IMG/VR virus record: IMGVR_UViG_3300033232_000051
Span: 1-45,810 of that record
Source: a virus
Lineage: Duplodnaviria; Caudoviricetes
Length of the DNA: 45,810 bases
Direction: 5' to 3' (one strand)
Both the position numbers and the translations under genes were made by a program. Positions 1-45,810 of this stretch are shown here, in pieces. The notes under the pieces were generated by a model. It saw only the letters and a list, made by a program, of their open reading frames with translations. It did not search any database and was not told the origin of the DNA. Numbering within the stretch: the stretch's first letter is position 1; every line of letters starts with the position of its first letter.

Positions 1-261
1 CTGGGATTAATATCCCTGTTGTTGTGGTTACATTACTTGCACCATAAAACACGTCTGTGTCGCTCACATTATAGATTATAATTGTTCTACGACCAACTTG
101 TTCAATTGTCGGAATTAAATAAGCAATATTCAATGTTGTTAAGGTTACTGCTGTTGTAACCATTGTTGTCAAAGCATTTGTATTGGTTATAAGTGTATCT
201 TGTTTTGCTGCTGTAGCTTTCCCAGTAGTATCACAAACAGTTATCTTTCCGTCAATACTTG
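1..261. repeat. Direct repeat, copy 1 (exact 1-127 = 30501-30627; diverged similarity continues to 261/30761)
   Basis: Direct comparison of both copies; first mismatch at 128/30628, scattered mismatches until similarity ends at about 261. Confidence 0.97.
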
Positions 262-1000
262 AAAGTGTGGTTTCAGATGCCATATTAGATGTTCCATTTG
301 TTTCTTCTATACTAACTTTTAAATTCCCACCTGCAGTAGAGTCAATCGGTGTGAAATATCCGTCTGGTTTTTGTGCAGTCAAGACGGCTTTAACTAACTC
401 GGCGTCATCTTGTGGAGAAATTAAATCATTAATTCGGTGACTGCTGGGCTTAACATAATACGGTTTCAATATGGTCTGCAATCTGAAATATGTCTGTGCT
501 GTTCCGCCATTAGTATACACAATTCGATAATATCGCGCAGCTGGTTGAAACGAATAAACCTTTGCATCTCCTGCATTGATGGTATACACATCGCCGTCGT
601 CCCAGGTAATTCCATCTACTGAAAATTCAATTTTAAATCCGTCAGTAGCTGACGTATGGCTCGCGGTTACCATAACTTGAATAACACCGAAATTCTTGAT
701 GTCTTCTGCCTCTCCTGTGAATACACCACCAACCAATAACGGTGTATTGGTGCTATTAACTAACGATACATGTCCAGGACTGAATGTAACTAATCCTTTA
801 TGACCGTCACAAGAAATAATATCTGCTAGGTTACCTGCTGTATCTGTAATCTGTGTCTTTTGACTACCATTTGTTTGGTTTTCTTGTGTAGCTGGATTTA
901 AGACTGTGCCAGAATCGTTCACAACAGTCACTCTCTTAGAACCCGATGTGTCTATATGTTCAGATTTCGTGCATTCTTGACTATTCTTTGAAGTTACCAC
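1..1000 (-). CDS. Virion accessory/spike-like beta-rich protein; runs off the window edge and is completed by 30500-30409 if segment A is circular (363 aa)
   Basis: Manual translation: GTG at 1000 after an AAGGTG SD-like motif, open to base 1 (MVTSKNSQEC...TTTGILIP). Continues in frame with AGGKDAIDC...LEMK*. Absent from the ORF track. Confidence 0.8.
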   Translation of the reverse strand, partial: MVTSKNSQECTKSEHIDTSGSKRVTVVNDSGTVLNPATQENQTNGSQKTQITDTAGNLADIISCDGHKGLVTFSPGHVSLVNSTNTPLLVGGVFTGEAEDIKNFGVIQVMVTASHTSATDGFKIEFSVDGITWDDGDVYTINAGDAKVYSFQPAARYYRIVYTNGGTAQTYFRLQTILKPYYVKPSSHRINDLISPQDDAELVKAVLTAQKPDGYFTPIDSTAGGNLKVSIEETNGTSNMASETTLSSIDGKITVCDTTGKATAAKQDTLITNTNALTTMVTTAVTLTTLNIAYLIPTIEQVGRRTIIIYNVSDTDVFYGASNVTTTTGILIP

Positions 1001-1002
1001 AA

Positions 1003-3183
1003 CTACACCTTCTTAGCAATGAATGTGTGTCTACTTTGATAATGAGACACTGGCGCAAGTGGATTGACCGTCCAGTCTGGAAAATATTTCTTGGACACCC
1101 TGGTCAATATACTCACATAATCATCCCAGGACACGCCAGACTTGGTTAATTGTTTGATTTCCTTGGATGCCTGGGTGGTTCGGTTATCATCTACACCGAT
1201 ATGATAATATTTGTAAGTCTCGCCAGTCTTGTCATATTGAACCTTACGTGATGCCACACTTATCTTGGTGGTCTCAGTCCTTGCAATGTTGCGCAACCTG
1301 GACTCAATCGCTGTGGTGTTCTCTTTCATGGCTTCAACTATGTTATTTATGCTGAAACCCTCTTTATTATCATACGCCAGGACAACTGCATTTTTTAACT
1401 TTTGGCTTAGTTCCTCGCTCATATTAGCAAACGCTTCCTGGTATACTGGTTCTCTCTTAAGGGCCTCAACCACGTTCTTATCAACATCAGTATATGTAAA
1501 TTCTCTACCGATATCCTTGCCCAGGTCTTGCATGGCTTTTCTATATATCGCCTTAAGTTTACTACTACTCTTGGACTTGATAACGCTATCAAAATCTTTA
1601 ACCGTCTCTCTAATCTTAGCATCCAACTCAGCAGTAGTTGGTCGTGTTTTAGAATCAAACTTGCTCAACAGTTTCTCAAGCTCATGTAACAACGCATTCT
1701 CTAGTTGTTTCTCTTGCTTTGCTTGAATAGGGTCGTTTTTTTTTATACTCTTACCCAGGCTCTTACCCATGTCAAAGAATGAATCTTGCGCAACGTTCTG
1801 GATTGTAACCTTACCAGCACCGAATGAAAACTCACCAGTCTCGTTCATGGCAACCTCAATCCCCAGCTCAGCCGTAGCCTTAGCAATCTGGATATCTTTC
1901 AACCGCAAATCCTTCTCGTACACTTTATCCTGGTCTCTGCTTGGATTTAATATGATTTCATAGTCTGAAACACCTAACTGCGCACACACCCAGGGTAATA
2001 TCTTCTCGTTATATATACTCTGCCCCATCTCAACCCCACGGTCGGTGACTTTAATCTGTAATCCCTCGTTGTTCAGACCACCACCCTGACTCGTATCATT
2101 CTGGAATATTGGCGACACATTAAATACTGACCCAATCTGGGTGCGTATTTCGTTCCGCACCTCAGAATATTGCATCTCTTGTAAATTGCGCATGAAATCT
2201 ACCCATTTAATAGGGTCTTTACCATCACCAGATTGATGAATAAGCGGATTAATAGCATGTGGATTCTTGCGCACTTTTTCAATGAATGCGTCCCAGAATG
2301 TCCAGAAACCCTGAGCATTACTTGTATTAACTGTCAATATACCTTTAGGTACTTTGTTTCCAGAATAATATTGTTTGATGTAATAATCCATGTTAATGAG
2401 AGTTATTGTTTTGTTATACAAAGAATACAGTGGACTGAAACCGTAGGTTTTTGTTGGATGATACTTGGATACGTGTAATATCTCACTTGTGTCATAATAT
2501 GAAAAACTACTCGTCTTACCACCCACTCGCACCTTGTAACATGCTCGCATGTTTTTTATTCCGTTTGTATTGTGAGTGTCCTGTGTAATCTCAGACCTAT
2601 TTTCTGGGTCAAAGAATACAGGTTGACCGTCTGAGTTATGCGCCAGACGGTTAGTGGAATCAAAAACCATCTCAATACTTAGCGGGTCTACCCTTAGGAA
2701 CTCCTGAACCTCCGCACCGATAATTTCGTTATATCCATTAACCAGGAAGTTCTTCCGTGCGAATAGATAAGCGTCATCCACAATATTCAAATCGTTCTCA
2801 ATTTCCATGAGCACCTCTTTAAGTGTCTGGCTGTTAGAGTTAGCCTTGCGCAATAAATCCTCAACCTTTTTAATCTGCGCGTCGTTCTCAAACGTGGTCG
2901 TGTTTTTGCAATTAAAGCCGTTCCTGAAGATTTCACTTTTAAGTGTGTTCAATACGTTTTGTAATATGTCAGAATACACACTAAGTTGATACAACTCAAC
3001 CACACCAACCCTAGTGTCAAAGATACCCCATGATTGTGTCTTGTCCAGGCTGAAGAAACTATTCTCATCCTGTGGTCGCAAATAATTCTGAATGACTTTA
3101 AGATCTTCAGCACCTTTTGTCAAACTTTTAAAATCTGATGACTTGACTATCTTAAAATTTTTAACCAAATTAAATAATCCCAT
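1003..3183 (-). CDS. Portal protein (A) fused to a C-terminal Mu gpF/SPP1 gp7-like minor head domain
   Basis: Portal motifs (EILHV..YGFSPL; YYSGNKVPKGIL; EMQYSEVR..IGSVFNVSP); C-terminal RNIARTET, DDNRTT, HYQSRH; lies downstream of TerL. Confidence 0.88.
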   Translation of the reverse strand: MGLFNLVKNFKIVKSSDFKSLTKGAEDLKVIQNYLRPQDENSFFSLDKTQSWGIFDTRVGVVELYQLSVYSDILQNVLNTLKSEIFRNGFNCKNTTTFENDAQIKKVEDLLRKANSNSQTLKEVLMEIENDLNIVDDAYLFARKNFLVNGYNEIIGAEVQEFLRVDPLSIEMVFDSTNRLAHNSDGQPVFFDPENRSEITQDTHNTNGIKNMRACYKVRVGGKTSSFSYYDTSEILHVSKYHPTKTYGFSPLYSLYNKTITLINMDYYIKQYYSGNKVPKGILTVNTSNAQGFWTFWDAFIEKVRKNPHAINPLIHQSGDGKDPIKWVDFMRNLQEMQYSEVRNEIRTQIGSVFNVSPIFQNDTSQGGGLNNEGLQIKVTDRGVEMGQSIYNEKILPWVCAQLGVSDYEIILNPSRDQDKVYEKDLRLKDIQIAKATAELGIEVAMNETGEFSFGAGKVTIQNVAQDSFFDMGKSLGKSIKKNDPIQAKQEKQLENALLHELEKLLSKFDSKTRPTTAELDAKIRETVKDFDSVIKSKSSSKLKAIYRKAMQDLGKDIGREFTYTDVDKNVVEALKREPVYQEAFANMSEELSQKLKNAVVLAYDNKEGFSINNIVEAMKENTTAIESRLRNIARTETTKISVASRKVQYDKTGETYKYYHIGVDDNRTTQASKEIKQLTKSGVSWDDYVSILTRVSKKYFPDWTVNPLAPVSHYQSRHTFIAKKV

Positions 3184-3206
3184 TATAAGATAAACCTCAT
3201 CTTGTT

Positions 3207-3221
3207 CTTATATATGTAACT
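3207..3221 (-). promoter_or_regulatory. Putative late promoter AGTTACATATATAAG (portal)
   Basis: Identical 15-mer at 24383-24397 and 27677-27691, each 23-24 nt upstream of a structural gene ATG. Confidence 0.75.
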
Positions 3222-3669
3222 ATTTTTTTAATTCCACAGCGCTCTTTAAACCCTTGAACTGTTCCACCCAGGCTATTATGTCTAATCGTTGCGCATCCAT
3301 GTCAAGTAACAAACCCTCGGAGGCCTTTAATACTTTCTCTCGGCTCATCACATTCATGAACTTAAGTGTGTCCTCAGACTCCATCTGCTCCTTGAATTTG
3401 ATATATTCAGGTGTTGATACAACATCTGCAATCTCAGACTTGATATCAGTAATCTCTTTCTCTTTTTTGGTGCGTTCGATGTCAAAATTGTCTAGCTCAG
3501 CCTGGAACAAGTTATTTATAACATCGTCAATCTCTGCAACCGATATGTTATGTTCCTCAACAATCTGGACAACATGCTTCCCCTTACCGTTAGTGAACTC
3601 GTCACGCTTAACAGCAATGTAATCGTCTTCTTCAACCCTGAAGTCTCTTGTGGTTTTTCTTTTTACCAT
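3220..3669 (-). CDS. Hypothetical coiled-coil protein (likely start MVKRK at 3669)
   Basis: ORF track 3220..3714; charged helical sequence; GAGG upstream of 3669. Confidence 0.65.
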   Translation of the reverse strand: MVKRKTTRDFRVEEDDYIAVKRDEFTNGKGKHVVQIVEEHNISVAEIDDVINNLFQAELDNFDIERTKKEKEITDIKSEIADVVSTPEYIKFKEQMESEDTLKFMNVMSREKVLKASEGLLLDMDAQRLDIIAWVEQFKGLKSAVELKK

Positions 3670-3898
3670 TTTTAGTCGCCTCGTTAATCTTTTTATATAA
3701 CTTAATCGTATCAAACCAATAATCTATCTCGTGTGGTTTTAACCTGGTCTGTTTGGTGTATTTTTTACCATGTAACATGACCAGATATTTATATGTTCTC
3801 TCGGTGGATGATGTTTTCAATTCAACTATAGCTCGTTTACCGTCACTTATTAATAAAGTACCGGCTATTTTTAAAATCGTTCCTGTCACTTTATGCAT
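3632..3898 (-). CDS. Hypothetical basic protein
   Basis: ORF in operon orientation with an upstream AT-rich TATA-like element (3902-3930). Confidence 0.5.
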   Translation of the reverse strand: MHKVTGTILKIAGTLLISDGKRAIVELKTSSTERTYKYLVMLHGKKYTKQTRLKPHEIDYWFDTIKLYKKINEATKNGKKKNHKRLQG

Positions 3899-3938
3899 AA
3901 CATATTATATGTTTCTAACCTTTTATATTTTATCAAGA

Positions 3939-5288
3939 CTAAAAATTGACATCCAGGCTTTGTCCCACGTGAAACTCTTCCTTGACACCAACCTCGAACA
4001 CCATGCGCATCATCAATGCATCTGAAAAGTCTGTACTTCTACCCAGGTTTTGTTTCATTATATCCTTGCCAATAATAGACAACTTGCCATCCTTGTCCGC
4101 ATCCTTTCTGGTTATCTGTTCCAGGTCTTGAATCAACTTCTCCTTGATTTCAATGTTATCCACACCAAAATATACTTTGTTCTCCTCAACCATCTGCGCC
4201 AGTTTGAAGTAACATTGAGATTTCAAATTATAATAGTTGTCTCCTGCAAGTGCTCGTGAACCATTCACAAACCCAGTACACCCAGGTAACTCGTCACAAA
4301 GCCCTCCACCGACTCCATCCTCATCAATCACGATATGACTACGTGGCACCGAATATGTCTCGGCTATCTCGTTTATGGTTTCTCGTATCTGTTTTATCAA
4401 ACTTATATCGTATATATACGCCCTGTCAACCCTCAGACCGGACCAGAGATATATCACACATTTGTCTGAACCCTTACGGGCTACATCACAGGTTATGTAC
4501 CGTTCACCATATTCAACAAAGGTGTTCGTGAACATGTTCAATATATCGTCATACTTGAACAATTTGTTCAAGTCATCGTCATATTCCCAGTTACCATATA
4601 GAAGTCGTTCTTTTGACAACTTATCTAACTTTTCAAGACTGTTTATATAGTGTTTAGACACGTTCGGGTTGTCACCGACCAAACTCTGAATAAACACACG
4701 ACCCGGTAGCAATGAACCCTCTTTATATGGTTTGTAAAATTCATTATACATCCAATTTTTAGACGGGTTTGAACAAATAAGTAACTTCGGGACCAGGCCG
4801 TTCTCGTCCAGTTTATATCTAATCCTGGACATGACAATATGTTTCGCTTTCTCAGAAATCTGTGACGCCTCGTCAATGAATGCGCCAGTATACTCTGTAC
4901 TACCCAGACTGTCAAAGTTAGGGTCGCTTGGGTAATGGAACAAATCTTTAAGCATAATCTCGCTACCATTCGCAAACGTTATGGTGGAACTGAGTGGATT
5001 AATATTAACTGTTCCCTGCCAACCCAGGCTATACACCAACTCAGTGAACGTTTTTAATGTTGACTCTTTAAGGTTCTTAAGTATGGCTCGACCCATGAGC
5101 CACCTAGTCCGGGGATATGTCTGGCACATATACAACAGCCACAGACAACCCAGAAAACTCTTACCTCCAGAAACACCGCCACCGAACACAATCTCGTTGG
5201 TTTCTGTGTCCATCAACACGCTCCAGGCTTTATTTTGTTTCTCTGTTAGTGTTATCTGCATCTGCTCCATCATCCGCCACCATATCAA
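3939..5288 (-). CDS. terL: Terminase large subunit (A)
   Basis: Walker A GGGVSGGKS, Walker B FIDEA, CSNP motif III, RNase H-like CDVA, DEDGVG and DFSDALM. Confidence 0.93.
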   Translation of the reverse strand: MIWWRMMEQMQITLTEKQNKAWSVLMDTETNEIVFGGGVSGGKSFLGCLWLLYMCQTYPRTRWLMGRAILKNLKESTLKTFTELVYSLGWQGTVNINPLSSTITFANGSEIMLKDLFHYPSDPNFDSLGSTEYTGAFIDEASQISEKAKHIVMSRIRYKLDENGLVPKLLICSNPSKNWMYNEFYKPYKEGSLLPGRVFIQSLVGDNPNVSKHYINSLEKLDKLSKERLLYGNWEYDDDLNKLFKYDDILNMFTNTFVEYGERYITCDVARKGSDKCVIYLWSGLRVDRAYIYDISLIKQIRETINEIAETYSVPRSHIVIDEDGVGGGLCDELPGCTGFVNGSRALAGDNYYNLKSQCYFKLAQMVEENKVYFGVDNIEIKEKLIQDLEQITRKDADKDGKLSIIGKDIMKQNLGRSTDFSDALMMRMVFEVGVKEEFHVGQSLDVNF

Positions 5289-5835
5289 CTATTTTAGTTG
5301 GTGTGTCCCTTATCAATATTAATTGTTTCTCCACACCAATTAAAACCTTTTCTGTTGCTTTCTCTTTTATATGAAAATTTTCCAAGAACGCAGTAAACCT
5401 GTCAAGCACCCTCAACATCAAGTCCACAGACTCCCTGCGCTCTTTAATCGATGAAGACTTCGCTAACATATACTGTGCTTCTCTGAACAATCTATCAAAC
5501 ACCACCTGAATTTTAATTCTGGTGGCATTTATGTCCTCAGGTGGCATGTCTTCATATATATCGGTTAGGTAGTTAGATATTGTCTGCCTGCGCACGTTAT
5601 ACTTCTCACCTAACGCTGTCTGAGTCAACCCAATTATTTGGCCAGACTCAACCAGCTTGGTTAATTCACCCATAATATAAAACTTATCAACCAGGGCTTT
5701 CCTACCCGGTGTTATATGTTTTTCAACGGGTTTACGTGGTTTTTTCTTTTTAATTTTTGCAGGCATATTAATCATTCCCAAACAATATATTATTATGTAT
5801 AATGTTTTATATATTTGTCTTGATTCCAGACACAC
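5230..5835 (-). CDS. Putative terminase small subunit (A), HTH-containing; true start probably near 5770
   Basis: Directly upstream of TerL; HTH-like TQTALGEKYNVRRQTISNYL followed by helical segments. Confidence 0.65.
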   Translation of the reverse strand: MCLESRQIYKTLYIIIYCLGMINMPAKIKKKKPRKPVEKHITPGRKALVDKFYIMGELTKLVESGQIIGLTQTALGEKYNVRRQTISNYLTDIYEDMPPEDINATRIKIQVVFDRLFREAQYMLAKSSSIKERRESVDLMLRVLDRFTAFLENFHIKEKATEKVLIGVEKQLILIRDTPTKIVDMVADDGADADNTNRETK

Positions 5836-5957
5836 AAAACAACATTATCATTTTTATACATTTTTAAACGTTTTAAGACACTTTTATTTTTGTTATACCT
5901 TTATAGGTTTTTATAATAATATTGTTTGTATTGGTTTAAAATCAACCAATACATCGT

Positions 5958-6140
5958 TTATACATTTGGTCTTGTTTTCAAATATTCTTCTATCAAATCT
6001 TGTTTATACAGACAAAACCTAACGAACCCGCTAAAATCCCCATAACATTTTAATTTGTCGTCAATGATGTCTCTTTCTTTTCCGTATAGGCTCACTTGTT
6101 TTAGTTGAACCCTTTCGAACTTTCTTCGTAATCTAACCAT
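5958..6140 (-). CDS. Small ribbon-helix-helix-like DNA-binding protein (60 aa, MVRLRRK...)
   Basis: GGAGGTGA SD upstream of ATG 6140; beta strand QVSLY followed by helices FSGFVRFCL. Confidence 0.55.
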   Translation of the reverse strand: MVRLRRKFERVQLKQVSLYGKERDIIDDKLKCYGDFSGFVRFCLYKQDLIEEYLKTRPNV

Positions 6141-6181
6141 ATTTTTCACCTCCTTCAACAAAACCGATAACAGTAGCGACT

Positions 6182-6286
6182 TTATAAGATTATAGCAATT
6201 ATAGAGTGGTTTCCCACTTACTCTATATATAATACCTCTCATGTGAATAAGTGGGAAACCACTCTATATTTCACATAATCTTATAA
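6182..6286. repeat. Long inverted repeat, copy 1 (21-bp perfect core arms 6200-6220/6248-6268 plus 12-bp outer arms)
   Basis: TATAGAGTGGTTTCCCACTTA ... TAAGTGGGAAACCACTCTATA. Confidence 0.92.
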
Positions 6287-6447
6287 TTTTATTAGGCACC
6301 AAGTATATTATTATATAAATGTTACCCCACATATTAATCGAACCTCTATTTTTCGCAAACTTAAAAAACTCTCACCAATTAATAGTAACAATTTTTATCA
6401 TTTTTTTTTAAAATCCCACAGACCAAAAGAATAACCATAAAAATCGT

Positions 6448-6610
6448 TTTTATGGTTCTCAAAATATCTCCCAACCATATAACGCCGTTATATAACTTTT
6501 ATGGTTCTCAAAATATCTCCCAACCATATAACGCCGTTATATAACTTTTATGGTTCTCAAAATATCTCCCAACCATATAACGCCGTTATATAGCTTTTAT
6601 GGTTCTCAAA
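6448..6610. repeat. 49-bp tandem repeat, about 3.3 copies, internally palindromic (iteron-like)
   Basis: TATGGTTCTC at 6451, 6500, 6549 and 6598; each unit contains ATATAACG-C-CGTTATAT. Confidence 0.95.
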
Positions 6611-6817
6611 CTTGTACCATTTATGCGCCCAGGAGTAATTATACCGTACCTTAATTTTTCGTAGCAACCTAGGTACAAATATAACAAATGGTAATATGGG
6701 TGTCAAGGACACCACACCAAGAACAATATCAGTAAGACTGGCTGTAGATGTTACTGTCAAACCTCGTTGTATATCACCTAATATCATTACAAAAAACACC
6801 CACAACATATAATACAT
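6557..6817 (-). CDS. Possible small membrane protein; C-terminus runs into the tandem repeat
   Basis: Two hydrophobic stretches; TATA-like element at 6820-6843. Confidence 0.4.
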   Translation of the reverse strand: MYYMLWVFFVMILGDIQRGLTVTSTASLTDIVLGVVSLTPILPFVIFVPRLLRKIKVRYNYSWAHKWYKFENHKSYITALYGWEIF

Positions 6818-6846
6818 TATATAATTATATAAACTTTGTGGTATAT

Positions 6847-7296
6847 TTACACCTTAATGACCCAGAACCCGTCTTGTATATCACACATAAACTGTTTGAA
6901 CAGTCCCATGAAATCATATAGTGTCATGCTTTTTTTAACAAAACCACGCCTAGCACCAATCCAGGAATCTATATCTATCAAGAACGCATGACTCTTTGAC
7001 TTAGACCCAAACCACCAAACCACGAACAAATATGACTTGTTGCGTGGGTAACGCCCAGACCACTGTAACAATTTAGTCTCCTGTGTTACCCTGTCCAGGA
7101 CAAACACTGGCACCTTTGTCTTCATCGTAATCTGTTTGCACTCAATCAACACATCAAACAACTCAGTCTGCGCCAGATAATCCGCGCTGGTGCTCGTGTG
7201 AGCAAACTGGTTGACTTGTATCTTGGTTATGTGAGATGTCGGCTTAGAACGCTTAAAAGACGCCAGAAAATACTTCTCAGTTACCTGAACAGTCAT
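6847..7296 (-). CDS. PD-(D/E)XK nuclease, probable Holliday junction resolvase (likely start MTVQ at 7296)
   Basis: TEKYF...SADYLA...LIECKQ catalytic pattern; located in the replication module. Confidence 0.65.
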   Translation of the reverse strand: MTVQVTEKYFLASFKRSKPTSHITKIQVNQFAHTSTSADYLAQTELFDVLIECKQITMKTKVPVFVLDRVTQETKLLQWSGRYPRNKSYLFVVWWFGSKSKSHAFLIDIDSWIGARRGFVKKSMTLYDFMGLFKQFMCDIQDGFWVIKV

Positions 7297-7333
7297 ATCA
7301 CCGCACCAATTCACATCCCCATCCGTTTCACCG

Positions 7334-7483
7334 TCAACCTGTATGCCACCGATCCAGGATGGTCTCCTCTTTTTCAATGGCGACTATCCTGCATCTGTGG
7401 CAGGTATTGATACCGTATGCAAACTGCTCAAAGACATCGAAGAATGCACCACAATCGGTGCATTTCTTCTGTATAGTTTTCAT
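7334..7483 (-). CDS. 49-aa zinc-ribbon protein (MKTIQKKCTDCGA...TCHRCR)
   Basis: Manual translation; two CxxC pairs; GGAG upstream. Confidence 0.6.
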   Translation of the reverse strand: MKTIQKKCTDCGAFFDVFEQFAYGINTCHRCRIVAIEKEETILDRWHTG

Positions 7484-7486
7484 CTC

Positions 7487-7858
7487 CTAACACCCGAACA
7501 CTGTTAATGAGGCGCATCCTAGGATTGCGCCTTTTTCATCCCTGACTAGTTGGTCAGGGATTAAGAAATCGTTTCGGTCGGGGAACGCCTGCCCCACAGC
7601 CAAAGACACGATATACATCGTGCCTTCAACACTTTCGGGAATTTCAGCACTCCCGAAATGTTTGCTGTAAACAGGTATACCGTTTACAGTAAATATTTTT
7701 TTTCTGTCCTCAGACAGTCTTATACTACCCTCGGAAGGGTAGTTCACAACGACTTTATTTGTCGTTGTGTCTATAATCCCTACATTGTGGGGAGTTAAAT
7801 TTATTATTTTTACATTAAACGAATGCAATTGTCCATTCTTATTTATTGTATCTTTCAT
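7487..7858 (-). CDS. Conserved viral protein of the NLTPH...LVRD..G..LGC type; homologue of 42126..42470
   Basis: Strong protein and DNA similarity to 42126..42470; GGTGA SD. Confidence 0.85.
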   Translation of the reverse strand: MKDTINKNGQLHSFNVKIINLTPHNVGIIDTTTNKVVVNYPSEGSIRLSEDRKKIFTVNGIPVYSKHFGSAEIPESVEGTMYIVSLAVGQAFPDRNDFLIPDQLVRDEKGAILGCASLTVFGC

Positions 7859-7869
7859 ATTTTATCACC

Positions 7870-7992
7870 TTAACATTTATTATTTGACATTTCATCAATG
7901 TCAAAGAATATTTCATTATTTTTTCTACAGGCGTAAAAGCCTGTAGTGATTAGCCAAAAATGTTTACATTTTTGACATTTTTCATTTTCCAT
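7870..7992 (-). CDS. 40-aa Cys-containing peptide (MENEKCQKCKHFW...NNKC)
   Basis: Manual translation; GGTGA SD; first ORF after the promoter at 8032-8069. Confidence 0.5.
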   Translation of the reverse strand: MENEKCQKCKHFWLITTGFYACRKNNEIFFDIDEMSNNKC

Positions 7993-8031
7993 TTTTTTTT
8001 CACCTTTTTTTTTGGGTGTTCTCACACCCTC

Positions 8032-8069
8032 AAATATATATTGTATTATATATTTATAAAGGTTTCGGT
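8032..8069 (-). promoter_or_regulatory. Archaeal-type BRE-TATA promoter (CCGAAACCTTTATAAAT) plus conserved 20-bp downstream element
   Basis: BRE/TATA consensus; the 20-mer is shared with 13944-13963 (identical) and 11205-11224 (one mismatch). Confidence 0.7.
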
Positions 8070-10372
8070 ATTTCGTCCCATTTTGTAACCTTGAGCACCT
8101 TATTGAGCGGAGTTATGATACGACCCCAATAATAAGCCTTGTCATAATCAGACCCCAACTCGTACTCTGCAACCGATATCGCCTCTATTCGTGGCTTGGT
8201 GGACTTGACAATATATTGTATATTGTCACCGACAAAGAACTCGTGACCCTGCGCAATCAAACGCTTGACCAGGACAATATGCGCCGGAATAGGCGCATAT
8301 CTTACCTCCCCGTCCTTGTTTATTTTGGGCGCGCCAGTCTTGCTGTCTATCATGGCTCGACCATACTCTCCTATAGGCTTGACAAAATTTTTGGTCATAA
8401 CTAAATGTCCTGAGTCTAACGTATTTGTCTTGATTTGCTCGGCAATTAACCGAACACCCCCTAGGAAAACGTCATAGTCAAACCGGTCATATAATATGTC
8501 CTCAATCATACCACGTTGCATGGTTGATGCCAGTGGATTAGTGTCCTTCCGAATACATTCCAGACCAGTTATACTCACCTTGAAATCACCAGTAGGAACA
8601 CCTGCACCGTCGACCAACTCCTCAATCGCTGCATAATTCTTCTTCATGATAGATATCATGCGATGGAACGTCTTCTCCCATTCAAACACTATCATGTGTT
8701 CTCGGATACCCATCTCCTGAGCCCAGATATCAAACTGAACCTTGAGAGCATCCTCAAGAACCTTGTGGTCTGAGCCCTTAAACATGATACTATCTGTGTC
8801 TCCCTGCACCACAACATATCCCATACCCTCAGCAAAGTGTCGTGACCGATTTATTATCTCCCTCGCAAACTGCGTCACAGCAGATGCAACATCAAAGTTA
8901 TACCACCGAAAATTGACAAACGCCAAAGCACCATACAAGGAGTTAGCAATGGTTTTAATTGCTTTCTCGTACAGTTGCATCTCTCGGAACCTATCTGGGT
9001 CGGATTTAATATACTGAAACTTATCATATTTAACCTTGTCACGCTCCAAGATTAACCCACGTGCCACATCGGACACTACACCCTGAATATTATTTGAGAA
9101 ATACTTCTCCCCAGATTCAACCATCTCCCCAGACCTGTACAGACTATTTGCTGGGATTACCACACACCCAGGTTCACGCCGGGATAACAATGTCGTACTA
9201 CAGATGTTACACATTGCAATCGTACTCGGATAAAATGACTTGAAATCCAGTACAAACACATTATCATGAACCCCAGGATTATCACAAAATACCTCGGCAC
9301 CCAATATCTTCTCCTTACGTCTCTCGGCAGATTCGTCAATGGTAGGTTTGCTGGGTGATATGACACCTCGCTCCCGACACTTATTTAACACCATGTAATC
9401 ACAGACGTCTGAATTGTTCATGGTATCCTGAATCAAACAATGAGCAATCTGTGCAGCTTTTTTATGTAGCCCAAACATATTTAGTTTCTGTTCCAACTGG
9501 AACATCAACTCAACGTCCTGTTCATTGTATTTCTGAAGTAATGTATCCCCGCTGAATGACTCCACCCAGGCTCGGAATATATTCCCATTCCCTGCAGTTA
9601 TACCGCCCAGTTTTCCCATATTAAGTATTTCTCGGCACACGTTATCCAGCGAATAACTCGGCAACCCCAGGACGTTCTTTTTAATTATCTCCATGTAATC
9701 CATTTTATTAATGTAATCCAGGAACAACACCGATATGTTATGTAACTCACAACGTTGGCGGATGTAGGCATCATCAAACTTCTTTCCATTCCAGGCGGAA
9801 CAAATGTCGTACTGCTCAATTACCTTTTTGTGTAACAGTAACAGGTCACACTCACCAGAATATATATCGTCCAGGTTATTATTTTTCAAATACAAAACAT
9901 TCCCGTCACAGTCCTTGTATGCTATACACAATATAGGCTCTCTTGCAATGATAACCCCACGGTCGTCCGATTCAAACAAGCCATCGTCCTTGGTCTCTAT
10001 GTCATACATGACCCATTTCAAACCCTGCGACTCCAGGTCTAACCCAGGATTGCAGGTCAGGTATCTCTTGACCGCATTCACGTCACCCTCGTATACTGTG
10101 ATACCCGCATTCTCAAGACTCCACCGCAACAAACCACGGTCTGTATTGTTGTTCAGAAATAACCCAGTGTACCCAGGAAACACTTGACTGTCCGACACAT
10201 TAGAAATCCATTGATATGACTTCTCAGGTATCAAACCCACATCAGACTGGTGGATGAATATATAATTGTAAAATGGAACGCTCTCAAAATGTGTACCTTT
10301 ATCATCTCGAACCTTAACCCAAATAAAAGTCTCTTCCTCCTTAGCGCTGACTATAGTCCTCATATATCCCAC
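8054..10372 (-). CDS. polB: Family B DNA polymerase with 3'-5' exonuclease
   Basis: Exonuclease motifs DIET, NGKKFD, YNEQD; polymerase motifs DFKSFYPS, KTIANSLYG, QGDTDS, KKNY, GLECIRKD. Confidence 0.96.
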   Translation of the reverse strand: MGYMRTIVSAKEEETFIWVKVRDDKGTHFESVPFYNYIFIHQSDVGLIPEKSYQWISNVSDSQVFPGYTGLFLNNNTDRGLLRWSLENAGITVYEGDVNAVKRYLTCNPGLDLESQGLKWVMYDIETKDDGLFESDDRGVIIAREPILCIAYKDCDGNVLYLKNNNLDDIYSGECDLLLLHKKVIEQYDICSAWNGKKFDDAYIRQRCELHNISVLFLDYINKMDYMEIIKKNVLGLPSYSLDNVCREILNMGKLGGITAGNGNIFRAWVESFSGDTLLQKYNEQDVELMFQLEQKLNMFGLHKKAAQIAHCLIQDTMNNSDVCDYMVLNKCRERGVISPSKPTIDESAERRKEKILGAEVFCDNPGVHDNVFVLDFKSFYPSTIAMCNICSTTLLSRREPGCVVIPANSLYRSGEMVESGEKYFSNNIQGVVSDVARGLILERDKVKYDKFQYIKSDPDRFREMQLYEKAIKTIANSLYGALAFVNFRWYNFDVASAVTQFAREIINRSRHFAEGMGYVVVQGDTDSIMFKGSDHKVLEDALKVQFDIWAQEMGIREHMIVFEWEKTFHRMISIMKKNYAAIEELVDGAGVPTGDFKVSITGLECIRKDTNPLASTMQRGMIEDILYDRFDYDVFLGGVRLIAEQIKTNTLDSGHLVMTKNFVKPIGEYGRAMIDSKTGAPKINKDGEVRYAPIPAHIVLVKRLIAQGHEFFVGDNIQYIVKSTKPRIEAISVAEYELGSDYDKAYYWGRIITPLNKVLKVTKWDEIPKPL

Positions 10373-10671
10373 CCTTGTATCAAGTACACACCAGACCCAC
10401 CCAGACGTATCGTGTCCTCTTCAATGGTTTTTATATACTTTTTCAATTCATCGCAATATTTTTCAGAAGTGGTGAAATCACACCGACAATATATTGCGAC
10501 ACTTGTTACGTGGTCGTGTTTTTTAATGCGACACCTGGGTGCGTCGCATAGTTTACCATCGTGAGATGGTATAAATGGGTGTGGTATATCAAGCATGTCA
10601 ACCGCATAGAAATTGTTGTGCTCGCTCTTACCCAGATGTCTAACTGACTGTTCCTGGCGCATATACAACAC
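10360..10671 (-). CDS. Hypothetical Cys/His-containing protein
   Basis: Operon-coupled ORF between 10672..11169 and polB. Confidence 0.55.
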   Translation of the reverse strand: MLYMRQEQSVRHLGKSEHNNFYAVDMLDIPHPFIPSHDGKLCDAPRCRIKKHDHVTSVAIYCRCDFTTSEKYCDELKKYIKTIEEDTIRLGGSGVYLIQGWDI

Positions 10672-11169
10672 CTAAAAACCAACAATTTCATAGGACAATA
10701 ACTGTCCGATAATCTCGTCATATTTGTTTTGGTCGTCTGGATTGATATTGTCAATGACTTTTATTGGTACATTATAATTGTCTCGTGCGGTCATGATATC
10801 AAATATATATGACACTGCATCAGACAGTTTCAACCGAATGTAACCATTGAGAATAAATATACGCTCAAATATTGGCACATCCACAGAACAACCAGTCCGC
10901 TCCAGGGTGTATATATCGTTAGTGTCGCCACCGTGTATCATTTTTCTCATTATATTTTTGTATTTGGTCTCTGGATTTTGTTTGTCCTCAACCTTGATAT
11001 CGTAGCCAGTACCACGGTTCTCAATCATAATCCGCGTAACCCACTCCCCCAGGGTTCCGACCGCACCATCGGGTGTCGCTCTGAACTCTCGAAGTTCAAC
11101 CGGCATCTCATCTTCACCGGTTTTTATTCTATACAGTGTATATTTATTTTCGTTTTCCATTTTTTTCAT
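10672..11169 (-). CDS. Hypothetical protein
   Basis: First ORF after the promoter at 11205-11243. Confidence 0.7.
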   Translation of the reverse strand: MKKMENENKYTLYRIKTGEDEMPVELREFRATPDGAVGTLGEWVTRIMIENRGTGYDIKVEDKQNPETKYKNIMRKMIHGGDTNDIYTLERTGCSVDVPIFERIFILNGYIRLKLSDAVSYIFDIMTARDNYNVPIKVIDNINPDDQNKYDEIIGQLLSYEIVGF

Positions 11170-11182
11170 CTCTTTTTTTTTT

Positions 11183-11243
11183 TTTACATACCTAAAAGGT
11201 ATGTAAATATATAATGTATTATATAATATATAAAGGTTGTGGT
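11183..11243 (-). promoter_or_regulatory. TATA promoter plus 5'-leader hairpin (TTTACATACC-TTTTA-GGTATGTAAA)
   Basis: TTTATATA at 11227-11234; 10-bp stem at 11183-11207, repeated at 13923-13945. Confidence 0.7.
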
Positions 11244-11260
11244 TTAAACAACATCAGACA

Positions 11261-13321
11261 TCAGACATCATATCCCTGACTCATCAGTGCCACTTTTCGT
11301 GCCTTGGTGTGCTCACGCAGAACCTTATGAGTGTCCTCAAAATCGTAATAGAACGCCCCCACTTTACCGGGTATCTTACGTAAGACCCTGCCCAGGCACT
11401 GAACCGTCTTTATACTCCCCAAATTAGCGCTGTAATTGACCAGGACGTCAAGGTTAGGTATATTAACACCCTTCTGGATGACACCACTCGTTGAAATTAA
11501 TATGTTACCTGTTGAACTTTTAATCGTGTTTAATATATCTTCTCTATCTTTCTTTTTGGTTGTGCCGGTAATCACATAAGCATTGTCTATCATACCACTA
11601 ATGATATCAACATGCTCCAATCTATCAACCATTATTAATATATTATCTTTCTTATGTTTAATTGTTATCCCACGCAACAATTCCATCCTGGAATCAGACT
11701 GTAGCACCTGCTCATATACCTCATGGTAATCACCATTCACAATGAACTGTATATTATACTTCAGAAACTTAATTTCAGGACGCACCAAATACCCGGCATT
11801 AATCAAGTCAATCGCTCGTATCTTGAAATGTGGAACTCCAAATGACTTATATAACTCCAGGCTATCGTTACCGTCTGAGTACGCCGTGCCAGTTAGACCT
11901 ATCCTATACTCAGCACCTATCATACCCATTAGTTTCTGGTAACTCTTAGACCTGGCTGAATGCGCCTCGTCCACTATTACCACGTTACACTCGGATACTT
12001 TATTCAACCCAACCTTATCTTTAATCTTACACAATGTCTGGATGGATGCAATCGTGATGTCGTTCCAATCTTGCTTGCCCTCGGTCACAGTGCCCAGGTT
12101 ATCCAGGCCCAACTTTTTAAATTCGTTATAGGTCTGGGCAAGTAATATGTTCCTATCCACCACAAACAACGTTTTAAAACCCAGGCGTCTTATAATCTCT
12201 GCAGCAATTACAGTCTTCCCAGCACCAGTGCAAATTTCGGTGAAACTAATCTGGTCACCTATAATGTGGTTGATTGCATCCTCTTGATATGGTCGTGACT
12301 CAACACCAACCAAACATCGTGGTGTCTTTATCTGGTTTCTGGGCAACACCCTATTATCTGTCTCAGAAATTATCAACCTCAAACCTTTATGCTCCGCAAA
12401 CTGGTTCAGATACATGACCAACTCAGACTTAAGACCCAGGCTTGTTGTCTGGTTATGATACATCCGAATAATACCATCAAAACCCTTGACACCCCTGGTA
12501 TTTAGGTTTTTCATAACAAAATATTTGTTGTCTATCTCATAACTAAGTTGCTCTTCAACAATATCATTGAACTCATCTGGCATCTTAGTTTCAATCCGAA
12601 CCAGGTCATGGTCGTAGGACATATCAACCATCAAGAATTTATCATCGGTTATATTATCAACATAACATTTATTCTTATAACCACAAAAGAAACAACTTTT
12701 TAAGTTAGTTTTGTAAGACTCGGTCGTGGTTTTGGTGTTTTGATACGCAACCGTATCAAATATATGTTTTTCATACTCAACCAGGTCGGTCTCGCTGAAC
12801 ACAAAATCAATCACTTTCTGCGCCTTGGTATACACAACCATGGCCTTAGGTGGGATATAACCACAATGTTTCCAAACACCCCAACAATACCAGAGCAACT
12901 GTTCTCTGTACTGTTTCAACCCTTGGGTGTTAAACGTTGAAGTTTTCCAATCTAATATGCTTCCGTCTTCGAGGATTCCGTCTATGAGCATCTTAAATTT
13001 TAGTTTACCTTGTTGGAACAAGATAAGTTTTTCCTGTGACTTGAATTTGTAACCCAGGCTTCTTGCATAGTCCACCTGCACCCTGGCGGAATCAAGACTC
13101 ATGTCAGTATCATACATTTTATATTGCGCCCAGAGAGTATCCACAGACTCGCCAGTCTCAATGCACTTATGTACAATGTTTCCAAAATTCCCCCACTTAG
13201 ACTCAACAGAACCGCAGGGGTGTTTTAAAACCTTACCGTAGAAAAATCTACGCTCGCAAGATTTAAAGTCGTTGAATGAGCTAAAAGATAGGTTACCCAC
13301 CCAGGATAGTTTTGTTGACAT
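11261..13321 (-). CDS. Cas4/RecB-like PD-(D/E)XK nuclease fused to an SF2 (UvsW/XPB-like) helicase
   Basis: SFSSF..FKSC, GNIVH, IDG..ILDWKTS, QLLWY, CFFCGYKNKC; then RPYQ, TGAGKT, DEAH, GLTGT, GVNIP, QCLGRVLR. Confidence 0.9.
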   Translation of the reverse strand: MSTKLSWVGNLSFSSFNDFKSCERRFFYGKVLKHPCGSVESKWGNFGNIVHKCIETGESVDTLWAQYKMYDTDMSLDSARVQVDYARSLGYKFKSQEKLILFQQGKLKFKMLIDGILEDGSILDWKTSTFNTQGLKQYREQLLWYCWGVWKHCGYIPPKAMVVYTKAQKVIDFVFSETDLVEYEKHIFDTVAYQNTKTTTESYKTNLKSCFFCGYKNKCYVDNITDDKFLMVDMSYDHDLVRIETKMPDEFNDIVEEQLSYEIDNKYFVMKNLNTRGVKGFDGIIRMYHNQTTSLGLKSELVMYLNQFAEHKGLRLIISETDNRVLPRNQIKTPRCLVGVESRPYQEDAINHIIGDQISFTEICTGAGKTVIAAEIIRRLGFKTLFVVDRNILLAQTYNEFKKLGLDNLGTVTEGKQDWNDITIASIQTLCKIKDKVGLNKVSECNVVIVDEAHSARSKSYQKLMGMIGAEYRIGLTGTAYSDGNDSLELYKSFGVPHFKIRAIDLINAGYLVRPEIKFLKYNIQFIVNGDYHEVYEQVLQSDSRMELLRGITIKHKKDNILIMVDRLEHVDIISGMIDNAYVITGTTKKKDREDILNTIKSSTGNILISTSGVIQKGVNIPNLDVLVNYSANLGSIKTVQCLGRVLRKIPGKVGAFYYDFEDTHKVLREHTKARKVALMSQGYDV

Positions 13322-13352
13322 ATCAAATCACATAAAAAAAAAGGTTGTGGTC

Positions 13353-13907
13353 TTACAGACCTGCAACCGAATTATCGTCACCCACAATCTTAATTTTAAG
13401 ACTTGGAACTTCTAACACCCAGTTATGCCCAGCCGTGTCAGCACCACCTGCAACACGTTTGAATTTTACTGTCTGGTTTGCAAGTGTGAAATTGTTGTCC
13501 CTGCAATACCTAACCAGAGCATTCATCTTATAGACCAACTCCCAGTTTGATATCCTTATTCTGGACATTACCTGTTCAGACTCACCTTCGACCAGGTATT
13601 CACCAATTTCTTCCTTATTTTTATTCGTCAACCCTGAATAAAAACTCTTACCGTTGGTCTTATTAACAAAAGTCTTTCCCTCTTGTGTGTAATACCCACC
13701 AACACCAATCTTAAGTTCTGGTGTGCTCTCGCCAATGTCTGCCTTTTTAGGTAGATTAATCCAGTTTACGGTCTCCATTGTGGACTCGTCTATGACTTGT
13801 CTGCCAGACGTTACTGGTGCTTCTTGAACAGGTTCAACCCTGTCTTCAACTTTCTCGGTGTTCTTTGCGAACACGTTTATCTTTTTGTCGTTTATTTCGT
13901 TTCCCAT
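13353..13907 (-). CDS. Hypothetical replication-module protein (possibly ssDNA-binding)
   Basis: Between the primase-helicase and nuclease-helicase genes; beta-rich; GAGG SD. Function inferred from position only. Confidence 0.6.
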   Translation of the reverse strand: MGNEINDKKINVFAKNTEKVEDRVEPVQEAPVTSGRQVIDESTMETVNWINLPKKADIGESTPELKIGVGGYYTQEGKTFVNKTNGKSFYSGLTNKNKEEIGEYLVEGESEQVMSRIRISNWELVYKMNALVRYCRDNNFTLANQTVKFKRVAGGADTAGHNWVLEVPSLKIKIVGDDNSVAGL

Positions 13908-13922
13908 TTTTACAACCTCTTG

Positions 13923-13978
13923 TTACATACCTAAAAGGTATATAAATATATATTGTATTATATTTTTATAAGCTTATG
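13923..13978 (-). promoter_or_regulatory. Promoter plus 5'-leader hairpin
   Basis: Same 20-bp element and hairpin as 11183-11243. Confidence 0.65.
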
Positions 13979-13983
13979 CTTTC

Positions 13984-16092
13984 CTAACATAATACTTCTC
14001 TATCACTCGTTTCTTGTTTCTCGCCCTTGTATTTTATACCCTCAATGTATATACCAACCACAAAAACACCGTTTATCTTTTTTGTTGTGGTTTTCTTACT
14101 CAGCCCCTCTTGTTCCAGGACATCTATAAACTCTCGCTTGGACACCTTGCGCATTTTATTGTCCCTTAAAAACTTCTGATATTGGGTGTAAAAGTCAATA
14201 TACCCAACAAAACCGTTGACATCACTATCACAAAACCTGTCAATATATGCAGGTAGTGGATTTGATGCTTCAATGTATTTGTTCTTTGATTCTTCAATAC
14301 TCTTGTCCTCATTAGTAAATATACCAGTACCAATCAACCTTGGTAATATCTTGGTAATCTTAACCGCCAGGTTATTATATTCATGCGCTGGTATGGTTGC
14401 AAGAACATCTTTTTTTGATTTAAATTGGTTTGGGAAATCAATAATCTTCCAGCGCCTGTAATACCCATCCGATGTATCCCCAGAACTTGGTAATGAATTT
14501 GTAGCAATCAATATCTTTGCGTAATTTACCCCACTAATTGGTGTTTTATTCTTACTCTCAAAAGTAACATCATCTTGACCGCACAATCGTTTAAGCAGTC
14601 CAGTGTTTTTTATACTGTTGAAATTGGTCTCGCCCATTTTACAAACTAACTTTTTATATAACTTAGCGCACTCAAACCTGTTAGTGATAAGCGCCTCCAG
14701 GTCTGTGTCGGTTGTGTTGTGTTCACCCACAAAATGCTTAACTAACTGCAAGTATTTACTTTTTCCATTACTTCCAGACCCTATGAAACAAAAAATGTTG
14801 TGTATTGGGTAGTCCAGGACACAACAATATGCTATAATTTCATATAAGATGTCAACATAATCCTCACCCACCCAGTCCGTGAATAGTTTATCCATGACAG
14901 GCGTATCTGTGGACACACCCATACTATGTGGTATTGGATTAGTCATGAAATATGTGTGAGTTGCATCAAATATCCGCTCGGTCTCAAAGTCAAACACCTT
15001 ATCACCAAACTGTACCCAGGATTTATTAGGGTCTTTTGGTTTATTTTCTCTCCCCACCCACCGGAACGCCTCTAAGTAGTTACCTCTATGGTGCGACTTA
15101 ACCGCCTCACCGTCAAATTTTAGCGTCTCGTCTATAATACGCATCACCTCAACGTTATCAACCTGGATATATTTATATGAATTTTTATCCCAGAACCAAA
15201 AGTTCTGACCCATATCATAATAAAATGGTTGCGACTCGTAGAACTTCCTGACATTATACACATAATTTTTAATGTCAAGTGAATTGTTGGTGTTATATAA
15301 CACCTCAGAGATACCAGCGATCTCAAGTAATTTTTTCTTGGCCACCAAAAATGTGACCTTTTCATGTTCCATAATGAAATCAAACACCGTTCCACCCTTA
15401 CCACAATGAAAACAATGCCAGAGTCCTTTCTGGTCATCCCAGGAAAAGCACGACTTGGACTCACTATCGTGACCCAGCATGCACATGGTCGGTTGGCGCT
15501 TGATATCGTACCCAAATTTAGTCATTAAATCCGATAACTTGACCGCAGATTTAATCTCGTCATTTATATTATCCGTGTCCATGACGTGTTTGTATACCTT
15601 ATCTTCTGGGATAATGTCTCTCAGAATATATTTTATGTGTTCAATAGTAATATAAGAAATATCAACATCTTTCTCAACCTTATATTTGATACCAGATGGA
15701 TGCGTAGAGTTAGCACCGACCACTTGTCGTCCTGCACCCAGGATGTCCAGGATACTTGACCCCGTGCTTTTGTCGGCAATCTTCATATCCTCGTTATGGT
15801 CTGTTTGATAGTATAGGTGTATCTTCCCAGAACCAGTCCGAACCGTGAACGTCTCAGGAAACTTTTTGTAATATTTATTTATAATATCCTGCGAGTCAAA
15901 GTCAATCACAACATAACCCTCCTTGACAACAATCCCATAATTACCCCCCCAGGTGGTAATCTCCTCGTTGTCAAATGGTCTCAGAATAGTGTTCCAACTT
16001 TTCTCAGCTGGAATCTTAGTCCTTGGATTCAGTTTTATATAACTGAAATCATACTTTTTTAATTTGTCTGGAATTTCTACCATATTTTCCAT
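13984..16092 (-). CDS. Prim-Pol primase + CHC2-type zinc finger + D5-like SF3 helicase
   Basis: NYGIV, VIDFD, TGSGKIHLYY, ANSTHPSG; C.LGHD..WHCFHCGKGG; Walker A GSGSNGKS, IATN, YYRRW. Confidence 0.92.
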   Translation of the reverse strand: MENMVEIPDKLKKYDFSYIKLNPRTKIPAEKSWNTILRPFDNEEITTWGGNYGIVVKEGYVVIDFDSQDIINKYYKKFPETFTVRTGSGKIHLYYQTDHNEDMKIADKSTGSSILDILGAGRQVVGANSTHPSGIKYKVEKDVDISYITIEHIKYILRDIIPEDKVYKHVMDTDNINDEIKSAVKLSDLMTKFGYDIKRQPTMCMLGHDSESKSCFSWDDQKGLWHCFHCGKGGTVFDFIMEHEKVTFLVAKKKLLEIAGISEVLYNTNNSLDIKNYVYNVRKFYESQPFYYDMGQNFWFWDKNSYKYIQVDNVEVMRIIDETLKFDGEAVKSHHRGNYLEAFRWVGRENKPKDPNKSWVQFGDKVFDFETERIFDATHTYFMTNPIPHSMGVSTDTPVMDKLFTDWVGEDYVDILYEIIAYCCVLDYPIHNIFCFIGSGSNGKSKYLQLVKHFVGEHNTTDTDLEALITNRFECAKLYKKLVCKMGETNFNSIKNTGLLKRLCGQDDVTFESKNKTPISGVNYAKILIATNSLPSSGDTSDGYYRRWKIIDFPNQFKSKKDVLATIPAHEYNNLAVKITKILPRLIGTGIFTNEDKSIEESKNKYIEASNPLPAYIDRFCDSDVNGFVGYIDFYTQYQKFLRDNKMRKVSKREFIDVLEQEGLSKKTTTKKINGVFVVGIYIEGIKYKGEKQETSDREVLC

Positions 16093-16180
16093 CTCTTTTT
16101 TATATAAGATTTATAACAGTATTAATATAAGACACTCAAATTATATAAGTGTTGTGTTATTATATAATATAAATTAATAT

Positions 16181-16300
16181 TAATCTTATAATTATAAGAT
16201 TATATGATTTATACAGTGGTTTCTCACTTATTATATATATAATATATTCTCATATATAATAAGTGAGAAACCACTGTATAAATCATATAATCTTATAATT
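16181..16300. repeat. Long inverted repeat, copy 2 (perfect 49-bp arms 16190-16238/16252-16300, overlapping a 22-bp palindrome at 16181-16202)
   Basis: Direct reading; homologous to 6182-6286. Confidence 0.95.
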
Positions 16301-16335
16301 TTAAAGAAACAATAATAAAAAAAAAGAATTAGTTG

Positions 16336-16638
16336 TTATAATTTTTTTAAATCAGTTTTAATTTCAATCAATAAAGTTTGAATATTGGTGAGTTGCGTCT
16401 CGATTTTGGCTCGTCCAATGTCAGTCTCTGCTTGGCGCTTATTCAAATCTTCAATCTTGTTCATAAAGTCCGTGTGCGCCTCGCTCATTTTTGTGTATCG
16501 ATGCTCTAAAGATTTTTGTGAGTTCTCAATCTCTGCCTTCCAAGTAGTTAAAGCATAGGTCTGAGCCATAATAAAAAATATAACAGTAATCAGGGCAGCA
16601 ACACTAATGGTTATATTATTCTTTTCTATACCATCCAT
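16336..16638 (-). CDS. Membrane-anchored coiled-coil protein (holin/lysis-cassette-like)
   Basis: One N-terminal TM segment plus coiled coil; at the end of the late operon. Confidence 0.6.
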   Translation of the reverse strand: MDGIEKNNITISVAALITVIFFIMAQTYALTTWKAEIENSQKSLEHRYTKMSEAHTDFMNKIEDLNKRQAETDIGRAKIETQLTNIQTLLIEIKTDLKKL

Positions 16639-16641
16639 CGC

Positions 16642-16845
16642 CTACAACTCTCTCTGCTTCAAATAATATTCAAAAATAGCAATACCAGATTCTATTATTG
16701 AACCAGCCACAACACTTGCAACGCCTAGGTCTGTTACATAAAACATCAACATAGTTGCTACCATAGTGATTATGGTTTTCTTGCGCCCTTTTATCCAAGT
16801 TAGAATATTCCAACCCGTTAAAGACATTTTTGGTTTTTCACTCAT
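16642..16845 (-). CDS. Small membrane protein, holin-like
   Basis: KGRKK followed by two hydrophobic segments. Confidence 0.6.
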   Translation of the reverse strand: MSEKPKMSLTGWNILTWIKGRKKTIITMVATMLMFYVTDLGVASVVAGSIIESGIAIFEYYLKQREL

Positions 16846-16847
16846 AA

Positions 16848-17093
16848 TTAATTCACCTTTGTGCTTAAATAACCTATTCCTACACTAAGAATTATCAACC
16901 CAACACCAACCCACTCATGACCGAAAGTGTCGTTGATACCCCAGAGATACAGATGTTCCCCAAGTAAGAATGAGCCTGCGACTAAAAGTGCAGTTGCACC
17001 GACTCTAAGTCCGTAAGCGCCCTTAATCTTGCGCAATATGTAACCCTTAACATCTTGCAATCTCATATCAATTCGCCTTCTTTTTTTTATCAA
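16848..17093 (-). CDS. Small two-TM membrane protein
   Basis: Two hydrophobic helices. Confidence 0.6.
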   Translation of the reverse strand: MIKKRRRIDMRLQDVKGYILRKIKGAYGLRVGATALLVAGSFLLGEHLYLWGINDTFGHEWVGVGLIILSVGIGYLSTKVN

Positions 17094-17280
17094 TGTTGGT
17101 CTGAGTTATCAGGCCATAAGACAAAAGAACATCTTCAATTTCTGTATTGGTTGTGTCTTTTAGCTCTTCATCTGTATATCCAGGGCATCTGACAGACAAA
17201 ACTTTCTCAATATCAATTCTGTCAAAATTAGTTACACCGAACTTAATTGTATTTGCTTTTTGTAATTTGTCTTTCTTCAT
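17068..17280 (-). CDS. Hypothetical protein
   Basis: Operon-coupled ORF with GGTG SD. Confidence 0.6.
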   Translation of the reverse strand: MKKDKLQKANTIKFGVTNFDRIDIEKVLSVRCPGYTDEELKDTTNTEIEDVLLSYGLITQTNIDKKKKAN

Positions 17281-17291
17281 ATTATAACACC

Positions 17292-18308
17292 TTATAATTC
17301 CTTAACCCAGAACCCCTTTATTGTTGGTGAAAAAGCGTCAAATGTCGCTCCAGATGGGATTAAACTCACTATTAATTTTGTCGGTTCGCTTGTAAATGGT
17401 GTAAATTGACTTACGCTTGGAGCATTTCCACAATCTAACCACCCACTATCTTCTGTCGCATTAGTCAATTTATATTTAATAACACTATTAGTTTTGAAAT
17501 TATTAATAAATGGAACACCAATAACAGAACTACAAGTCCCTGATAGTTTTCCCGTTGGAATATTATGAGTTATTATCTTAGAAGCCCCAACATTACCATA
17601 TTTAAGTTCATATACATAATGAATGTGCCACATGGTTGTGGTAACACCATTTGTATACATAACAATTCTTATACCTTCAACAGTATCATCAACAGTGAAA
17701 TAAAATTCCTTTATGTTATGTCTTCCATAATTATCATAAGCATTAACTGTTTTAATTGTTGTCCAAGTTGATGATTTATATGTCTGAATATAATATGTCC
17801 CATAAGCATCCCCAGATGTCCACACACGAGCCTTAACAAATCCCACACCAATATATTTGCTTGCAAATGTCTTCCCCAAAGATGACTGATAAGGTTGTAC
17901 ATAAGGACCAGCATGTTCGGCATATGTTGCTAAATCATCGTCAAAAGCGTTCTCTGGGGTTGTATATGTGTTTGGGTTGTGTGTTGTGTCTCCCGTAATA
18001 GAAATAAAACCTGAACAATAAGAATCTGTTATAAAAGGTGCAGTTGTATTAGCAGTATCTACACTATTTTCTCGACCATTTGCGTTAATGTAAGCGTCTC
18101 CCCAACCATCAATATTTCCTGCACTCCAGACACCTACTCGGTCTATAAGACTCCGAATCGTGTTAAGACCATTAATTGCAAGACTTGATATTGTAAGACT
18201 TGCACCTGCACTAAAAGTATCGTTCAAGTCTGTTGGTTTAACCCTCGCAGTCGGTGTGCTCCAATCGGTCCCACCTAATGAAGTATTCTTTATACTCATA
18301 TTAATCAT
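17292..18308 (-). CDS. Putative tail fibre/receptor-binding protein
   Basis: Follows the baseplate genes; T/S/G/Y-rich; discoidin-like PENAFDDDLATY motif; AT-richer than neighbouring genes. Confidence 0.65.
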   Translation of the reverse strand: MINMSIKNTSLGGTDWSTPTARVKPTDLNDTFSAGASLTISSLAINGLNTIRSLIDRVGVWSAGNIDGWGDAYINANGRENSVDTANTTAPFITDSYCSGFISITGDTTHNPNTYTTPENAFDDDLATYAEHAGPYVQPYQSSLGKTFASKYIGVGFVKARVWTSGDAYGTYYIQTYKSSTWTTIKTVNAYDNYGRHNIKEFYFTVDDTVEGIRIVMYTNGVTTTMWHIHYVYELKYGNVGASKIITHNIPTGKLSGTCSSVIGVPFINNFKTNSVIKYKLTNATEDSGWLDCGNAPSVSQFTPFTSEPTKLIVSLIPSGATFDAFSPTIKGFWVKEL

Positions 18309-18380
18309 CTCTTTATTTCATTATATATATATATGTGTGAAATTACCCACCAATCTTTTATCCACCACAAAAAAAAAAAC

Positions 18381-18755
18381 CTAAACATTTGTTACAGTTA
18401 TGGTTGTTCGAAGCCCGATAGATAACTCTTTTGACACATCTTTTGCGACTGCTGTTGACAATAATATTCTGTTGAACATATTTCCTGCACTTACTGCGTC
18501 AAACAATCCAACCTCTGCAATCGTTGAGCCGTTCCCCTCAGTCAGACCCAATGTTGATGAGAAGTCATAAGTTCCCGAACCTATGTTTTTTATTGCAACC
18601 TCGTCAAATATCTTTCGGATGATTGAAGTTTCAAGGTCAGTATCTGATATAACAGGCGTTGTAGTTCCTGTTCCGAAACCTATATGTGTCCCAGTATCAA
18701 ACTCACCCAGGCTTGCCATCTTAATCGCTGTCAATATCGCACTTGTTACTACCAT
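18381..18755 (-). CDS. Baseplate/tail-fibre attachment protein
   Basis: HIGFGTGTTTPVISDTDL ... IAEVGLFDA..GNMFNR motif typical of tail-collar proteins. Confidence 0.75.
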   Translation of the reverse strand: MVVTSAILTAIKMASLGEFDTGTHIGFGTGTTTPVISDTDLETSIIRKIFDEVAIKNIGSGTYDFSSTLGLTEGNGSTIAEVGLFDAVSAGNMFNRILLSTAVAKDVSKELSIGLRTTITVTNV

Positions 18756-18767
18756 ATATAATCAACC

Positions 18768-20162
18768 CTATACCAAATAATCTGTTGTAAGCCCCGCTGG
18801 AATTGCACCATCATCGTAAGCAAGAGCGAAATCTTCATCTGCTCCTGTGTCTGAAATTAAATCTCCGTCAGTCGCAAGTGTGGTCTCAGATGCGAATAAT
18901 ATAGTTCCGTTATTTGTAACAGTTTGAAATTTTACAAAATCTATATTAACATTAACATTAACAGTAGTGTTCAGAAAATCATATACAGTTATGTATTCGG
19001 CGTTAGAGTTGGTATCTTCAAGTTGTTTAATTCGGTCTATGGTTTCCTTCTGCCAATCGAACAAATCCTCATCAGTCTCGCCAATATCAAGTATAAGTTT
19101 CTTAGGTAACTCCAGAATAACCTCTTGTATCTTATATAACCCAGTCTTATTGTTCTTCTCGTCAGTTACATATATCATATCATCTACATTATACAACCCA
19201 ATCTCAGAACTGTTTTTAATCCATTTCGCACTCTGAGAACCATCCTCAAACCGTGTCTTATATTCAATAGCCAACTTACGAGCTTCAAGCTTGGATTCTA
19301 TATATTTCTTCTCGAGCATTACAGTCTTCCCAGACCCTAACTCAACCCTAACCTGTGATTTGTATGTATATGACACGACTGGGTCGGTCTTGCTCGCGTT
19401 AAACGTGATACTTTTGTCTTGAATATTAACCGTATAATCCCCAGATATGTTTTCTGTTGTTTGTGTTAGTCCTGTAATCTCAACATTTTCGGGCGTGTAT
19501 GCTGTATGAAAATATGTTCCAGTTCCAGTCAATGTTTCGGTGGTTCTCTGGTCTATGACTGCACCCAATACTATAACCCTCTCAGACTTAAGCGCAATGT
19601 CGGTGTTCCAACCACCATCTAATTGGTCTTGTCCATACACTAAACTTCTTGTGCATGTCGTTCCTGCACTTAAACCCATATTGAAATTCTTAGACAGGTC
19701 TACAGTATATGTCCCACCGAATAACTCAAGTATCTGTGTCACAGCGTCAATCAACCAGGCATCTTTAAATACTATTTTTGATATGGTTATCCCAGTAACA
19801 ATGGTGCTCACATAAGTAAGACCTGTATATGTTGTGATAATGTTTTCAATGATCGCCTCTGGAGATACACCCTCGTATACATCGCTGAACCGTTCTTGAC
19901 CCAGTTCAACACTATAATCACCAACCTCAATTGTCTGAACTCCAGTATTATCAGTTATCTTCTGAATATACCCACCGAAGATTTGAACATTATCAAGGTC
20001 GTAATATAAAACCTCGTCGTTAAGCCCAGGTGTTGTGGTTTGTAAAACAGTAAATTTAAGCACGTTAGGTTTTCTTGAATCCTTCTTCTGAATCTTGGCA
20101 CCCCAACTAAGTGACTGGTCTACGTCTAATGTCCCACCCAGTCTATATTTAAGTGTAACCAT
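18768..20162 (-). CDS. Baseplate hub/tail tip protein
   Basis: IFGGYIQKI, PEAIIENII; lies after the TMP and Dit-like genes. Confidence 0.7.
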   Translation of the reverse strand: MVTLKYRLGGTLDVDQSLSWGAKIQKKDSRKPNVLKFTVLQTTTPGLNDEVLYYDLDNVQIFGGYIQKITDNTGVQTIEVGDYSVELGQERFSDVYEGVSPEAIIENIITTYTGLTYVSTIVTGITISKIVFKDAWLIDAVTQILELFGGTYTVDLSKNFNMGLSAGTTCTRSLVYGQDQLDGGWNTDIALKSERVIVLGAVIDQRTTETLTGTGTYFHTAYTPENVEITGLTQTTENISGDYTVNIQDKSITFNASKTDPVVSYTYKSQVRVELGSGKTVMLEKKYIESKLEARKLAIEYKTRFEDGSQSAKWIKNSSEIGLYNVDDMIYVTDEKNNKTGLYKIQEVILELPKKLILDIGETDEDLFDWQKETIDRIKQLEDTNSNAEYITVYDFLNTTVNVNVNIDFVKFQTVTNNGTILFASETTLATDGDLISDTGADEDFALAYDDGAIPAGLTTDYLV

Positions 20163-20608
20163 TACTGTGAACCTCCGCCGACTGAGAATGATATGTCGCC
20201 ACCTAGTGAGTTAGGTTTGTCTGCATTGAAATCTAGTCTGAACCCATCAAGTAACCCAACAATGTTAGATATGTTTGCAGCGCTCGAAGTTATACTTACC
20301 GTATATAAATCTTCAAGACCATCGGTTATTAGTGTGTTCAGTAGATATGTAACCTTTTCTTGAACAGTTTTGACTGTGCTTGTATGTGTACCATTTGAAG
20401 CATCACCGACCGTGAGTCGCAACATGAAAGGTATGCTTAAATTTTTTTCTCTTCCCAGGTTAATCACTATTGCTTTCTCCGCTGGTTGGTCTGGTAGGCT
20501 TTGTTTCAGTATTTTGGATGTCATGTTATATGTTGTGGTCTTACATTCCGCCTCTTGAAGTCTGAACACTTTACTGTTTTTGTTAGTTATTTCAATACTG
20601 TACACCAT
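20162..20608 (-). CDS. Distal tail (Dit-like) protein
   Basis: Immediately after the tape measure gene; size and beta content fit. Confidence 0.6.
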   Translation of the reverse strand: MVYSIEITNKNSKVFRLQEAECKTTTYNMTSKILKQSLPDQPAEKAIVINLGREKNLSIPFMLRLTVGDASNGTHTSTVKTVQEKVTYLLNTLITDGLEDLYTVSITSSAANISNIVGLLDGFRLDFNADKPNSLGGDISFSVGGGSQ

Positions 20609-21735
20609 CAGAACCCACCGCCCATGTTAACTTCTCGTAAAATAACCTTACCAATGTCTCTTGCGACATCATCTGTAATCAATCCACCGTTTATGGTCAC
20701 GGTAATATTTGCAGGCCCACCTGAACCACCACCCAGTGCTCCGGGGTTTTTAGTTGCGATGATATAATCAGCTGGATTAGTTCGTATAATATCACCATTT
20801 GGTGTGATTATGGCATCATTTACTTTGGAACTTCCACCACCACCACCGAAGCCAATTAAAGACTTAATCTTGTCACTTATCCAATTTCCTATATTTGAAA
20901 GAACAGACATTGAAGATATAAAAATTGATTTAAATGTGTCATATATCCAAGTGCCCAAACTCTTAAGACCTTCCCAAGAAGTTTCTAAGATACTAGTTAT
21001 ACTATCATATATCCAAGTGCCCAAACTCTTAAGACCTTCCCAAGATTTTGTGAGCATATCAAGGAAACCATTCCATATTGCTCCTAGGAAATTAACAACA
21101 TCTACAAGAACTGCTCCTAAACGATTAGTGAAATTTACCCATTTTTCAATTAAAAAAATTATAAATTTGTTTAAAGATTCAGAAAACCACACAACAAATT
21201 TCATAAATTCTTGTGATAAATATGCAAGAACCAAACCTAAGACTGCTACCAATCCAATTATTGTAGCAGTTCCAGCCCCTGCAAGTAAAGTCGGAAAAGC
21301 CAAAAACACACCAATAATCAATAAAATAGCTAGTGCAAGTCCAGAAATCAAAGATACAAAGACACCGAAAGGACTAACATCAATTTTCCCAGTCTCATCT
21401 CTACCGGCAGTTCCCTTAACTGATTCACTTCCACCCAACATTTTGTTTAAAAATTTGTATAATAATAATCCAACCTTAATAAACAAAATTAAGAAAGGTT
21501 TCAAAATAGGAAAAAGAGCCATAATAAGTAGGGAAGCAATAGCAGATAGTGGGTCAAATAACATCTTAACGCTTGACAAAAGAGAACCCAGGAGTGACCC
21601 TATAAGTCCGCCAGAGAATGCACCACCGCCAGACTTAACTTTATCGTCCTTACCCTTAGAGCCTCGGCTGAATGCTTTTCCAGCCTTAAGCGCCTCGCCA
21701 CTATCAAGGCCTATCTTCCAAATCATCTCAGCCAT
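20608..21735 (-). CDS. Tape measure protein (short, 375 aa)
   Basis: Hydrophobic helices, Trp/Phe periodicity, 22-aa repeat SWEGLKSLGTWIYD; follows the tail chaperones. Confidence 0.8.
   Translation of the reverse strand: MAEMIWKIGLDSGEALKAGKAFSRGSKGKDDKVKSGGGAFSGGLIGSLLGSLLSSVKMLFDPLSAIASLLIMALFPILKPFLILFIKVGLLLYKFLNKMLGGSESVKGTAGRDETGKIDVSPFGVFVSLISGLALAILLIIGVFLAFPTLLAGAGTATIIGLVAVLGLVLAYLSQEFMKFVVWFSESLNKFIIFLIEKWVNFTNRLGAVLVDVVNFLGAIWNGFLDMLTKSWEGLKSLGTWIYDSITSILETSWEGLKSLGTWIYDTFKSIFISSMSVLSNIGNWISDKIKSLIGFGGGGGSSKVNDAIITPNGDIIRTNPADYIIATKNPGALGGGSGGPANITVTINGGLITDDVARDIGKVILREVNMGGGF
20939..21045. repeat. 41-bp exact duplication with 66-bp period inside the TMP gene
   Basis: TCATATATCCAAGTGCCCAAACTCTTAAGACCTTCCCAAGA at 20939 and 21005. 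Confidence 0.9.
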
Positions 21736-21754
21736 ATTGTTGTACCTTTATATT

Positions 21755-21994
21755 TTATTTCGAGCCCAGCATCCTACCCAGCGCCTTAAATCGTTCTTCC
21801 TCTTCAATCGCTCTTCGTCGCATACCATAATATTCTATACCGTTTACAATGTCAACGTCCACATCATCCAGGCCGATATTAAACCCCAATAATAACAGAT
21901 TGGAATATTTCATCACTTGTTGTGCCTGTGGAGTAATCTTAGTTATTGTCTTGGGAGTCTTGAGTATTGCTCGCAACTCCCTGTTCAGTTTGGG
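21755..21994 (-). CDS. Tail assembly chaperone C-terminal extension (gpT-like), reached by -1 frameshift
   Basis: The -1 frame is open from the slippery site through ORF 21755..21976. Confidence 0.7.
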   Translation of the reverse strand, partial: PKLNRELRAILKTPKTITKITPQAQQVMKYSNLLLLGFNIGLDDVDVDIVNGIEYYGMRRRAIEEEERFKALGRMLGSK

Positions 21995-22293
21995 TCTCCA
22001 GCTCCACCCAGGCTACCCATGACATCCTTTTCAAAATACTTTTTATATATTCTTGTTGCGTCAGCACCCTCAAGTTTGTCAAGATCTATCCCCTTGACAG
22101 TCTCCAGGCACGTTTCAATCATACCCAGGACGTCAATGTCCCCTCGGATGGATACGCTCCCATCCTTACCGAAACTTAAATCATTAATCGGGATGTGTTT
22201 CTTAGCAACCTGGTTGGCTCTCCTGAACCCCAGCCTGGACACTTCAACATCAACAGTCGTTCCGTCTATGTATTTAACTATCTCTTTCACCAT
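21985..22293 (-). CDS. Tail assembly chaperone (gpG-like)
   Basis: Between tail tube and TMP; ends GAC CCA AAC TGA. Confidence 0.75.
   Translation of the reverse strand: MVKEIVKYIDGTTVDVEVSRLGFRRANQVAKKHIPINDLSFGKDGSVSIRGDIDVLGMIETCLETVKGIDLDKLEGADATRIYKKYFEKDVMGSLGGAGDPN
21988..21994 (-). other. -1 ribosomal slippery heptamer C CCA AAC
   Basis: X XXY YYZ pattern in the correct frame immediately before the stop codon. Confidence 0.75.
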
Positions 22294-23198
22294 TATAAAT
22301 CACCAACCACAGTAACATCCAGAGCCTCATAATCGTAGGATATTGCCTTTTTTGTGGTATCCATAGTCATATCCATAGACCTTGCGAAACTTCTAGTATT
22401 TGCAAGTGTGAATATATGTGAGTTGTCTGTTCCCCTAGACATAGTAACTGTTATCGCTTCATCAGCTCTATCTTCCGTATATCCAAACTCTTGAGTGTCG
22501 TTCACTTCAACCTCGTATGAACCATTTATATCAAGTCTGTGCCGTAATACAGTTGTGATAAGTCTGCGACTTCCAGCACCAACTGCTTCAATACCTCTAC
22601 CCTCATTATCGGTCACGTTCCAGTTACCAGACAAATTGAAACTGTTTAGTACAGATGGAACTTCACCAATCGTAATTGATGTGTCAAGCCAGGACATAGG
22701 AGTGCCCGTGTTTGTAGTCACACTTAACGTTTCTGTTACTTTTGACATTTTTTTTGCAATACAATTAAGTGTCATACTGATACTTTCATCCTTAGATGCG
22801 CTTATATCAAAATCTTTAACAACCAGACCGTTTAAAAGCCCAATCTTAGTCCCTTGATAGAAGAATTTTAGGGATAATGATTGTATTGTTGGGTCACTTG
22901 TGACCGTATAATCCACGGCATCATCCCTTGCTCCAAGTGCTAGTTTAAGTAAGACAGGTAAACTTGCCTTACTTACTTTAGTCTCAATCGTGACATTAGC
23001 CCAATATAAACCGTCCTCAAACATTGCATTTAAATGCCCAGCGTTTAAACTGGTTAACTTTTCTGTATTGTCTTCTTCCTTAACAGTTATTTTTTGAATG
23101 TGACCTAAGTCAACAGCTGTAAAAGGAGTTGGACTTGTTCCATAAGCAGTCTCTATTGCCCCAATATATTTATTACCTACATTACTAATACATACCAT
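22293..23198 (-). CDS. Major tail tube protein
   Basis: IETAYGTSP N-terminal motif; beta-rich, about 300 aa; position; no sheath gene present (siphovirus-like). Confidence 0.8.
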   Translation of the reverse strand: MVCISNVGNKYIGAIETAYGTSPTPFTAVDLGHIQKITVKEEDNTEKLTSLNAGHLNAMFEDGLYWANVTIETKVSKASLPVLLKLALGARDDAVDYTVTSDPTIQSLSLKFFYQGTKIGLLNGLVVKDFDISASKDESISMTLNCIAKKMSKVTETLSVTTNTGTPMSWLDTSITIGEVPSVLNSFNLSGNWNVTDNEGRGIEAVGAGSRRLITTVLRHRLDINGSYEVEVNDTQEFGYTEDRADEAITVTMSRGTDNSHIFTLANTRSFARSMDMTMDTTKKAISYDYEALDVTVVGDL

Positions 23199-23218
23199 AC
23201 AATCACCCTATATTATTA

Positions 23219-23692
23219 TTATGCTGTCATGCTCCGACAGTAATCTATCAACCTTACTTTTATAACATATCTAAAAATACCCCGGAAACCATTTGATAAA
23301 TCTGTTATTTCTATGTTTGGGTCTATCACATCAAAGTTAGCGTCTGGATTGACAATCTTGGTCGCCAGGACACGTCTAACCTCAACCAACACCTTGCGAG
23401 CGTGTGTGTCTACAATCTTGGTGGCCTGGGTGGTATTGCTCGGTTTGACCCGAATATCAATCTTGACAATTTCTGTAATCTGAGAGTTTGAATTTTGTCC
23501 GATACCCACAGACCCCTGGGTCGTGAGCTCGGAATATACGTAAATATAATCCTGACCAGGCGCTGGTTCTTTATCGGTCGGTTTGGTGTATATCTTAGCA
23601 ATGGTTGGTGTTATAGAATCAGCGTTTGTTTTAGTATAATTAGAACTAAGTAATGTTACAATGTTATCCAGGACATTTATATCTGTTACCAT
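23219..23692 (-). CDS. Tail terminator/completion protein (likely start MVTD at 23692)
   Basis: Precedes the tail tube gene; PGQDYIYVY..VKIDIRV pattern. Confidence 0.6.
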   Translation of the reverse strand: MVTDINVLDNIVTLLSSNYTKTNADSITPTIAKIYTKPTDKEPAPGQDYIYVYSELTTQGSVGIGQNSNSQITEIVKIDIRVKPSNTTQATKIVDTHARKVLVEVRRVLATKIVNPDANFDVIDPNIEITDLSNGFRGIFRYVIKVRLIDYCRSMTA

Positions 23693-23745
23693 ACTTATCA
23701 ATCTCGCAAAACCAATCAAGGTCTTAAACATACATACAAATGCGA

Positions 23746-24360
23746 CTATTGAAATTCTGTATTATTATCTAATATATTTTTAATTTCATCTTTCCATAAA
23801 TTCTTTGTAGAATCCCAGTTAGGTTTGGACTCACCAACTTGCGTAAATAGTACCGTGCTGAACTCTGGGCTGTTAAGTATTTTGAGTGCAACCATCATAG
23901 TGGCACAATCTTCAACACCACCAGATACCGTAGTCTCACCGAACACATAAGTCACTCTGACACCGTGTGGGTATAATCGCCGTACACCATTTAAAAATAT
24001 AACACCGTTCTGTTTGTCCACCCAATAATCATATGCTCGACCCTCAACTTTATCAACCACCCAGTCAACCCACACACCATCCTGCCAAATTTCAATATTG
24101 GTTATGCTCTGGACACTTCGGTGGACTAGGTCAATCCGAATACCTGCACCAGACCGAAAAACTGATGTAGGTCTTGAATATTCCTTGGTTACGGTCTTGG
24201 CTTTCCAGGAATGGCTTGTAGTGCTATCAATCCTATCCTCAGCCCTATTTATGAGCCCCTCTATTACGGTTGCCGTAGGTGTACTGTTGGTATCAAAGTA
24301 ACCATCTGGAAACCCCAGCATGTTCGCTACTTTGTTGGTTGTTGTATAAGTTACTACCAT
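23746..24360 (-). CDS. Head-tail adaptor protein
   Basis: YTTTNKV..INRAEDRIDSTT..VRVTYVFG..VEDCATMMVA (SPP1 gp15/HK97 gp6-like layout). Confidence 0.75.
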   Translation of the reverse strand: MVVTYTTTNKVANMLGFPDGYFDTNSTPTATVIEGLINRAEDRIDSTTSHSWKAKTVTKEYSRPTSVFRSGAGIRIDLVHRSVQSITNIEIWQDGVWVDWVVDKVEGRAYDYWVDKQNGVIFLNGVRRLYPHGVRVTYVFGETTVSGGVEDCATMMVALKILNSPEFSTVLFTQVGESKPNWDSTKNLWKDEIKNILDNNTEFQ

Positions 24361-24382
24361 AAATAAGAATACACCTTTTGTT

Positions 24383-24397
24383 CTTATATATGTAACT
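24383..24397 (-). promoter_or_regulatory. Putative late promoter AGTTACATATATAAG (neck/tail operon)
   Basis: Repeated 15-mer 23 nt upstream of ATG 24360. Confidence 0.75.
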
Positions 24398-24450
24398 GAA
24401 AATTAGAAATAGGTGATGCGCAGAAAACCACACACCACAATTAAAATATA

Positions 24451-24717
24451 TTAATAACCCATTGCTACAAACACACCAGACTTATCTGCTGTCGTTACAA
24501 TAGTTATTGCTCCACCTGCGACTGGGAATGTTTCATTTATAACTGGTTCATTTAGGTCAACTGCTGAACCAGTACCCTGCAATATACAACCTGTGCAGTT
24601 TGTCAGACCAGTTAAGATGTCTCCACCTGTTCCACCTGCGGAACTAGTGTAAGTTCCTGTTACTATCTTTTTATCTCCGAAATATGTTTGTCCTGTTATT
24701 GTATATGTAAATGCCAT
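24451..24717 (-). CDS. Small beta-rich virion protein (possible head decoration)
   Basis: T/G-rich, downstream of MCP; GAGGTGA SD. Confidence 0.6.
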   Translation of the reverse strand: MAFTYTITGQTYFGDKKIVTGTYTSSAGGTGGDILTGLTNCTGCILQGTGSAVDLNEPVINETFPVAGGAITIVTTADKSGVFVAMGY

Positions 24718-24719
24718 AA

Positions 24720-24926
24720 TTAATTCACCTCAATGAAACCTAATTCTTTTTTAAGAAATTCAACTGCTCCGTCCATTTCCTTATCCATACTGAAATAATA
24801 TCCAGATTTAGGAACTGTGACCGCTTCAACACCGTTGATGTAATACACAACTTCATCTGCCGTCTGTTTAGGATTTTTAAGTAACCTAAACTTCTTATCT
24901 TTTATCTTATCTATAATATTACTCAT
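24720..24926 (-). CDS. Hypothetical protein
   Basis: Operon-coupled; GGTGA SD. Confidence 0.6.
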   Translation of the reverse strand: MSNIIDKIKDKKFRLLKNPKQTADEVVYYINGVEAVTVPKSGYYFSMDKEMDGAVEFLKKELGFIEVN

Positions 24927-25138
24927 AATATCACCATTTTTTTTTTTTTTTTGGGTGAATCACCATATTTTAAAAATAATTTTTCAACTACATCATTTCT
25001 ATATGGTAAATGTTTTTTATTTTGTATAGAGTTTATTAAAATATCTCTTGTTGGAAATTGGCTTATTATATCTTTGCTTGTTTTTTTAGATATACCCTTT
25101 GTAGTTTCTAATTCTGTAACAAAATCCATATTAAACAC
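24923..25138 (-). CDS. Helix-hairpin-helix-like small protein
   Basis: ELETTKGISKKTSKDII resembles the HhH consensus. Confidence 0.55.
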   Translation of the reverse strand: MFNMDFVTELETTKGISKKTSKDIISQFPTRDILINSIQNKKHLPYRNDVVEKLFLKYGDSPKKKKKMVIL

Positions 25139-25166
25139 CCAATAAAAAAAAGAAAATAAAAAGACC

Positions 25167-26258
25167 TTATAAAAGGTCTCTTATCTTTCCCTGAGCATTG
25201 AACCTGTTACAGACAAGCTCGCCAGCCATGTAGTACATACCCTCTTTACCTAACTTACCAGCCTCAAAGAAGTTGGAAGTTTCAAAGTATTGTACTGGTT
25301 GTTTAACGCCTATATGTATATATTCTGTGTTTAGGAAGTAAATTCGGCTCTTTGTGTCTTTTGTAACATCTTTATCTCGTATGACAGGAATGCCATCAAA
25401 GGATGCAACTCGTAGACCAACATCGTTCCCTGCCGCTGTCTGAATACCACCATCGCCAACTGATATGTTAACTCGTTCGTTTACATATCGTGTCTGAGTG
25501 TTAACCAGAGCATCTAGGTCTCGTGCAGTGTCAAACCCTGTTATGATAACATTTGGTCTTGCGCCTGAGTTTTCTTCAATAGAATCTATTGCAGTCCTAA
25601 CCAATGCTTCTGTTATAGCTCGGTCTACACCACTTGCATGTGAAACGTAAGCGTCGTAAGCTGTGGATGCACTTCGGTCAAAACCATATATGTCAGCATC
25701 TCCTGCTGTCAATAAAGCTGATTCCTCAGATTGCCCAGAACATACTCGGTCTATGGACTCAATGTTATTTCCTGCGACTGTATCTGCATCACCGTGCAAC
25801 ATTTTGTTTATATGGTTTGCGAACTCTTTCGCCATATATTGTTTTACATGGTCGAAACCGATAGTGTCGTCGTTACCATCATCTAAAAGCTGTTGTCGGT
25901 TTGACATATCAAAAGTCTTACTAACTTCTTTCAATGATATTGCTGCAAGCGCCCAGGTTGGTTTAACTGTTTCTGGAAGTGCTGCATTTTCTGCCACGCC
26001 ACCAGTTCCCAGTGTGCTAGACCTTGCTGTGATAACTCTGAACCCTGTGTTTGCAAGTGGTTTCTTAGGTAGAACGCCCCAAGTTCGTGCCTCGTTATTA
26101 AGTAATTCCCAGACCGCTTCACCGTATACACGGTTATATACACCAGTAGTTGAACTTATCACAGGTGCGTCTGCTTTCATTACAGCCTGTGCGATGTCAC
26201 TATCTATGCTGCCATAATATGCTTCTTTCATATCTTCTATTGTGTTGAATTTAACCAT
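25167..26258 (-). CDS. Major capsid protein (A), HK97 fold
   Basis: Follows the protease; GGVAENAALP, EFANHINKML, FDGIPVIRD, IYFLNTEY; resembles archaeal tailed-virus MCPs. Confidence 0.88.
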   Translation of the reverse strand: MVKFNTIEDMKEAYYGSIDSDIAQAVMKADAPVISSTTGVYNRVYGEAVWELLNNEARTWGVLPKKPLANTGFRVITARSSTLGTGGVAENAALPETVKPTWALAAISLKEVSKTFDMSNRQQLLDDGNDDTIGFDHVKQYMAKEFANHINKMLHGDADTVAGNNIESIDRVCSGQSEESALLTAGDADIYGFDRSASTAYDAYVSHASGVDRAITEALVRTAIDSIEENSGARPNVIITGFDTARDLDALVNTQTRYVNERVNISVGDGGIQTAAGNDVGLRVASFDGIPVIRDKDVTKDTKSRIYFLNTEYIHIGVKQPVQYFETSNFFEAGKLGKEGMYYMAGELVCNRFNAQGKIRDLL

Positions 26259-27233
26259 TTAAATCGCCCTCATTTGACTTCCTAAACTTGCAAAATCTAT
26301 CTTGCCAGACTTAGCCATGTCTTGTAAACTCTTTCTAACATCTGTAATCTTGTTAGTCTTTTTAATCTCAGCCGGTCTTGATGTCATTATTGTTTTTGTG
26401 ACCATTGACTTTTTAAGGTCTGAAATTTCTTTTTTCATAACATCCATTTCAGTTGCTAGTTTTGTGACATCATCATCTGGTTTGTCTTCCTCAGTTGCAT
26501 CGTCTGCCTTTTCTTCTTCCTCAGCGGATGTTTCCACATCTTCGGCTTCTGGGTCTTCGGCTTTCTCTGTCTCAACCACATCCTCGACTGGTGTGTCACC
26601 CTCTGGAGCCCCAGACAACTTTCCCTCAAGCATTGTAATCTTATCAATGATTGAAGTAATCATGTTCTCTAGAGCGGATATTTTAGATTCAACATCTACA
26701 ATTGGTTTGTCTTCCATCATAGGTGTTTCGTCCGCCTTAACTACATTCTTTTTTGCCATAACATTAACCTCGGTAAAGGTTGCTTCTTGATTACCTGTGT
26801 GGTCTACCAGACTGAACTCGTAACCTATCAGGTCTCTCAAATAAGTACCTTCTTTTGTTTTTTCTCTGTTAAATGATTTACCACCTATTGATAAACCCTC
26901 AAATTCTCCTTTCTTGATACCTTCCCAGACCGTGTCATCTTCCGTATAATGTTTGTATATTATACCTGTAATGAGTACCCCTTTTCTACCGTTCTTTTCT
27001 GATCGTTGCCAGTTTAAACCTTTGCCGACATTACGATTTGTGTGCATGAACTGTATAGGCGCTCCTCTATCCATCCAGATATCCATTATTTTATATATTT
27101 CTTCGGCTGGTATAATCTCGTCAGCTCTGTCCAATACCTCAACCGACCCCCAACATTCAAATTTACGCATTTCGTTATCGTTGATTTGGTTGAAACCAAA
27201 GGACTTTAAAAGTATTTTTTCGTCTGCTACCAT
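26259..27233 (-). CDS. Prohead protease with acidic/coiled-coil scaffold tail (A)
   Basis: VLDRADEII, QFMH, EGLSIGG, EFSLVDHTGN; acidic linker. Confidence 0.88.
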   Translation of the reverse strand: MVADEKILLKSFGFNQINDNEMRKFECWGSVEVLDRADEIIPAEEIYKIMDIWMDRGAPIQFMHTNRNVGKGLNWQRSEKNGRKGVLITGIIYKHYTEDDTVWEGIKKGEFEGLSIGGKSFNREKTKEGTYLRDLIGYEFSLVDHTGNQEATFTEVNVMAKKNVVKADETPMMEDKPIVDVESKISALENMITSIIDKITMLEGKLSGAPEGDTPVEDVVETEKAEDPEAEDVETSAEEEEKADDATEEDKPDDDVTKLATEMDVMKKEISDLKKSMVTKTIMTSRPAEIKKTNKITDVRKSLQDMAKSGKIDFASLGSQMRAI

Positions 27234-27234
27234 A

Positions 27235-27654
27235 TCAAATCGCCATAATTTTATTTCTAACCATTTCAACTGCAGGACTTAAAAAAGGTCGTGGTTCTTG
27301 CCCGTTCTTTTTAATGTTCTTTACAATGAAATAAGCTACAGTATTTATGTTTTTTTCTCCTTTTACAAAACCTTTTCTTCTTAGCCAAGCTTTTATGGTT
27401 TCAATAGGAACGTCATCGCCCGGCAACCTCCCAAATTCAATAGTGTCGGCATAAGGCACGGGGTAAACTATGGATTTTTCAAGAAATCCTCTGTTGATGT
27501 TACCGCTCTTAAGCAGAGTCCCCTCGTCAACTATACGTTTACTAATTATAATTTCCTGAGAATTAGCAAATATTTCATCCACAATCTCGTCTAGTTTTTT
27601 ATCTATGAAAGTTAACATTTCTTTATCATTGATGTTAATAGAAAAATCTACCAT
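27235..27654 (-). CDS. HK97 gp10-like neck/tail-completion protein
   Basis: VDEGTLLKS, YADTIEFG, PRPFLSPA. Confidence 0.8.
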   Translation of the reverse strand: MVDFSININDKEMLTFIDKKLDEIVDEIFANSQEIIISKRIVDEGTLLKSGNINRGFLEKSIVYPVPYADTIEFGRLPGDDVPIETIKAWLRRKGFVKGEKNINTVAYFIVKNIKKNGQEPRPFLSPAVEMVRNKIMAI

Positions 27655-27676
27655 ACACTAACCAGTGATGTCTGGA

Positions 27677-27691
27677 CTTATATATGTAACT
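27677..27691 (-). promoter_or_regulatory. Putative late promoter AGTTACATATATAAG (capsid operon)
   Basis: Repeated 15-mer 23 nt upstream of ATG 27654. Confidence 0.75.
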
Positions 27692-28016
27692 ATTTGAAAT
27701 ATATGGCAATGTCTTGAATCTTCTCGCCGTCACCCATACCGGAAACCACAATAAACAATGACCCCATAACGTAATAATTGTCTATATGCGTCTGCTCCTG
27801 TGACACAGAAACGATGTTCTTGGGATAAAACCGTGTGACCACACCAGTTAAGTAATCGTCACATAAAACCTCGCCGTCCATAGATGTGATGGTTATCTTG
27901 ACATTAGGCAATGCAACCCCAGAAAACACCACAACCTTGACAACCTCGCCATTAATGTTGTCTAGGTCTCCCTCTATATTCTCGCTAATCTCTCCAGTTG
28001 TATATACATTTGTCAT
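27690..28016 (-). CDS. Small beta-sandwich virion protein (hypothetical)
   Basis: GGTGA SD; beta-rich. Confidence 0.6.
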   Translation of the reverse strand: MTNVYTTGEISENIEGDLDNINGEVVKVVVFSGVALPNVKITITSMDGEVLCDDYLTGVVTRFYPKNIVSVSQEQTHIDNYYVMGSLFIVVSGMGDGEKIQDIAIYFK

Positions 28017-28022
28017 ATAATA

Positions 28023-29876
28023 TCACCTATTTATATTTACTCTCTTGCTCATACTTGCATCTTTAACTTTTTGAAGTGTTATTGTCCAGTCTACTCTATC
28101 TTCAATATTCATCGTAGTCTTATATGTTTTATATCCAGACTTCTTAATCTCCAAAGTAAAAGGATTGTAATCTACATATGTCGAATATCCATTTGAAACT
28201 AAGGTTATCGGTGTTAAATCTGCAAATTGAATATATGGGATTATTATGTATCTACTAGCAGGGGCAACGTGTGTAACCGCTACTTCAAAATGAGGAGCAA
28301 CATATATTTCGGTTGCATTGTTGCCCTTATAAATATTTCTTCGTTGTCCAATTCCTTGATTTGCAGTTATAAATACCTCCTTATTGTGCCATTGACTTGT
28401 AGACCAATTTTTGCTCAAGTCTTTTACCTTATCCAAATAACCGTTAGTTACGGTTCCATATTCTTCGGTGGGATAACCATCTTCAGTTGTATCTTGTTGG
28501 AAAACTATTGTATCATTTTTATTTTTTACAGTCACAGTAGCTCCCTCAATCCCGTTATTTTTTTCATCTATTACTTTTAACAATAACGAAAACCATAATT
28601 TTACGTGGATGTCGGTAGCGTTTGGTACGGTCCAATAAGCCCGTCTCTCTTTCAATATATTTTTATTGTAAATACAATCAATGTGATTTTCTACCCAACC
28701 ATTAACCGTTATCGCATACGGATTACTCATATAATTGCTACATTTTGAATAATTGTTGTTGTGGAAATAATTATTGAAATTGTCAGGATACACAGCAGAC
28801 ATCCCCCTGACAGCTAGCGCCCCAAAAAATGTACAACCCGCAATGATTGCACCACCCGATTCTGTGTGTGCAAATGCGATTTTACAACCAATTACAGCAT
28901 TCTGTGGTGCTGTAAACCACGTATTTCTGAAATTGTCAAAAAAGACGTCATATATTTTTTGCCCGTTTAACTGTCCTATACCACCGCCCCAATGCCCGTG
29001 AAATATTGACGAGCCGGTCATATGCACGTGTTTTATTTGCGTATTAAAAAGATTACTGTTTCCCCCGATAATTAAAGTCTTTGGTAATGAAGAATTATAA
29101 ACATTGAAAATATATATACTCCCCGCATACACTTTGTCACCCATATATTGTAATCCGGATAATGTTACAGCTGATGACGAACTGTGTATATCATTGTTTT
29201 TTAAAAATTGTATTGTTTCGTTTTGTGTGCTGAAATAATTGTTGGCATTAAAAGTCAATCCACAACCAACACTGTAACATCTTTCATTTTTTGATATTAC
29301 GCCCCAACCACCTGTCACACTTGCGTTATATATATCATCCATTGTGCAAGGTGCATCTACCGTGAAACCATCAACAACAATATTATTTACATTTGCATAT
29401 AATATACCGGTTTGTTTTCCACCTTCGGTTAATGTTGTCATTGATACAATTCTACACCTAACGAACCATTCGTACCATCTTGTAGTGCTATTTGGGTTAA
29501 AAAAATTCTCCCAATCCTCTGGCATATCCCAGCGGATAGTATTAACACCGATAGTAGTAAATCCGTTTGTATTATCTACCACACCTGTTAATGCGTGCCA
29601 GGTTGGATTATAATACCCAGTTCCTCGTTTGGCATATTCCCAAACAAGAACAACACCAGTACCAATTAAAGCAGTCCCAACATTGAAATTAAGACCAGAA
29701 TATTTCCCGCTAATATTAGATAGGGATATGACTAAACAGTCGCCAACTTGTGCAGTATCAGGAAAGAAATCAATATTCAGGTAACCTAAATTTAAACTAT
29801 AACTATCTACACTCAAATCATAAAAAAAGCTTGCTGTTATTCTGTTCGCGTATTCGTATGTTATTGTCCCTACCAT
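28023..29876 (-). CDS. Large spike/adhesin-like protein with a beta-helix-like middle and a C-terminal carboxypeptidase-regulatory-like domain
   Basis: N/G/Y-rich; C-terminal VIDEKNNGIEGATVTVKN..FTLEIKKSGYKTY. Confidence 0.6.
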   Translation of the reverse strand: MVGTITYEYANRITASFFYDLSVDSYSLNLGYLNIDFFPDTAQVGDCLVISLSNISGKYSGLNFNVGTALIGTGVVLVWEYAKRGTGYYNPTWHALTGVVDNTNGFTTIGVNTIRWDMPEDWENFFNPNSTTRWYEWFVRCRIVSMTTLTEGGKQTGILYANVNNIVVDGFTVDAPCTMDDIYNASVTGGWGVISKNERCYSVGCGLTFNANNYFSTQNETIQFLKNNDIHSSSSAVTLSGLQYMGDKVYAGSIYIFNVYNSSLPKTLIIGGNSNLFNTQIKHVHMTGSSIFHGHWGGGIGQLNGQKIYDVFFDNFRNTWFTAPQNAVIGCKIAFAHTESGGAIIAGCTFFGALAVRGMSAVYPDNFNNYFHNNNYSKCSNYMSNPYAITVNGWVENHIDCIYNKNILKERRAYWTVPNATDIHVKLWFSLLLKVIDEKNNGIEGATVTVKNKNDTIVFQQDTTEDGYPTEEYGTVTNGYLDKVKDLSKNWSTSQWHNKEVFITANQGIGQRRNIYKGNNATEIYVAPHFEVAVTHVAPASRYIIIPYIQFADLTPITLVSNGYSTYVDYNPFTLEIKKSGYKTYKTTMNIEDRVDWTITLQKVKDASMSKRVNINR

Positions 29877-30118
29877 AATAACTCACCTAGCAAAAAAATT
29901 ATTTCGTCTTTTTGTTGTTTTAATTGTATCTGCCTACCTATTTTTGAATCATTTAAAACCATTATTTCATCTGGTTCTTGATTCACAACAGCCAACTGAT
30001 TATTTAATTCTGTTAGTTGTTCATTAAGTTCATCAATAGACACAACATTAATTGGGTCTGGGTTCGCACTTTTTGCATATACTCCACCGTTATCATCACT
30101 AATCTTTATCCAAACCAT
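29870..30118 (-). CDS. Hypothetical coiled-coil protein
   Basis: Overlaps the start of the next gene; heptad pattern. Confidence 0.55.
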   Translation of the reverse strand: MVWIKISDDNGGVYAKSANPDPINVVSIDELNEQLTELNNQLAVVNQEPDEIMVLNDSKIGRQIQLKQQKDEIIFLLGELLW

Positions 30119-30408
30119 ATGGCATCAATCTACATACTTATAACATTTTCCGTTGTACAAAAACATATCATAATCATCTACATATACAGGATTTTCTGTT
30201 TTCTTAATCATAAAATTTATATCTGTAGAAGTTAGATATGACTCGCTTCTATAATAATTCTTAAATTCTGTTAATACACTCATAACATCACTTCAACTTT
30301 TTAATTAAACTATCCTTCATTTTGATGTCTATAATATCATAAGACCACAAAATATTAACTGCTTTAATAACATTGTAATCCTTTTGTATTTTGTCTGTAA
30401 TCTTCACG

Positions 30409-31230
30409 TTACTTCATCTCCAACGCATTTATAATTTTTCCAGACGTTCCACACACCGCATATAAACCACTCTCGCAATCTATGGCATCTTTACCACCCG
30501 CTGGGATTAATATCCCTGTTGTTGTGGTTACATTACTTGCACCATAAAACACGTCTGTGTCGCTCACATTATAGATTATAATTGTTCTACGACCAACTTG
30601 TTCAATTGTCGGAATTAAATAAGCAATGTTTAGTGTTGTTAAGGTTACTGCTGTTGTAACCATTGTTGCCAAAGCATTTGTATTGGTTATAAGTGTATCT
30701 TGTTTCGCAGATGTTGCTTTCCCAGTAGTATCACAAGCAGTTATCTTTCCATCAATACTTGTAGTATCACCAGCAATTGTTGATAATGATGTGTTAGATG
30801 TGTCTTGTTTTTCTTCTGTTGATGCATTAGTTGGTAAATCAACTTTAAACTTATTACTTAGATAATTAAATGTTCTTTGGAATATATCTTCGTGTCTAGA
30901 ACTAATTGTAAAATCATCTGTTATGGGTTCAACAGTTAAATCTTGTGCTGAATAACCAGTAGTAGTATTAACAGTAACAGTAGCGTTCTTATATTTCTTA
31001 ACACTATCTCCAAGTATATAAGCTTCAATTAATATTGGGTCTCCGTTCCGATAACCTTTATAATTTGCTAAATCTATTACATATTCACCGTTAGTGTCCG
31101 TAGATGTAGAACGAGTTTCATTTAAACGTTTATTTGTAACACGGATTGTTGCAGATGCAAGTACAAAAGTACCATCTACATCGTAAATTGTTCCAGAAAT
31201 TGTGTATGGTGTAGCGACCAATATAGTCAC
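30409..31230 (-). CDS. Beta-sandwich virion/surface protein; N-terminus B-specific, C-terminus shared with the A gene at 1..1000
   Basis: N-terminal domain paralogous to 31232..31765 and 31770..32480; 3' part spans the repeat. Confidence 0.75.
   Translation of the reverse strand: MTILVATPYTISGTIYDVDGTFVLASATIRVTNKRLNETRSTSTDTNGEYVIDLANYKGYRNGDPILIEAYILGDSVKKYKNATVTVNTTTGYSAQDLTVEPITDDFTISSRHEDIFQRTFNYLSNKFKVDLPTNASTEEKQDTSNTSLSTIAGDTTSIDGKITACDTTGKATSAKQDTLITNTNALATMVTTAVTLTTLNIAYLIPTIEQVGRRTIIIYNVSDTDVFYGASNVTTTTGILIPAGGKDAIDCESGLYAVCGTSGKIINALEMK
30501..30761. repeat. Direct repeat, copy 2; A/B junction
   Basis: Matches 1..261. Confidence 0.97.
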
Positions 31231-31231
31231 C

Positions 31232-31765
31232 TCATACGTCTGCTTGGATTAATGCTCGCATTGTATTTGCAGAAGGCACAATACATAAACCTTGAACCTT
31301 TATAGGAATTACAAAATTAAAAGGTACTGAACTTGAAGCAACAACCCTAATATCCATAATCTCTAAATCATTAGTTCTATCATAAAATTTCATGTATCCT
31401 ACAGCAGCAGCTGCATTTGTTACAATACCAGATAAGAGTTTCGTATCAAAATAAGCATGACTTGGACCAAACATTAAATATAAATTTTTAGTTTCTGAAC
31501 CACCAACAGTATCAGAAGCACTTGTTGTTGTACGATAATCTATTGACTCGTTACCAAAATAAGCCGATATAAATATTACATCACCAGAATTATAACCAGA
31601 TGATAGGTTAGCTAAATCTAATGAATATTCGCCAGAGGAATTTGTTGTTACGGTTACAGTCTCAGTAGTTCTTTGATTATATGCGATAACAGTAGCTGAA
31701 GCTTTTACTGTACTAGTATCAATTTCATATACTACTCCAGATATAGGGTATGGACTTGCTGGCAT
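31232..31765 (-). CDS. Carboxypeptidase-regulatory/transthyretin-like beta-sandwich protein
   Basis: PYPISGVVY..ATV..N.RT.E..TTNSSGEYSLDLAN..GD. Confidence 0.7.
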   Translation of the reverse strand: MPASPYPISGVVYEIDTSTVKASATVIAYNQRTTETVTVTTNSSGEYSLDLANLSSGYNSGDVIFISAYFGNESIDYRTTTSASDTVGGSETKNLYLMFGPSHAYFDTKLLSGIVTNAAAAVGYMKFYDRTNDLEIMDIRVVASSSVPFNFVIPIKVQGLCIVPSANTMRALIQADV

Positions 31766-31769
31766 AAAA

Positions 31770-32480
31770 TCACTTTAATTGGTATTCTTTGCTAATTACA
31801 TATTTATCATTAACATATACTGGAATAATCTCACCATAACCGTGTGTAATAGGAGACCTATGTACTCTATATATGGAATGTAAATAATCACGACCATAAT
31901 GTCTATGACTTTTTACACTAAATTTAAGTTTACCGTCTTTATCTTTATAAATACTAAGACCGATACCAGTTCCTACTAATAGACCTAATACCATTTCTAT
32001 GATACTATCTAATATTCCTTTATCTGGTAATTCTGTATCTTCACAGATTACTTTTTCTTCACATACTATTGGTTTAGGACAAGTTGTATCTTTACATTCT
32101 GTAACTGGACAGTTTTGTGTTGGACATTCACCAGTCATATCTACCTTAGTTATAGGTATTAGACCACCATTAAATGTTATTTTAGTTGTAACTTCGCCAA
32201 CTATAATTTCAAATCTATCGCCTTCAACAGCTTTTAATACTGTGTTAGACCAATCAATTAGATATTCACCGTTACCATTAGTTGTTCCAATGACTCGTTC
32301 ATTAGTTCTTACGTTAGTAATAACTACATTTAAATTTGATACTGGAACACTGTAAGCTGAGACTTTTACAACGATAGGCATTGGATTAAATACTGCTAAA
32401 GCTGGTGCTGTAAATAATGAAAATATCATTATTAATGTTATAAATTTAAGACCTAGCGATACCCATTGTTGTCGTTCCAT
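31770..32480 (-). CDS. Type I membrane protein: signal peptide, beta-sandwich, Cys/Pro linker, TM, His-rich tail
   Basis: Hydrophobic N-terminus ending APALA; TM IIEMVLGLLVGTGIGLSIY; HRHYGRDYLHSIYRVHRSPITH. Confidence 0.75.
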   Translation of the reverse strand: MERQQWVSLGLKFITLIMIFSLFTAPALAVFNPMPIVVKVSAYSVPVSNLNVVITNVRTNERVIGTTNGNGEYLIDWSNTVLKAVEGDRFEIIVGEVTTKITFNGGLIPITKVDMTGECPTQNCPVTECKDTTCPKPIVCEEKVICEDTELPDKGILDSIIEMVLGLLVGTGIGLSIYKDKDGKLKFSVKSHRHYGRDYLHSIYRVHRSPITHGYGEIIPVYVNDKYVISKEYQLK

Positions 32481-33621
32481 TTACGTTCACCCATACTCCA
32501 TATCCTTTTGGTACTTCTTTTGCACTATTAATTGATAACGCACAAGGGTGTGATATATATCTACTACCACTTGAAGCACTCATATCAACAAAAGTTGCAT
32601 AACTCATTGTTACTGTTGCATTATCTAAAGTCATACCACATATCTGTCCTAGAGTATTTGTAGTTGAATTTTGTAATGCTATCTGATTCCAACCAGATAT
32701 AATTGTTATATTTTTAGTAGGTACATCTGGAATCCAATTTCGTAATAGACTTGCAGTTGCATTTGAATATACATAAACAGCATCACCGTCTGTGACTGCT
32801 GTTGCATTATTAGTAATTGCACCTTCTATATATGTTGTATATGTATGTAATGCATTTGAATATATTGATGTTGAGGTTATTGTACCACTTAAATCAGCTA
32901 CACCTTTTAAAGTAGTAGTTTTATCTGCTAATATTAAATTCCAACCATCATAAATTATAGTTTTAGTCCAGTTAGTTGAATTTACCTCAACAGCTGTGTT
33001 TCCTAGTGAGTCATTTGTACCAACAACGATTTTGAATGTACCAGTCGTGTCAATATCAGCACCAGTTAAGTCAATGGAACATAGTTTACTTACTACAGAA
33101 CCACCCACAGTTGATACTAAAGTTGTAGTATCATCAAATATTTTAGCCCAACAAGCACTTACTATATTAGTTTCAGTAATTGTTGAGTTTACTCTTGCAG
33201 ACATTCCCGTAGCAGTTGAGTAATTATAAATAGTTAAAGCACCTATACTTGGCACAGTTGTATCTACGATTACAGTATGATATGTTGCTTGTGTACATGA
33301 ATGTTCTATATCACAAACCACACCAGTCCAGTTATAATAACCATCGGCTAGTACACCTGTATTAATTGTGAAAGCAACACCACTTGTTACATCGGTAGTA
33401 TTAGTAGTATTTATGCCCCATGTTCCAGAGAAATTACCCCAGATAGAAGCGTTAAGTAATGTTGTATTAGATACACCAGTAAAAGTCATTGCTGGTGTAG
33501 TATTAGTAGTATAATAAGGGTCGTCTGTTGGAGATGAAATAGTCATAGAACTAATAGTTCCTAATGCTACGGAACTGAATAATATGAATACCAAAAACAG
33601 TGCTATATATTTTTTTAACAT
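32446..33621 (-). CDS. Secreted Thr-rich Ig-like surface glycoprotein
   Basis: Signal peptide MLKKYIALFLVFILFSSVALG; more than a dozen N-x-S/T sequons; VDTTVP, GWNLI, GWNQI, GYGVWV motifs. Confidence 0.8.
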   Translation of the reverse strand: MLKKYIALFLVFILFSSVALGTISSMTISSPTDDPYYTTNTTPAMTFTGVSNTTLLNASIWGNFSGTWGINTTNTTDVTSGVAFTINTGVLADGYYNWTGVVCDIEHSCTQATYHTVIVDTTVPSIGALTIYNYSTATGMSARVNSTITETNIVSACWAKIFDDTTTLVSTVGGSVVSKLCSIDLTGADIDTTGTFKIVVGTNDSLGNTAVEVNSTNWTKTIIYDGWNLILADKTTTLKGVADLSGTITSTSIYSNALHTYTTYIEGAITNNATAVTDGDAVYVYSNATASLLRNWIPDVPTKNITIISGWNQIALQNSTTNTLGQICGMTLDNATVTMSYATFVDMSASSGSRYISHPCALSINSAKEVPKGYGVWVNVNGTTTMGIARS

Positions 33622-33652
33622 GTGACCAACCTATTATTTGTTAATACCCTTT

Positions 33653-34033
33653 TTATAAGTTCTTTAATTGTTTTAGTATATTGTCAGCTCGTTTATGTCC
33701 AATACCACTAATAGCAACTAAATCCTCTTTGTTTGCTTTAATTTTCATGTTAACGATTGTTTCATATTTAGTTGCTAAAATTCCGTCTAGTTCACTATCT
33801 ATGCCTTTTAAAACTGTAAAGTCCGATGTTATTTGTTCTGTAACTGGTAATTTGTATTTAGAAGAACTAACTAAACCATGATTTTCACCACGCCAAGCAT
33901 CTTTATCATCTATTTCAACGTCATTTCCAGATTCAACGTGAATCCATCTAAGTGAAGGCCTATTATATTTACCAACAGTTATAGGAATACCTACAGATAT
34001 CATTTTTTTAGTCGGGTTTACAAGTTTCATCAA
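33653..34033 (-). CDS. Protein with C-terminal tandem helix-hairpin-helix motifs
   Basis: DFTVLKGIDSELDGIL and DLVAISGIGHKRADNI. Confidence 0.7.
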   Translation of the reverse strand: MMKLVNPTKKMISVGIPITVGKYNRPSLRWIHVESGNDVEIDDKDAWRGENHGLVSSSKYKLPVTEQITSDFTVLKGIDSELDGILATKYETIVNMKIKANKEDLVAISGIGHKRADNILKQLKNL

Positions 34034-34047
34034 ATCGCCTTTATCAT

Positions 34048-34296
34048 TTAAATACTACCAAATATGATACATTCTATATCATCATTGTTAGTTCCAGTTA
34101 CTGTTATTGTTGTTCCACTTATTGTGTATGTTGCACCATTAATACCTCTAGCAACAATTATTGCAGAAAAAATTTCACTAAGACCATGTTCTACTGTTGT
34201 GATTGTTGAAGTTGTACCAGTTAGTTTAGCTTTTAATACAACCATTCCTAATACACCAGTTACTTCTTTTTTAACTATATTGTCAATTACTGCCAT
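34048..34296 (-). CDS. Small beta-rich virion protein (possible decoration)
   Basis: Downstream of MCP; GAGGT SD. Confidence 0.6.
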   Translation of the reverse strand: MAVIDNIVKKEVTGVLGMVVLKAKLTGTTSTITTVEHGLSEIFSAIIVARGINGATYTISGTTITVTGTNNDDIECIIFGSI

Positions 34297-34338
34297 TTAG
34301 ATTACCTCATAAAATTGGTATTAGGGAATTAACCCTAT

Positions 34339-34584
34339 TTACCATTTACCAAATACTATAGCCATACCAGCACCAGTACCAACTGAAAAAGTTATCGTTT
34401 CAGCAGACTGAGATGCTGGGTCGTTTATACCAGCAGAAGTTTTTGAGATTATCATGTCAATCTCATTAAACTCGCCAGTTGCATCTAGAGTATCTCCAGC
34501 ATAAGCTTTAGTGTAACGGTATACCCACGCATACTCACTACCTAATTCCAATCTTTTTTTAGTTATACTTGTTACAGAAGTCAT
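34339..34584 (-). CDS. Small beta-rich virion protein (possible decoration)
   Basis: Directly downstream of MCP; GGTGA SD. Confidence 0.6.
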   Translation of the reverse strand: MTSVTSITKKRLELGSEYAWVYRYTKAYAGDTLDATGEFNEIDMIISKTSAGINDPASQSAETITFSVGTGAGMAIVFGKW

Positions 34585-34601
34585 TTAATATCACCTATAA
34601 T

Positions 34602-35705
34602 TTAAGCACACCCATATATCCTATAACAACGTGTTTCATCTACGATAATCATAGTAAGATATGATTTTATCATAAATTTATAGGAATCAGATGTTTTTGC
34701 TAATTCTTCAAATACAGCGTCTTGTAAAACTCTCATTTGAATGTTTGCACCACCCATACCAGAACTTGTATCTAGTATAAGCATTTCTCTACCAGAACCA
34801 GATGTTGGCATGAATAAATCTGGCATTATTGGTACACCCTCATAAAGAATGTTCTCAATACCAAAGTTTACTGTAGCTGTAGGTGCTGGGTATCTTAAGA
34901 CATCAAAGATAAGACCTTTAACATCAGATAGCGTTTTGTAATCAGTTACACAAATTGTTGGTCTTCCATAAGCTTCACGAATAGTTCTGAAAGCATCAGT
35001 TATATTCTGTAGACTTATTTTTGCACCAGATTTGTTTGTTGTGTTAGTTGTAATACCATTAATCAAACCAGTAAAACCTCGTACATCAGTTACACTACCA
35101 TCATAATCATCAACAGTTGGATTACCATTAATAATCAAATTCTCTTCAAGTTCTTTCAAAGCTTGATACTCAGAAGGAATCATTAAATTAAGTGCGTCTT
35201 TCCATTGCTGTGCAGATGCAACTTGCATTGGACCAGATACTTCACCAACTGCATAGATGTAACTCATCTTTTGTGCAGAACGTGCATATGTAGCCGTACT
35301 TGAATTTAAACCACCCATTTCACCATTAACAACTGCTGTTGCTGGTGCAGTCATAGTAATGTAATCAGCGAATAATCCTTTATTAGTCATTCTAGGAATT
35401 ATACCCGATGCTAAAGGAGTATCTCGTTTAGTCAAGTCATAAAGAACTGGGTCAACTATTGTTGGTAACAATACTGGTATACTACCACTTGTACCAGAAT
35501 ATGTTGTTCCAGTAGCCATCAAAGGACTTGATGTAGTAAGAGCAGATTTTATTTCTAGTCTCTTATCAATTTGTAAACTTTTAACTTCTGTTATTGGTGT
35601 GTGAAGATATACTGTCTTATCTGGTGTGTCACCAAATGAAGATGTATATGATACTTCTCCGTTAACGGAATTTATAGAATCTATACCTGTATTCATAATA
35701 ATCAC
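34602..35705 (-). CDS. Major capsid protein (B), HK97 fold, no evident similarity to MCP A
   Basis: Follows the protease; PTIVDPVLYDLTKRDTPL, ELEENLIING, GFTGL, YEGVPIMPD, FEELAKTSDSYKFMI. Confidence 0.85.
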   Translation of the reverse strand: MIIMNTGIDSINSVNGEVSYTSSFGDTPDKTVYLHTPITEVKSLQIDKRLEIKSALTTSSPLMATGTTYSGTSGSIPVLLPTIVDPVLYDLTKRDTPLASGIIPRMTNKGLFADYITMTAPATAVVNGEMGGLNSSTATYARSAQKMSYIYAVGEVSGPMQVASAQQWKDALNLMIPSEYQALKELEENLIINGNPTVDDYDGSVTDVRGFTGLINGITTNTTNKSGAKISLQNITDAFRTIREAYGRPTICVTDYKTLSDVKGLIFDVLRYPAPTATVNFGIENILYEGVPIMPDLFMPTSGSGREMLILDTSSGMGGANIQMRVLQDAVFEELAKTSDSYKFMIKSYLTMIIVDETRCYRIYGCA

Positions 35706-35706
35706 T

Positions 35707-36606
35707 CTATTTCATTTTTGCTTCAACTATCATATCAACAAAACTTTTTGGTTCAGATTTAACTTCAAGTTGTGGTGAAGCATCTACCAATGGTTTCTGT
35801 TTATCAACAGCTGATACTGCTTCTGCTATCATAGATTTAATTTCGTCTTTTGAAATTTTATCTTCTTTAACAGTAGTTTCAATCTTTGATTTTATCTCTG
35901 AAAGTTCTTTATCTTTAGAAGCTAGTTCTAATTTAAGAGTTTCAAGTTGTGATTTGATTTCGTCTAGATCAGAATCAGTCATAACTTCTGGAGTTTCAAC
36001 TGTAGGTTCTGGTGTGACGATACCATCATCTACAACACCGTTTTCGTCTTCGTTGGACATATCATCTACCTCAATTTTAGATTTCACAAAGAAATCTGTG
36101 ATTTTACAAGCTTCACATGCGGGTTTGCCAGTTAAAGCAACACCACCTAGTTGTATCTTGTTTAGTACTCTTATATTTTTACCATTTATGTTAGTGTTTA
36201 TGTATTCTTTAGGTTTAAATTCCATTGAAAATGCATCAATGAAACCATCTTGGATTGAACCCCAAAGATTTTTAAATTCAGTATGGTGTTTGTTTAATTG
36301 TACTCGTATAAATAAGTTTTTGGATTTTATCTCAGCACTAATGATTTTTGCTTTAGGAACTATTGTGTTATCGCCTTTGAAATATTGTTCGTGTTCTTCA
36401 TTACCTTTCAATGCACCGGAAAAGTTAGAATCTACATTCCTACCATTAATTTGCTGTGCCATATCTTGTATACATTCTTCAGTAACCATATCATTTACTG
36501 AATCTAGATAATTAGCAACTTCTAAAATACCTTCAACATAATGATTCCCATTATCGGATTTAAATTCAAATGTATTTGGATATACTTTGATTTTTTTGAA
36601 GTCCAT
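35707..36606 (-). CDS. Prohead protease with scaffold tail (B)
   Basis: DSVND, EEH, DAFSMEF, GVALTGKPA; acidic linker and coiled coil. Confidence 0.85.
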   Translation of the reverse strand: MDFKKIKVYPNTFEFKSDNGNHYVEGILEVANYLDSVNDMVTEECIQDMAQQINGRNVDSNFSGALKGNEEHEQYFKGDNTIVPKAKIISAEIKSKNLFIRVQLNKHHTEFKNLWGSIQDGFIDAFSMEFKPKEYINTNINGKNIRVLNKIQLGGVALTGKPACEACKITDFFVKSKIEVDDMSNEDENGVVDDGIVTPEPTVETPEVMTDSDLDEIKSQLETLKLELASKDKELSEIKSKIETTVKEDKISKDEIKSMIAEAVSAVDKQKPLVDASPQLEVKSEPKSFVDMIVEAKMK

Positions 36607-36652
36607 AGATTTATCACTTTTTATCTTACTATTATTAAAATTGAATTACTTA

Positions 36653-38200
36653 TTAAAAGTTATTCATATTTTTTGTTCGTTGTTTAACATATTCTTGAAA
36701 TGGACCGTCTGATTTGACTTGAACATTCTTATCTTGTTTAACTTTATCTTGTGCGAGTTTATCTGTACTTTCAGTTAGCATTTGATGATTATTAAGTTGA
36801 TTTTGACGATTTGTACTATTACCTTGCATTATAATTTTTTCTTTATGTTCTTCAACGTCAGTATCAATCAAACCCATTTCATGTAATAATTTATCTTTAG
36901 TAAGCCGTAAATCATATCGTGCAAGAATATCTTGGTTTTTAGTTAAAGTGTCAGCTCTCATCATAGCGATTTGAGTTTCTCGCACTTCATCTTGTTTATA
37001 CGTTCTATTAAATCGTAATGTGACTTTATACTCATCTAGTAACTGAGAATTTATCATATCCTCATAAATATTTTGAATATGTCCTACCTTCCTATAATAA
37101 CCTTCGGTTGATGTATTACTTCCAGTCACACCAGTACCGACCAATAAATCACTTAGACGTGAACTAGGAATACTCCAGACCATAACCATTAATTGAGTTA
37201 GATATCTAGCAAGTTCTCTGAACTCCATATCGTGGTCCATTTTATTTAGTTCTTTGACTTCAACTTTTCCAGTTAAAACTAGATTTTTATACTTATGAGT
37301 GATGTTAGCATATTGTTGAATAGCTTTCTTCATTTCCTTGTAATCGTTATCGGATGAGTTTGCATCTTCCATTATGAACATATAATTTGGTACGCCACCT
37401 TTCCTAAAATAATATCTGGTATAATCACGGATATCATCTAAAACGTCCATAATAGTTAAAAGAGATTGTGTTGGGGAATATCCATAGACTTTACCGTTAA
37501 TACGCATTAATCTAAAGTGAACTATCTGTTCTGGAGTGAACATAACACTCTCAGCACTATTCATTGGTCTCTGGATATAATGTTGTACGTCTCCATATTT
37601 ATTAGCAGTAATCTTTATTGTTGATGATGGAATATCAATAAACTGTCGTGTGGAAAATAGGTCTTCCTCAGTTGATTTTATAACTAGTTCGGTTAAATCC
37701 GAAATGGATTTCTGTTCATAACCATTATGACGTTTCTTAATAACCCTTGTTAGACTTTTACGGAAATCTGATTTTGTAAATGAATCTTTCCAAATATAAC
37801 CGTCCCCAGTTAAAAGTGTATCTATTAAAACTGAATGTAAGATTTCTTTAGCATGGTTATCACTTAGGAATTTCTCAGCACGTTGTACGTTATTACGACC
37901 ACCTTCAAGTCTCCAACCGTCACTTATAATGTCGTCAACGATTGCAGTTAAGATTGCTTGTAATTCTGGTGATGCCTTGAAATATGCCCAAAGAGTATCG
38001 TAATCAACTTCGGGGCCTCTACCGTATGGTGTAGCTATGACTGGTGACGGATTTTCGTTTGATAACGGAAAAGAATTAGAAACGGATTTTATTTCTGTTG
38101 TATTGCTTATTAACACGTTATCATTAAATGATTTCAAACTATTAGTAAATGAATCATATACTTTTCTCAAATAAGGATTATTATTGCTATTCATAACCAT
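36653..38200 (-). CDS. Portal protein (B)
   Basis: TLLTGDGYI, FTPEQIVHF, YGYSP, YFRKGGVP, DMEFREL. Confidence 0.9.
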   Translation of the reverse strand: MVMNSNNNPYLRKVYDSFTNSLKSFNDNVLISNTTEIKSVSNSFPLSNENPSPVIATPYGRGPEVDYDTLWAYFKASPELQAILTAIVDDIISDGWRLEGGRNNVQRAEKFLSDNHAKEILHSVLIDTLLTGDGYIWKDSFTKSDFRKSLTRVIKKRHNGYEQKSISDLTELVIKSTEEDLFSTRQFIDIPSSTIKITANKYGDVQHYIQRPMNSAESVMFTPEQIVHFRLMRINGKVYGYSPTQSLLTIMDVLDDIRDYTRYYFRKGGVPNYMFIMEDANSSDNDYKEMKKAIQQYANITHKYKNLVLTGKVEVKELNKMDHDMEFRELARYLTQLMVMVWSIPSSRLSDLLVGTGVTGSNTSTEGYYRKVGHIQNIYEDMINSQLLDEYKVTLRFNRTYKQDEVRETQIAMMRADTLTKNQDILARYDLRLTKDKLLHEMGLIDTDVEEHKEKIIMQGNSTNRQNQLNNHQMLTESTDKLAQDKVKQDKNVQVKSDGPFQEYVKQRTKNMNNF

Positions 38201-38234
38201 ACGCCTATTATTATATCATTTTGCTTATTATAAG

Positions 38235-38549
38235 TTATTGAAAATGTATGAAACCACATCTTTCACATTTCAATCGTTTACGGTCTTTTAAATCGTTACG
38301 CTTTAGATTTTTTATTCTTACGACACCACACGAATCACATTGAATTTTTCCAGAGACTAACGTTACGTCCTTTTTACCGTTATCCCAACCCCAACTACGT
38401 TTCATTAAACCATTACAGGGTATGTAGTTTTTACAAGCATTACAATTTAATAACGCATCTTCAACGGTTAAAATCTTAGTATGCTTAAAAATACATAACT
38501 TTTCACCGTTTGCCCGATTAATACAATTTTTACAACCTATAAGTACCAC
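38235..38549 (-). CDS. Multi-CxxC zinc-finger protein
   Basis: CKNC, CNAC, CDSC, CERC. Confidence 0.65.
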   Translation of the reverse strand: MVLIGCKNCINRANGEKLCIFKHTKILTVEDALLNCNACKNYIPCNGLMKRSWGWDNGKKDVTLVSGKIQCDSCGVVRIKNLKRNDLKDRKRLKCERCGFIHFQ

Positions 38550-38554
38550 CTAAA

Positions 38555-38629
38555 TAACGTGATGTGGGTTTGAACCACAGAACTTCGGATTATGAGTCCG
38601 ATGAAATAACCAAGCTATTCTATCATGTT
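38555..38629 (-). tRNA. tRNA with CAT anticodon (Met, initiator-like; Ile2 not excluded), no encoded CCA
   Basis: Cloverleaf: acceptor AACATGA/TCACGTT (one A.C mismatch), anticodon arm TCGGA-CTCATAA-TCCGA, T arm TGTGG-TTCAAAC-CCACA. Confidence 0.85.
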
Positions 38630-40105
38630 TTAACACACATCAAAACTATATGAACTCTTTTTTGAATATGACGCCTCTAAAGCCATACCAAGACTCATTA
38701 CACAATCATCTTTATTACCGACACCCTCATAAGTCTCTTTCAATACCCTACCCATTAAATCCTTACGAACAACTTTTGAGAAACTGCGGAGTTCATTTAT
38801 CAATATCTCGTTATCCAATAAAATTAAAGTTCCAGTACTTAACGCAGACTGGATATTAGCTATTAATAGTTCTTTATTTGCTTGGGTTGTAATAAATCCT
38901 TTCATTACACTTTTTGTCTCTTGCATTTCCGTTAACGTTCTAACTAGACCTTTACTGAGTCCGTTCTCTTCAATTACAATCTGACGGAAGTTAAATATCT
39001 TATGAAGCTTAACAATACGTTCAATCTGTCTTTCAGTCTTCATTCCTTGATATCGTTCCAGTTTGACTATATATTGTGTTCCTTCAGGATTTACACCAAT
39101 TATCGTGTATACTGAGAAATCTGCTTTAGATTGGTCTGCAAGTGCGATATCACCACCCATATAATAAATCCAACCATCTCTAGGTTTATTTTGTATCTCA
39201 ACGTGACGATTCTCTAACAAGTTCTCAGTAAAGATACTAGAACCACCAGCCAGCGGATTACACATATATTCCCTATCAAAACGTAAGCCACCCATTAATG
39301 CACGAGTAGCTTTCAAGTTATCTAGAGACCCAAATTGTGGGTGGTCTTTCCATAACGGTGCTATCCATTTACCGTTTTTATCCGTTATAGCCGCTTGCCA
39401 TCGTCCACCGACCGGAGTAAGTCGTGCTTTTTTTAGGACTTCTTTAATTTCCTTTGAAGGGTATTGTAAATCGTTAAGTAAGTCATCTGTAGTCATCGGT
39501 GTACCTACAAGGACTATCTGACCTCTACCCATGTCACTCGCCGGGAAAATAACGTTCCAGAATAAATCTTTTACTTGGTCTTGCGTATATTTCTCGTCTC
39601 TAAGAATATCATCACAAATTGTGAAATTAGGACGTACACCACGACTTGTAGGTTTTAATGGTTTTACGAATGCCATATTACCAGTCACGGTTTCTAACTG
39701 TCTCGTGTTCCATTTCATATCCGTTCCCTCTGGACGGAGGTTTTTAAAAAAGGGGTTATTCATTATGATGTCGTGGACTTGTTTTAAGTTACTCTCAGTC
39801 TGTTCACGACTTGCACTAAACATTGCTATCTTACATTTCTTCTCACGCCAGAGTCGCCAGAGAACGTAACCAACTGAAACGTTTGTGGTTTTACCGAAAC
39901 CACGAGGTAAGATTAAATAAACGATTTGACCAGAGAAAAGGTAATTAGTCATGTCAACGTGGAATGGTGCGAACTTAATATCAAAAACGCCTTCAATGAA
40001 AACTTGAAGACTAAAATATGCTTTCTGACGAAATAATGCCTCATCAATCGGTGTTGCAAAGTTCATCATTTTTTCCCAACACCATGTATCGTAACTGAGT
40101 ATCAT
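38630..40105 (-). CDS. terL: Terminase large subunit (B); true start probably near 40069
   Basis: LPRGFGKTT Walker A, SRGVRP..ICDDI, VGTP, GGDIA, DFS, IEEN, DDCVMSL. Confidence 0.93.
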   Translation of the reverse strand: MILSYDTWCWEKMMNFATPIDEALFRQKAYFSLQVFIEGVFDIKFAPFHVDMTNYLFSGQIVYLILPRGFGKTTNVSVGYVLWRLWREKKCKIAMFSASREQTESNLKQVHDIIMNNPFFKNLRPEGTDMKWNTRQLETVTGNMAFVKPLKPTSRGVRPNFTICDDILRDEKYTQDQVKDLFWNVIFPASDMGRGQIVLVGTPMTTDDLLNDLQYPSKEIKEVLKKARLTPVGGRWQAAITDKNGKWIAPLWKDHPQFGSLDNLKATRALMGGLRFDREYMCNPLAGGSSIFTENLLENRHVEIQNKPRDGWIYYMGGDIALADQSKADFSVYTIIGVNPEGTQYIVKLERYQGMKTERQIERIVKLHKIFNFRQIVIEENGLSKGLVRTLTEMQETKSVMKGFITTQANKELLIANIQSALSTGTLILLDNEILINELRSFSKVVRKDLMGRVLKETYEGVGNKDDCVMSLGMALEASYSKKSSYSFDVC

Positions 40106-40685
40106 TTATCGTTATCTTCTTTTCATGAACTAAATCCTCTAGGAATTTCTGTGAAGCAACATTGAACTCGCTAGTCATCATAATAGAACGCATGTCATAA
40201 GTGATACTGACAGCACTTTTTAACATATCAAGCTTTTCCATAGCAGTTCGTAACTGACTATGGAACTCTCGTATAGAAATCATTAATTCTCGTGAATATG
40301 TGTCGGGGTCGGCATAGTACCGTTCAATTAACTTTCGGTTGATGCCGTGCAACCATTCAAACTCTTCGGCAACACGATTACTGGAATCTAGGATAGTTTG
40401 GACTTGTTCTTGTTGCTGGGTTGTAGTCTTTGAGATTTTATGGATATTCTTTTTCCATGTACCTAAAGTGACAAGGGTTGGGATTTTCTCAAAACCATCT
40501 TTTCGCAAAGCGTTACGGATGTACGCAGCTTTATGACCTTCAGCGATATATTTTAAAGAACGCATTTTAATGTCGTTAGAATAAGGTTCAAAAACCGTTG
40601 CATACTTGGAATCTTTAAGACGGACTTTATCTGATTTTTCTTGTCGGATTCTGGCAGCTTCAGTATTATCAGAAACTTCTACCAT
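40044..40685 (-). CDS. Putative terminase small subunit (B)
   Basis: Upstream of and overlapping TerL; HTH-like segment plus helices; has its own TATA promoter. Confidence 0.6.
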   Translation of the reverse strand: MVEVSDNTEAARIRQEKSDKVRLKDSKYATVFEPYSNDIKMRSLKYIAEGHKAAYIRNALRKDGFEKIPTLVTLGTWKKNIHKISKTTTQQQEQVQTILDSSNRVAEEFEWLHGINRKLIERYYADPDTYSRELMISIREFHSQLRTAMEKLDMLKSAVSITYDMRSIMMTSEFNVASQKFLEDLVHEKKITINDTQLRYMVLGKNDELCNTD

Positions 40686-40699
40686 AAATGGATTTATGT

Positions 40700-40723
40700 T
40701 TTCTTACTTTATAAATCTTTTGA
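40700..40723 (-). promoter_or_regulatory. BRE-TATA promoter (CAAAAGATTTATAAAG) for the B packaging operon
   Basis: TTTATAAA at 40708-40715, about 23 nt upstream of ATG 40685 (leaderless spacing). Confidence 0.65.
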
Positions 40724-40767
40724 TGTTACAAGGTAGGGCTAACATATTCCCGACGTTAGGAAAACGA

Positions 40768-40905
40768 TTATAAGAACGTTTTATAATTCTCGCCACAACG
40801 AAGACAACCACAAGAACCAGTACAAGTCGGTCCAACACAGTCTTCGTTCAAGTGACAAGTACAATTACTAGTCGCTATTACTTTCTCGGGAATGTCGTCT
40901 GGCAT
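40768..40905 (-). CDS. 45-aa Cys-rich peptide MPDDIPEKVIATSNCTCHLNEDCVGPTCTGSCGCLRCGENYKTFL
   Basis: Manual translation; AAGGTGA SD; 7 Cys. Confidence 0.6.
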   Translation of the reverse strand: MPDDIPEKVIATSNCTCHLNEDCVGPTCTGSCGCLRCGENYKTFL

Positions 40906-41009
40906 AATGTGTCACCTTGTTTCCTATCTACAAGTTGGTACTTTAACTCAAACAACAACAAACTCAAACAAAAGAGGAAGATTATAGTAAAGAGGAGTTC
41001 TAGTATCAT
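40878..41009 (-). CDS. 43-aa single-TM peptide MILELLFTIIFLFCLSLLLFELK...
   Basis: Manual translation; hydrophobic N-terminus; overlaps the next ORF. Confidence 0.45.
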   Translation of the reverse strand: MILELLFTIIFLFCLSLLLFELKYQLVDRKQGDTLCQTTFPRK

Positions 41010-41111
41010 ACAAGTCGCCTGTGATTAGGACCTTGGAGTGATGTGTTCACACCCCTACAGTCTTACGAACAACCCTCAAAGACCAGAGGTATCGTCAAAA
41101 AGATATTACAT

Positions 41112-41136
41112 TTTTCAATTATTAAAAGTTTCGGTG
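41112..41136 (-). promoter_or_regulatory. BRE-TATA promoter (CCGAAACTTTTAATAA)
   Basis: Archaeal consensus pointing into the two micro-ORFs. Confidence 0.55.
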
Positions 41137-41614
41137 TTATTTAGATATCGTTGCATATACTTTTAAATAGATGAAAATGTATTAAATTAAGTGGTAGGAT
41201 ACGCTTTAATACCTTTTTCTTATCCTACCAACCCCCTATTTATACACAGTTGTCACTTTTAAAACGGACAACTTAGGTCGGAAAATTGCCGATAACGAAA
41301 ATGCATAAAAACCTCGGGGAAATTAAAGTACAAAAAAATCTGAAAAAAAACGAAACGATATCGGGGGGGTGTCATCAATATTCAGTAAAAATGGCGAGAA
41401 AATTATTTGGATACCTATTATACCCCCTACCCTTAAAGTTAGGCACTATACCCCCCCCTTGTTACTACTATATAATGACATATGCATATCTCACTATATT
41501 AATATATAAGTATAAAACTATAAAACTAGTACAATAGTGAAACAAGACCGATAACTATATAAAGCAGCCTGAACAATATATATTATAAACCAATAGGGGT
41601 TTATGAGGGGGTTA

Positions 41615-41838
41615 GAGTCATACAGTACTAGCTAAGGCTATGATGTACTTTATTATGGCTCCGCTCGTGGTAGGCAGTTGACGTAAACAGCGTCAGCTCA
41701 CAACATCGTATAGCACGGTGAACTTTAGGGATTGACTATTTTGACAAACATATGTATATAAATGGAACGCGGAAGCCTACTCCGTATCGTTACTGTCAAG
41801 TATGTTATGATGTCATAGGTCGGCTCGTCATTATCCTT
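41615..41838 (+). ncRNA. Candidate structured non-coding RNA
   Basis: GC-richer ORF-free island with nested stems, G.U pairs on the + strand and a possible pseudoknot. Confidence 0.35.
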
Positions 41839-42125
41839 AGATACAAGTATTTAAGGGGGTTTTGGGGGGGGTTAATACCCCCCTTTATATTTAGATAGCT
41901 CAGAGTGGTATACTGCTCTGAGTCTACATATAACACGTTTTTTATTAAGGGTTTAATATCCCCTCTATAAAGCGTGTGATTTTGAAAAGTAATTTTATAA
42001 GATTTATAATTACTTTGAAAGGTCTTGTATGTATTATCAAGGCGTATTTGTTTTATAATACCCTTGTGAAATTAGATAAATATAAATTCTAGTCTTTAAT
42101 AGACTAGTTAAAGGAGGAGATAAAA

Positions 42126-42470
42126 ATGAATAATAAAAATCTAAAAATTAGAAATATGACCCCTCACGATGTGGGGGTTATAGATAAAACGACTAATAAA
42201 GTCGTTATAAACTACCTTTCAGAAGGTAGCATAAGGCTAACTGAAGAGAGAGAGTTTTTATATACTGTAAACGGCGTATCTGTTTATAGCAAAACTTTCG
42301 GGAGTGCTGAAATTCCCGAAAAAGTTAAAGATACGATGTATATCGTGTCTTTGGCGGTCGGGCAGGCCTATCCTGAGCGTACAGATTTCTTAATTCCGGA
42401 CCAATTGGTTCGGGATGAAAAAGGGGTAGTCTTAGGATGCACCTCTTTTACGGTTTTTAGTAATTACTGA
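42126..42470 (+). CDS. Conserved viral protein (NMTPH...LVRDEKG), homologue of 7487..7858
   Basis: AAGGAGG SD; homology to the A copy. Confidence 0.85.
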   Translation: MNNKNLKIRNMTPHDVGVIDKTTNKVVINYLSEGSIRLTEEREFLYTVNGVSVYSKTFGSAEIPEKVKDTMYIVSLAVGQAYPERTDFLIPDQLVRDEKGVVLGCTSFTVFSNY

Positions 42471-42477
42471 AATAGAG

Positions 42478-42660
42478 GTGTTTAAAATGGAAAGTATTTT
42501 AAAAAAAATTATCAAAATTGGAAGGTCAAAAGGGATAATTATCCCTTTTCATCTATTCAATTCTTATAAAAATATAAAGCCCTCTGATTATGTAACGGTC
42601 ACATATATCGGCACAACGGGCGATATTGTTATATCTCGGCTTGAGATAGAACAAAATTAA
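42478..42660 (+). CDS. AbrB/MazE-like DNA-binding protein
   Basis: KKIIKIGRSKGIIIP...DYVTV swapped-hairpin signature. Confidence 0.7.
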   Translation: MFKMESILKKIIKIGRSKGIIIPFHLFNSYKNIKPSDYVTVTYIGTTGDIVISRLEIEQN

Positions 42661-42667
42661 GAAAAAA

Positions 42668-42913
42668 ATGGGAAAAAAACTTTATTTAATTAAGAAAGAT
42701 GGAAGAAAAATAACAATAATTCCGTCCGGATGGATTGATTCGGATGGTGATTATTGTCAGGATATCCGAAGAAATCCGACCACAAAACGGTTTGAATATT
42801 TTAGTTATTTTACAGGTTTTGAGAAATATGCTGAATATCTGAATCTGGTATATGGTAAAACCGTAAAAGAGGTCATAGAAGACCTGGAAGAAAGATGTGG
42901 TTATATAGAGTAA
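42668..42913 (+). CDS. Hypothetical protein
   Basis: Operon-coupled ORF. Confidence 0.6.
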   Translation: MGKKLYLIKKDGRKITIIPSGWIDSDGDYCQDIRRNPTTKRFEYFSYFTGFEKYAEYLNLVYGKTVKEVIEDLEERCGYIE

Positions 42914-42957
42914 GAACATAACTTTGAAAGTTGATTATATAATAAAAGGTAAGAGAA

Positions 42958-43395
42958 ATGAAAACGATTATTAAAAAGACTGAAACAATAAATATGAAAA
43001 TATCACGGTGTCCTATTGGACTAGAGATATACATAAAAAGTCCTGTTATAGAGGACTTTTTTAAAGGTTTGGCTCAGGGTGTGGTATCCACATCAACCGA
43101 AAGTAATTGGTTACCCCATAAGGGCTATACCCCTCAGGGCAATATAGAACATATTGCCAATACCCATTTTGATAATTGGGGGGGTTCTTTAGTTCAGAAG
43201 GGATATTATAATTTGTCTATGCTCCGGACTGTTGGCTTGAGTAAAGGACAAACCTTTAGATTCAAGGGAGTGTTTTCTAAAAACATGATAGAAAACATTG
43301 CAACAGAATTTAAAACCGTCTTAATTACGCTCATAAAAAATTATGTTAAACCTATGGAAGTAACCATTAAGGTTTATAGTAATGAAATAATTTAA
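42958..43395 (+). CDS. Hypothetical protein
   Basis: Operon-coupled ORF upstream of the amidoligase. Confidence 0.7.
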   Translation: MKTIIKKTETINMKISRCPIGLEIYIKSPVIEDFFKGLAQGVVSTSTESNWLPHKGYTPQGNIEHIANTHFDNWGGSLVQKGYYNLSMLRTVGLSKGQTFRFKGVFSKNMIENIATEFKTVLITLIKNYVKPMEVTIKVYSNEII

Positions 43396-43404
43396 GGTGT
43401 TTAA

Positions 43405-44058
43405 ATGGGATATAAATATATAAATAAAATAGGTATAGAAATAGAGGGAGGTTGGATACACTCCTTTATTTTAAAATATCTAAAAGGAGATGGTTCCGTA
43501 CATATCAATAATATGAGATGTTATGATGACGACGATGATGAGGATGAGGATTATAATGAACCCTATGGGTATTCCGGCGAAGTTTGTAGTGAACCTATAA
43601 ATATTCAGGAGGGTATTGAATATATAAATAACTATTATCCCGATGAGTTTAATGAAACTTGTGGGATTCATTTCCATATATCATTTAAAAACAATAAATA
43701 CGCCTCTATATTAACAGATAAACGGTTTTATGAGATGTTTATTAAAGACTTTACTGTTTGGGGATTAAAACAGAAAATAGATTCTAGTTCTTTATTCTGG
43801 ACCCGTTTAAACGGGAAAAATCAATTCTGTAAAAATATATTTAATCCGGACGGTCAGATATTACAAAACGATAGTAGATATACACAAATAAACTTTTGCT
43901 CATTAAAAAAACATAACACAGTTGAATTTAGAGTATTTCCGGTATTTGATAAAAAGCATCAAACTGTAAGTGCTTTAAAAAAATTAGTATCTATAATTAA
44001 TAAATTTATCGATAAATGTAACAAAGAGTATTCTGAAAAAATAACAATTAACATATAA
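43405..44058 (+). CDS. Putative amidoligase (glutamine synthetase-like COOH-NH2 ligase)
   Basis: GIEIE, DGS, GEVCSEP, TCGIHFHIS, RY..IN, TVEFR. Confidence 0.85.
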   Translation: MGYKYINKIGIEIEGGWIHSFILKYLKGDGSVHINNMRCYDDDDDEDEDYNEPYGYSGEVCSEPINIQEGIEYINNYYPDEFNETCGIHFHISFKNNKYASILTDKRFYEMFIKDFTVWGLKQKIDSSSLFWTRLNGKNQFCKNIFNPDGQILQNDSRYTQINFCSLKKHNTVEFRVFPVFDKKHQTVSALKKLVSIINKFIDKCNKEYSEKITINI

Positions 44059-44074
44059 GGGGGAGTGGATAATT

Positions 44075-44827
44075 ATGTGTATAGTATTAGTATGTAAAAC
44101 AGAAAAACCTACAATGGAAATTCTCAAAAATTGTGAAGAATCAAATGGCGATGGTGCCGGGATATCATGGCGAGAAGGAAATAAAATAAAATGGTCTAAA
44201 GGACATAATGCAGAAGAGATTTATACATTAAGTCAGTCTGTTGAATTGCCTTTTATAGTTCATTTTAGATTCGCCACAGTCGGAGGTTCTATAAAGGAAC
44301 TATGTCACCCTTTTAGTGTAACAAAAGATGTTAAAACAACATTAAAAGGTAGTGCAAAAGAGGTTATAATGCATAACGGTCATTGGTCCAATTGGTCTGA
44401 AGCTTTAAAAAACAATATGATATGTTCTAGTGCTAGAATACCTACGGGGGTATGGTCGGATACACGAGCTATTGCATATTTTACAAATAGATGCGGTTCA
44501 GGATTTTTACAGATGTTAGATGAAAAGGTTGTATTGTTTAATATGAAACATATAACTATATTTGGTTCTGGTTGGACTGAAGAAGATAATGGTATTATTT
44601 ATTCAAATACAGAGTATAAAGGTCGTTATAAAAGTGTATATCGTGAAGAAAAATGGACTAATAGACACTATAGAAACGGATATTATAAAAAAAATGGACA
44701 TTCTTATGGTCAGGATTATGAAGATAATACGCTAGAAGATGAAGAAAAGGAATTTGAAACAGATAGATTGGATAAAGATGAAAAATGTAAAAATGCTACA
44801 ATCTGTATGGCGGAATATATGGATTAA
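44075..44827 (+). CDS. Class II (Ntn) glutamine amidotransferase
   Basis: N-terminal Cys2, NGDGAG, HFRFAT, HPF, HNG, SDT. Confidence 0.9.
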   Translation: MCIVLVCKTEKPTMEILKNCEESNGDGAGISWREGNKIKWSKGHNAEEIYTLSQSVELPFIVHFRFATVGGSIKELCHPFSVTKDVKTTLKGSAKEVIMHNGHWSNWSEALKNNMICSSARIPTGVWSDTRAIAYFTNRCGSGFLQMLDEKVVLFNMKHITIFGSGWTEEDNGIIYSNTEYKGRYKSVYREEKWTNRHYRNGYYKKNGHSYGQDYEDNTLEDEEKEFETDRLDKDEKCKNATICMAEYMD

Positions 44828-44839
44828 GGGGGTGTTATT

Positions 44840-45313
44840 ATGGATAAATTATTAGAAAATAAAGATGTAACTAAAACTATAAATGATTATGACTTATTAT
44901 TTGTATATGGAACTTTACGAAAATCCGGTAGTTTACATAAACTGTATTTAACCGATGCAATTTATAGTACTACAATAAAATTAAGTGGTGTTAAATTGTA
45001 TGAGTCTCAACTCCTACCTGTTGCCGTTTTGACTAAAAAGGATAAACATAAGATTAAAGGGGAGTTATATTATGTTCTTAAAACGGATATGCTCTCTATA
45101 GACAGATTAGAAAGTAGTTATAGAAAAGTTAAATTAACCGTTGCGATTAGCGGGTATAGTGAAAAACAAGAAGTTATAATGTATGTTAAAAAAACAACAG
45201 AAATTATAAATTTACAACCTTATCGTATTAAATCTGGCGATTGGATATTACATCAAAAGATTTTTGAAGATAAAGTTAATAAAATGTGTGAAGAAGAACG
45301 GTTTTGTATGTAA
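44840..45313 (+). CDS. Gamma-glutamylcyclotransferase (AIG2-like)
   Basis: FVYGTLR, GELY, IDRLE..YR. Confidence 0.9.
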   Translation: MDKLLENKDVTKTINDYDLLFVYGTLRKSGSLHKLYLTDAIYSTTIKLSGVKLYESQLLPVAVLTKKDKHKIKGELYYVLKTDMLSIDRLESSYRKVKLTVAISGYSEKQEVIMYVKKTTEIINLQPYRIKSGDWILHQKIFEDKVNKMCEEERFCM

Positions 45314-45369
45314 GACCAAAATCTATTTATACTCACAAAACAAATAACAATATAAGGGGGGTTATTAAA

Positions 45370-45552
45370 ATGAAATATAAAAATATAGAACGATTAATAA
45401 AATGGCATTACAAATACACAGAGATTTGTAAGCATAGTGCAACAGACTTTGTAAATAGATGTTTGCAAGGAAAATCTGAAATTAAAAAGCTAGAAACTAA
45501 CATAGTTTATGTGTGTCCGCCTTGTAAGGAAATGGTTGAATTGGTGGATTAA
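45370..45552 (+). CDS. Hypothetical protein (likely start MKYK at 45370)
   Basis: AAGGGGG SD as in the neighbouring genes; CPPC. Confidence 0.5.
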   Translation: MKYKNIERLIKWHYKYTEICKHSATDFVNRCLQGKSEIKKLETNIVYVCPPCKEMVELVD

Positions 45553-45781
45553 ATGGGGTTAGATATGTATTTAAAGGCTTCTAAGTTTTTTATTAATAAT
45601 GATAATGAACTCAAAGATAAACTTAAAAAGTTAATCAAGATTAATTTGGAGCCAATTAAAATAACCTTTAATGTTATGTGTTGGCGTAAATCAAATGCTA
45701 TTCATAAATGGTTTGTTAATAATGTTCAGTCCGGTGTTGATGATTGTAAAGATTATAATGTAACCATAGACGATTTGAAGG
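45553..45781 (+). CDS. Conserved phage hypothetical protein (MGLDMYL...WRKSNAIHKWF), truncated
   Basis: Recognisable phage motif; the apparent C-terminus IGRAHV* is adapter-derived. Confidence 0.7.
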
Positions 45782-45810
45782 AGATCGGAAGAGCACACGT
45801 CTGAACTCCA
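45782..45810 (+). other. Illumina TruSeq adapter contamination
   Basis: AGATCGGAAGAGCACACGTCTGAACTCCA matches the adapter exactly. Confidence 0.99.

Follow-up and report, generated by a model that had tools for sequence, protein, structure and literature searches.

The head-tailed viruses GBV301 and GBV302 of ANME-1 archaea, members of the Ekchuahviridae, are described as circles of 72 to 81 kb, known from two independent assemblies, that carry two divergent HK97-fold major capsid proteins (MCPs), each with a protease, beside one tail set (PMC9894754). Head and packaging modules that lack tail genes are described in the cf-PICI satellites (PMC10085698). Overlaps of k-mer length and chimeric contigs have been described for de Bruijn (SPAdes-type) assemblies (PMC13245101; PMC5610896), chimeras being a minority of fewer than 5% of contigs of at least 10 kb in one benchmark (PMC5610896).

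The window analyzed here, the whole 45,810-nt stretch of an IMG/VR Caudoviricetes record, contains two unrelated viral head gene sets on one contig, and Pfam and PHROGs profile searches revealed both modules to be real. TerL, portal, protease, and MCP are each found once in part A (positions 1 to 30500) and once in part B (30409 to 45781) (Table 1). Both proteases and TerL-B score under the Pfam cutoffs, with TerL-B matching phrog_38 at 2e-59, while both TerS genes were called from their position before TerL and neither matches a TerS family. The original prediction of two head sets without obvious mutual similarity agrees with the best local blastp E values between A and B, which indicate marginal similarity (MCP, 0.004; TerL, 0.063; portal, 0.002; protease, 0.006; TerS, 1.3), and the MCP phylogeny that it proposed placed MCP-A and MCP-B in separate capsid clades (support, 98/94 and 100/99). 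The single tail set (tube, PF18906, and tape measure) and the single replication set (family B DNA polymerase [PolB], nuclease-helicase, and primase-helicase) that it had noted both lie in A according to Pfam and PHROGs. From relatives, composition, and graph shape, we consider it very probable that the contig is an assembly chimera, a lasso of two separate tailed viruses joined via a shared gene segment; it is probably neither a two-headed virus nor a new satellite.

Table 1. Features of the window, in order of position
Feature	Position	Strand	Basis or remark
Closing 127-mer	1..127		Identical to 30501-30627; the contig's only branch node at k = 127
A copy of shared segment (accessory gene C-terminal module)	1..261	-	10 differences from B copy, all in 128-261
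A gene X, first 333 of 363 aa	2..1000	-	Last 30 aa at 30409-30500 after circle closure
A portal fused to MuF-like domain	1003..3183	-	Pfam, PHROGs
A TerL	3939..5288	-	Pfam, PHROGs
A putative TerS	5230..5835	-	Position; HTH match only
A small gene, phrog_30542	7487..7858	-	72% aa identical to B gene 42126-42470
A family B DNA polymerase	8054..10372	-	Pfam, PHROGs
A PD-(D/E)XK nuclease fused to SF2 helicase	11261..13321	-	Pfam
A primase-polymerase, zinc ribbon, D5-type helicase	13984..16092	-	Pfam, PHROGs
A connector and tail block	17292..24360	-	Order: adaptor 23746-24360 (weak similarity and position), terminator-position gene 23219-23731, tube 22293-23198, chaperones, tape measure 20608-21735, distal tail, hub; tube and tape measure by profile, other roles putative, from order
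A MCP, HK97 fold, SU10-like	25167..26258	-	Pfam, PHROGs
A prohead protease (S78-like) and scaffold	26259..27269	-	Pfam, PHROGs
A neck gene (phrog_5) and conserved 108-aa gene	27235..28016	-	Mark end of variable insert in A relatives
Variable accessory block: 617-aa, 82-aa, and 52-aa genes	28023..30408	-	Part of A circle
B 273-aa gene: B-type Ig-like N terminus, C-terminal module common to A gene X	30409..31230	-	Contains junction
B copy of shared 261-nt segment	30501..30761	-	Sequence comparison
B accessory block: 177-aa Ig-like, 236-aa and 391-aa with apparent signal peptides, HhH protein, two small genes	31232..34584	-	Orthologous block precedes adaptor in B relatives
B MCP, SU10-like	34602..35705	-	Pfam, PHROGs
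B prohead protease and scaffold	35707..36606	-	Pfam, PHROGs
B portal	36653..38200	-	Pfam, PHROGs
B TerL	38630..40105	-	Pfam, PHROGs
B putative TerS	40044..40685	-	Position only
B divergent arm, cut mid-gene: shared small gene, amidoligase-like, glutamine amidotransferase-like, gamma-glutamyl cyclotransferase	42126..45781	+	Open reading frames, Pfam, PHROGs
Adapter-like tail	45782..45810		Off contig C189

Closing the A circle yields one 363-aa frame, gene X, and protein P0005 from an independent assembly aligns to residues 3 to 363 of the closed gene (46%; E value, 2e-101). Together with the gene order of the relatives, this alignment bears out the prediction that closure restores an in-frame gene and a coherent order. 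The uncultured A-clade siphoviruses G001 (34,853 nt) and G002 (36,677 nt), both IMG/VR records with direct terminal repeats and one MCP each, have MCPs 86% and 82% identical to MCP-A and the same head-to-tail order with a variable insert after the portal. Genes of A recur in the order of the circle, 20 of them (plus one weak match) in G001 and 24 (two weak or partial) in G002, while no match to a B gene was found in either. Their replication genes differ from those of A; with these queries, PolB was unmatched in both and the primase/helicase in G001. Part A has the gene complement of a complete siphovirus-type member of the Caudoviricetes, with TerL, portal, HK97-fold MCP, protease, adaptor, tube, tape measure, and no sheath match in Pfam or PHROGs, and its circle closes with intact genes in the order of its family. 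Most likely, A is a complete circular genome of 30.5 kb that belongs to a group of uncultured siphoviruses, which are probably archaeal. By eye, an N-terminal motif of gene X resembles a motif of the gene after the portal in the A relatives.

The four uncultured B-clade siphoviruses G182, G183, G184, and G003 have MCPs 54 to 59% identical to MCP-B in the same protease-MCP order, extended to TerL and portal in three of them, and three contain the Ig-like accessory block. All four B-clade records long enough to check encode their own head-tail adaptor, which in G182, G183, and G184 directly follows the orthologs of window positions 33621 to 30409, and the B-to-A junction falls where these relatives have the adaptor. 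Whereas an adaptor and a tail of their own come next in these relatives, B in the window carries one further gene, the 273-aa Ig fusion, before it meets A. PHROGs matches in the B clade include the adaptor (4e-15), neck (3e-11 and 1e-16), tape measure (2e-5), and tail hub (2e-13), and a tube and a tape measure are encoded in three of the records themselves (G003, G182, and G183). Sequence searches of Pfam, PHROGs, and the PDB gave no match for the B-clade tube, nor did it match the A tube in a profile comparison; its identity as a tube is suggested by a low-confidence predicted fold (model pLDDT, 43), for which the structure matches listed were Hcp, tail-tube, and tail or neck assembly chains. 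G182 (40,353 nt) and G003 (45,153 nt) have direct terminal repeats, despite which CheckV estimated completeness at 34% and 29%, respectively. B is likely a 15-kb fragment of a second tailed virus with a whole genome of 40 to 45 kb. Its free end breaks off mid-gene at the adapter-like tail, which we take from motif identity to be Illumina adapter. A second A1 match in G182 was rejected as a second MCP, being a 39-codon piece within an upstream 548-aa frame. The idea that the 273-aa gene is a B adaptor with a replaced domain was also dropped, as P0002 is a full-length ortholog of its N terminus with a different C terminus. An MCP 85% identical to MCP-B, P0069, lies on a contig of 30,382 bp that probably also encodes P0002.

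The predicted exact identity of the terminal 127 nt with an internal stretch holds, and the repeat extends further, to 261 nt at 96%; its 10 differences imply that two distinct templates exist. Identity over positions 128 to 261 is 92.5%, at which a perfect run of 127 nt has a probability of about 5e-5, so that the perfect stretch beside a diverged one fits a recent real crossover as well as an assembler collapse. The length of 127 nt is the k-mer overlap of this assembly, as originally supposed: 148 suffix-prefix overlaps of exactly 127 nt occur among its 275 contigs (both orientations counted), the next class having 10. Five other contigs loop back into themselves on a terminal 127-mer, with an exact match of 127 or 129 nt in three of the five. 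At k = 127, the A and B copies collapse into a single graph node that is entered by two paths and left by one. The contig resembles SPAdes-type chimeras in a terminal repeat of k-mer length, here at the only branch node, and in the joining of co-existing viruses at a highly similar region. It differs in that the repeat returns to an internal position, so that a search for repeats at the contig ends would fail to reveal the complete genome of A.

The two parts differ in codon usage (GC3, 0.393 ± 0.005 in A versus 0.213 ± 0.007 in B) and in TCGA counts (24 of 51.5 expected versus 1 of 24.7 expected), and a Markov score changes sign near 30 kb. The stretch from 28023 to 30500 has an intermediate GC3 of 0.28 and could be assigned to neither A nor B from GC3, codon likelihood, tetranucleotides, Markov score, or restriction-site counts. 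A second gene is common to both parts (79% nucleotide identity, 7497 to 7816 versus 42138 to 42457), and GATC is avoided in both; the two shared accessory gene segments and the common GATC avoidance suggest one host pool. The shared module is likely a recent exchange between viruses with unrelated head genes.

Under the lasso explanation, the assembler would have walked from B into the shared node and once round the A loop, stopping at the closing 127-mer; low coverage is the likely reason that the exit of B toward its adaptor, tail, and remaining genes is missing, as is the other B end. A and B would each supply the terminase, portal, and capsid for packaging their own DNA, and each would assemble a noncontractile tail of its own. 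The shared segment likely passed between the two lineages through recent recombination in a host common to both, in which a modular accessory protein, probably virion associated, had its C-terminal module swapped. Counted for this reading were the k-sized overlap, the closure of A, the tailed B clade, the differing signatures, the separate MCP clades, the end of B at an adapter, and the absence of double heads from related loci: none of 82 related viral loci has two MCP, TerL, or portal genes, although these loci are at most about 21 kb and could miss a distant second head. Counted against it were the identity pattern of the repeat, the intermediate stretch, the rarity of chimeras, the shortness of the 82 loci, the low CheckV completeness of G003 and G182, and the missing B tail, which is on no other contig of G000 (contigs of at least 1 kb; 84% complete), where the rest of B had no nucleotide match and one unrelated helicase match was found.

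That the junction is instead a real molecule, formed when two archaeal tailed viruses unrelated to each other recombined within an accessory gene that both carry, appears improbable. Two terminases, portals, and capsids with one tail would then be an intermediate toward dual-capsid viruses like the ekchuahviruses, and a physical junction would show how a tailed virus can gain a second head module. In one form, slightly less probable than a real junction in general, a crossover in the shared gene of a co-infected cell joined the A circle to the whole of B in a transient cointegrate, the tail half of B being unassembled. The perfect repeat beside 92.5% identity fits this, the second shared gene and GATC avoidance point to one host pool, and the short-read graph would be the same as for two separate circles; yet the total of about 70 to 75 kb would exceed the genomes of either family (30.5 to 36.7 and 40.4 to 45.2 kb), the direct repeat would presumably allow resolution again, and no fewer lost edges are needed than for a chimera. 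A stable genome in which the B head operon exchanged its own tail for the whole of virus A, giving two capsid types and one tail, is very unlikely, even though the contig is in frame this way with the 273-aa junction gene intact, 45.8 kb is close to the size of B-family genomes, and dual MCP and protease genomes are known in ekchuahviruses (PMC9894754). Against it, the B part lacks an adaptor onto which a tail could dock, A is a self-contained unit whose closure falls exactly at k, the codon usage of A and B has not converged, and two heads occur in none of the 82 loci. The contig as assembled shares with the ekchuahviruses two divergent MCPs that each have a protease. As described (PMC9894754), however, the ekchuahviruses have a single terminase and portal, in contrast to the doubled TerL and portal here, and are known from two independent assemblies, whereas this join lies on a k-mer node and its arrangement has no second assembly.

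Searches for an independent copy of the junction gave none, although records close to the genome of the window may be absent from the sets searched: all nine window proteins found (10 looked up) are on this contig only, an exact 24-nt junction pattern had no match in a metagenome scan, the B 273-aa protein was in none of 169 candidate stretches in metagenome contigs, and P0002, portal-B, and the 617-aa protein gave no matches, while the shared domain gave two weak matches in viral contigs. Narrow phrase searches of the literature returned nothing relevant on genomes with two terminases and two portals. Least probable is that B is a head-only satellite using A tails, the alternative in the original prediction that found no support. 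Like a cf-PICI, the B part has a head and packaging module (TerS by position only) and no tail gene in Pfam or PHROGs; B is cut at both ends, however, so the absent tail is uninformative. The cf-PICI core components as described (integrase, primase, HNH, adaptor, and connector; PMC10085698) are unmatched by Pfam and PHROGs in the fragment from 30409 to 45781. At the clade level, the B relatives are 40- to 45-kb tailed viruses that themselves encode an adaptor, a neck, a tube, and a tape measure, and B ends at the point where such genes would be expected to begin.

The well-supported reading of the contig as a lasso between two co-occurring viruses makes it a caution, in that a contig of this kind conceals a complete viral genome and looks like a virus with two heads or a satellite that forms capsids; the biology left as real, the complete A genome and a recent protein-module exchange between A and B, is modest. 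The predicted single archaeal host is plausible from the two shared segments, GATC avoidance, and archaeal-virus best matches, and the host is probably archaeal; the host tests did not establish the binned methanogen as that host. No CRISPR array in G000 matches the window, B has no host flank and matches no other G000 contig, and no DpnII or D12 methylase family was found in the 84% complete bin. Among 176 kin genomes of the methanogen, MCP-B was found in none and an A-type MCP in one, at 37%; eight have short DNA matches to window positions 26000 to 45781, none in a CRISPR array. The window tetranucleotides are atypical for the methanogen, and an 11- to 13-nt motif common to A hairpins and a 62-nt host repeat is AT rich and was set aside as evidence. 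In distant, MCP-only comparisons from which no family is claimed, the best annotated matches of MCP-A are haloarchaeal HVTV-1 (HVTV-1/HCTV-1) at 35% and Methanofastidiosa virus vir519 at 28%, and that of MCP-B is haloarchaeal HHTV-2 at 26% over half its length.

A scan of the 62 window ORFs against Pfam and PHROGs found two copies each of TerL, portal, protease, and SU10-like MCP alongside a single tail set and a single replication set, both within 1 to 28016, as the original prediction had described. The two TerS genes listed with them are positional calls, and the proteins of the two head modules, previously judged to lack obvious similarity, have a marginal likeness (best blastp E values, 0.002 to 1.3). 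In a tree of 29 MCPs, the capsids of the circle-closing virus part (A) and of the second head-bearing part (B) fall into separate supported clades, each with its own relatives. A and B differ in sequence history. GC3 is 0.393 in A (0.323 for its structural genes alone) and 0.213 in the B structural arm; TCGA, with 24 occurrences against 51.5 expected in A, is nearly absent from B (1 against 24.7). The leave-out Markov score stays above zero in all 30 of the kilobase windows up to 30000 and falls below zero in 14 of the 15 that follow. The block at 28023 to 30500 is intermediate in composition and could be common to both viruses.

Bases 30501 to 30627 are identical to bases 1 to 127. The whole repeat spans 261 nt at 96% identity, with a sharp edge at 261, and its 10 mismatches all lie in 128 to 261, changing 8 codons (5 silently, 3 not). 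Because the copies differ, two distinct templates existed upstream of the merge. The contig holding the window, C189, belongs to a genome of 275 contigs totaling 1.77 Mb, among which exact suffix-prefix overlaps of 127 nt, counted in both orientations, number 148 (next class, 10); in six contigs, C189 included, the terminal 127-mer reenters its own contig. A single branch node, at 1/30501, exists in the window at k=127; followed in the direction of the genes, B and gene X of A lead into it and one path leads out. The 127 nt is thus the assembler's overlap, as had been proposed, and PMC13245101 describes a terminal 127 nt as a SPAdes k-mer artifact. At the other end, the final 29 window bases fall outside C189 and carry what we take to be an Illumina adapter motif; B's free end is therefore a dead end in mid-gene, where we infer low coverage.

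A is a whole virus. Closing the circle yields a 363-aa frame, and P0005, a related protein from another assembly, aligns to residues 3 to 363 (46%; E value, 2e-101), covering the 30 residues supplied by closure alone. Thirteen loci were fetched with MCP-A as the query. Two A relatives, G001 (34,853 nt) and G002 (36,677 nt), have direct terminal repeats, are rated 100% complete, and carry one MCP apiece. With A, G001 shares 20 genes plus one weak match and G002 shares 24, two of them weak or partial, arranged as in the closed circle and in keeping with the coherent gene order first noted; no B gene had a match in either. Six A relatives carry, after the portal, a variable insert of roughly 0.1 to 7 kb (3.5 kb in A itself) and then neck, protease, and MCP. 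A 108-aa gene precedes the neck in five of the six, and by eye the first gene of the insert opens with a gene-X-like motif in three. The A tape measure, of only 375 aa, implies a short tail.

B is a piece of a tailed virus, of which about 25 to 30 kb is probably missing. Four distinct records of the B MCP clade are long enough to check; L037, a fifth locus on a 6-kb piece, ends too early. In the B relatives G182, G183, and G184, orthologs of the B accessory block are followed by an Ig-domain head-tail adaptor 3.7 to 4.3 kb past the MCP stop, and the junction gene of the window ends 4.2 kb past the MCP stop of B itself; in G003, another B relative, the adaptor comes 10 kb after the MCP. PHROGs called adaptor, neck, tape measure, and tail hub in these relatives, G184 stopping after the neck gene. 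The tube of this clade had no sequence match; the listed matches to its low-confidence model (pLDDT 43) include Hcp, tail-tube, and tail or neck assembly chains, and four of those listed have E values of <0.001. G182 (40.4 kb) and G003 (45.2 kb) have direct terminal repeats, yet their CheckV completeness estimates are 34% and 29%. A genes had no match in G003, G182, or G183.

We therefore consider it very probable that the contig is an assembly chimera of two viruses; the dual head is in all likelihood not genuine. The k=127 node, the A circle, the tailed B clade, and the diverging composition all favor the reading preferred in the original prediction, an assembly lasso between two viruses; the assembler probably entered A's loop from B and stopped at the closing 127-mer. 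Against a chimera, B's tail was on no other contig of the methanogen bin, and the 127-nt perfect run adjoins a stretch of 92.5% identity (P ~5e-5 if divergence is uniform), which needs either a recent crossover or assembly collapse of B variants onto A. A transient cointegrate of A and B would yield the same graph, and a recent crossover could account for the perfect run; we regard the cointegrate as improbable beside a chimera.

A stable dual-head genome is less likely still: none of 82 viral loci (up to 21 kb) has two MCP, TerL, or portal genes. Narrow phrase searches of the literature listed nothing relevant on genomes with double terminase and double portal. Ekchuahviruses, according to PMC9894754, have two MCPs and two proteases with other morphogenetic genes in single copy, and their authors excluded an artifact through two independent assemblies; the window shares both duplications but also doubles TerL and portal. 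That B is a satellite we find the hardest to credit, and the cf-PICI-like head-only element once suggested finds no support, B's own clade encoding adaptor and tail genes. PMC10085698 gives cfPICI an integrase, primase, adaptor, and connector and no tails. Neither system fits the window.

Coordinates of parts, genes, and additional observations (window positions unless a locus is named)
Feature	Coordinates	Observation
Part A	1-30500	Circle-closing virus part, 30.5 kb
Part B	30409-45781	Second head-bearing part
Gene X (A)	2-1000	Completed by circle closure
B junction gene	30409-31230	273 aa
B gene triad within divergent arm	43405-45313	Amidoligase-like, glutamine amidotransferase-like, gamma-glutamyl cyclotransferase triad; no match in fetched B relatives
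B, sequon-bearing segment	32446-33621	18 N-glycosylation sequons
Adaptors of three B relatives	L108:12586-13407; L105:1-592; L110:2800-3623	Fused to N-terminal Ig-like domain; preceded by Ig-like paralogs and apparent-signal-peptide proteins
A-relative TerL	G002:C1:30174-32582	Broken near N terminus by ~1.1 kb (intron, intein, or inserted gene)
A hairpins	6182-6291; 16186-16304	Two related long hairpins, arms 42-53 nt, 84% alike; bound replication gene block at either end; possible origin, operator pair, or recombination sites
A noncoding region	6448-6610	49-nt unit, three in tandem; candidate replication origin
A AT-rich motif	8032-8065; 11181-11224; 13920-13971	Repeated upstream of polymerase-region, helicase, and SSB-position operons; candidate early promoter
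A tape measure	20939-21045	Exact 41-nt repeat, 66-nt spacing (22-aa period)
A-type head module	L111:1-14571	Portal-neck-protease-MCP-adaptor, 37-40% identity, end of 1.03-Mb Micrarchaeia MAG contig; possible provirus

The shared segment encodes a C-terminal module of about 90 to 105 aa, found on proteins with varied N termini. In the related protein P0002, a 65% match to B's junction gene covers the N-terminal 129 aa of that gene, but the C terminus is a different one; the contig of P0002 agrees in size and source with that of P0069, an MCP 85% identical to B's, so P0002 probably comes from a close B relative. Recombination with A, or with an A-like virus, likely gave B the module. A and B have a second gene in common (79% nucleotide identity), and both avoid GATC (6 of 61 and 1 of 44). 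Together with the shared module, these features point to one host pool.

The McrA of the bin (571 aa) has as its best PDB matches 1e6y and 8gf5, presumably Methanosarcina enzymes, and the bin is a methanogen. Its link to the viruses is weak. By tetranucleotides, nine of nine 5-kb contig chunks lie farther from the bin center than 97% or more of the 205 host chunks. CTAG is avoided in the bin but GATC is not, and in the viruses the pattern is the opposite. Among 176 kin genomes, MCP-B occurred in none and an A-type MCP, distant, in one. Among annotated MCPs, the best matches come from archaeal viruses; GGTGA-type motifs that complement the bin's 16S tail lie upstream of several genes. Of the single archaeal host first proposed, the archaeal part is likely and the sharing of one host plausible. 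In the methanogen bin, tandem repeats of a 62-nt family, with no spacers between them, occur about 40 times on contigs C76, C90, C99, C48, and others, often at contig ends.

Follow-up and report, generated by a model that had tools for sequence, protein, structure and literature searches.

The Hoc protein of phage T4 is a capsid decoration protein composed of Ig domains, whose synthesis and attachment are both cytoplasmic and which carries no glycans. The assembly of tailed viruses is likewise a cytoplasmic process, and N-glycosylation in archaea takes place outside the membrane; tailed virions are therefore not expected to bear AglB glycans. The cellulosome offers a known case of a modular protein that is secreted and has a docking domain at its end: in the cohesin-dockerin system, it is held by a membrane-anchored beta-sandwich. 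The turrets of HFTV1, as presented in the accessible part of their description (10.1101/2024.12.09.627619), consist of two proteins, base and head, that supplement the capsid of this archaeal tailed virus, and binding of host glycans is proposed for them. According to the available portion of another source (PMC10384203), spike and capsid proteins of pleolipoviruses and fuselloviruses depend on N-glycosylation by the host, either for a stable particle or for attachment, and HRTV-DL1, a head-tailed virus, is unaffected by deletion of aglB.

In the current work, a stretch of viral DNA of 45,810 nucleotides (IMG/VR record IMGVR_UViG_3300033232_000051; “the window” refers to this whole stretch) was analyzed computationally. 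The capsid operon of one of the two viruses represented in it, designated B, is judged with moderate confidence to encode a three-part docking module by which a glycoprotein would be loaded onto virions at cell lysis. Its parts would be an exported, N-glycosylated Ig-domain protein of 391 aa, a membrane anchor (TM1) serving as docking partner of this protein, and neck and likely head proteins bearing the same docking domain as TM1 (Table 1). No description of such a module was retrieved from the literature searched, which was in part available as partial text and covers subscription journals thinly, so that prior publication is possible.

Table 1. Coordinates of the features discussed, numbered along the window
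Feature	Position	Strand	Characteristics
Junction repeat, A copy	1..261	.	Inside the open-ended ORF 2-1000 of virus A
273-aa ORF	30409..31230	-	TTR-like docking domain (4-104), linker, C-terminal domain common to virus A
Junction repeat, B-side copy	30501..30761	.	96% identity to window 1-261; boundary of virus A (1-30500) and virus B
177-aa protein	31232..31765	-	No signal peptide; TTR-like docking domain and small conserved C-terminal domain
TM1, 236-aa type I membrane protein (predicted)	31770..32480	-	Signal peptide 1-29; TTR-like ectodomain 30-113; TM ~159-177
391-aa exported glycoprotein (predicted)	32446..33621	-	Signal peptide ~1-21; two Ig/Fn3-like domains ~21-223; GWN domain 218-391
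126-aa HhH-motif protein	33653..34033	-	Pfam HHH_5, E=3e-5
82-aa small protein	34048..34296	-	Post-MCP position conserved
81-aa small protein	34339..34584	-	Post-MCP; likely paralogue of the 82-aa protein (23% identical)
B major capsid protein (MCP), HK97 fold family	34602..35705	-	Pfam SU10_MCP, E=2.3e-13; phrog_25898
B prohead protease	35707-36606	-	Pfam and PHROG matches
B portal	36653-38200	-	Pfam and PHROG matches
B large terminase	38630-40105	-	Pfam and PHROG matches

Composition of the contig and gene order in relatives

Comparison of the window with itself revealed that its first 261 bases recur at the boundary between A and B (GC content of 0.383 and 0.330, respectively), the first 127 nt of the repeat being identical and the first mismatch occurring at base 128. 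The ORF that is open-ended at the start of A resumes at position 30500 if A is taken as circular, and the splice between the two viruses lies inside the last gene of B, the 273-aa ORF, whose final 31 codons are those of A. Judging from these sequence features, the contig likely consists of a complete 30.5-kb circle of virus A joined through the repeat to a fragment of virus B, the join being an assembly artefact. A genuine co-integrate, formed by recombination of A into B at a shared gene, would agree with the past DNA exchange indicated by two recent genes common to both viruses (96% and 79% DNA identity), and would leave the reading of the gene block unaffected. It is nevertheless distinctly improbable, given that the opposite contig end is adapter sequence and that the distance between the contig start and the last mismatch is exactly 127 bases, a spacing that we take to be expected at a graph vertex for an assembler setting of k=127.

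Since B is spliced onto A inside the 273-aa ORF, its own continuation lies outside the contig, and the absence of neck and tail genes is therefore uninformative. According to the original prediction, the capsid operon continues into secreted and membrane-anchored proteins instead of neck and tail genes. The “instead” had to be abandoned, as the gap in B is the contig join and relatives carry both sets of genes; a striking “no tail” feature that arose from a likely assembly join of two viruses in a binned contig calls for caution.

The inventory of genes given in that prediction stood. The Caudoviricetes core of B (HK97-fold MCP, portal, large terminase and protease, from Pfam and PHROG) is followed by ORFs of 81 and 82 aa, for which a beta structure had been proposed, the HhH protein, the 391-aa protein with its N-terminal hydrophobic helix, N-x-S/T sequons and two GWN motifs, a membrane protein with hydrophobic segments around residues 6 and 159, and a paralogous pair (177 and 273 aa) with weak Pfam CarboxypepD_reg matches (E 1.5e-5 and 1.7e-6). 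The 81- and 82-aa proteins, for which no significant PDB sequence match was obtained, are by their position likely capsid decoration proteins. The HhH gene is frequent after the MCP in this virus group and has homologues in relatives that lack the block. A scan with a sigma-70 model, which is unsuited to archaea, yielded 54 promoter-like sites versus 63 expected and thus no excess.

In six of the eight close relatives long enough to test, the block runs directly into a head-tail adaptor gene (phrog_442, E down to 9e-21), followed, where the DNA extends past it, by a terminator (phrog_176) and Neck1 (phrog_5). A complete relative of 40,353 bp with direct terminal repeats (G284) contains both the block and a tail, its downstream genes being tube, tape measure and hub-like. 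The neck and tail of the relatives are siphovirus-type and holin-like genes are present, and relatives with neck and tail genes have an MCP 54-60% identical to that of B. The block is missing in two of the eight (L029 and L092), and the module is also found alongside other MCP types (L115, L116 and L122). Across 29 loci in which the DNA extends for 5 kb or more beyond the MCP gene, GWN and transthyretin-like (TTR-like) domains occur together in seven, are both absent from 22 and never occur singly, these counts not being independent, given the relatedness of the loci and the use of several of them as profile seeds. In the closest relative, a single 30,382-bp contig that was not among the loci returned by the locus scans, the 391-aa protein and the MCP are 70% and 85% identical to those of B. 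Complete relatives with an ordinary tail and without the membrane genes had been named as what would speak against the original prediction: the ordinary tail was found, whereas the membrane genes are retained. B is a fragment of a tailed virus that is likely archaeal and likely ordinary.

The bin to which the contig was assigned holds mcrA and an archaeal 16S gene, presumably “Methanosarcinales-like”. A helicase was the only match of window proteins to the other contigs of the bin (tblastn), no spacer-like match was detected, and the MCP profile had no match in 283 other genomes of the bin’s order. In 60 relatives, the DNA matches were weak and short, and 15 of 150 genomes matched, through the Ig part only. 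Bin labels of MCP homologues conflict (Heimdallarchaeaceae, Planctomycetota and Gammaproteobacteria), and the bin assignment of the contig is doubtful.

The putatively exported protein and its predicted docking partner

Signal peptides and transmembrane helices were called by a hydropathy heuristic combined with AlphaFold helices. The 391-aa protein (AF2 model, pLDDT 81.6) contains 18 N-x-S/T sequons, as compared to a mean of 7.8 in 2000 shuffles (P=0.001), and eight family members together contain 285 versus 113 expected. Aspartate or glutamate at position -2 of the sequons shows no excess (5.7% versus a background of 6.9%), and the sequon is therefore not that of bacterial PglB. An N-terminal hydrophobic segment is present in 39 of 44 homologues, so that the family combines the two properties expected of AglB substrates, i.e. 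an export signal (by the hydropathy heuristic) and a sequon excess without D/E at -2. These features indicate that the 391-aa protein is probably exported and N-glycosylated.

The best fold match of its Ig/Fn3-like part reaches Z 10.9 (rmsd 2.6 A, 90 residues aligned), and the tandem aligns with the Fn3 tandem of CbhA (3pdd; Z 10.8, rmsd 4.5 A, 175 aligned). The C-terminal GWN domain is internally duplicated and almost all beta (domain model pLDDT 89.4); it is C-terminal in all 44 homologues. PDB searches gave no solved-fold match for it (best Z 4.6, with no Hoc row among the matches listed), and BFVD a single match, a protein from a marine phage (E=3.8e-4, TM 0.58). Searches of the ESM Atlas yielded unnamed clusters only, at 0.90-0.91. 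The four module proteins have no PHROG or NCBIfam match, and the 391- and 177-aa proteins no match among GenBank phages; one profile retained Ig columns, 106 of its top 150 matches being without a GWN domain. The S-layer-like identity suggested earlier was not borne out, as no S-layer family was matched in Pfam or NCBIfam and a check for a C-terminal transmembrane anchor was negative in all 44 homologues.

The TM1 gene overlaps that of the 391-aa protein by 35 nt. Its predicted product continues from the ectodomain through a Cys-rich stalk and the TM helix into a cytoplasmic tail with four conserved histidines (H192, H194, H201 and H207, invariant in 6/6), and the ectodomain is a third paralogue of the domain found in the 177- and 273-aa proteins (HHalign 97.6%). 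Prediction of a complex between the GWN domain and this ectodomain returned a score of 0.76, the best of three controls scoring 0.01; of 157 solved pairs, 116 reached that mark, as did 2 of 215 mismatched ones. The runs share at least 89% of contacts, with a partner pLDDT of at least 89, and the GWN domain is accordingly modelled as docking on the TTR-like ectodomain of TM1.

Sequence patterns support such an interface. On the GWN side, 44 homologues contain eight sequons over the 25 interface positions versus 421 over the 148 others, and W227, W311, Y355 and W377 are conserved in 84-95%; interface conservation overall is only modestly above background (0.54 versus 0.43 for GWN, 0.66 versus 0.56 for the soluble copies). 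Exported TTR domains (14 proteins) have no sequon where 11.0 are expected, and the docking Asn lies inside a sequon in none of 10 exported versus 16 of 18 non-exported copies. Sequons are in excess in non-exported TTR domains (52 versus 26.5 expected, mostly in three conserved columns), an excess for which inherited structural Asn motifs were the sole explanation found.

Docking domains on structural proteins and the proposed loading

A homologue of the 177-aa protein occupies the equivalent position in all six relatives with the full block, and the protein is likely a virion component. In relatives, the slot of the 273-aa ORF is taken by a TTR domain fused to the head-tail adaptor, a fusion observed in five of them, and in L115 the domain is fused to a gene between Neck1 and tube, whose assignment as terminator derives from its location and from weak BLAST similarity (E=4e-4), with no PHROG hit. 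The C-terminal domain of the 273-aa ORF weakly resembles a penton-base jelly roll (PDB 9t9r “Penton base (GP14)”, E=0.0037, residues 78-161). Docking residues are retained in the non-exported copies (P33 in 17/22, D/E76 in 21/22 and N79 in 20/22), the alignment of the PxP motif failing in five of the 22 (L040, L121). Matches to PF13620 (CarboxypepD_reg) amount to 25.6 and 28.8 bits in B and at most 31.5 in relatives, against a curated cut-off of 32.3; ESM Atlas structure rows give CarboxypepD_reg/prealbumin-like families (TM 0.33-0.40), and the TTR alignment had no PDB sequence match. A weak TTR match in L066 was dropped, being a small post-MCP protein.

In the proposed sequence of events, the 391-aa protein would pass through Sec and be glycosylated by the host AglB and, lacking an anchor of its own, would be parked on the infected cell by TM1. 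Cytoplasmic TTR copies would become part of the particle, located in the adaptor ring, in the terminator slot or at capsid vertices, and at lysis these would meet and take over the glycoprotein, creating a glycosylated appendage that resembles Hoc and serves adhesion, shielding or stability. The model contains a single docking site, and the hand-over would therefore require exchange from TM1.

Host-surface conversion only, in which the glycoprotein displayed by TM1 acts as a shield, blocks superinfection or mediates adhesion between cells, whilst the TTR copies in the cytoplasm serve otherwise, is the main rival, and is unlikely without being negligible. GWN-TM1 is the sole pair modelled, the Ig domains resemble those of giant surface proteins of cells (one of these being named from Woesearchaeota), and the block is dispensable in the two relatives lacking it, all of which would suit mere display; however, this leaves unexplained both the retention of docking residues in non-exported copies and the TTR fusions to the adaptor and other structural genes, and gives no reason for the location of these genes in the capsid operon. 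The host-surface remodelling proposed originally thus survives as this rival or as a part of the loading mechanism, though not as a replacement for a tail. Tethering, whereby glycoprotein on cells or debris captures TTR-bearing virions for contact transfer of progeny or as a decoy for related viruses, draws on the same docking evidence as the loading model (the GWN-TM1 complex and the conserved docking residues) and on the adhesin-like Ig domains; it is improbable, since a glycoprotein that has a single docking site and lacks its own anchor could not hold TM1 and virion together unless it is oligomeric or retains its signal peptide. A tail-less HK97 head, enveloped or budding via the membrane proteins as formerly suggested, would suit the membrane and exported genes inside the capsid operon and the conserved His motif in the cytoplasmic tail of TM1, which might engage a cytoplasmic partner, but is contradicted by the siphovirus-type neck and tail and holin-like genes of the relatives, by the position of B’s gap at the A-B join and by the lack of lipids and exit by lysis of archaeal head-tailed viruses (PMC10384203, available portion), and is highly implausible.

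If virion loading indeed occurs, a docking pair common to a membrane anchor and neck proteins would bypass the compartment barrier and add a virion assembly step after export. By extension, and here our confidence falls a little short of even, a broad group of archaeal tailed viruses might finish its particles in two compartments, the appendages being exported, receiving N-glycans from the host, accumulating on a viral membrane anchor and being clipped to neck and capsid via a portable docking domain at lysis; a similar handling may apply to the giant signal-bearing glycoproteins that these viruses encode in their tail-tip modules. Even under surface display, the locus would represent a new virus-encoded anchor-and-cargo pair with a domain lacking a solved fold.

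Comparison with known systems

The 391-aa protein resembles T4 Hoc in its tandem Ig-like domains, in a C-terminal domain for (here, putative) particle attachment and in being dispensable. It differs in its predicted signal peptide, Hoc having no export signal and 39 of 44 homologues here having the N-terminal hydrophobic segment, in its selected sequons and in having a distinct TTR-like domain as its predicted docking partner; searches of PHROGs, PDB folds and GenBank phages yielded no T4-type match. As regards the HFTV1 turrets, the accessible text contains neither the term “signal peptide” nor a description of a membrane partner, and PDB searches gave no fold match to the GWN domain. The penton base GP14 of NO16 (PMC13552765), to which PDB 9t9r appears by its name to correspond (the id being absent from the main text of that paper, as available), is matched weakly by the C-terminal domain of the 273-aa ORF, and NO16 is non-tailed. 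With the pleolipovirus and fusellovirus proteins, as portrayed in the part of PMC10384203 available, the 391-aa protein would share being virus-encoded and reliant on host N-glycosylation; those viruses are enveloped and bud, their proteins crossing the membrane during assembly, whereas here portal and terminase are present in B and neck and tail in its relatives. The cohesin-dockerin system, although neither family was matched in Pfam at E 0.01, is similar in that a small membrane-anchored beta-sandwich would act as receptor and is reused in several fusions, and differs in that here the docking domain has a duplicated, all-beta fold, the receptor domain being carried on likely virion proteins as well.

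The junction between the two viruses

The window corresponds to contig C189 of a 1.77-Mb bin followed by an adapter tail, and contains two sets of terminase, portal, protease and major capsid protein (MCP) genes, the GC content being 0.330 in virus B versus 0.383 in virus A. The start of the window is repeated where B begins, within the ORF of the 273-aa protein of B, with the first mismatch at base 128, a pattern that a de Bruijn graph vertex with k=127 would produce; judging from the sequence, the join is likely an assembly artefact. When position 1 is joined to 30500, virus A is complete, its genes covering the head, neck, tail and replication, and B is a fragment only. Because the join falls inside the 273-aa ORF, the B sequence past 30501 is missing, and therefore the missing tail genes are uninformative. 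Upon re-examination the ORFs of the block (the genes for the 391-, 236-, 177- and 273-aa proteins downstream of the MCP) were as originally described; the headline that they stand in B instead of neck and tail genes derives from the likely artefact, as B stops at the join.

With regard to the host, the bin is mcrA-positive, and no tie between it and B was found among its contigs and the related genomes searched. A 12-base motif of the inverted repeats of A has 40 copies in the bin outside the window and could connect A with the organism of the bin, a weak hint because the motif was picked after looking. The second gene shared by A and B suggests that the two exchanged DNA recently and may have a host in common.

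Coordinates of features in the window and in loci of related viruses (L numbers)
Location	Feature	Details
1-30500	Virus A	Apparently complete 30.5-kb circular tailed-virus genome; PolB, primase-helicase, nuclease-helicase fusion, full head/neck/tail genes
1-261; 30501-30761	Repeat at the join	96% identity
6182-6291; 16186-16304	Inverted repeats of A	12-base motif common with 62-bp repeated element of the bin (C76, C90, others)
6448-6610	49-bp tandem repeat of A	Non-coding, beside inverted repeat; possible replication origin
7487-7858 (A); 42126-42470 (B)	Second shared gene, phrog_30542	72% protein, 79% DNA
31770-31950	Cytoplasmic tail of 236-aa protein (TM1)	Four His invariant in 6/6 aligned members, likely metal site; basic tail instead in L040 and L122
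43405-45313 (B)	Gene trio	Amidoligase-like, glutamine amidotransferase-like, gamma-glutamyl cyclotransferase
45782-45810	Adapter-like end of window	Absent from genome contig; presumably Illumina adapter
L115:4897-6879	Prohead protease fused to MCP	One 660-aa ORF
L011:11700-13056; L018:15373-16735; L106:16728-17561	Glycosyltransferase-like and methyltransferase-like genes	Within tail module
L106:6267-13208; L107:4725-8204; L115:18785-20201; L121:6558-9410	Large sequon-rich proteins amid structural genes	N-terminal hydrophobic segment; same kind in L061, L071, L076, L080, L082, L092; one example has 2,313 aa, 139 sequons, LamG and Kelch, between Dit-like and hub-like genes

The block in relatives of virus B

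MCP relatives were gathered as 68 proteins at E<=1e-60, with 6, 80, 8 and 2 loci (partly duplicates) from four scans, and eight distinct close loci, with MCPs 51-60% identical and at least 4.8 kb of sequence past the MCP, were compared. The full block in B's gene order, followed by a head-tail adaptor, is present in six of the eight (L008, L009, L011, L016, L018 and L021, of which L016 and L018 are nearly identical); L029 lacks the block but has neck and tail, and L092 carries different signal-bearing proteins. The adaptor, terminator and Neck1 were matched by PHROGs, and in G284, a complete relative with direct terminal repeats, tube-, chaperone-, tape-measure-, Dit- and hub-like genes and a small membrane protein follow, the tube, chaperone and Dit calls being made by position and local profiles rather than by library matches. 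A second relative, G285, encodes a holin-like protein (PF16083, E=1.8e-4). Since the block in relatives is followed by adaptor, neck and tail genes, it is an insertion that separates the head genes from the neck genes in ordinary tailed viruses. The relatives speak against the original prediction in having an ordinary tail, and for it in that the block genes are not missing.

A predicted docking pair

In its model, the 391-aa protein starts with a signal helix, followed by two Ig/Fn3 domains and, at the C-terminus, a domain (pLDDT 89.4) which is an internal duplication with one GWN motif per half, and for which PDB fold searches returned no matching solved fold (best Z 4.6). Among the best 150 matches of a library-wide profile search, 44 contain this GWN domain, all having it at the C-terminus and all with sequons above the shuffled mean (mostly 2-3x); a hydrophobic segment is present at the N-terminus in 39 of the 44 and at the C-terminus in none, and the sequons of the family lack the bacterial preference for D/E at -2. 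Its members resemble AglB-type glycoproteins that are exported, vary in their Ig stalk and bring no anchor themselves. Of the remaining 106 matches, most are giant Ig-repeat proteins; ten were looked up, and the two of these with an organism label ('archaeon', 'Woesearchaeota archaeon') hint weakly at a DPANN host.

TM1 is predicted to consist of a signal peptide, a transthyretin-like (TTR) ectodomain, a Cys-rich stalk, a TM helix and a His-rich tail, and its ectodomain shares homology with the N-domain of both the 177-aa and the 273-aa protein (HHalign, 97.6%). Because the glycoprotein lacks an anchor and the two genes overlap, the GWN domain and the TM1 ectodomain were modelled together, yielding a score of 0.76 versus 0.01 in the best of three controls; that mark was reached by 116/157 solved and 2/215 mismatched pairs, rates that are only rough for the alignments used here. 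The runs had at least 89% of contacts in common and a partner pLDDT of at least 89, which supports the predicted binding of the GWN domain to the TM1 ectodomain.

Patterns in the sequences are consistent with the modelled surface; interface conservation is raised only modestly. On the GWN side, 8 sequons fall at 25 interface positions versus 421 at 148 others. Exported TTR domains have 0 sequons versus 11.0 expected (14 domains, two near-duplicates left out), and non-exported ones 52 versus 26.5 (20 domains, two left out); interface Asn79 lies within a sequon in 0/10 exported versus 16/18 non-exported copies. These counts suggest that exported copies keep the docking face clear of glycan sites, whereas copies that would not be expected to encounter AglB do not. 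In these non-exported copies the excess reflects three conserved columns, two being interface residues, and may have another cause.

Non-exported TTR copies retain the docking residues. Five relatives have the domain joined to the adaptor; in L115 it is fused to the gene between Neck1 and tube (a weak assignment), and in the 273-aa ORF of B to a domain weakly matching a penton base (E=0.0037), which in NO16, according to PMC13552765, forms a protruding jelly roll. A scan with the TTR domain alone recovered eight loci, four of them new; three of these have the GWN protein and TM1 adjoining, and the fourth stops within a signal-bearing protein. Two of the new loci have an A-type MCP (L116, 41% identical to that of A; L122, judged by eye), so the module passes from one capsid lineage to another. 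In a set of 29 loci reaching 5 kb or more past the MCP, which are related and some of which seeded the profiles, GWN and TTR are both present in 7 and both absent in 22.

Possible function of the module

The simplest account, towards which we lean slightly, is that an exported glycoprotein is loaded onto virions by the docking module: the 391-aa protein would be exported and then glycosylated by the host, parked on TM1, and picked up at lysis by the TTR domains on neck and capsid. Display of the glycoprotein on the infected cell only is a less probable, though serious, alternative, and tethering by the glycoprotein is rather improbable. The enveloped, tail-less particle originally proposed is very unlikely, as the relatives of B are ordinary tailed viruses and archaeal head-tailed viruses are, according to PMC10384203, lipid-free and lytic. 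The same paper describes HRTV-DL1 as unaffected by aglB loss.

The block encodes a genuine, conserved docking module that has apparently not been described; the literature searched (passages of papers, with partial journal coverage) gave no account of it. Its novelty hinges on the virion loading; under display on the infected cell alone it would be a variant of virus-encoded surface display. Cohesin-dockerin pairs and Hoc-like appendages serve as comparison systems: the docking module would operate like a cohesin-dockerin pair without being a member of that family, and the glycoprotein that it delivers would be a Hoc-like appendage, although not a member of the Hoc family.

Follow-up and report, generated by a model that had tools for sequence, protein, structure and literature searches.

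The window, by which we mean the whole 45,810-nucleotide stretch of DNA analysed here, is one 45.8-kb contig carrying two tailed-virus head-gene sets, with two terminases and two major capsid proteins, and each of its two viruses, A and B, holds a copy of a small gene of the crn4 family. The copy in virus B (42126..42470, plus strand) encodes 114 aa and that in virus A (7487..7858, minus strand) 123 aa. The DNA likeness of the A gene to the B gene is limited to 7497-7816 (79%), the two proteins are 71-72% identical, and a dN/dS of 0.23 indicates purifying selection. Since the similarity between A and B ends at the edges of the gene, crn4 seems to have moved between viruses as a unit. An earlier note on this DNA had described both genes as chains of adjacent stem-loops, and we found both reading frames and the listed stems in place, CTACCTT-TCAG-AAGGTAG at 42212-42229 among them.

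In virus B, a Shine-Dalgarno-like GGAGG and the start codon of crn4 (42110..42128, plus strand) are mostly unpaired by prediction. Upstream, non-coding DNA at 41801-41950 is structured (z -5.3 against base shuffles), and is followed by an imperfect palindrome at 41983-42014 around an AT-rich promoter-like site, a possible operator for the AbrB-like gene that comes next after crn4. This gene (42478..42660, plus strand, 57-60 aa) is itself structured (z -5.6), and its product weakly resembles AbrB-family regulators of archaea (E 0.55-0.95), which gives no more than a lead. The same operon includes a structured orphan gene (42958..43395, plus strand, z -5.1 to -5.6), for whose 145-aa product no family was found. 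A 17-nt perfect inverted repeat links the 3' end of crn4 (42441-42457) with a gene that lies on the same strand 400 nt downstream (42857-42873), and would compete with the last of the hairpins described below, hairpin 10. Further along, a rightward operon at 43405-45313 carries amidoligase, glutamine amidotransferase and gamma-glutamyl cyclotransferase genes consecutively, and a related ligase-GATase pair sits after crn4 in two of the loci that we surveyed (L111 and L112). A tRNA gene occupies the terminase-portal interval of virus B (38555-38629).

In virus A, a BRE/TATA-like motif (8055..8068, minus strand) lies about 200 nt upstream of crn4, with a similar motif at 41121-41134; the pattern was derived from these same two sites, which makes its chance figure circular. 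The earlier note had given the A copy a promoter cassette of its own: the TATA-like motif is there, and from it such a promoter may be read. A 110-bp palindromic element, present twice (79-84%) at 6182-6291 and 16187-16303, flanks a 10-kb block of virus A comprising crn4, polB, helicase and primase, and could possibly represent an origin or the ends of a module. Non-coding DNA at 6448-6610 contains about 3.3 copies of a 49-bp tandem repeat. Positions 1-261 of the window recur at 96% within a tail-region gene (30501-30761); judging from this repeat, the genome of virus A may be a circle of 30.5 kb (1-30500) linked to B through the repeated stretch, in which case the two-virus contig may be an assembly join.

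The contig was binned in a 1.77-Mb genome bin, 84% complete, that bears mcrA, and therefore a methane-cycling archaeon is the likely host, a link made by binning alone; contig and remainder of the bin have no sequence in common, and their GC contents are 36.5% and 41.0%, respectively. Searches of the 84%-complete bin for Cas10 and RAMP genes came back empty; the bin has four short periodic repeats, and Cmr2 and Cmr3 are encoded by G006, a genome of the same genus. With capsid, terminase, polB and primase genes on the contig and no RAMP gene in the bin, crn4 is here borne by mobile elements and lies outside a CRISPR locus. Searching window positions 1-19900 and 27700-45781 in 24 relatives revealed no array-borne match; there were short weak matches only, and none of the 12 loci checked among them lay within a CRISPR array.

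What does the gene encode? A six-sequence profile searched against the PDB matched Crn4b (9r7b, E 1e-16, over profile positions 4-108 of 109) and Crn4a (9sma, E 5e-11), as well as 9qs9, and no other PDB entry. The structure prediction proposed in the earlier note yielded an AlphaFold model of the protein with a pLDDT of 93.8 and the Crn4 fold, i.e. β-strand pairs, a long hairpin arm and one short helix. Foldseek with this model recovered 9r7b (E 7.6e-10, TM 0.76); all seven matches with E up to 0.001 were Crn4 chains, and the next, unrelated match had an E of 0.34. Thr12, His14 (codon 42165-42167) and Arg96 (codon 42411-42413) of the virus B protein make up the Crn4 catalytic motif (Thr13, His15 and Arg112 in Crn4), and are invariant in 33 of 33 aligned proteins. 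Among the binding residues, Ser91 is kept (Ser75 here), Arg92 is replaced by Leu76, and Glu16 by Asp in B and Asn in A; according to the consulted portion of the Crn4 paper, Arg92 of Crn4a contacts adenine, and many of the contacts made by Ser91, Arg92 and Glu16 are main-chain (PMC12830947). The family is large, with 8761 clusters at 50% identity. Pfam has no family for the Crn4-like protein, PHROGs has two unnamed families and the Atlas unnamed viral clusters; scanning viral contigs with the single protein gave no relatives.

Crn4 is described as a dimer that acts as a ring nuclease on cA3, cA4 and cA6, and to which His15 and Arg112 are essential (Chi et al. 2025, PMC12830947). The same work, carried out with codon-optimised genes, describes Crn4a from Actinomycete CRISPR loci, reports a plasmid assay in which Crn4 relieves type III immunity, and names phage and plasmid copies as likely anti-CRISPRs, as yet unconfirmed (PMC12830947). 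Given Crn4 homology with the catalytic His and Arg kept, the gene product is a Crn4 ring nuclease homologue and a likely anti-type III CRISPR enzyme, and the earlier guess at an anti-defence gene is thereby supported by profile search and Foldseek alike.

The second property of this gene is its folding. Against dinucleotide shuffles, the folding z is -7.5 for B and -7.9 for A, with none of 100 shuffles as stable in either case; against synonymous-codon permutations that keep the protein and the codon counts, the comparison suggested by the earlier note, it is -7.2 and -7.9 (0/150 each), and permutation costs the gene 45-50 kcal/mol of folding. The two copies rank first and second among 98 in-frame tiles cut from the 49 ORFs of the window (median z -0.46, at 12 shuffles per tile), and the excess holds from 15 to 75 C. 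In B, 131 of 345 bases (about 40%) are unpaired, half of them A. Opening 32 nt of the message, roughly the length of a guide, would cost a median of 12.6 kcal/mol in B and 14.6 in A; recoded versions require 8.6 and 9.1, and 28 other genes of the window 5.5-10.1. The start regions of both copies are predicted to be mostly open. The chain of about nine strong hairpins is thus real in both copies, in the sense of a predicted structure, all of the pairing described here being computed.

We regard it as highly improbable that this folding arises as a side effect of the protein sequence, of codon usage or of base composition. Conserved peptides do predispose two of the helices to form, helices 7 and 9 being 64% and 74% paired even in shuffles; however, the synonymous permutations, none of which was as stable in 150, largely refute this reading, structure is lacking in many homologues that share the motifs, and third positions differ between A and B at 5 of 31 sites in shared stems as opposed to 37 of 82 elsewhere, a partly circular comparison. 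Selection on both the protein and its single-stranded structure, as the earlier note put forward, is therefore upheld by the excess over the synonymous null, the dN/dS and, as described below, conserved and covarying helices.

Along the plus strand of B, hairpin 1 (42155..42182, -14.7 kcal/mol) spans the NxTPH codons, and its register is lost in relatives. Hairpins 2 (42188..42206), 3 (42212..42229), 5 (42265..42289) and 6 (42296..42321) have A counterparts at 7745-7769, 7724-7743, 7665-7689 and 7631-7661, respectively, hairpin 3 with one two-sided U-A to C-G change. Hairpin 7 (42324..42355) spans DTMYIVSL and keeps its register in relatives (72% paired versus 64% in the null); the core of hairpin 8 (42363..42375) spans QAYP and extends further in relatives, where two of the pairs covary (84% versus 70%); and hairpin 9 (42393..42416), which spans IPDQLVRD including the catalytic Arg codon, is the best conserved (98.8% versus 73.6%). 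At the place of hairpin 10 (42419..42449), A has a hairpin in a different register (7510-7532). Of the 102 confident pairs of B, 70 are unchanged in A, 11 preserved through a change on one side, 4 through changes on both sides and 17 broken. Compensation between the two copies is thus real, if modest.

Comparison across relatives refines this picture. When the helices defined in B were scored in 18 held-out homologues, all with 42% identity or more, helices 7, 8 and 9 beat the synonymous null (0/300 each), and helices 1, 2, 3, 5, 6 and 10 showed no excess over it in the B register. In a 16-sequence alignment, 24 two-sided changes fall in helices 7-9, where shuffles have 11.5, and the covariation score is 0.258 compared with 0.179 (0/500; slid controls at most 0.159), by a control that ignores relatedness and with helix 8 extended after inspection of the alignment. 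The covariation anticipated in the earlier note is therefore present in three of the helices, while the other six shift their register. Outside helices 7-9, relatives form register-shifted hairpins of their own at about the same codons.

One of the roles once proposed, a dual-function RNA with a single conserved fold, is rejected, since RNAalifold retains one helix over the 16 sequences; three of nine helices stay in register and six shift, and Rfam covariance models run over the window left crn4 unmatched, the sole match being the tRNA. Could helices 7-9 instead be a specific regulatory element, a protein site or a ribosome pause, perhaps for feedback by Crn4 itself or by the AbrB-like neighbour, with the other hairpins incidental? 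Helix 9 is paired at its 98.8% even with the weakly structured relatives L088 and L089 included, and Crn4 cleaves linear poly(A) slowly (reported in the consulted part of PMC12830947). However, loop sequences vary among relatives, most of the 45-50 kcal/mol excess resides in helices whose register shifts, and the peptide encoded at helix 9 is itself conserved, its codons still pairing at 74% after shuffling; we consider such an element improbable. As the 3' helices alone keep their register and covary, and the others shift, it is folding as such that seems to be selected: a pairing density across the whole coding region, rather than one fold.

On which strand does this structure act? In a strand-symmetric count over the stems of 31 structured relatives, G-U mismatches outnumber A-C by 87 to 21, a fraction of 0.81 against 0.52 +/- 0.05 in the null, and 44 unstructured crn4 genes have 42 G-U and 33 A-C (0.56 against 0.49). 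This bias indicates sense-strand RNA, and points to a structure acting on the coding strand across the family, most simply as mRNA. Within the window the signal is mixed: against synonymous permutations, the antisense z is -3.8 in B (sense -7.2) and -7.95 in A (sense -7.9), and the A and B stems together have 10 G-U and 5 A-C mismatches, as in the null (0.67 versus 0.69). The excess of G.U deviations on the sense strand described in the earlier note thus stands for B and for the family, and falls away for A, which folds equally on both strands.

The same data bear on another proposed role, in which the structure acts in single-stranded DNA or cruciforms during entry, replication or cassette movement of the gene. 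Folded as DNA, the sense strand of B still has a z of -5.8 (antisense -4.5), several relatives resemble A in folding equally on both strands, and the A/B similarity that stops at the gene edges could be read in this way. Against this stand the family-wide bias towards G-U on the coding strand and the gene content, both viruses carrying portal, terminase and capsid genes of tailed dsDNA viruses, the DNA of which is normally not single-stranded during entry; folded DNA is therefore disfavoured, and we hold it to be distinctly improbable.

How common is a structured crn4? We scored 112 loci with 25 shuffles each, 105 of them distinct, and found z below -4 in 33 of the 105, or 31 of 103 once the window's own two are set aside. 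By clusters at 60% identity, the mean z is below -4 in 15 of 58, and at least one member is below -4 in 20 of 58. The closest metagenomic relatives reach -8 to -13.6, and 10 of 68 IMG/VR loci fall below -4. Among copies scored separately, 3 of 8 Bacillota loci are below -5, the ten named phage and plasmid copies divide into five between -3.6 and -4.5 and five between -0.9 and +1.4, and three copies from archaeal genomes range from -0.2 to -1.6. Most family members, including many homologues with the same motifs, are thus without strong structure. On a quick and poorly resolved tree, built from 102 rows after 3 short ones had been dropped, the structured label changes 15 times, at least 5 of these forced by strong branches, and structure has therefore been gained or lost several times, in a direction that the tree does not give.

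The neighbours of crn4 are central to what we consider the main rival, in which the protein is the same likely anti-CRISPR and the hairpins serve general stability or expression tuning of early transcripts against housekeeping RNases, independently of CRISPR. In B the folding excess covers about 41800-43300, taking in two further operon genes of unknown role; the gene directly downstream of crn4 is equally structured in several relatives (-5.4, -7.0, -9.4, -10.2); and neighbours as a whole have a median of -1.1 against -0.46 for the window, with 17 of 202 below -4. Yet in A crn4 alone is structured, with polB tiles at -0.9 to +0.5 and 6847-7377 at 0.06, and across the family the z of crn4 lies below that of the genes beside it in 25 of 38 clusters (median -1.98 versus -1.20, p 0.01), a modest paired excess. 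The structured neighbours could moreover be anti-defence genes too. Strongly structured genes beside crn4 (z -7 to -10), mostly without a known family, are candidates for this role: L003:2566-2940, L031:2352-2948, L048:1185-1643, L075:1673-2431, L084:514-1038, L111:1729-2862 and L129:1435-2025.

Also set against general stability is a contrast between mobile and cellular copies in two unrelated families of ring nucleases, in small samples. The crn4 genes beside cas6 (L093, L096 and L097), one of them also beside a CARF gene, have z of 0.03, -1.45 and 0.23, a weak control because the three loci, one of them partial, seem to belong to a single lineage with 74-76% GC. The second family is DUF1874 (PF08960), a domain that we take to be AcrIII-1. 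Among copies from 9 of 301 genomes, six amid housekeeping genes lie at -1.0 to +0.3, and three amid mobile-looking genes at -2.4, -4.4 and -5.4. At L146-L152, six Bacillota DUF1874 genes stand alone among housekeeping genes, with no CRISPR locus within 1.5 kb on either side. The DUF1874 gene of phage THSA-485A is the most structured of 34 genes scored (-4.1), and a methanogen-virus copy is at -2.5; unstructured are the copies of STIV (+0.5) and SIRV2 (+1.1), as well as SIRV2 gp48 (-0.5), presumably AcrIIIB1. In Bacillus phage Shbh1 (L123:1070-1612), a Cas_VVA1548 gene, which we take to encode the Csx16 ring nuclease, lies two genes upstream of crn4, and both are unstructured. Weighing both sides, we find general stability unlikely as the explanation of the hairpins, though still to be taken seriously.

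The reading to which we give about an even chance is that of a viral Crn4 anti-CRISPR whose hairpin-chain mRNA slows both guide-RNA pairing and RNase attack. Type III CRISPR detects RNA, and a ring nuclease must therefore be read from a molecule that is itself open to targeting. In our scenario crn4 would be expressed early; ribosomes would load at the open start region and melt each stem of 7-14 bp in passing, and a message not being translated would refold immediately. A crRNA, requiring some 30 nt of free target, would face a higher barrier on such a folded message, which would set off less alarm and suffer less cutting until the enzyme had accumulated. The barrier would be kinetic only, because the hairpins of the target are much less stable than a complete guide duplex. 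Counting against this reading are the many family members that lack strong structure, the frequent structure of neighbouring genes, the small CRISPR-associated control, the blank searches for type III genes in the 84%-complete bin and for array-borne matches in the 24 relatives, the sizeable unpaired fraction, and the Leu in place of Arg92. There are precedents for such an effect: target structure lowers activation of the type III-B Cmr complex, for one guide by two orders of magnitude (Gruschow et al., PMC8682760, in the part consulted), and is described as a kinetic barrier for Cas13 (PMC12584110, likewise).

More broadly, and with rather less confidence than an even chance would warrant, we propose that mobile elements have repeatedly rewritten anti-type III genes as hairpin chains, so that the message escapes the very system that its protein disarms. 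If this were true, counter-defence would be written in synonymous sites, forming a layer missed by protein-level screens and erased in codon-optimised test genes, and excess folding of coding regions would flag further anti-defence genes, such as the structured neighbours here. Folding excess could then serve as a sequence-only marker of anti-defence cassettes. A titles-level literature search, which covered few subscription papers, found no paper on hairpin-tiled anti-CRISPR coding regions.

How does this gene compare with known systems? The viral occurrence of Crn4 is already predicted in print (PMC12830947, in the portion consulted), and our protein resembles Crn4 (Unk01; PDB 9r7b, 9sma, 9qs9), most closely the Crn4b subfamily, in profile, fold, size, the Thr/His/Arg motif and the binding-site Ser. 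It differs from the Crn4 of that paper, as far as the consulted text goes, in residing in two archaeal-type tailed viruses and outside a CRISPR locus, in having Leu in place of the Arg92 contact, in its hairpin-packed coding strand, and in being known from sequence and model alone (PMC12830947); Crn4 is now placed in viruses binned with an mcrA-bearing archaeon. AcrIII-1/Crn2 (DUF1874), described as cA4-specific in the same portion of that paper (PMC12830947), is likewise a small viral ring nuclease against type III signalling, with a coding region structured in some copies (THSA-485A, and L149 and L154 at -4.4 and -5.4); its fold, however, is unrelated to that of Crn4, and the STIV and SIRV2 copies are unstructured. 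The structured 5' UTRs of acr-aca operons (PMC13551039, part consulted) also tie RNA structure to anti-CRISPR expression, whereas here the structure tiles the coding region, leaves the start open and follows no fixed motif. Finally, the target occlusion of Cmr (PMC8682760) and Cas13 (PMC12584110) illustrates the same principle, that paired targets activate less; in the consulted parts of these papers it is shown in vitro for diagnostics, and not as a virus-evolved trait inside an anti-CRISPR coding sequence, which is what the crn4 genes of these two viruses may represent.
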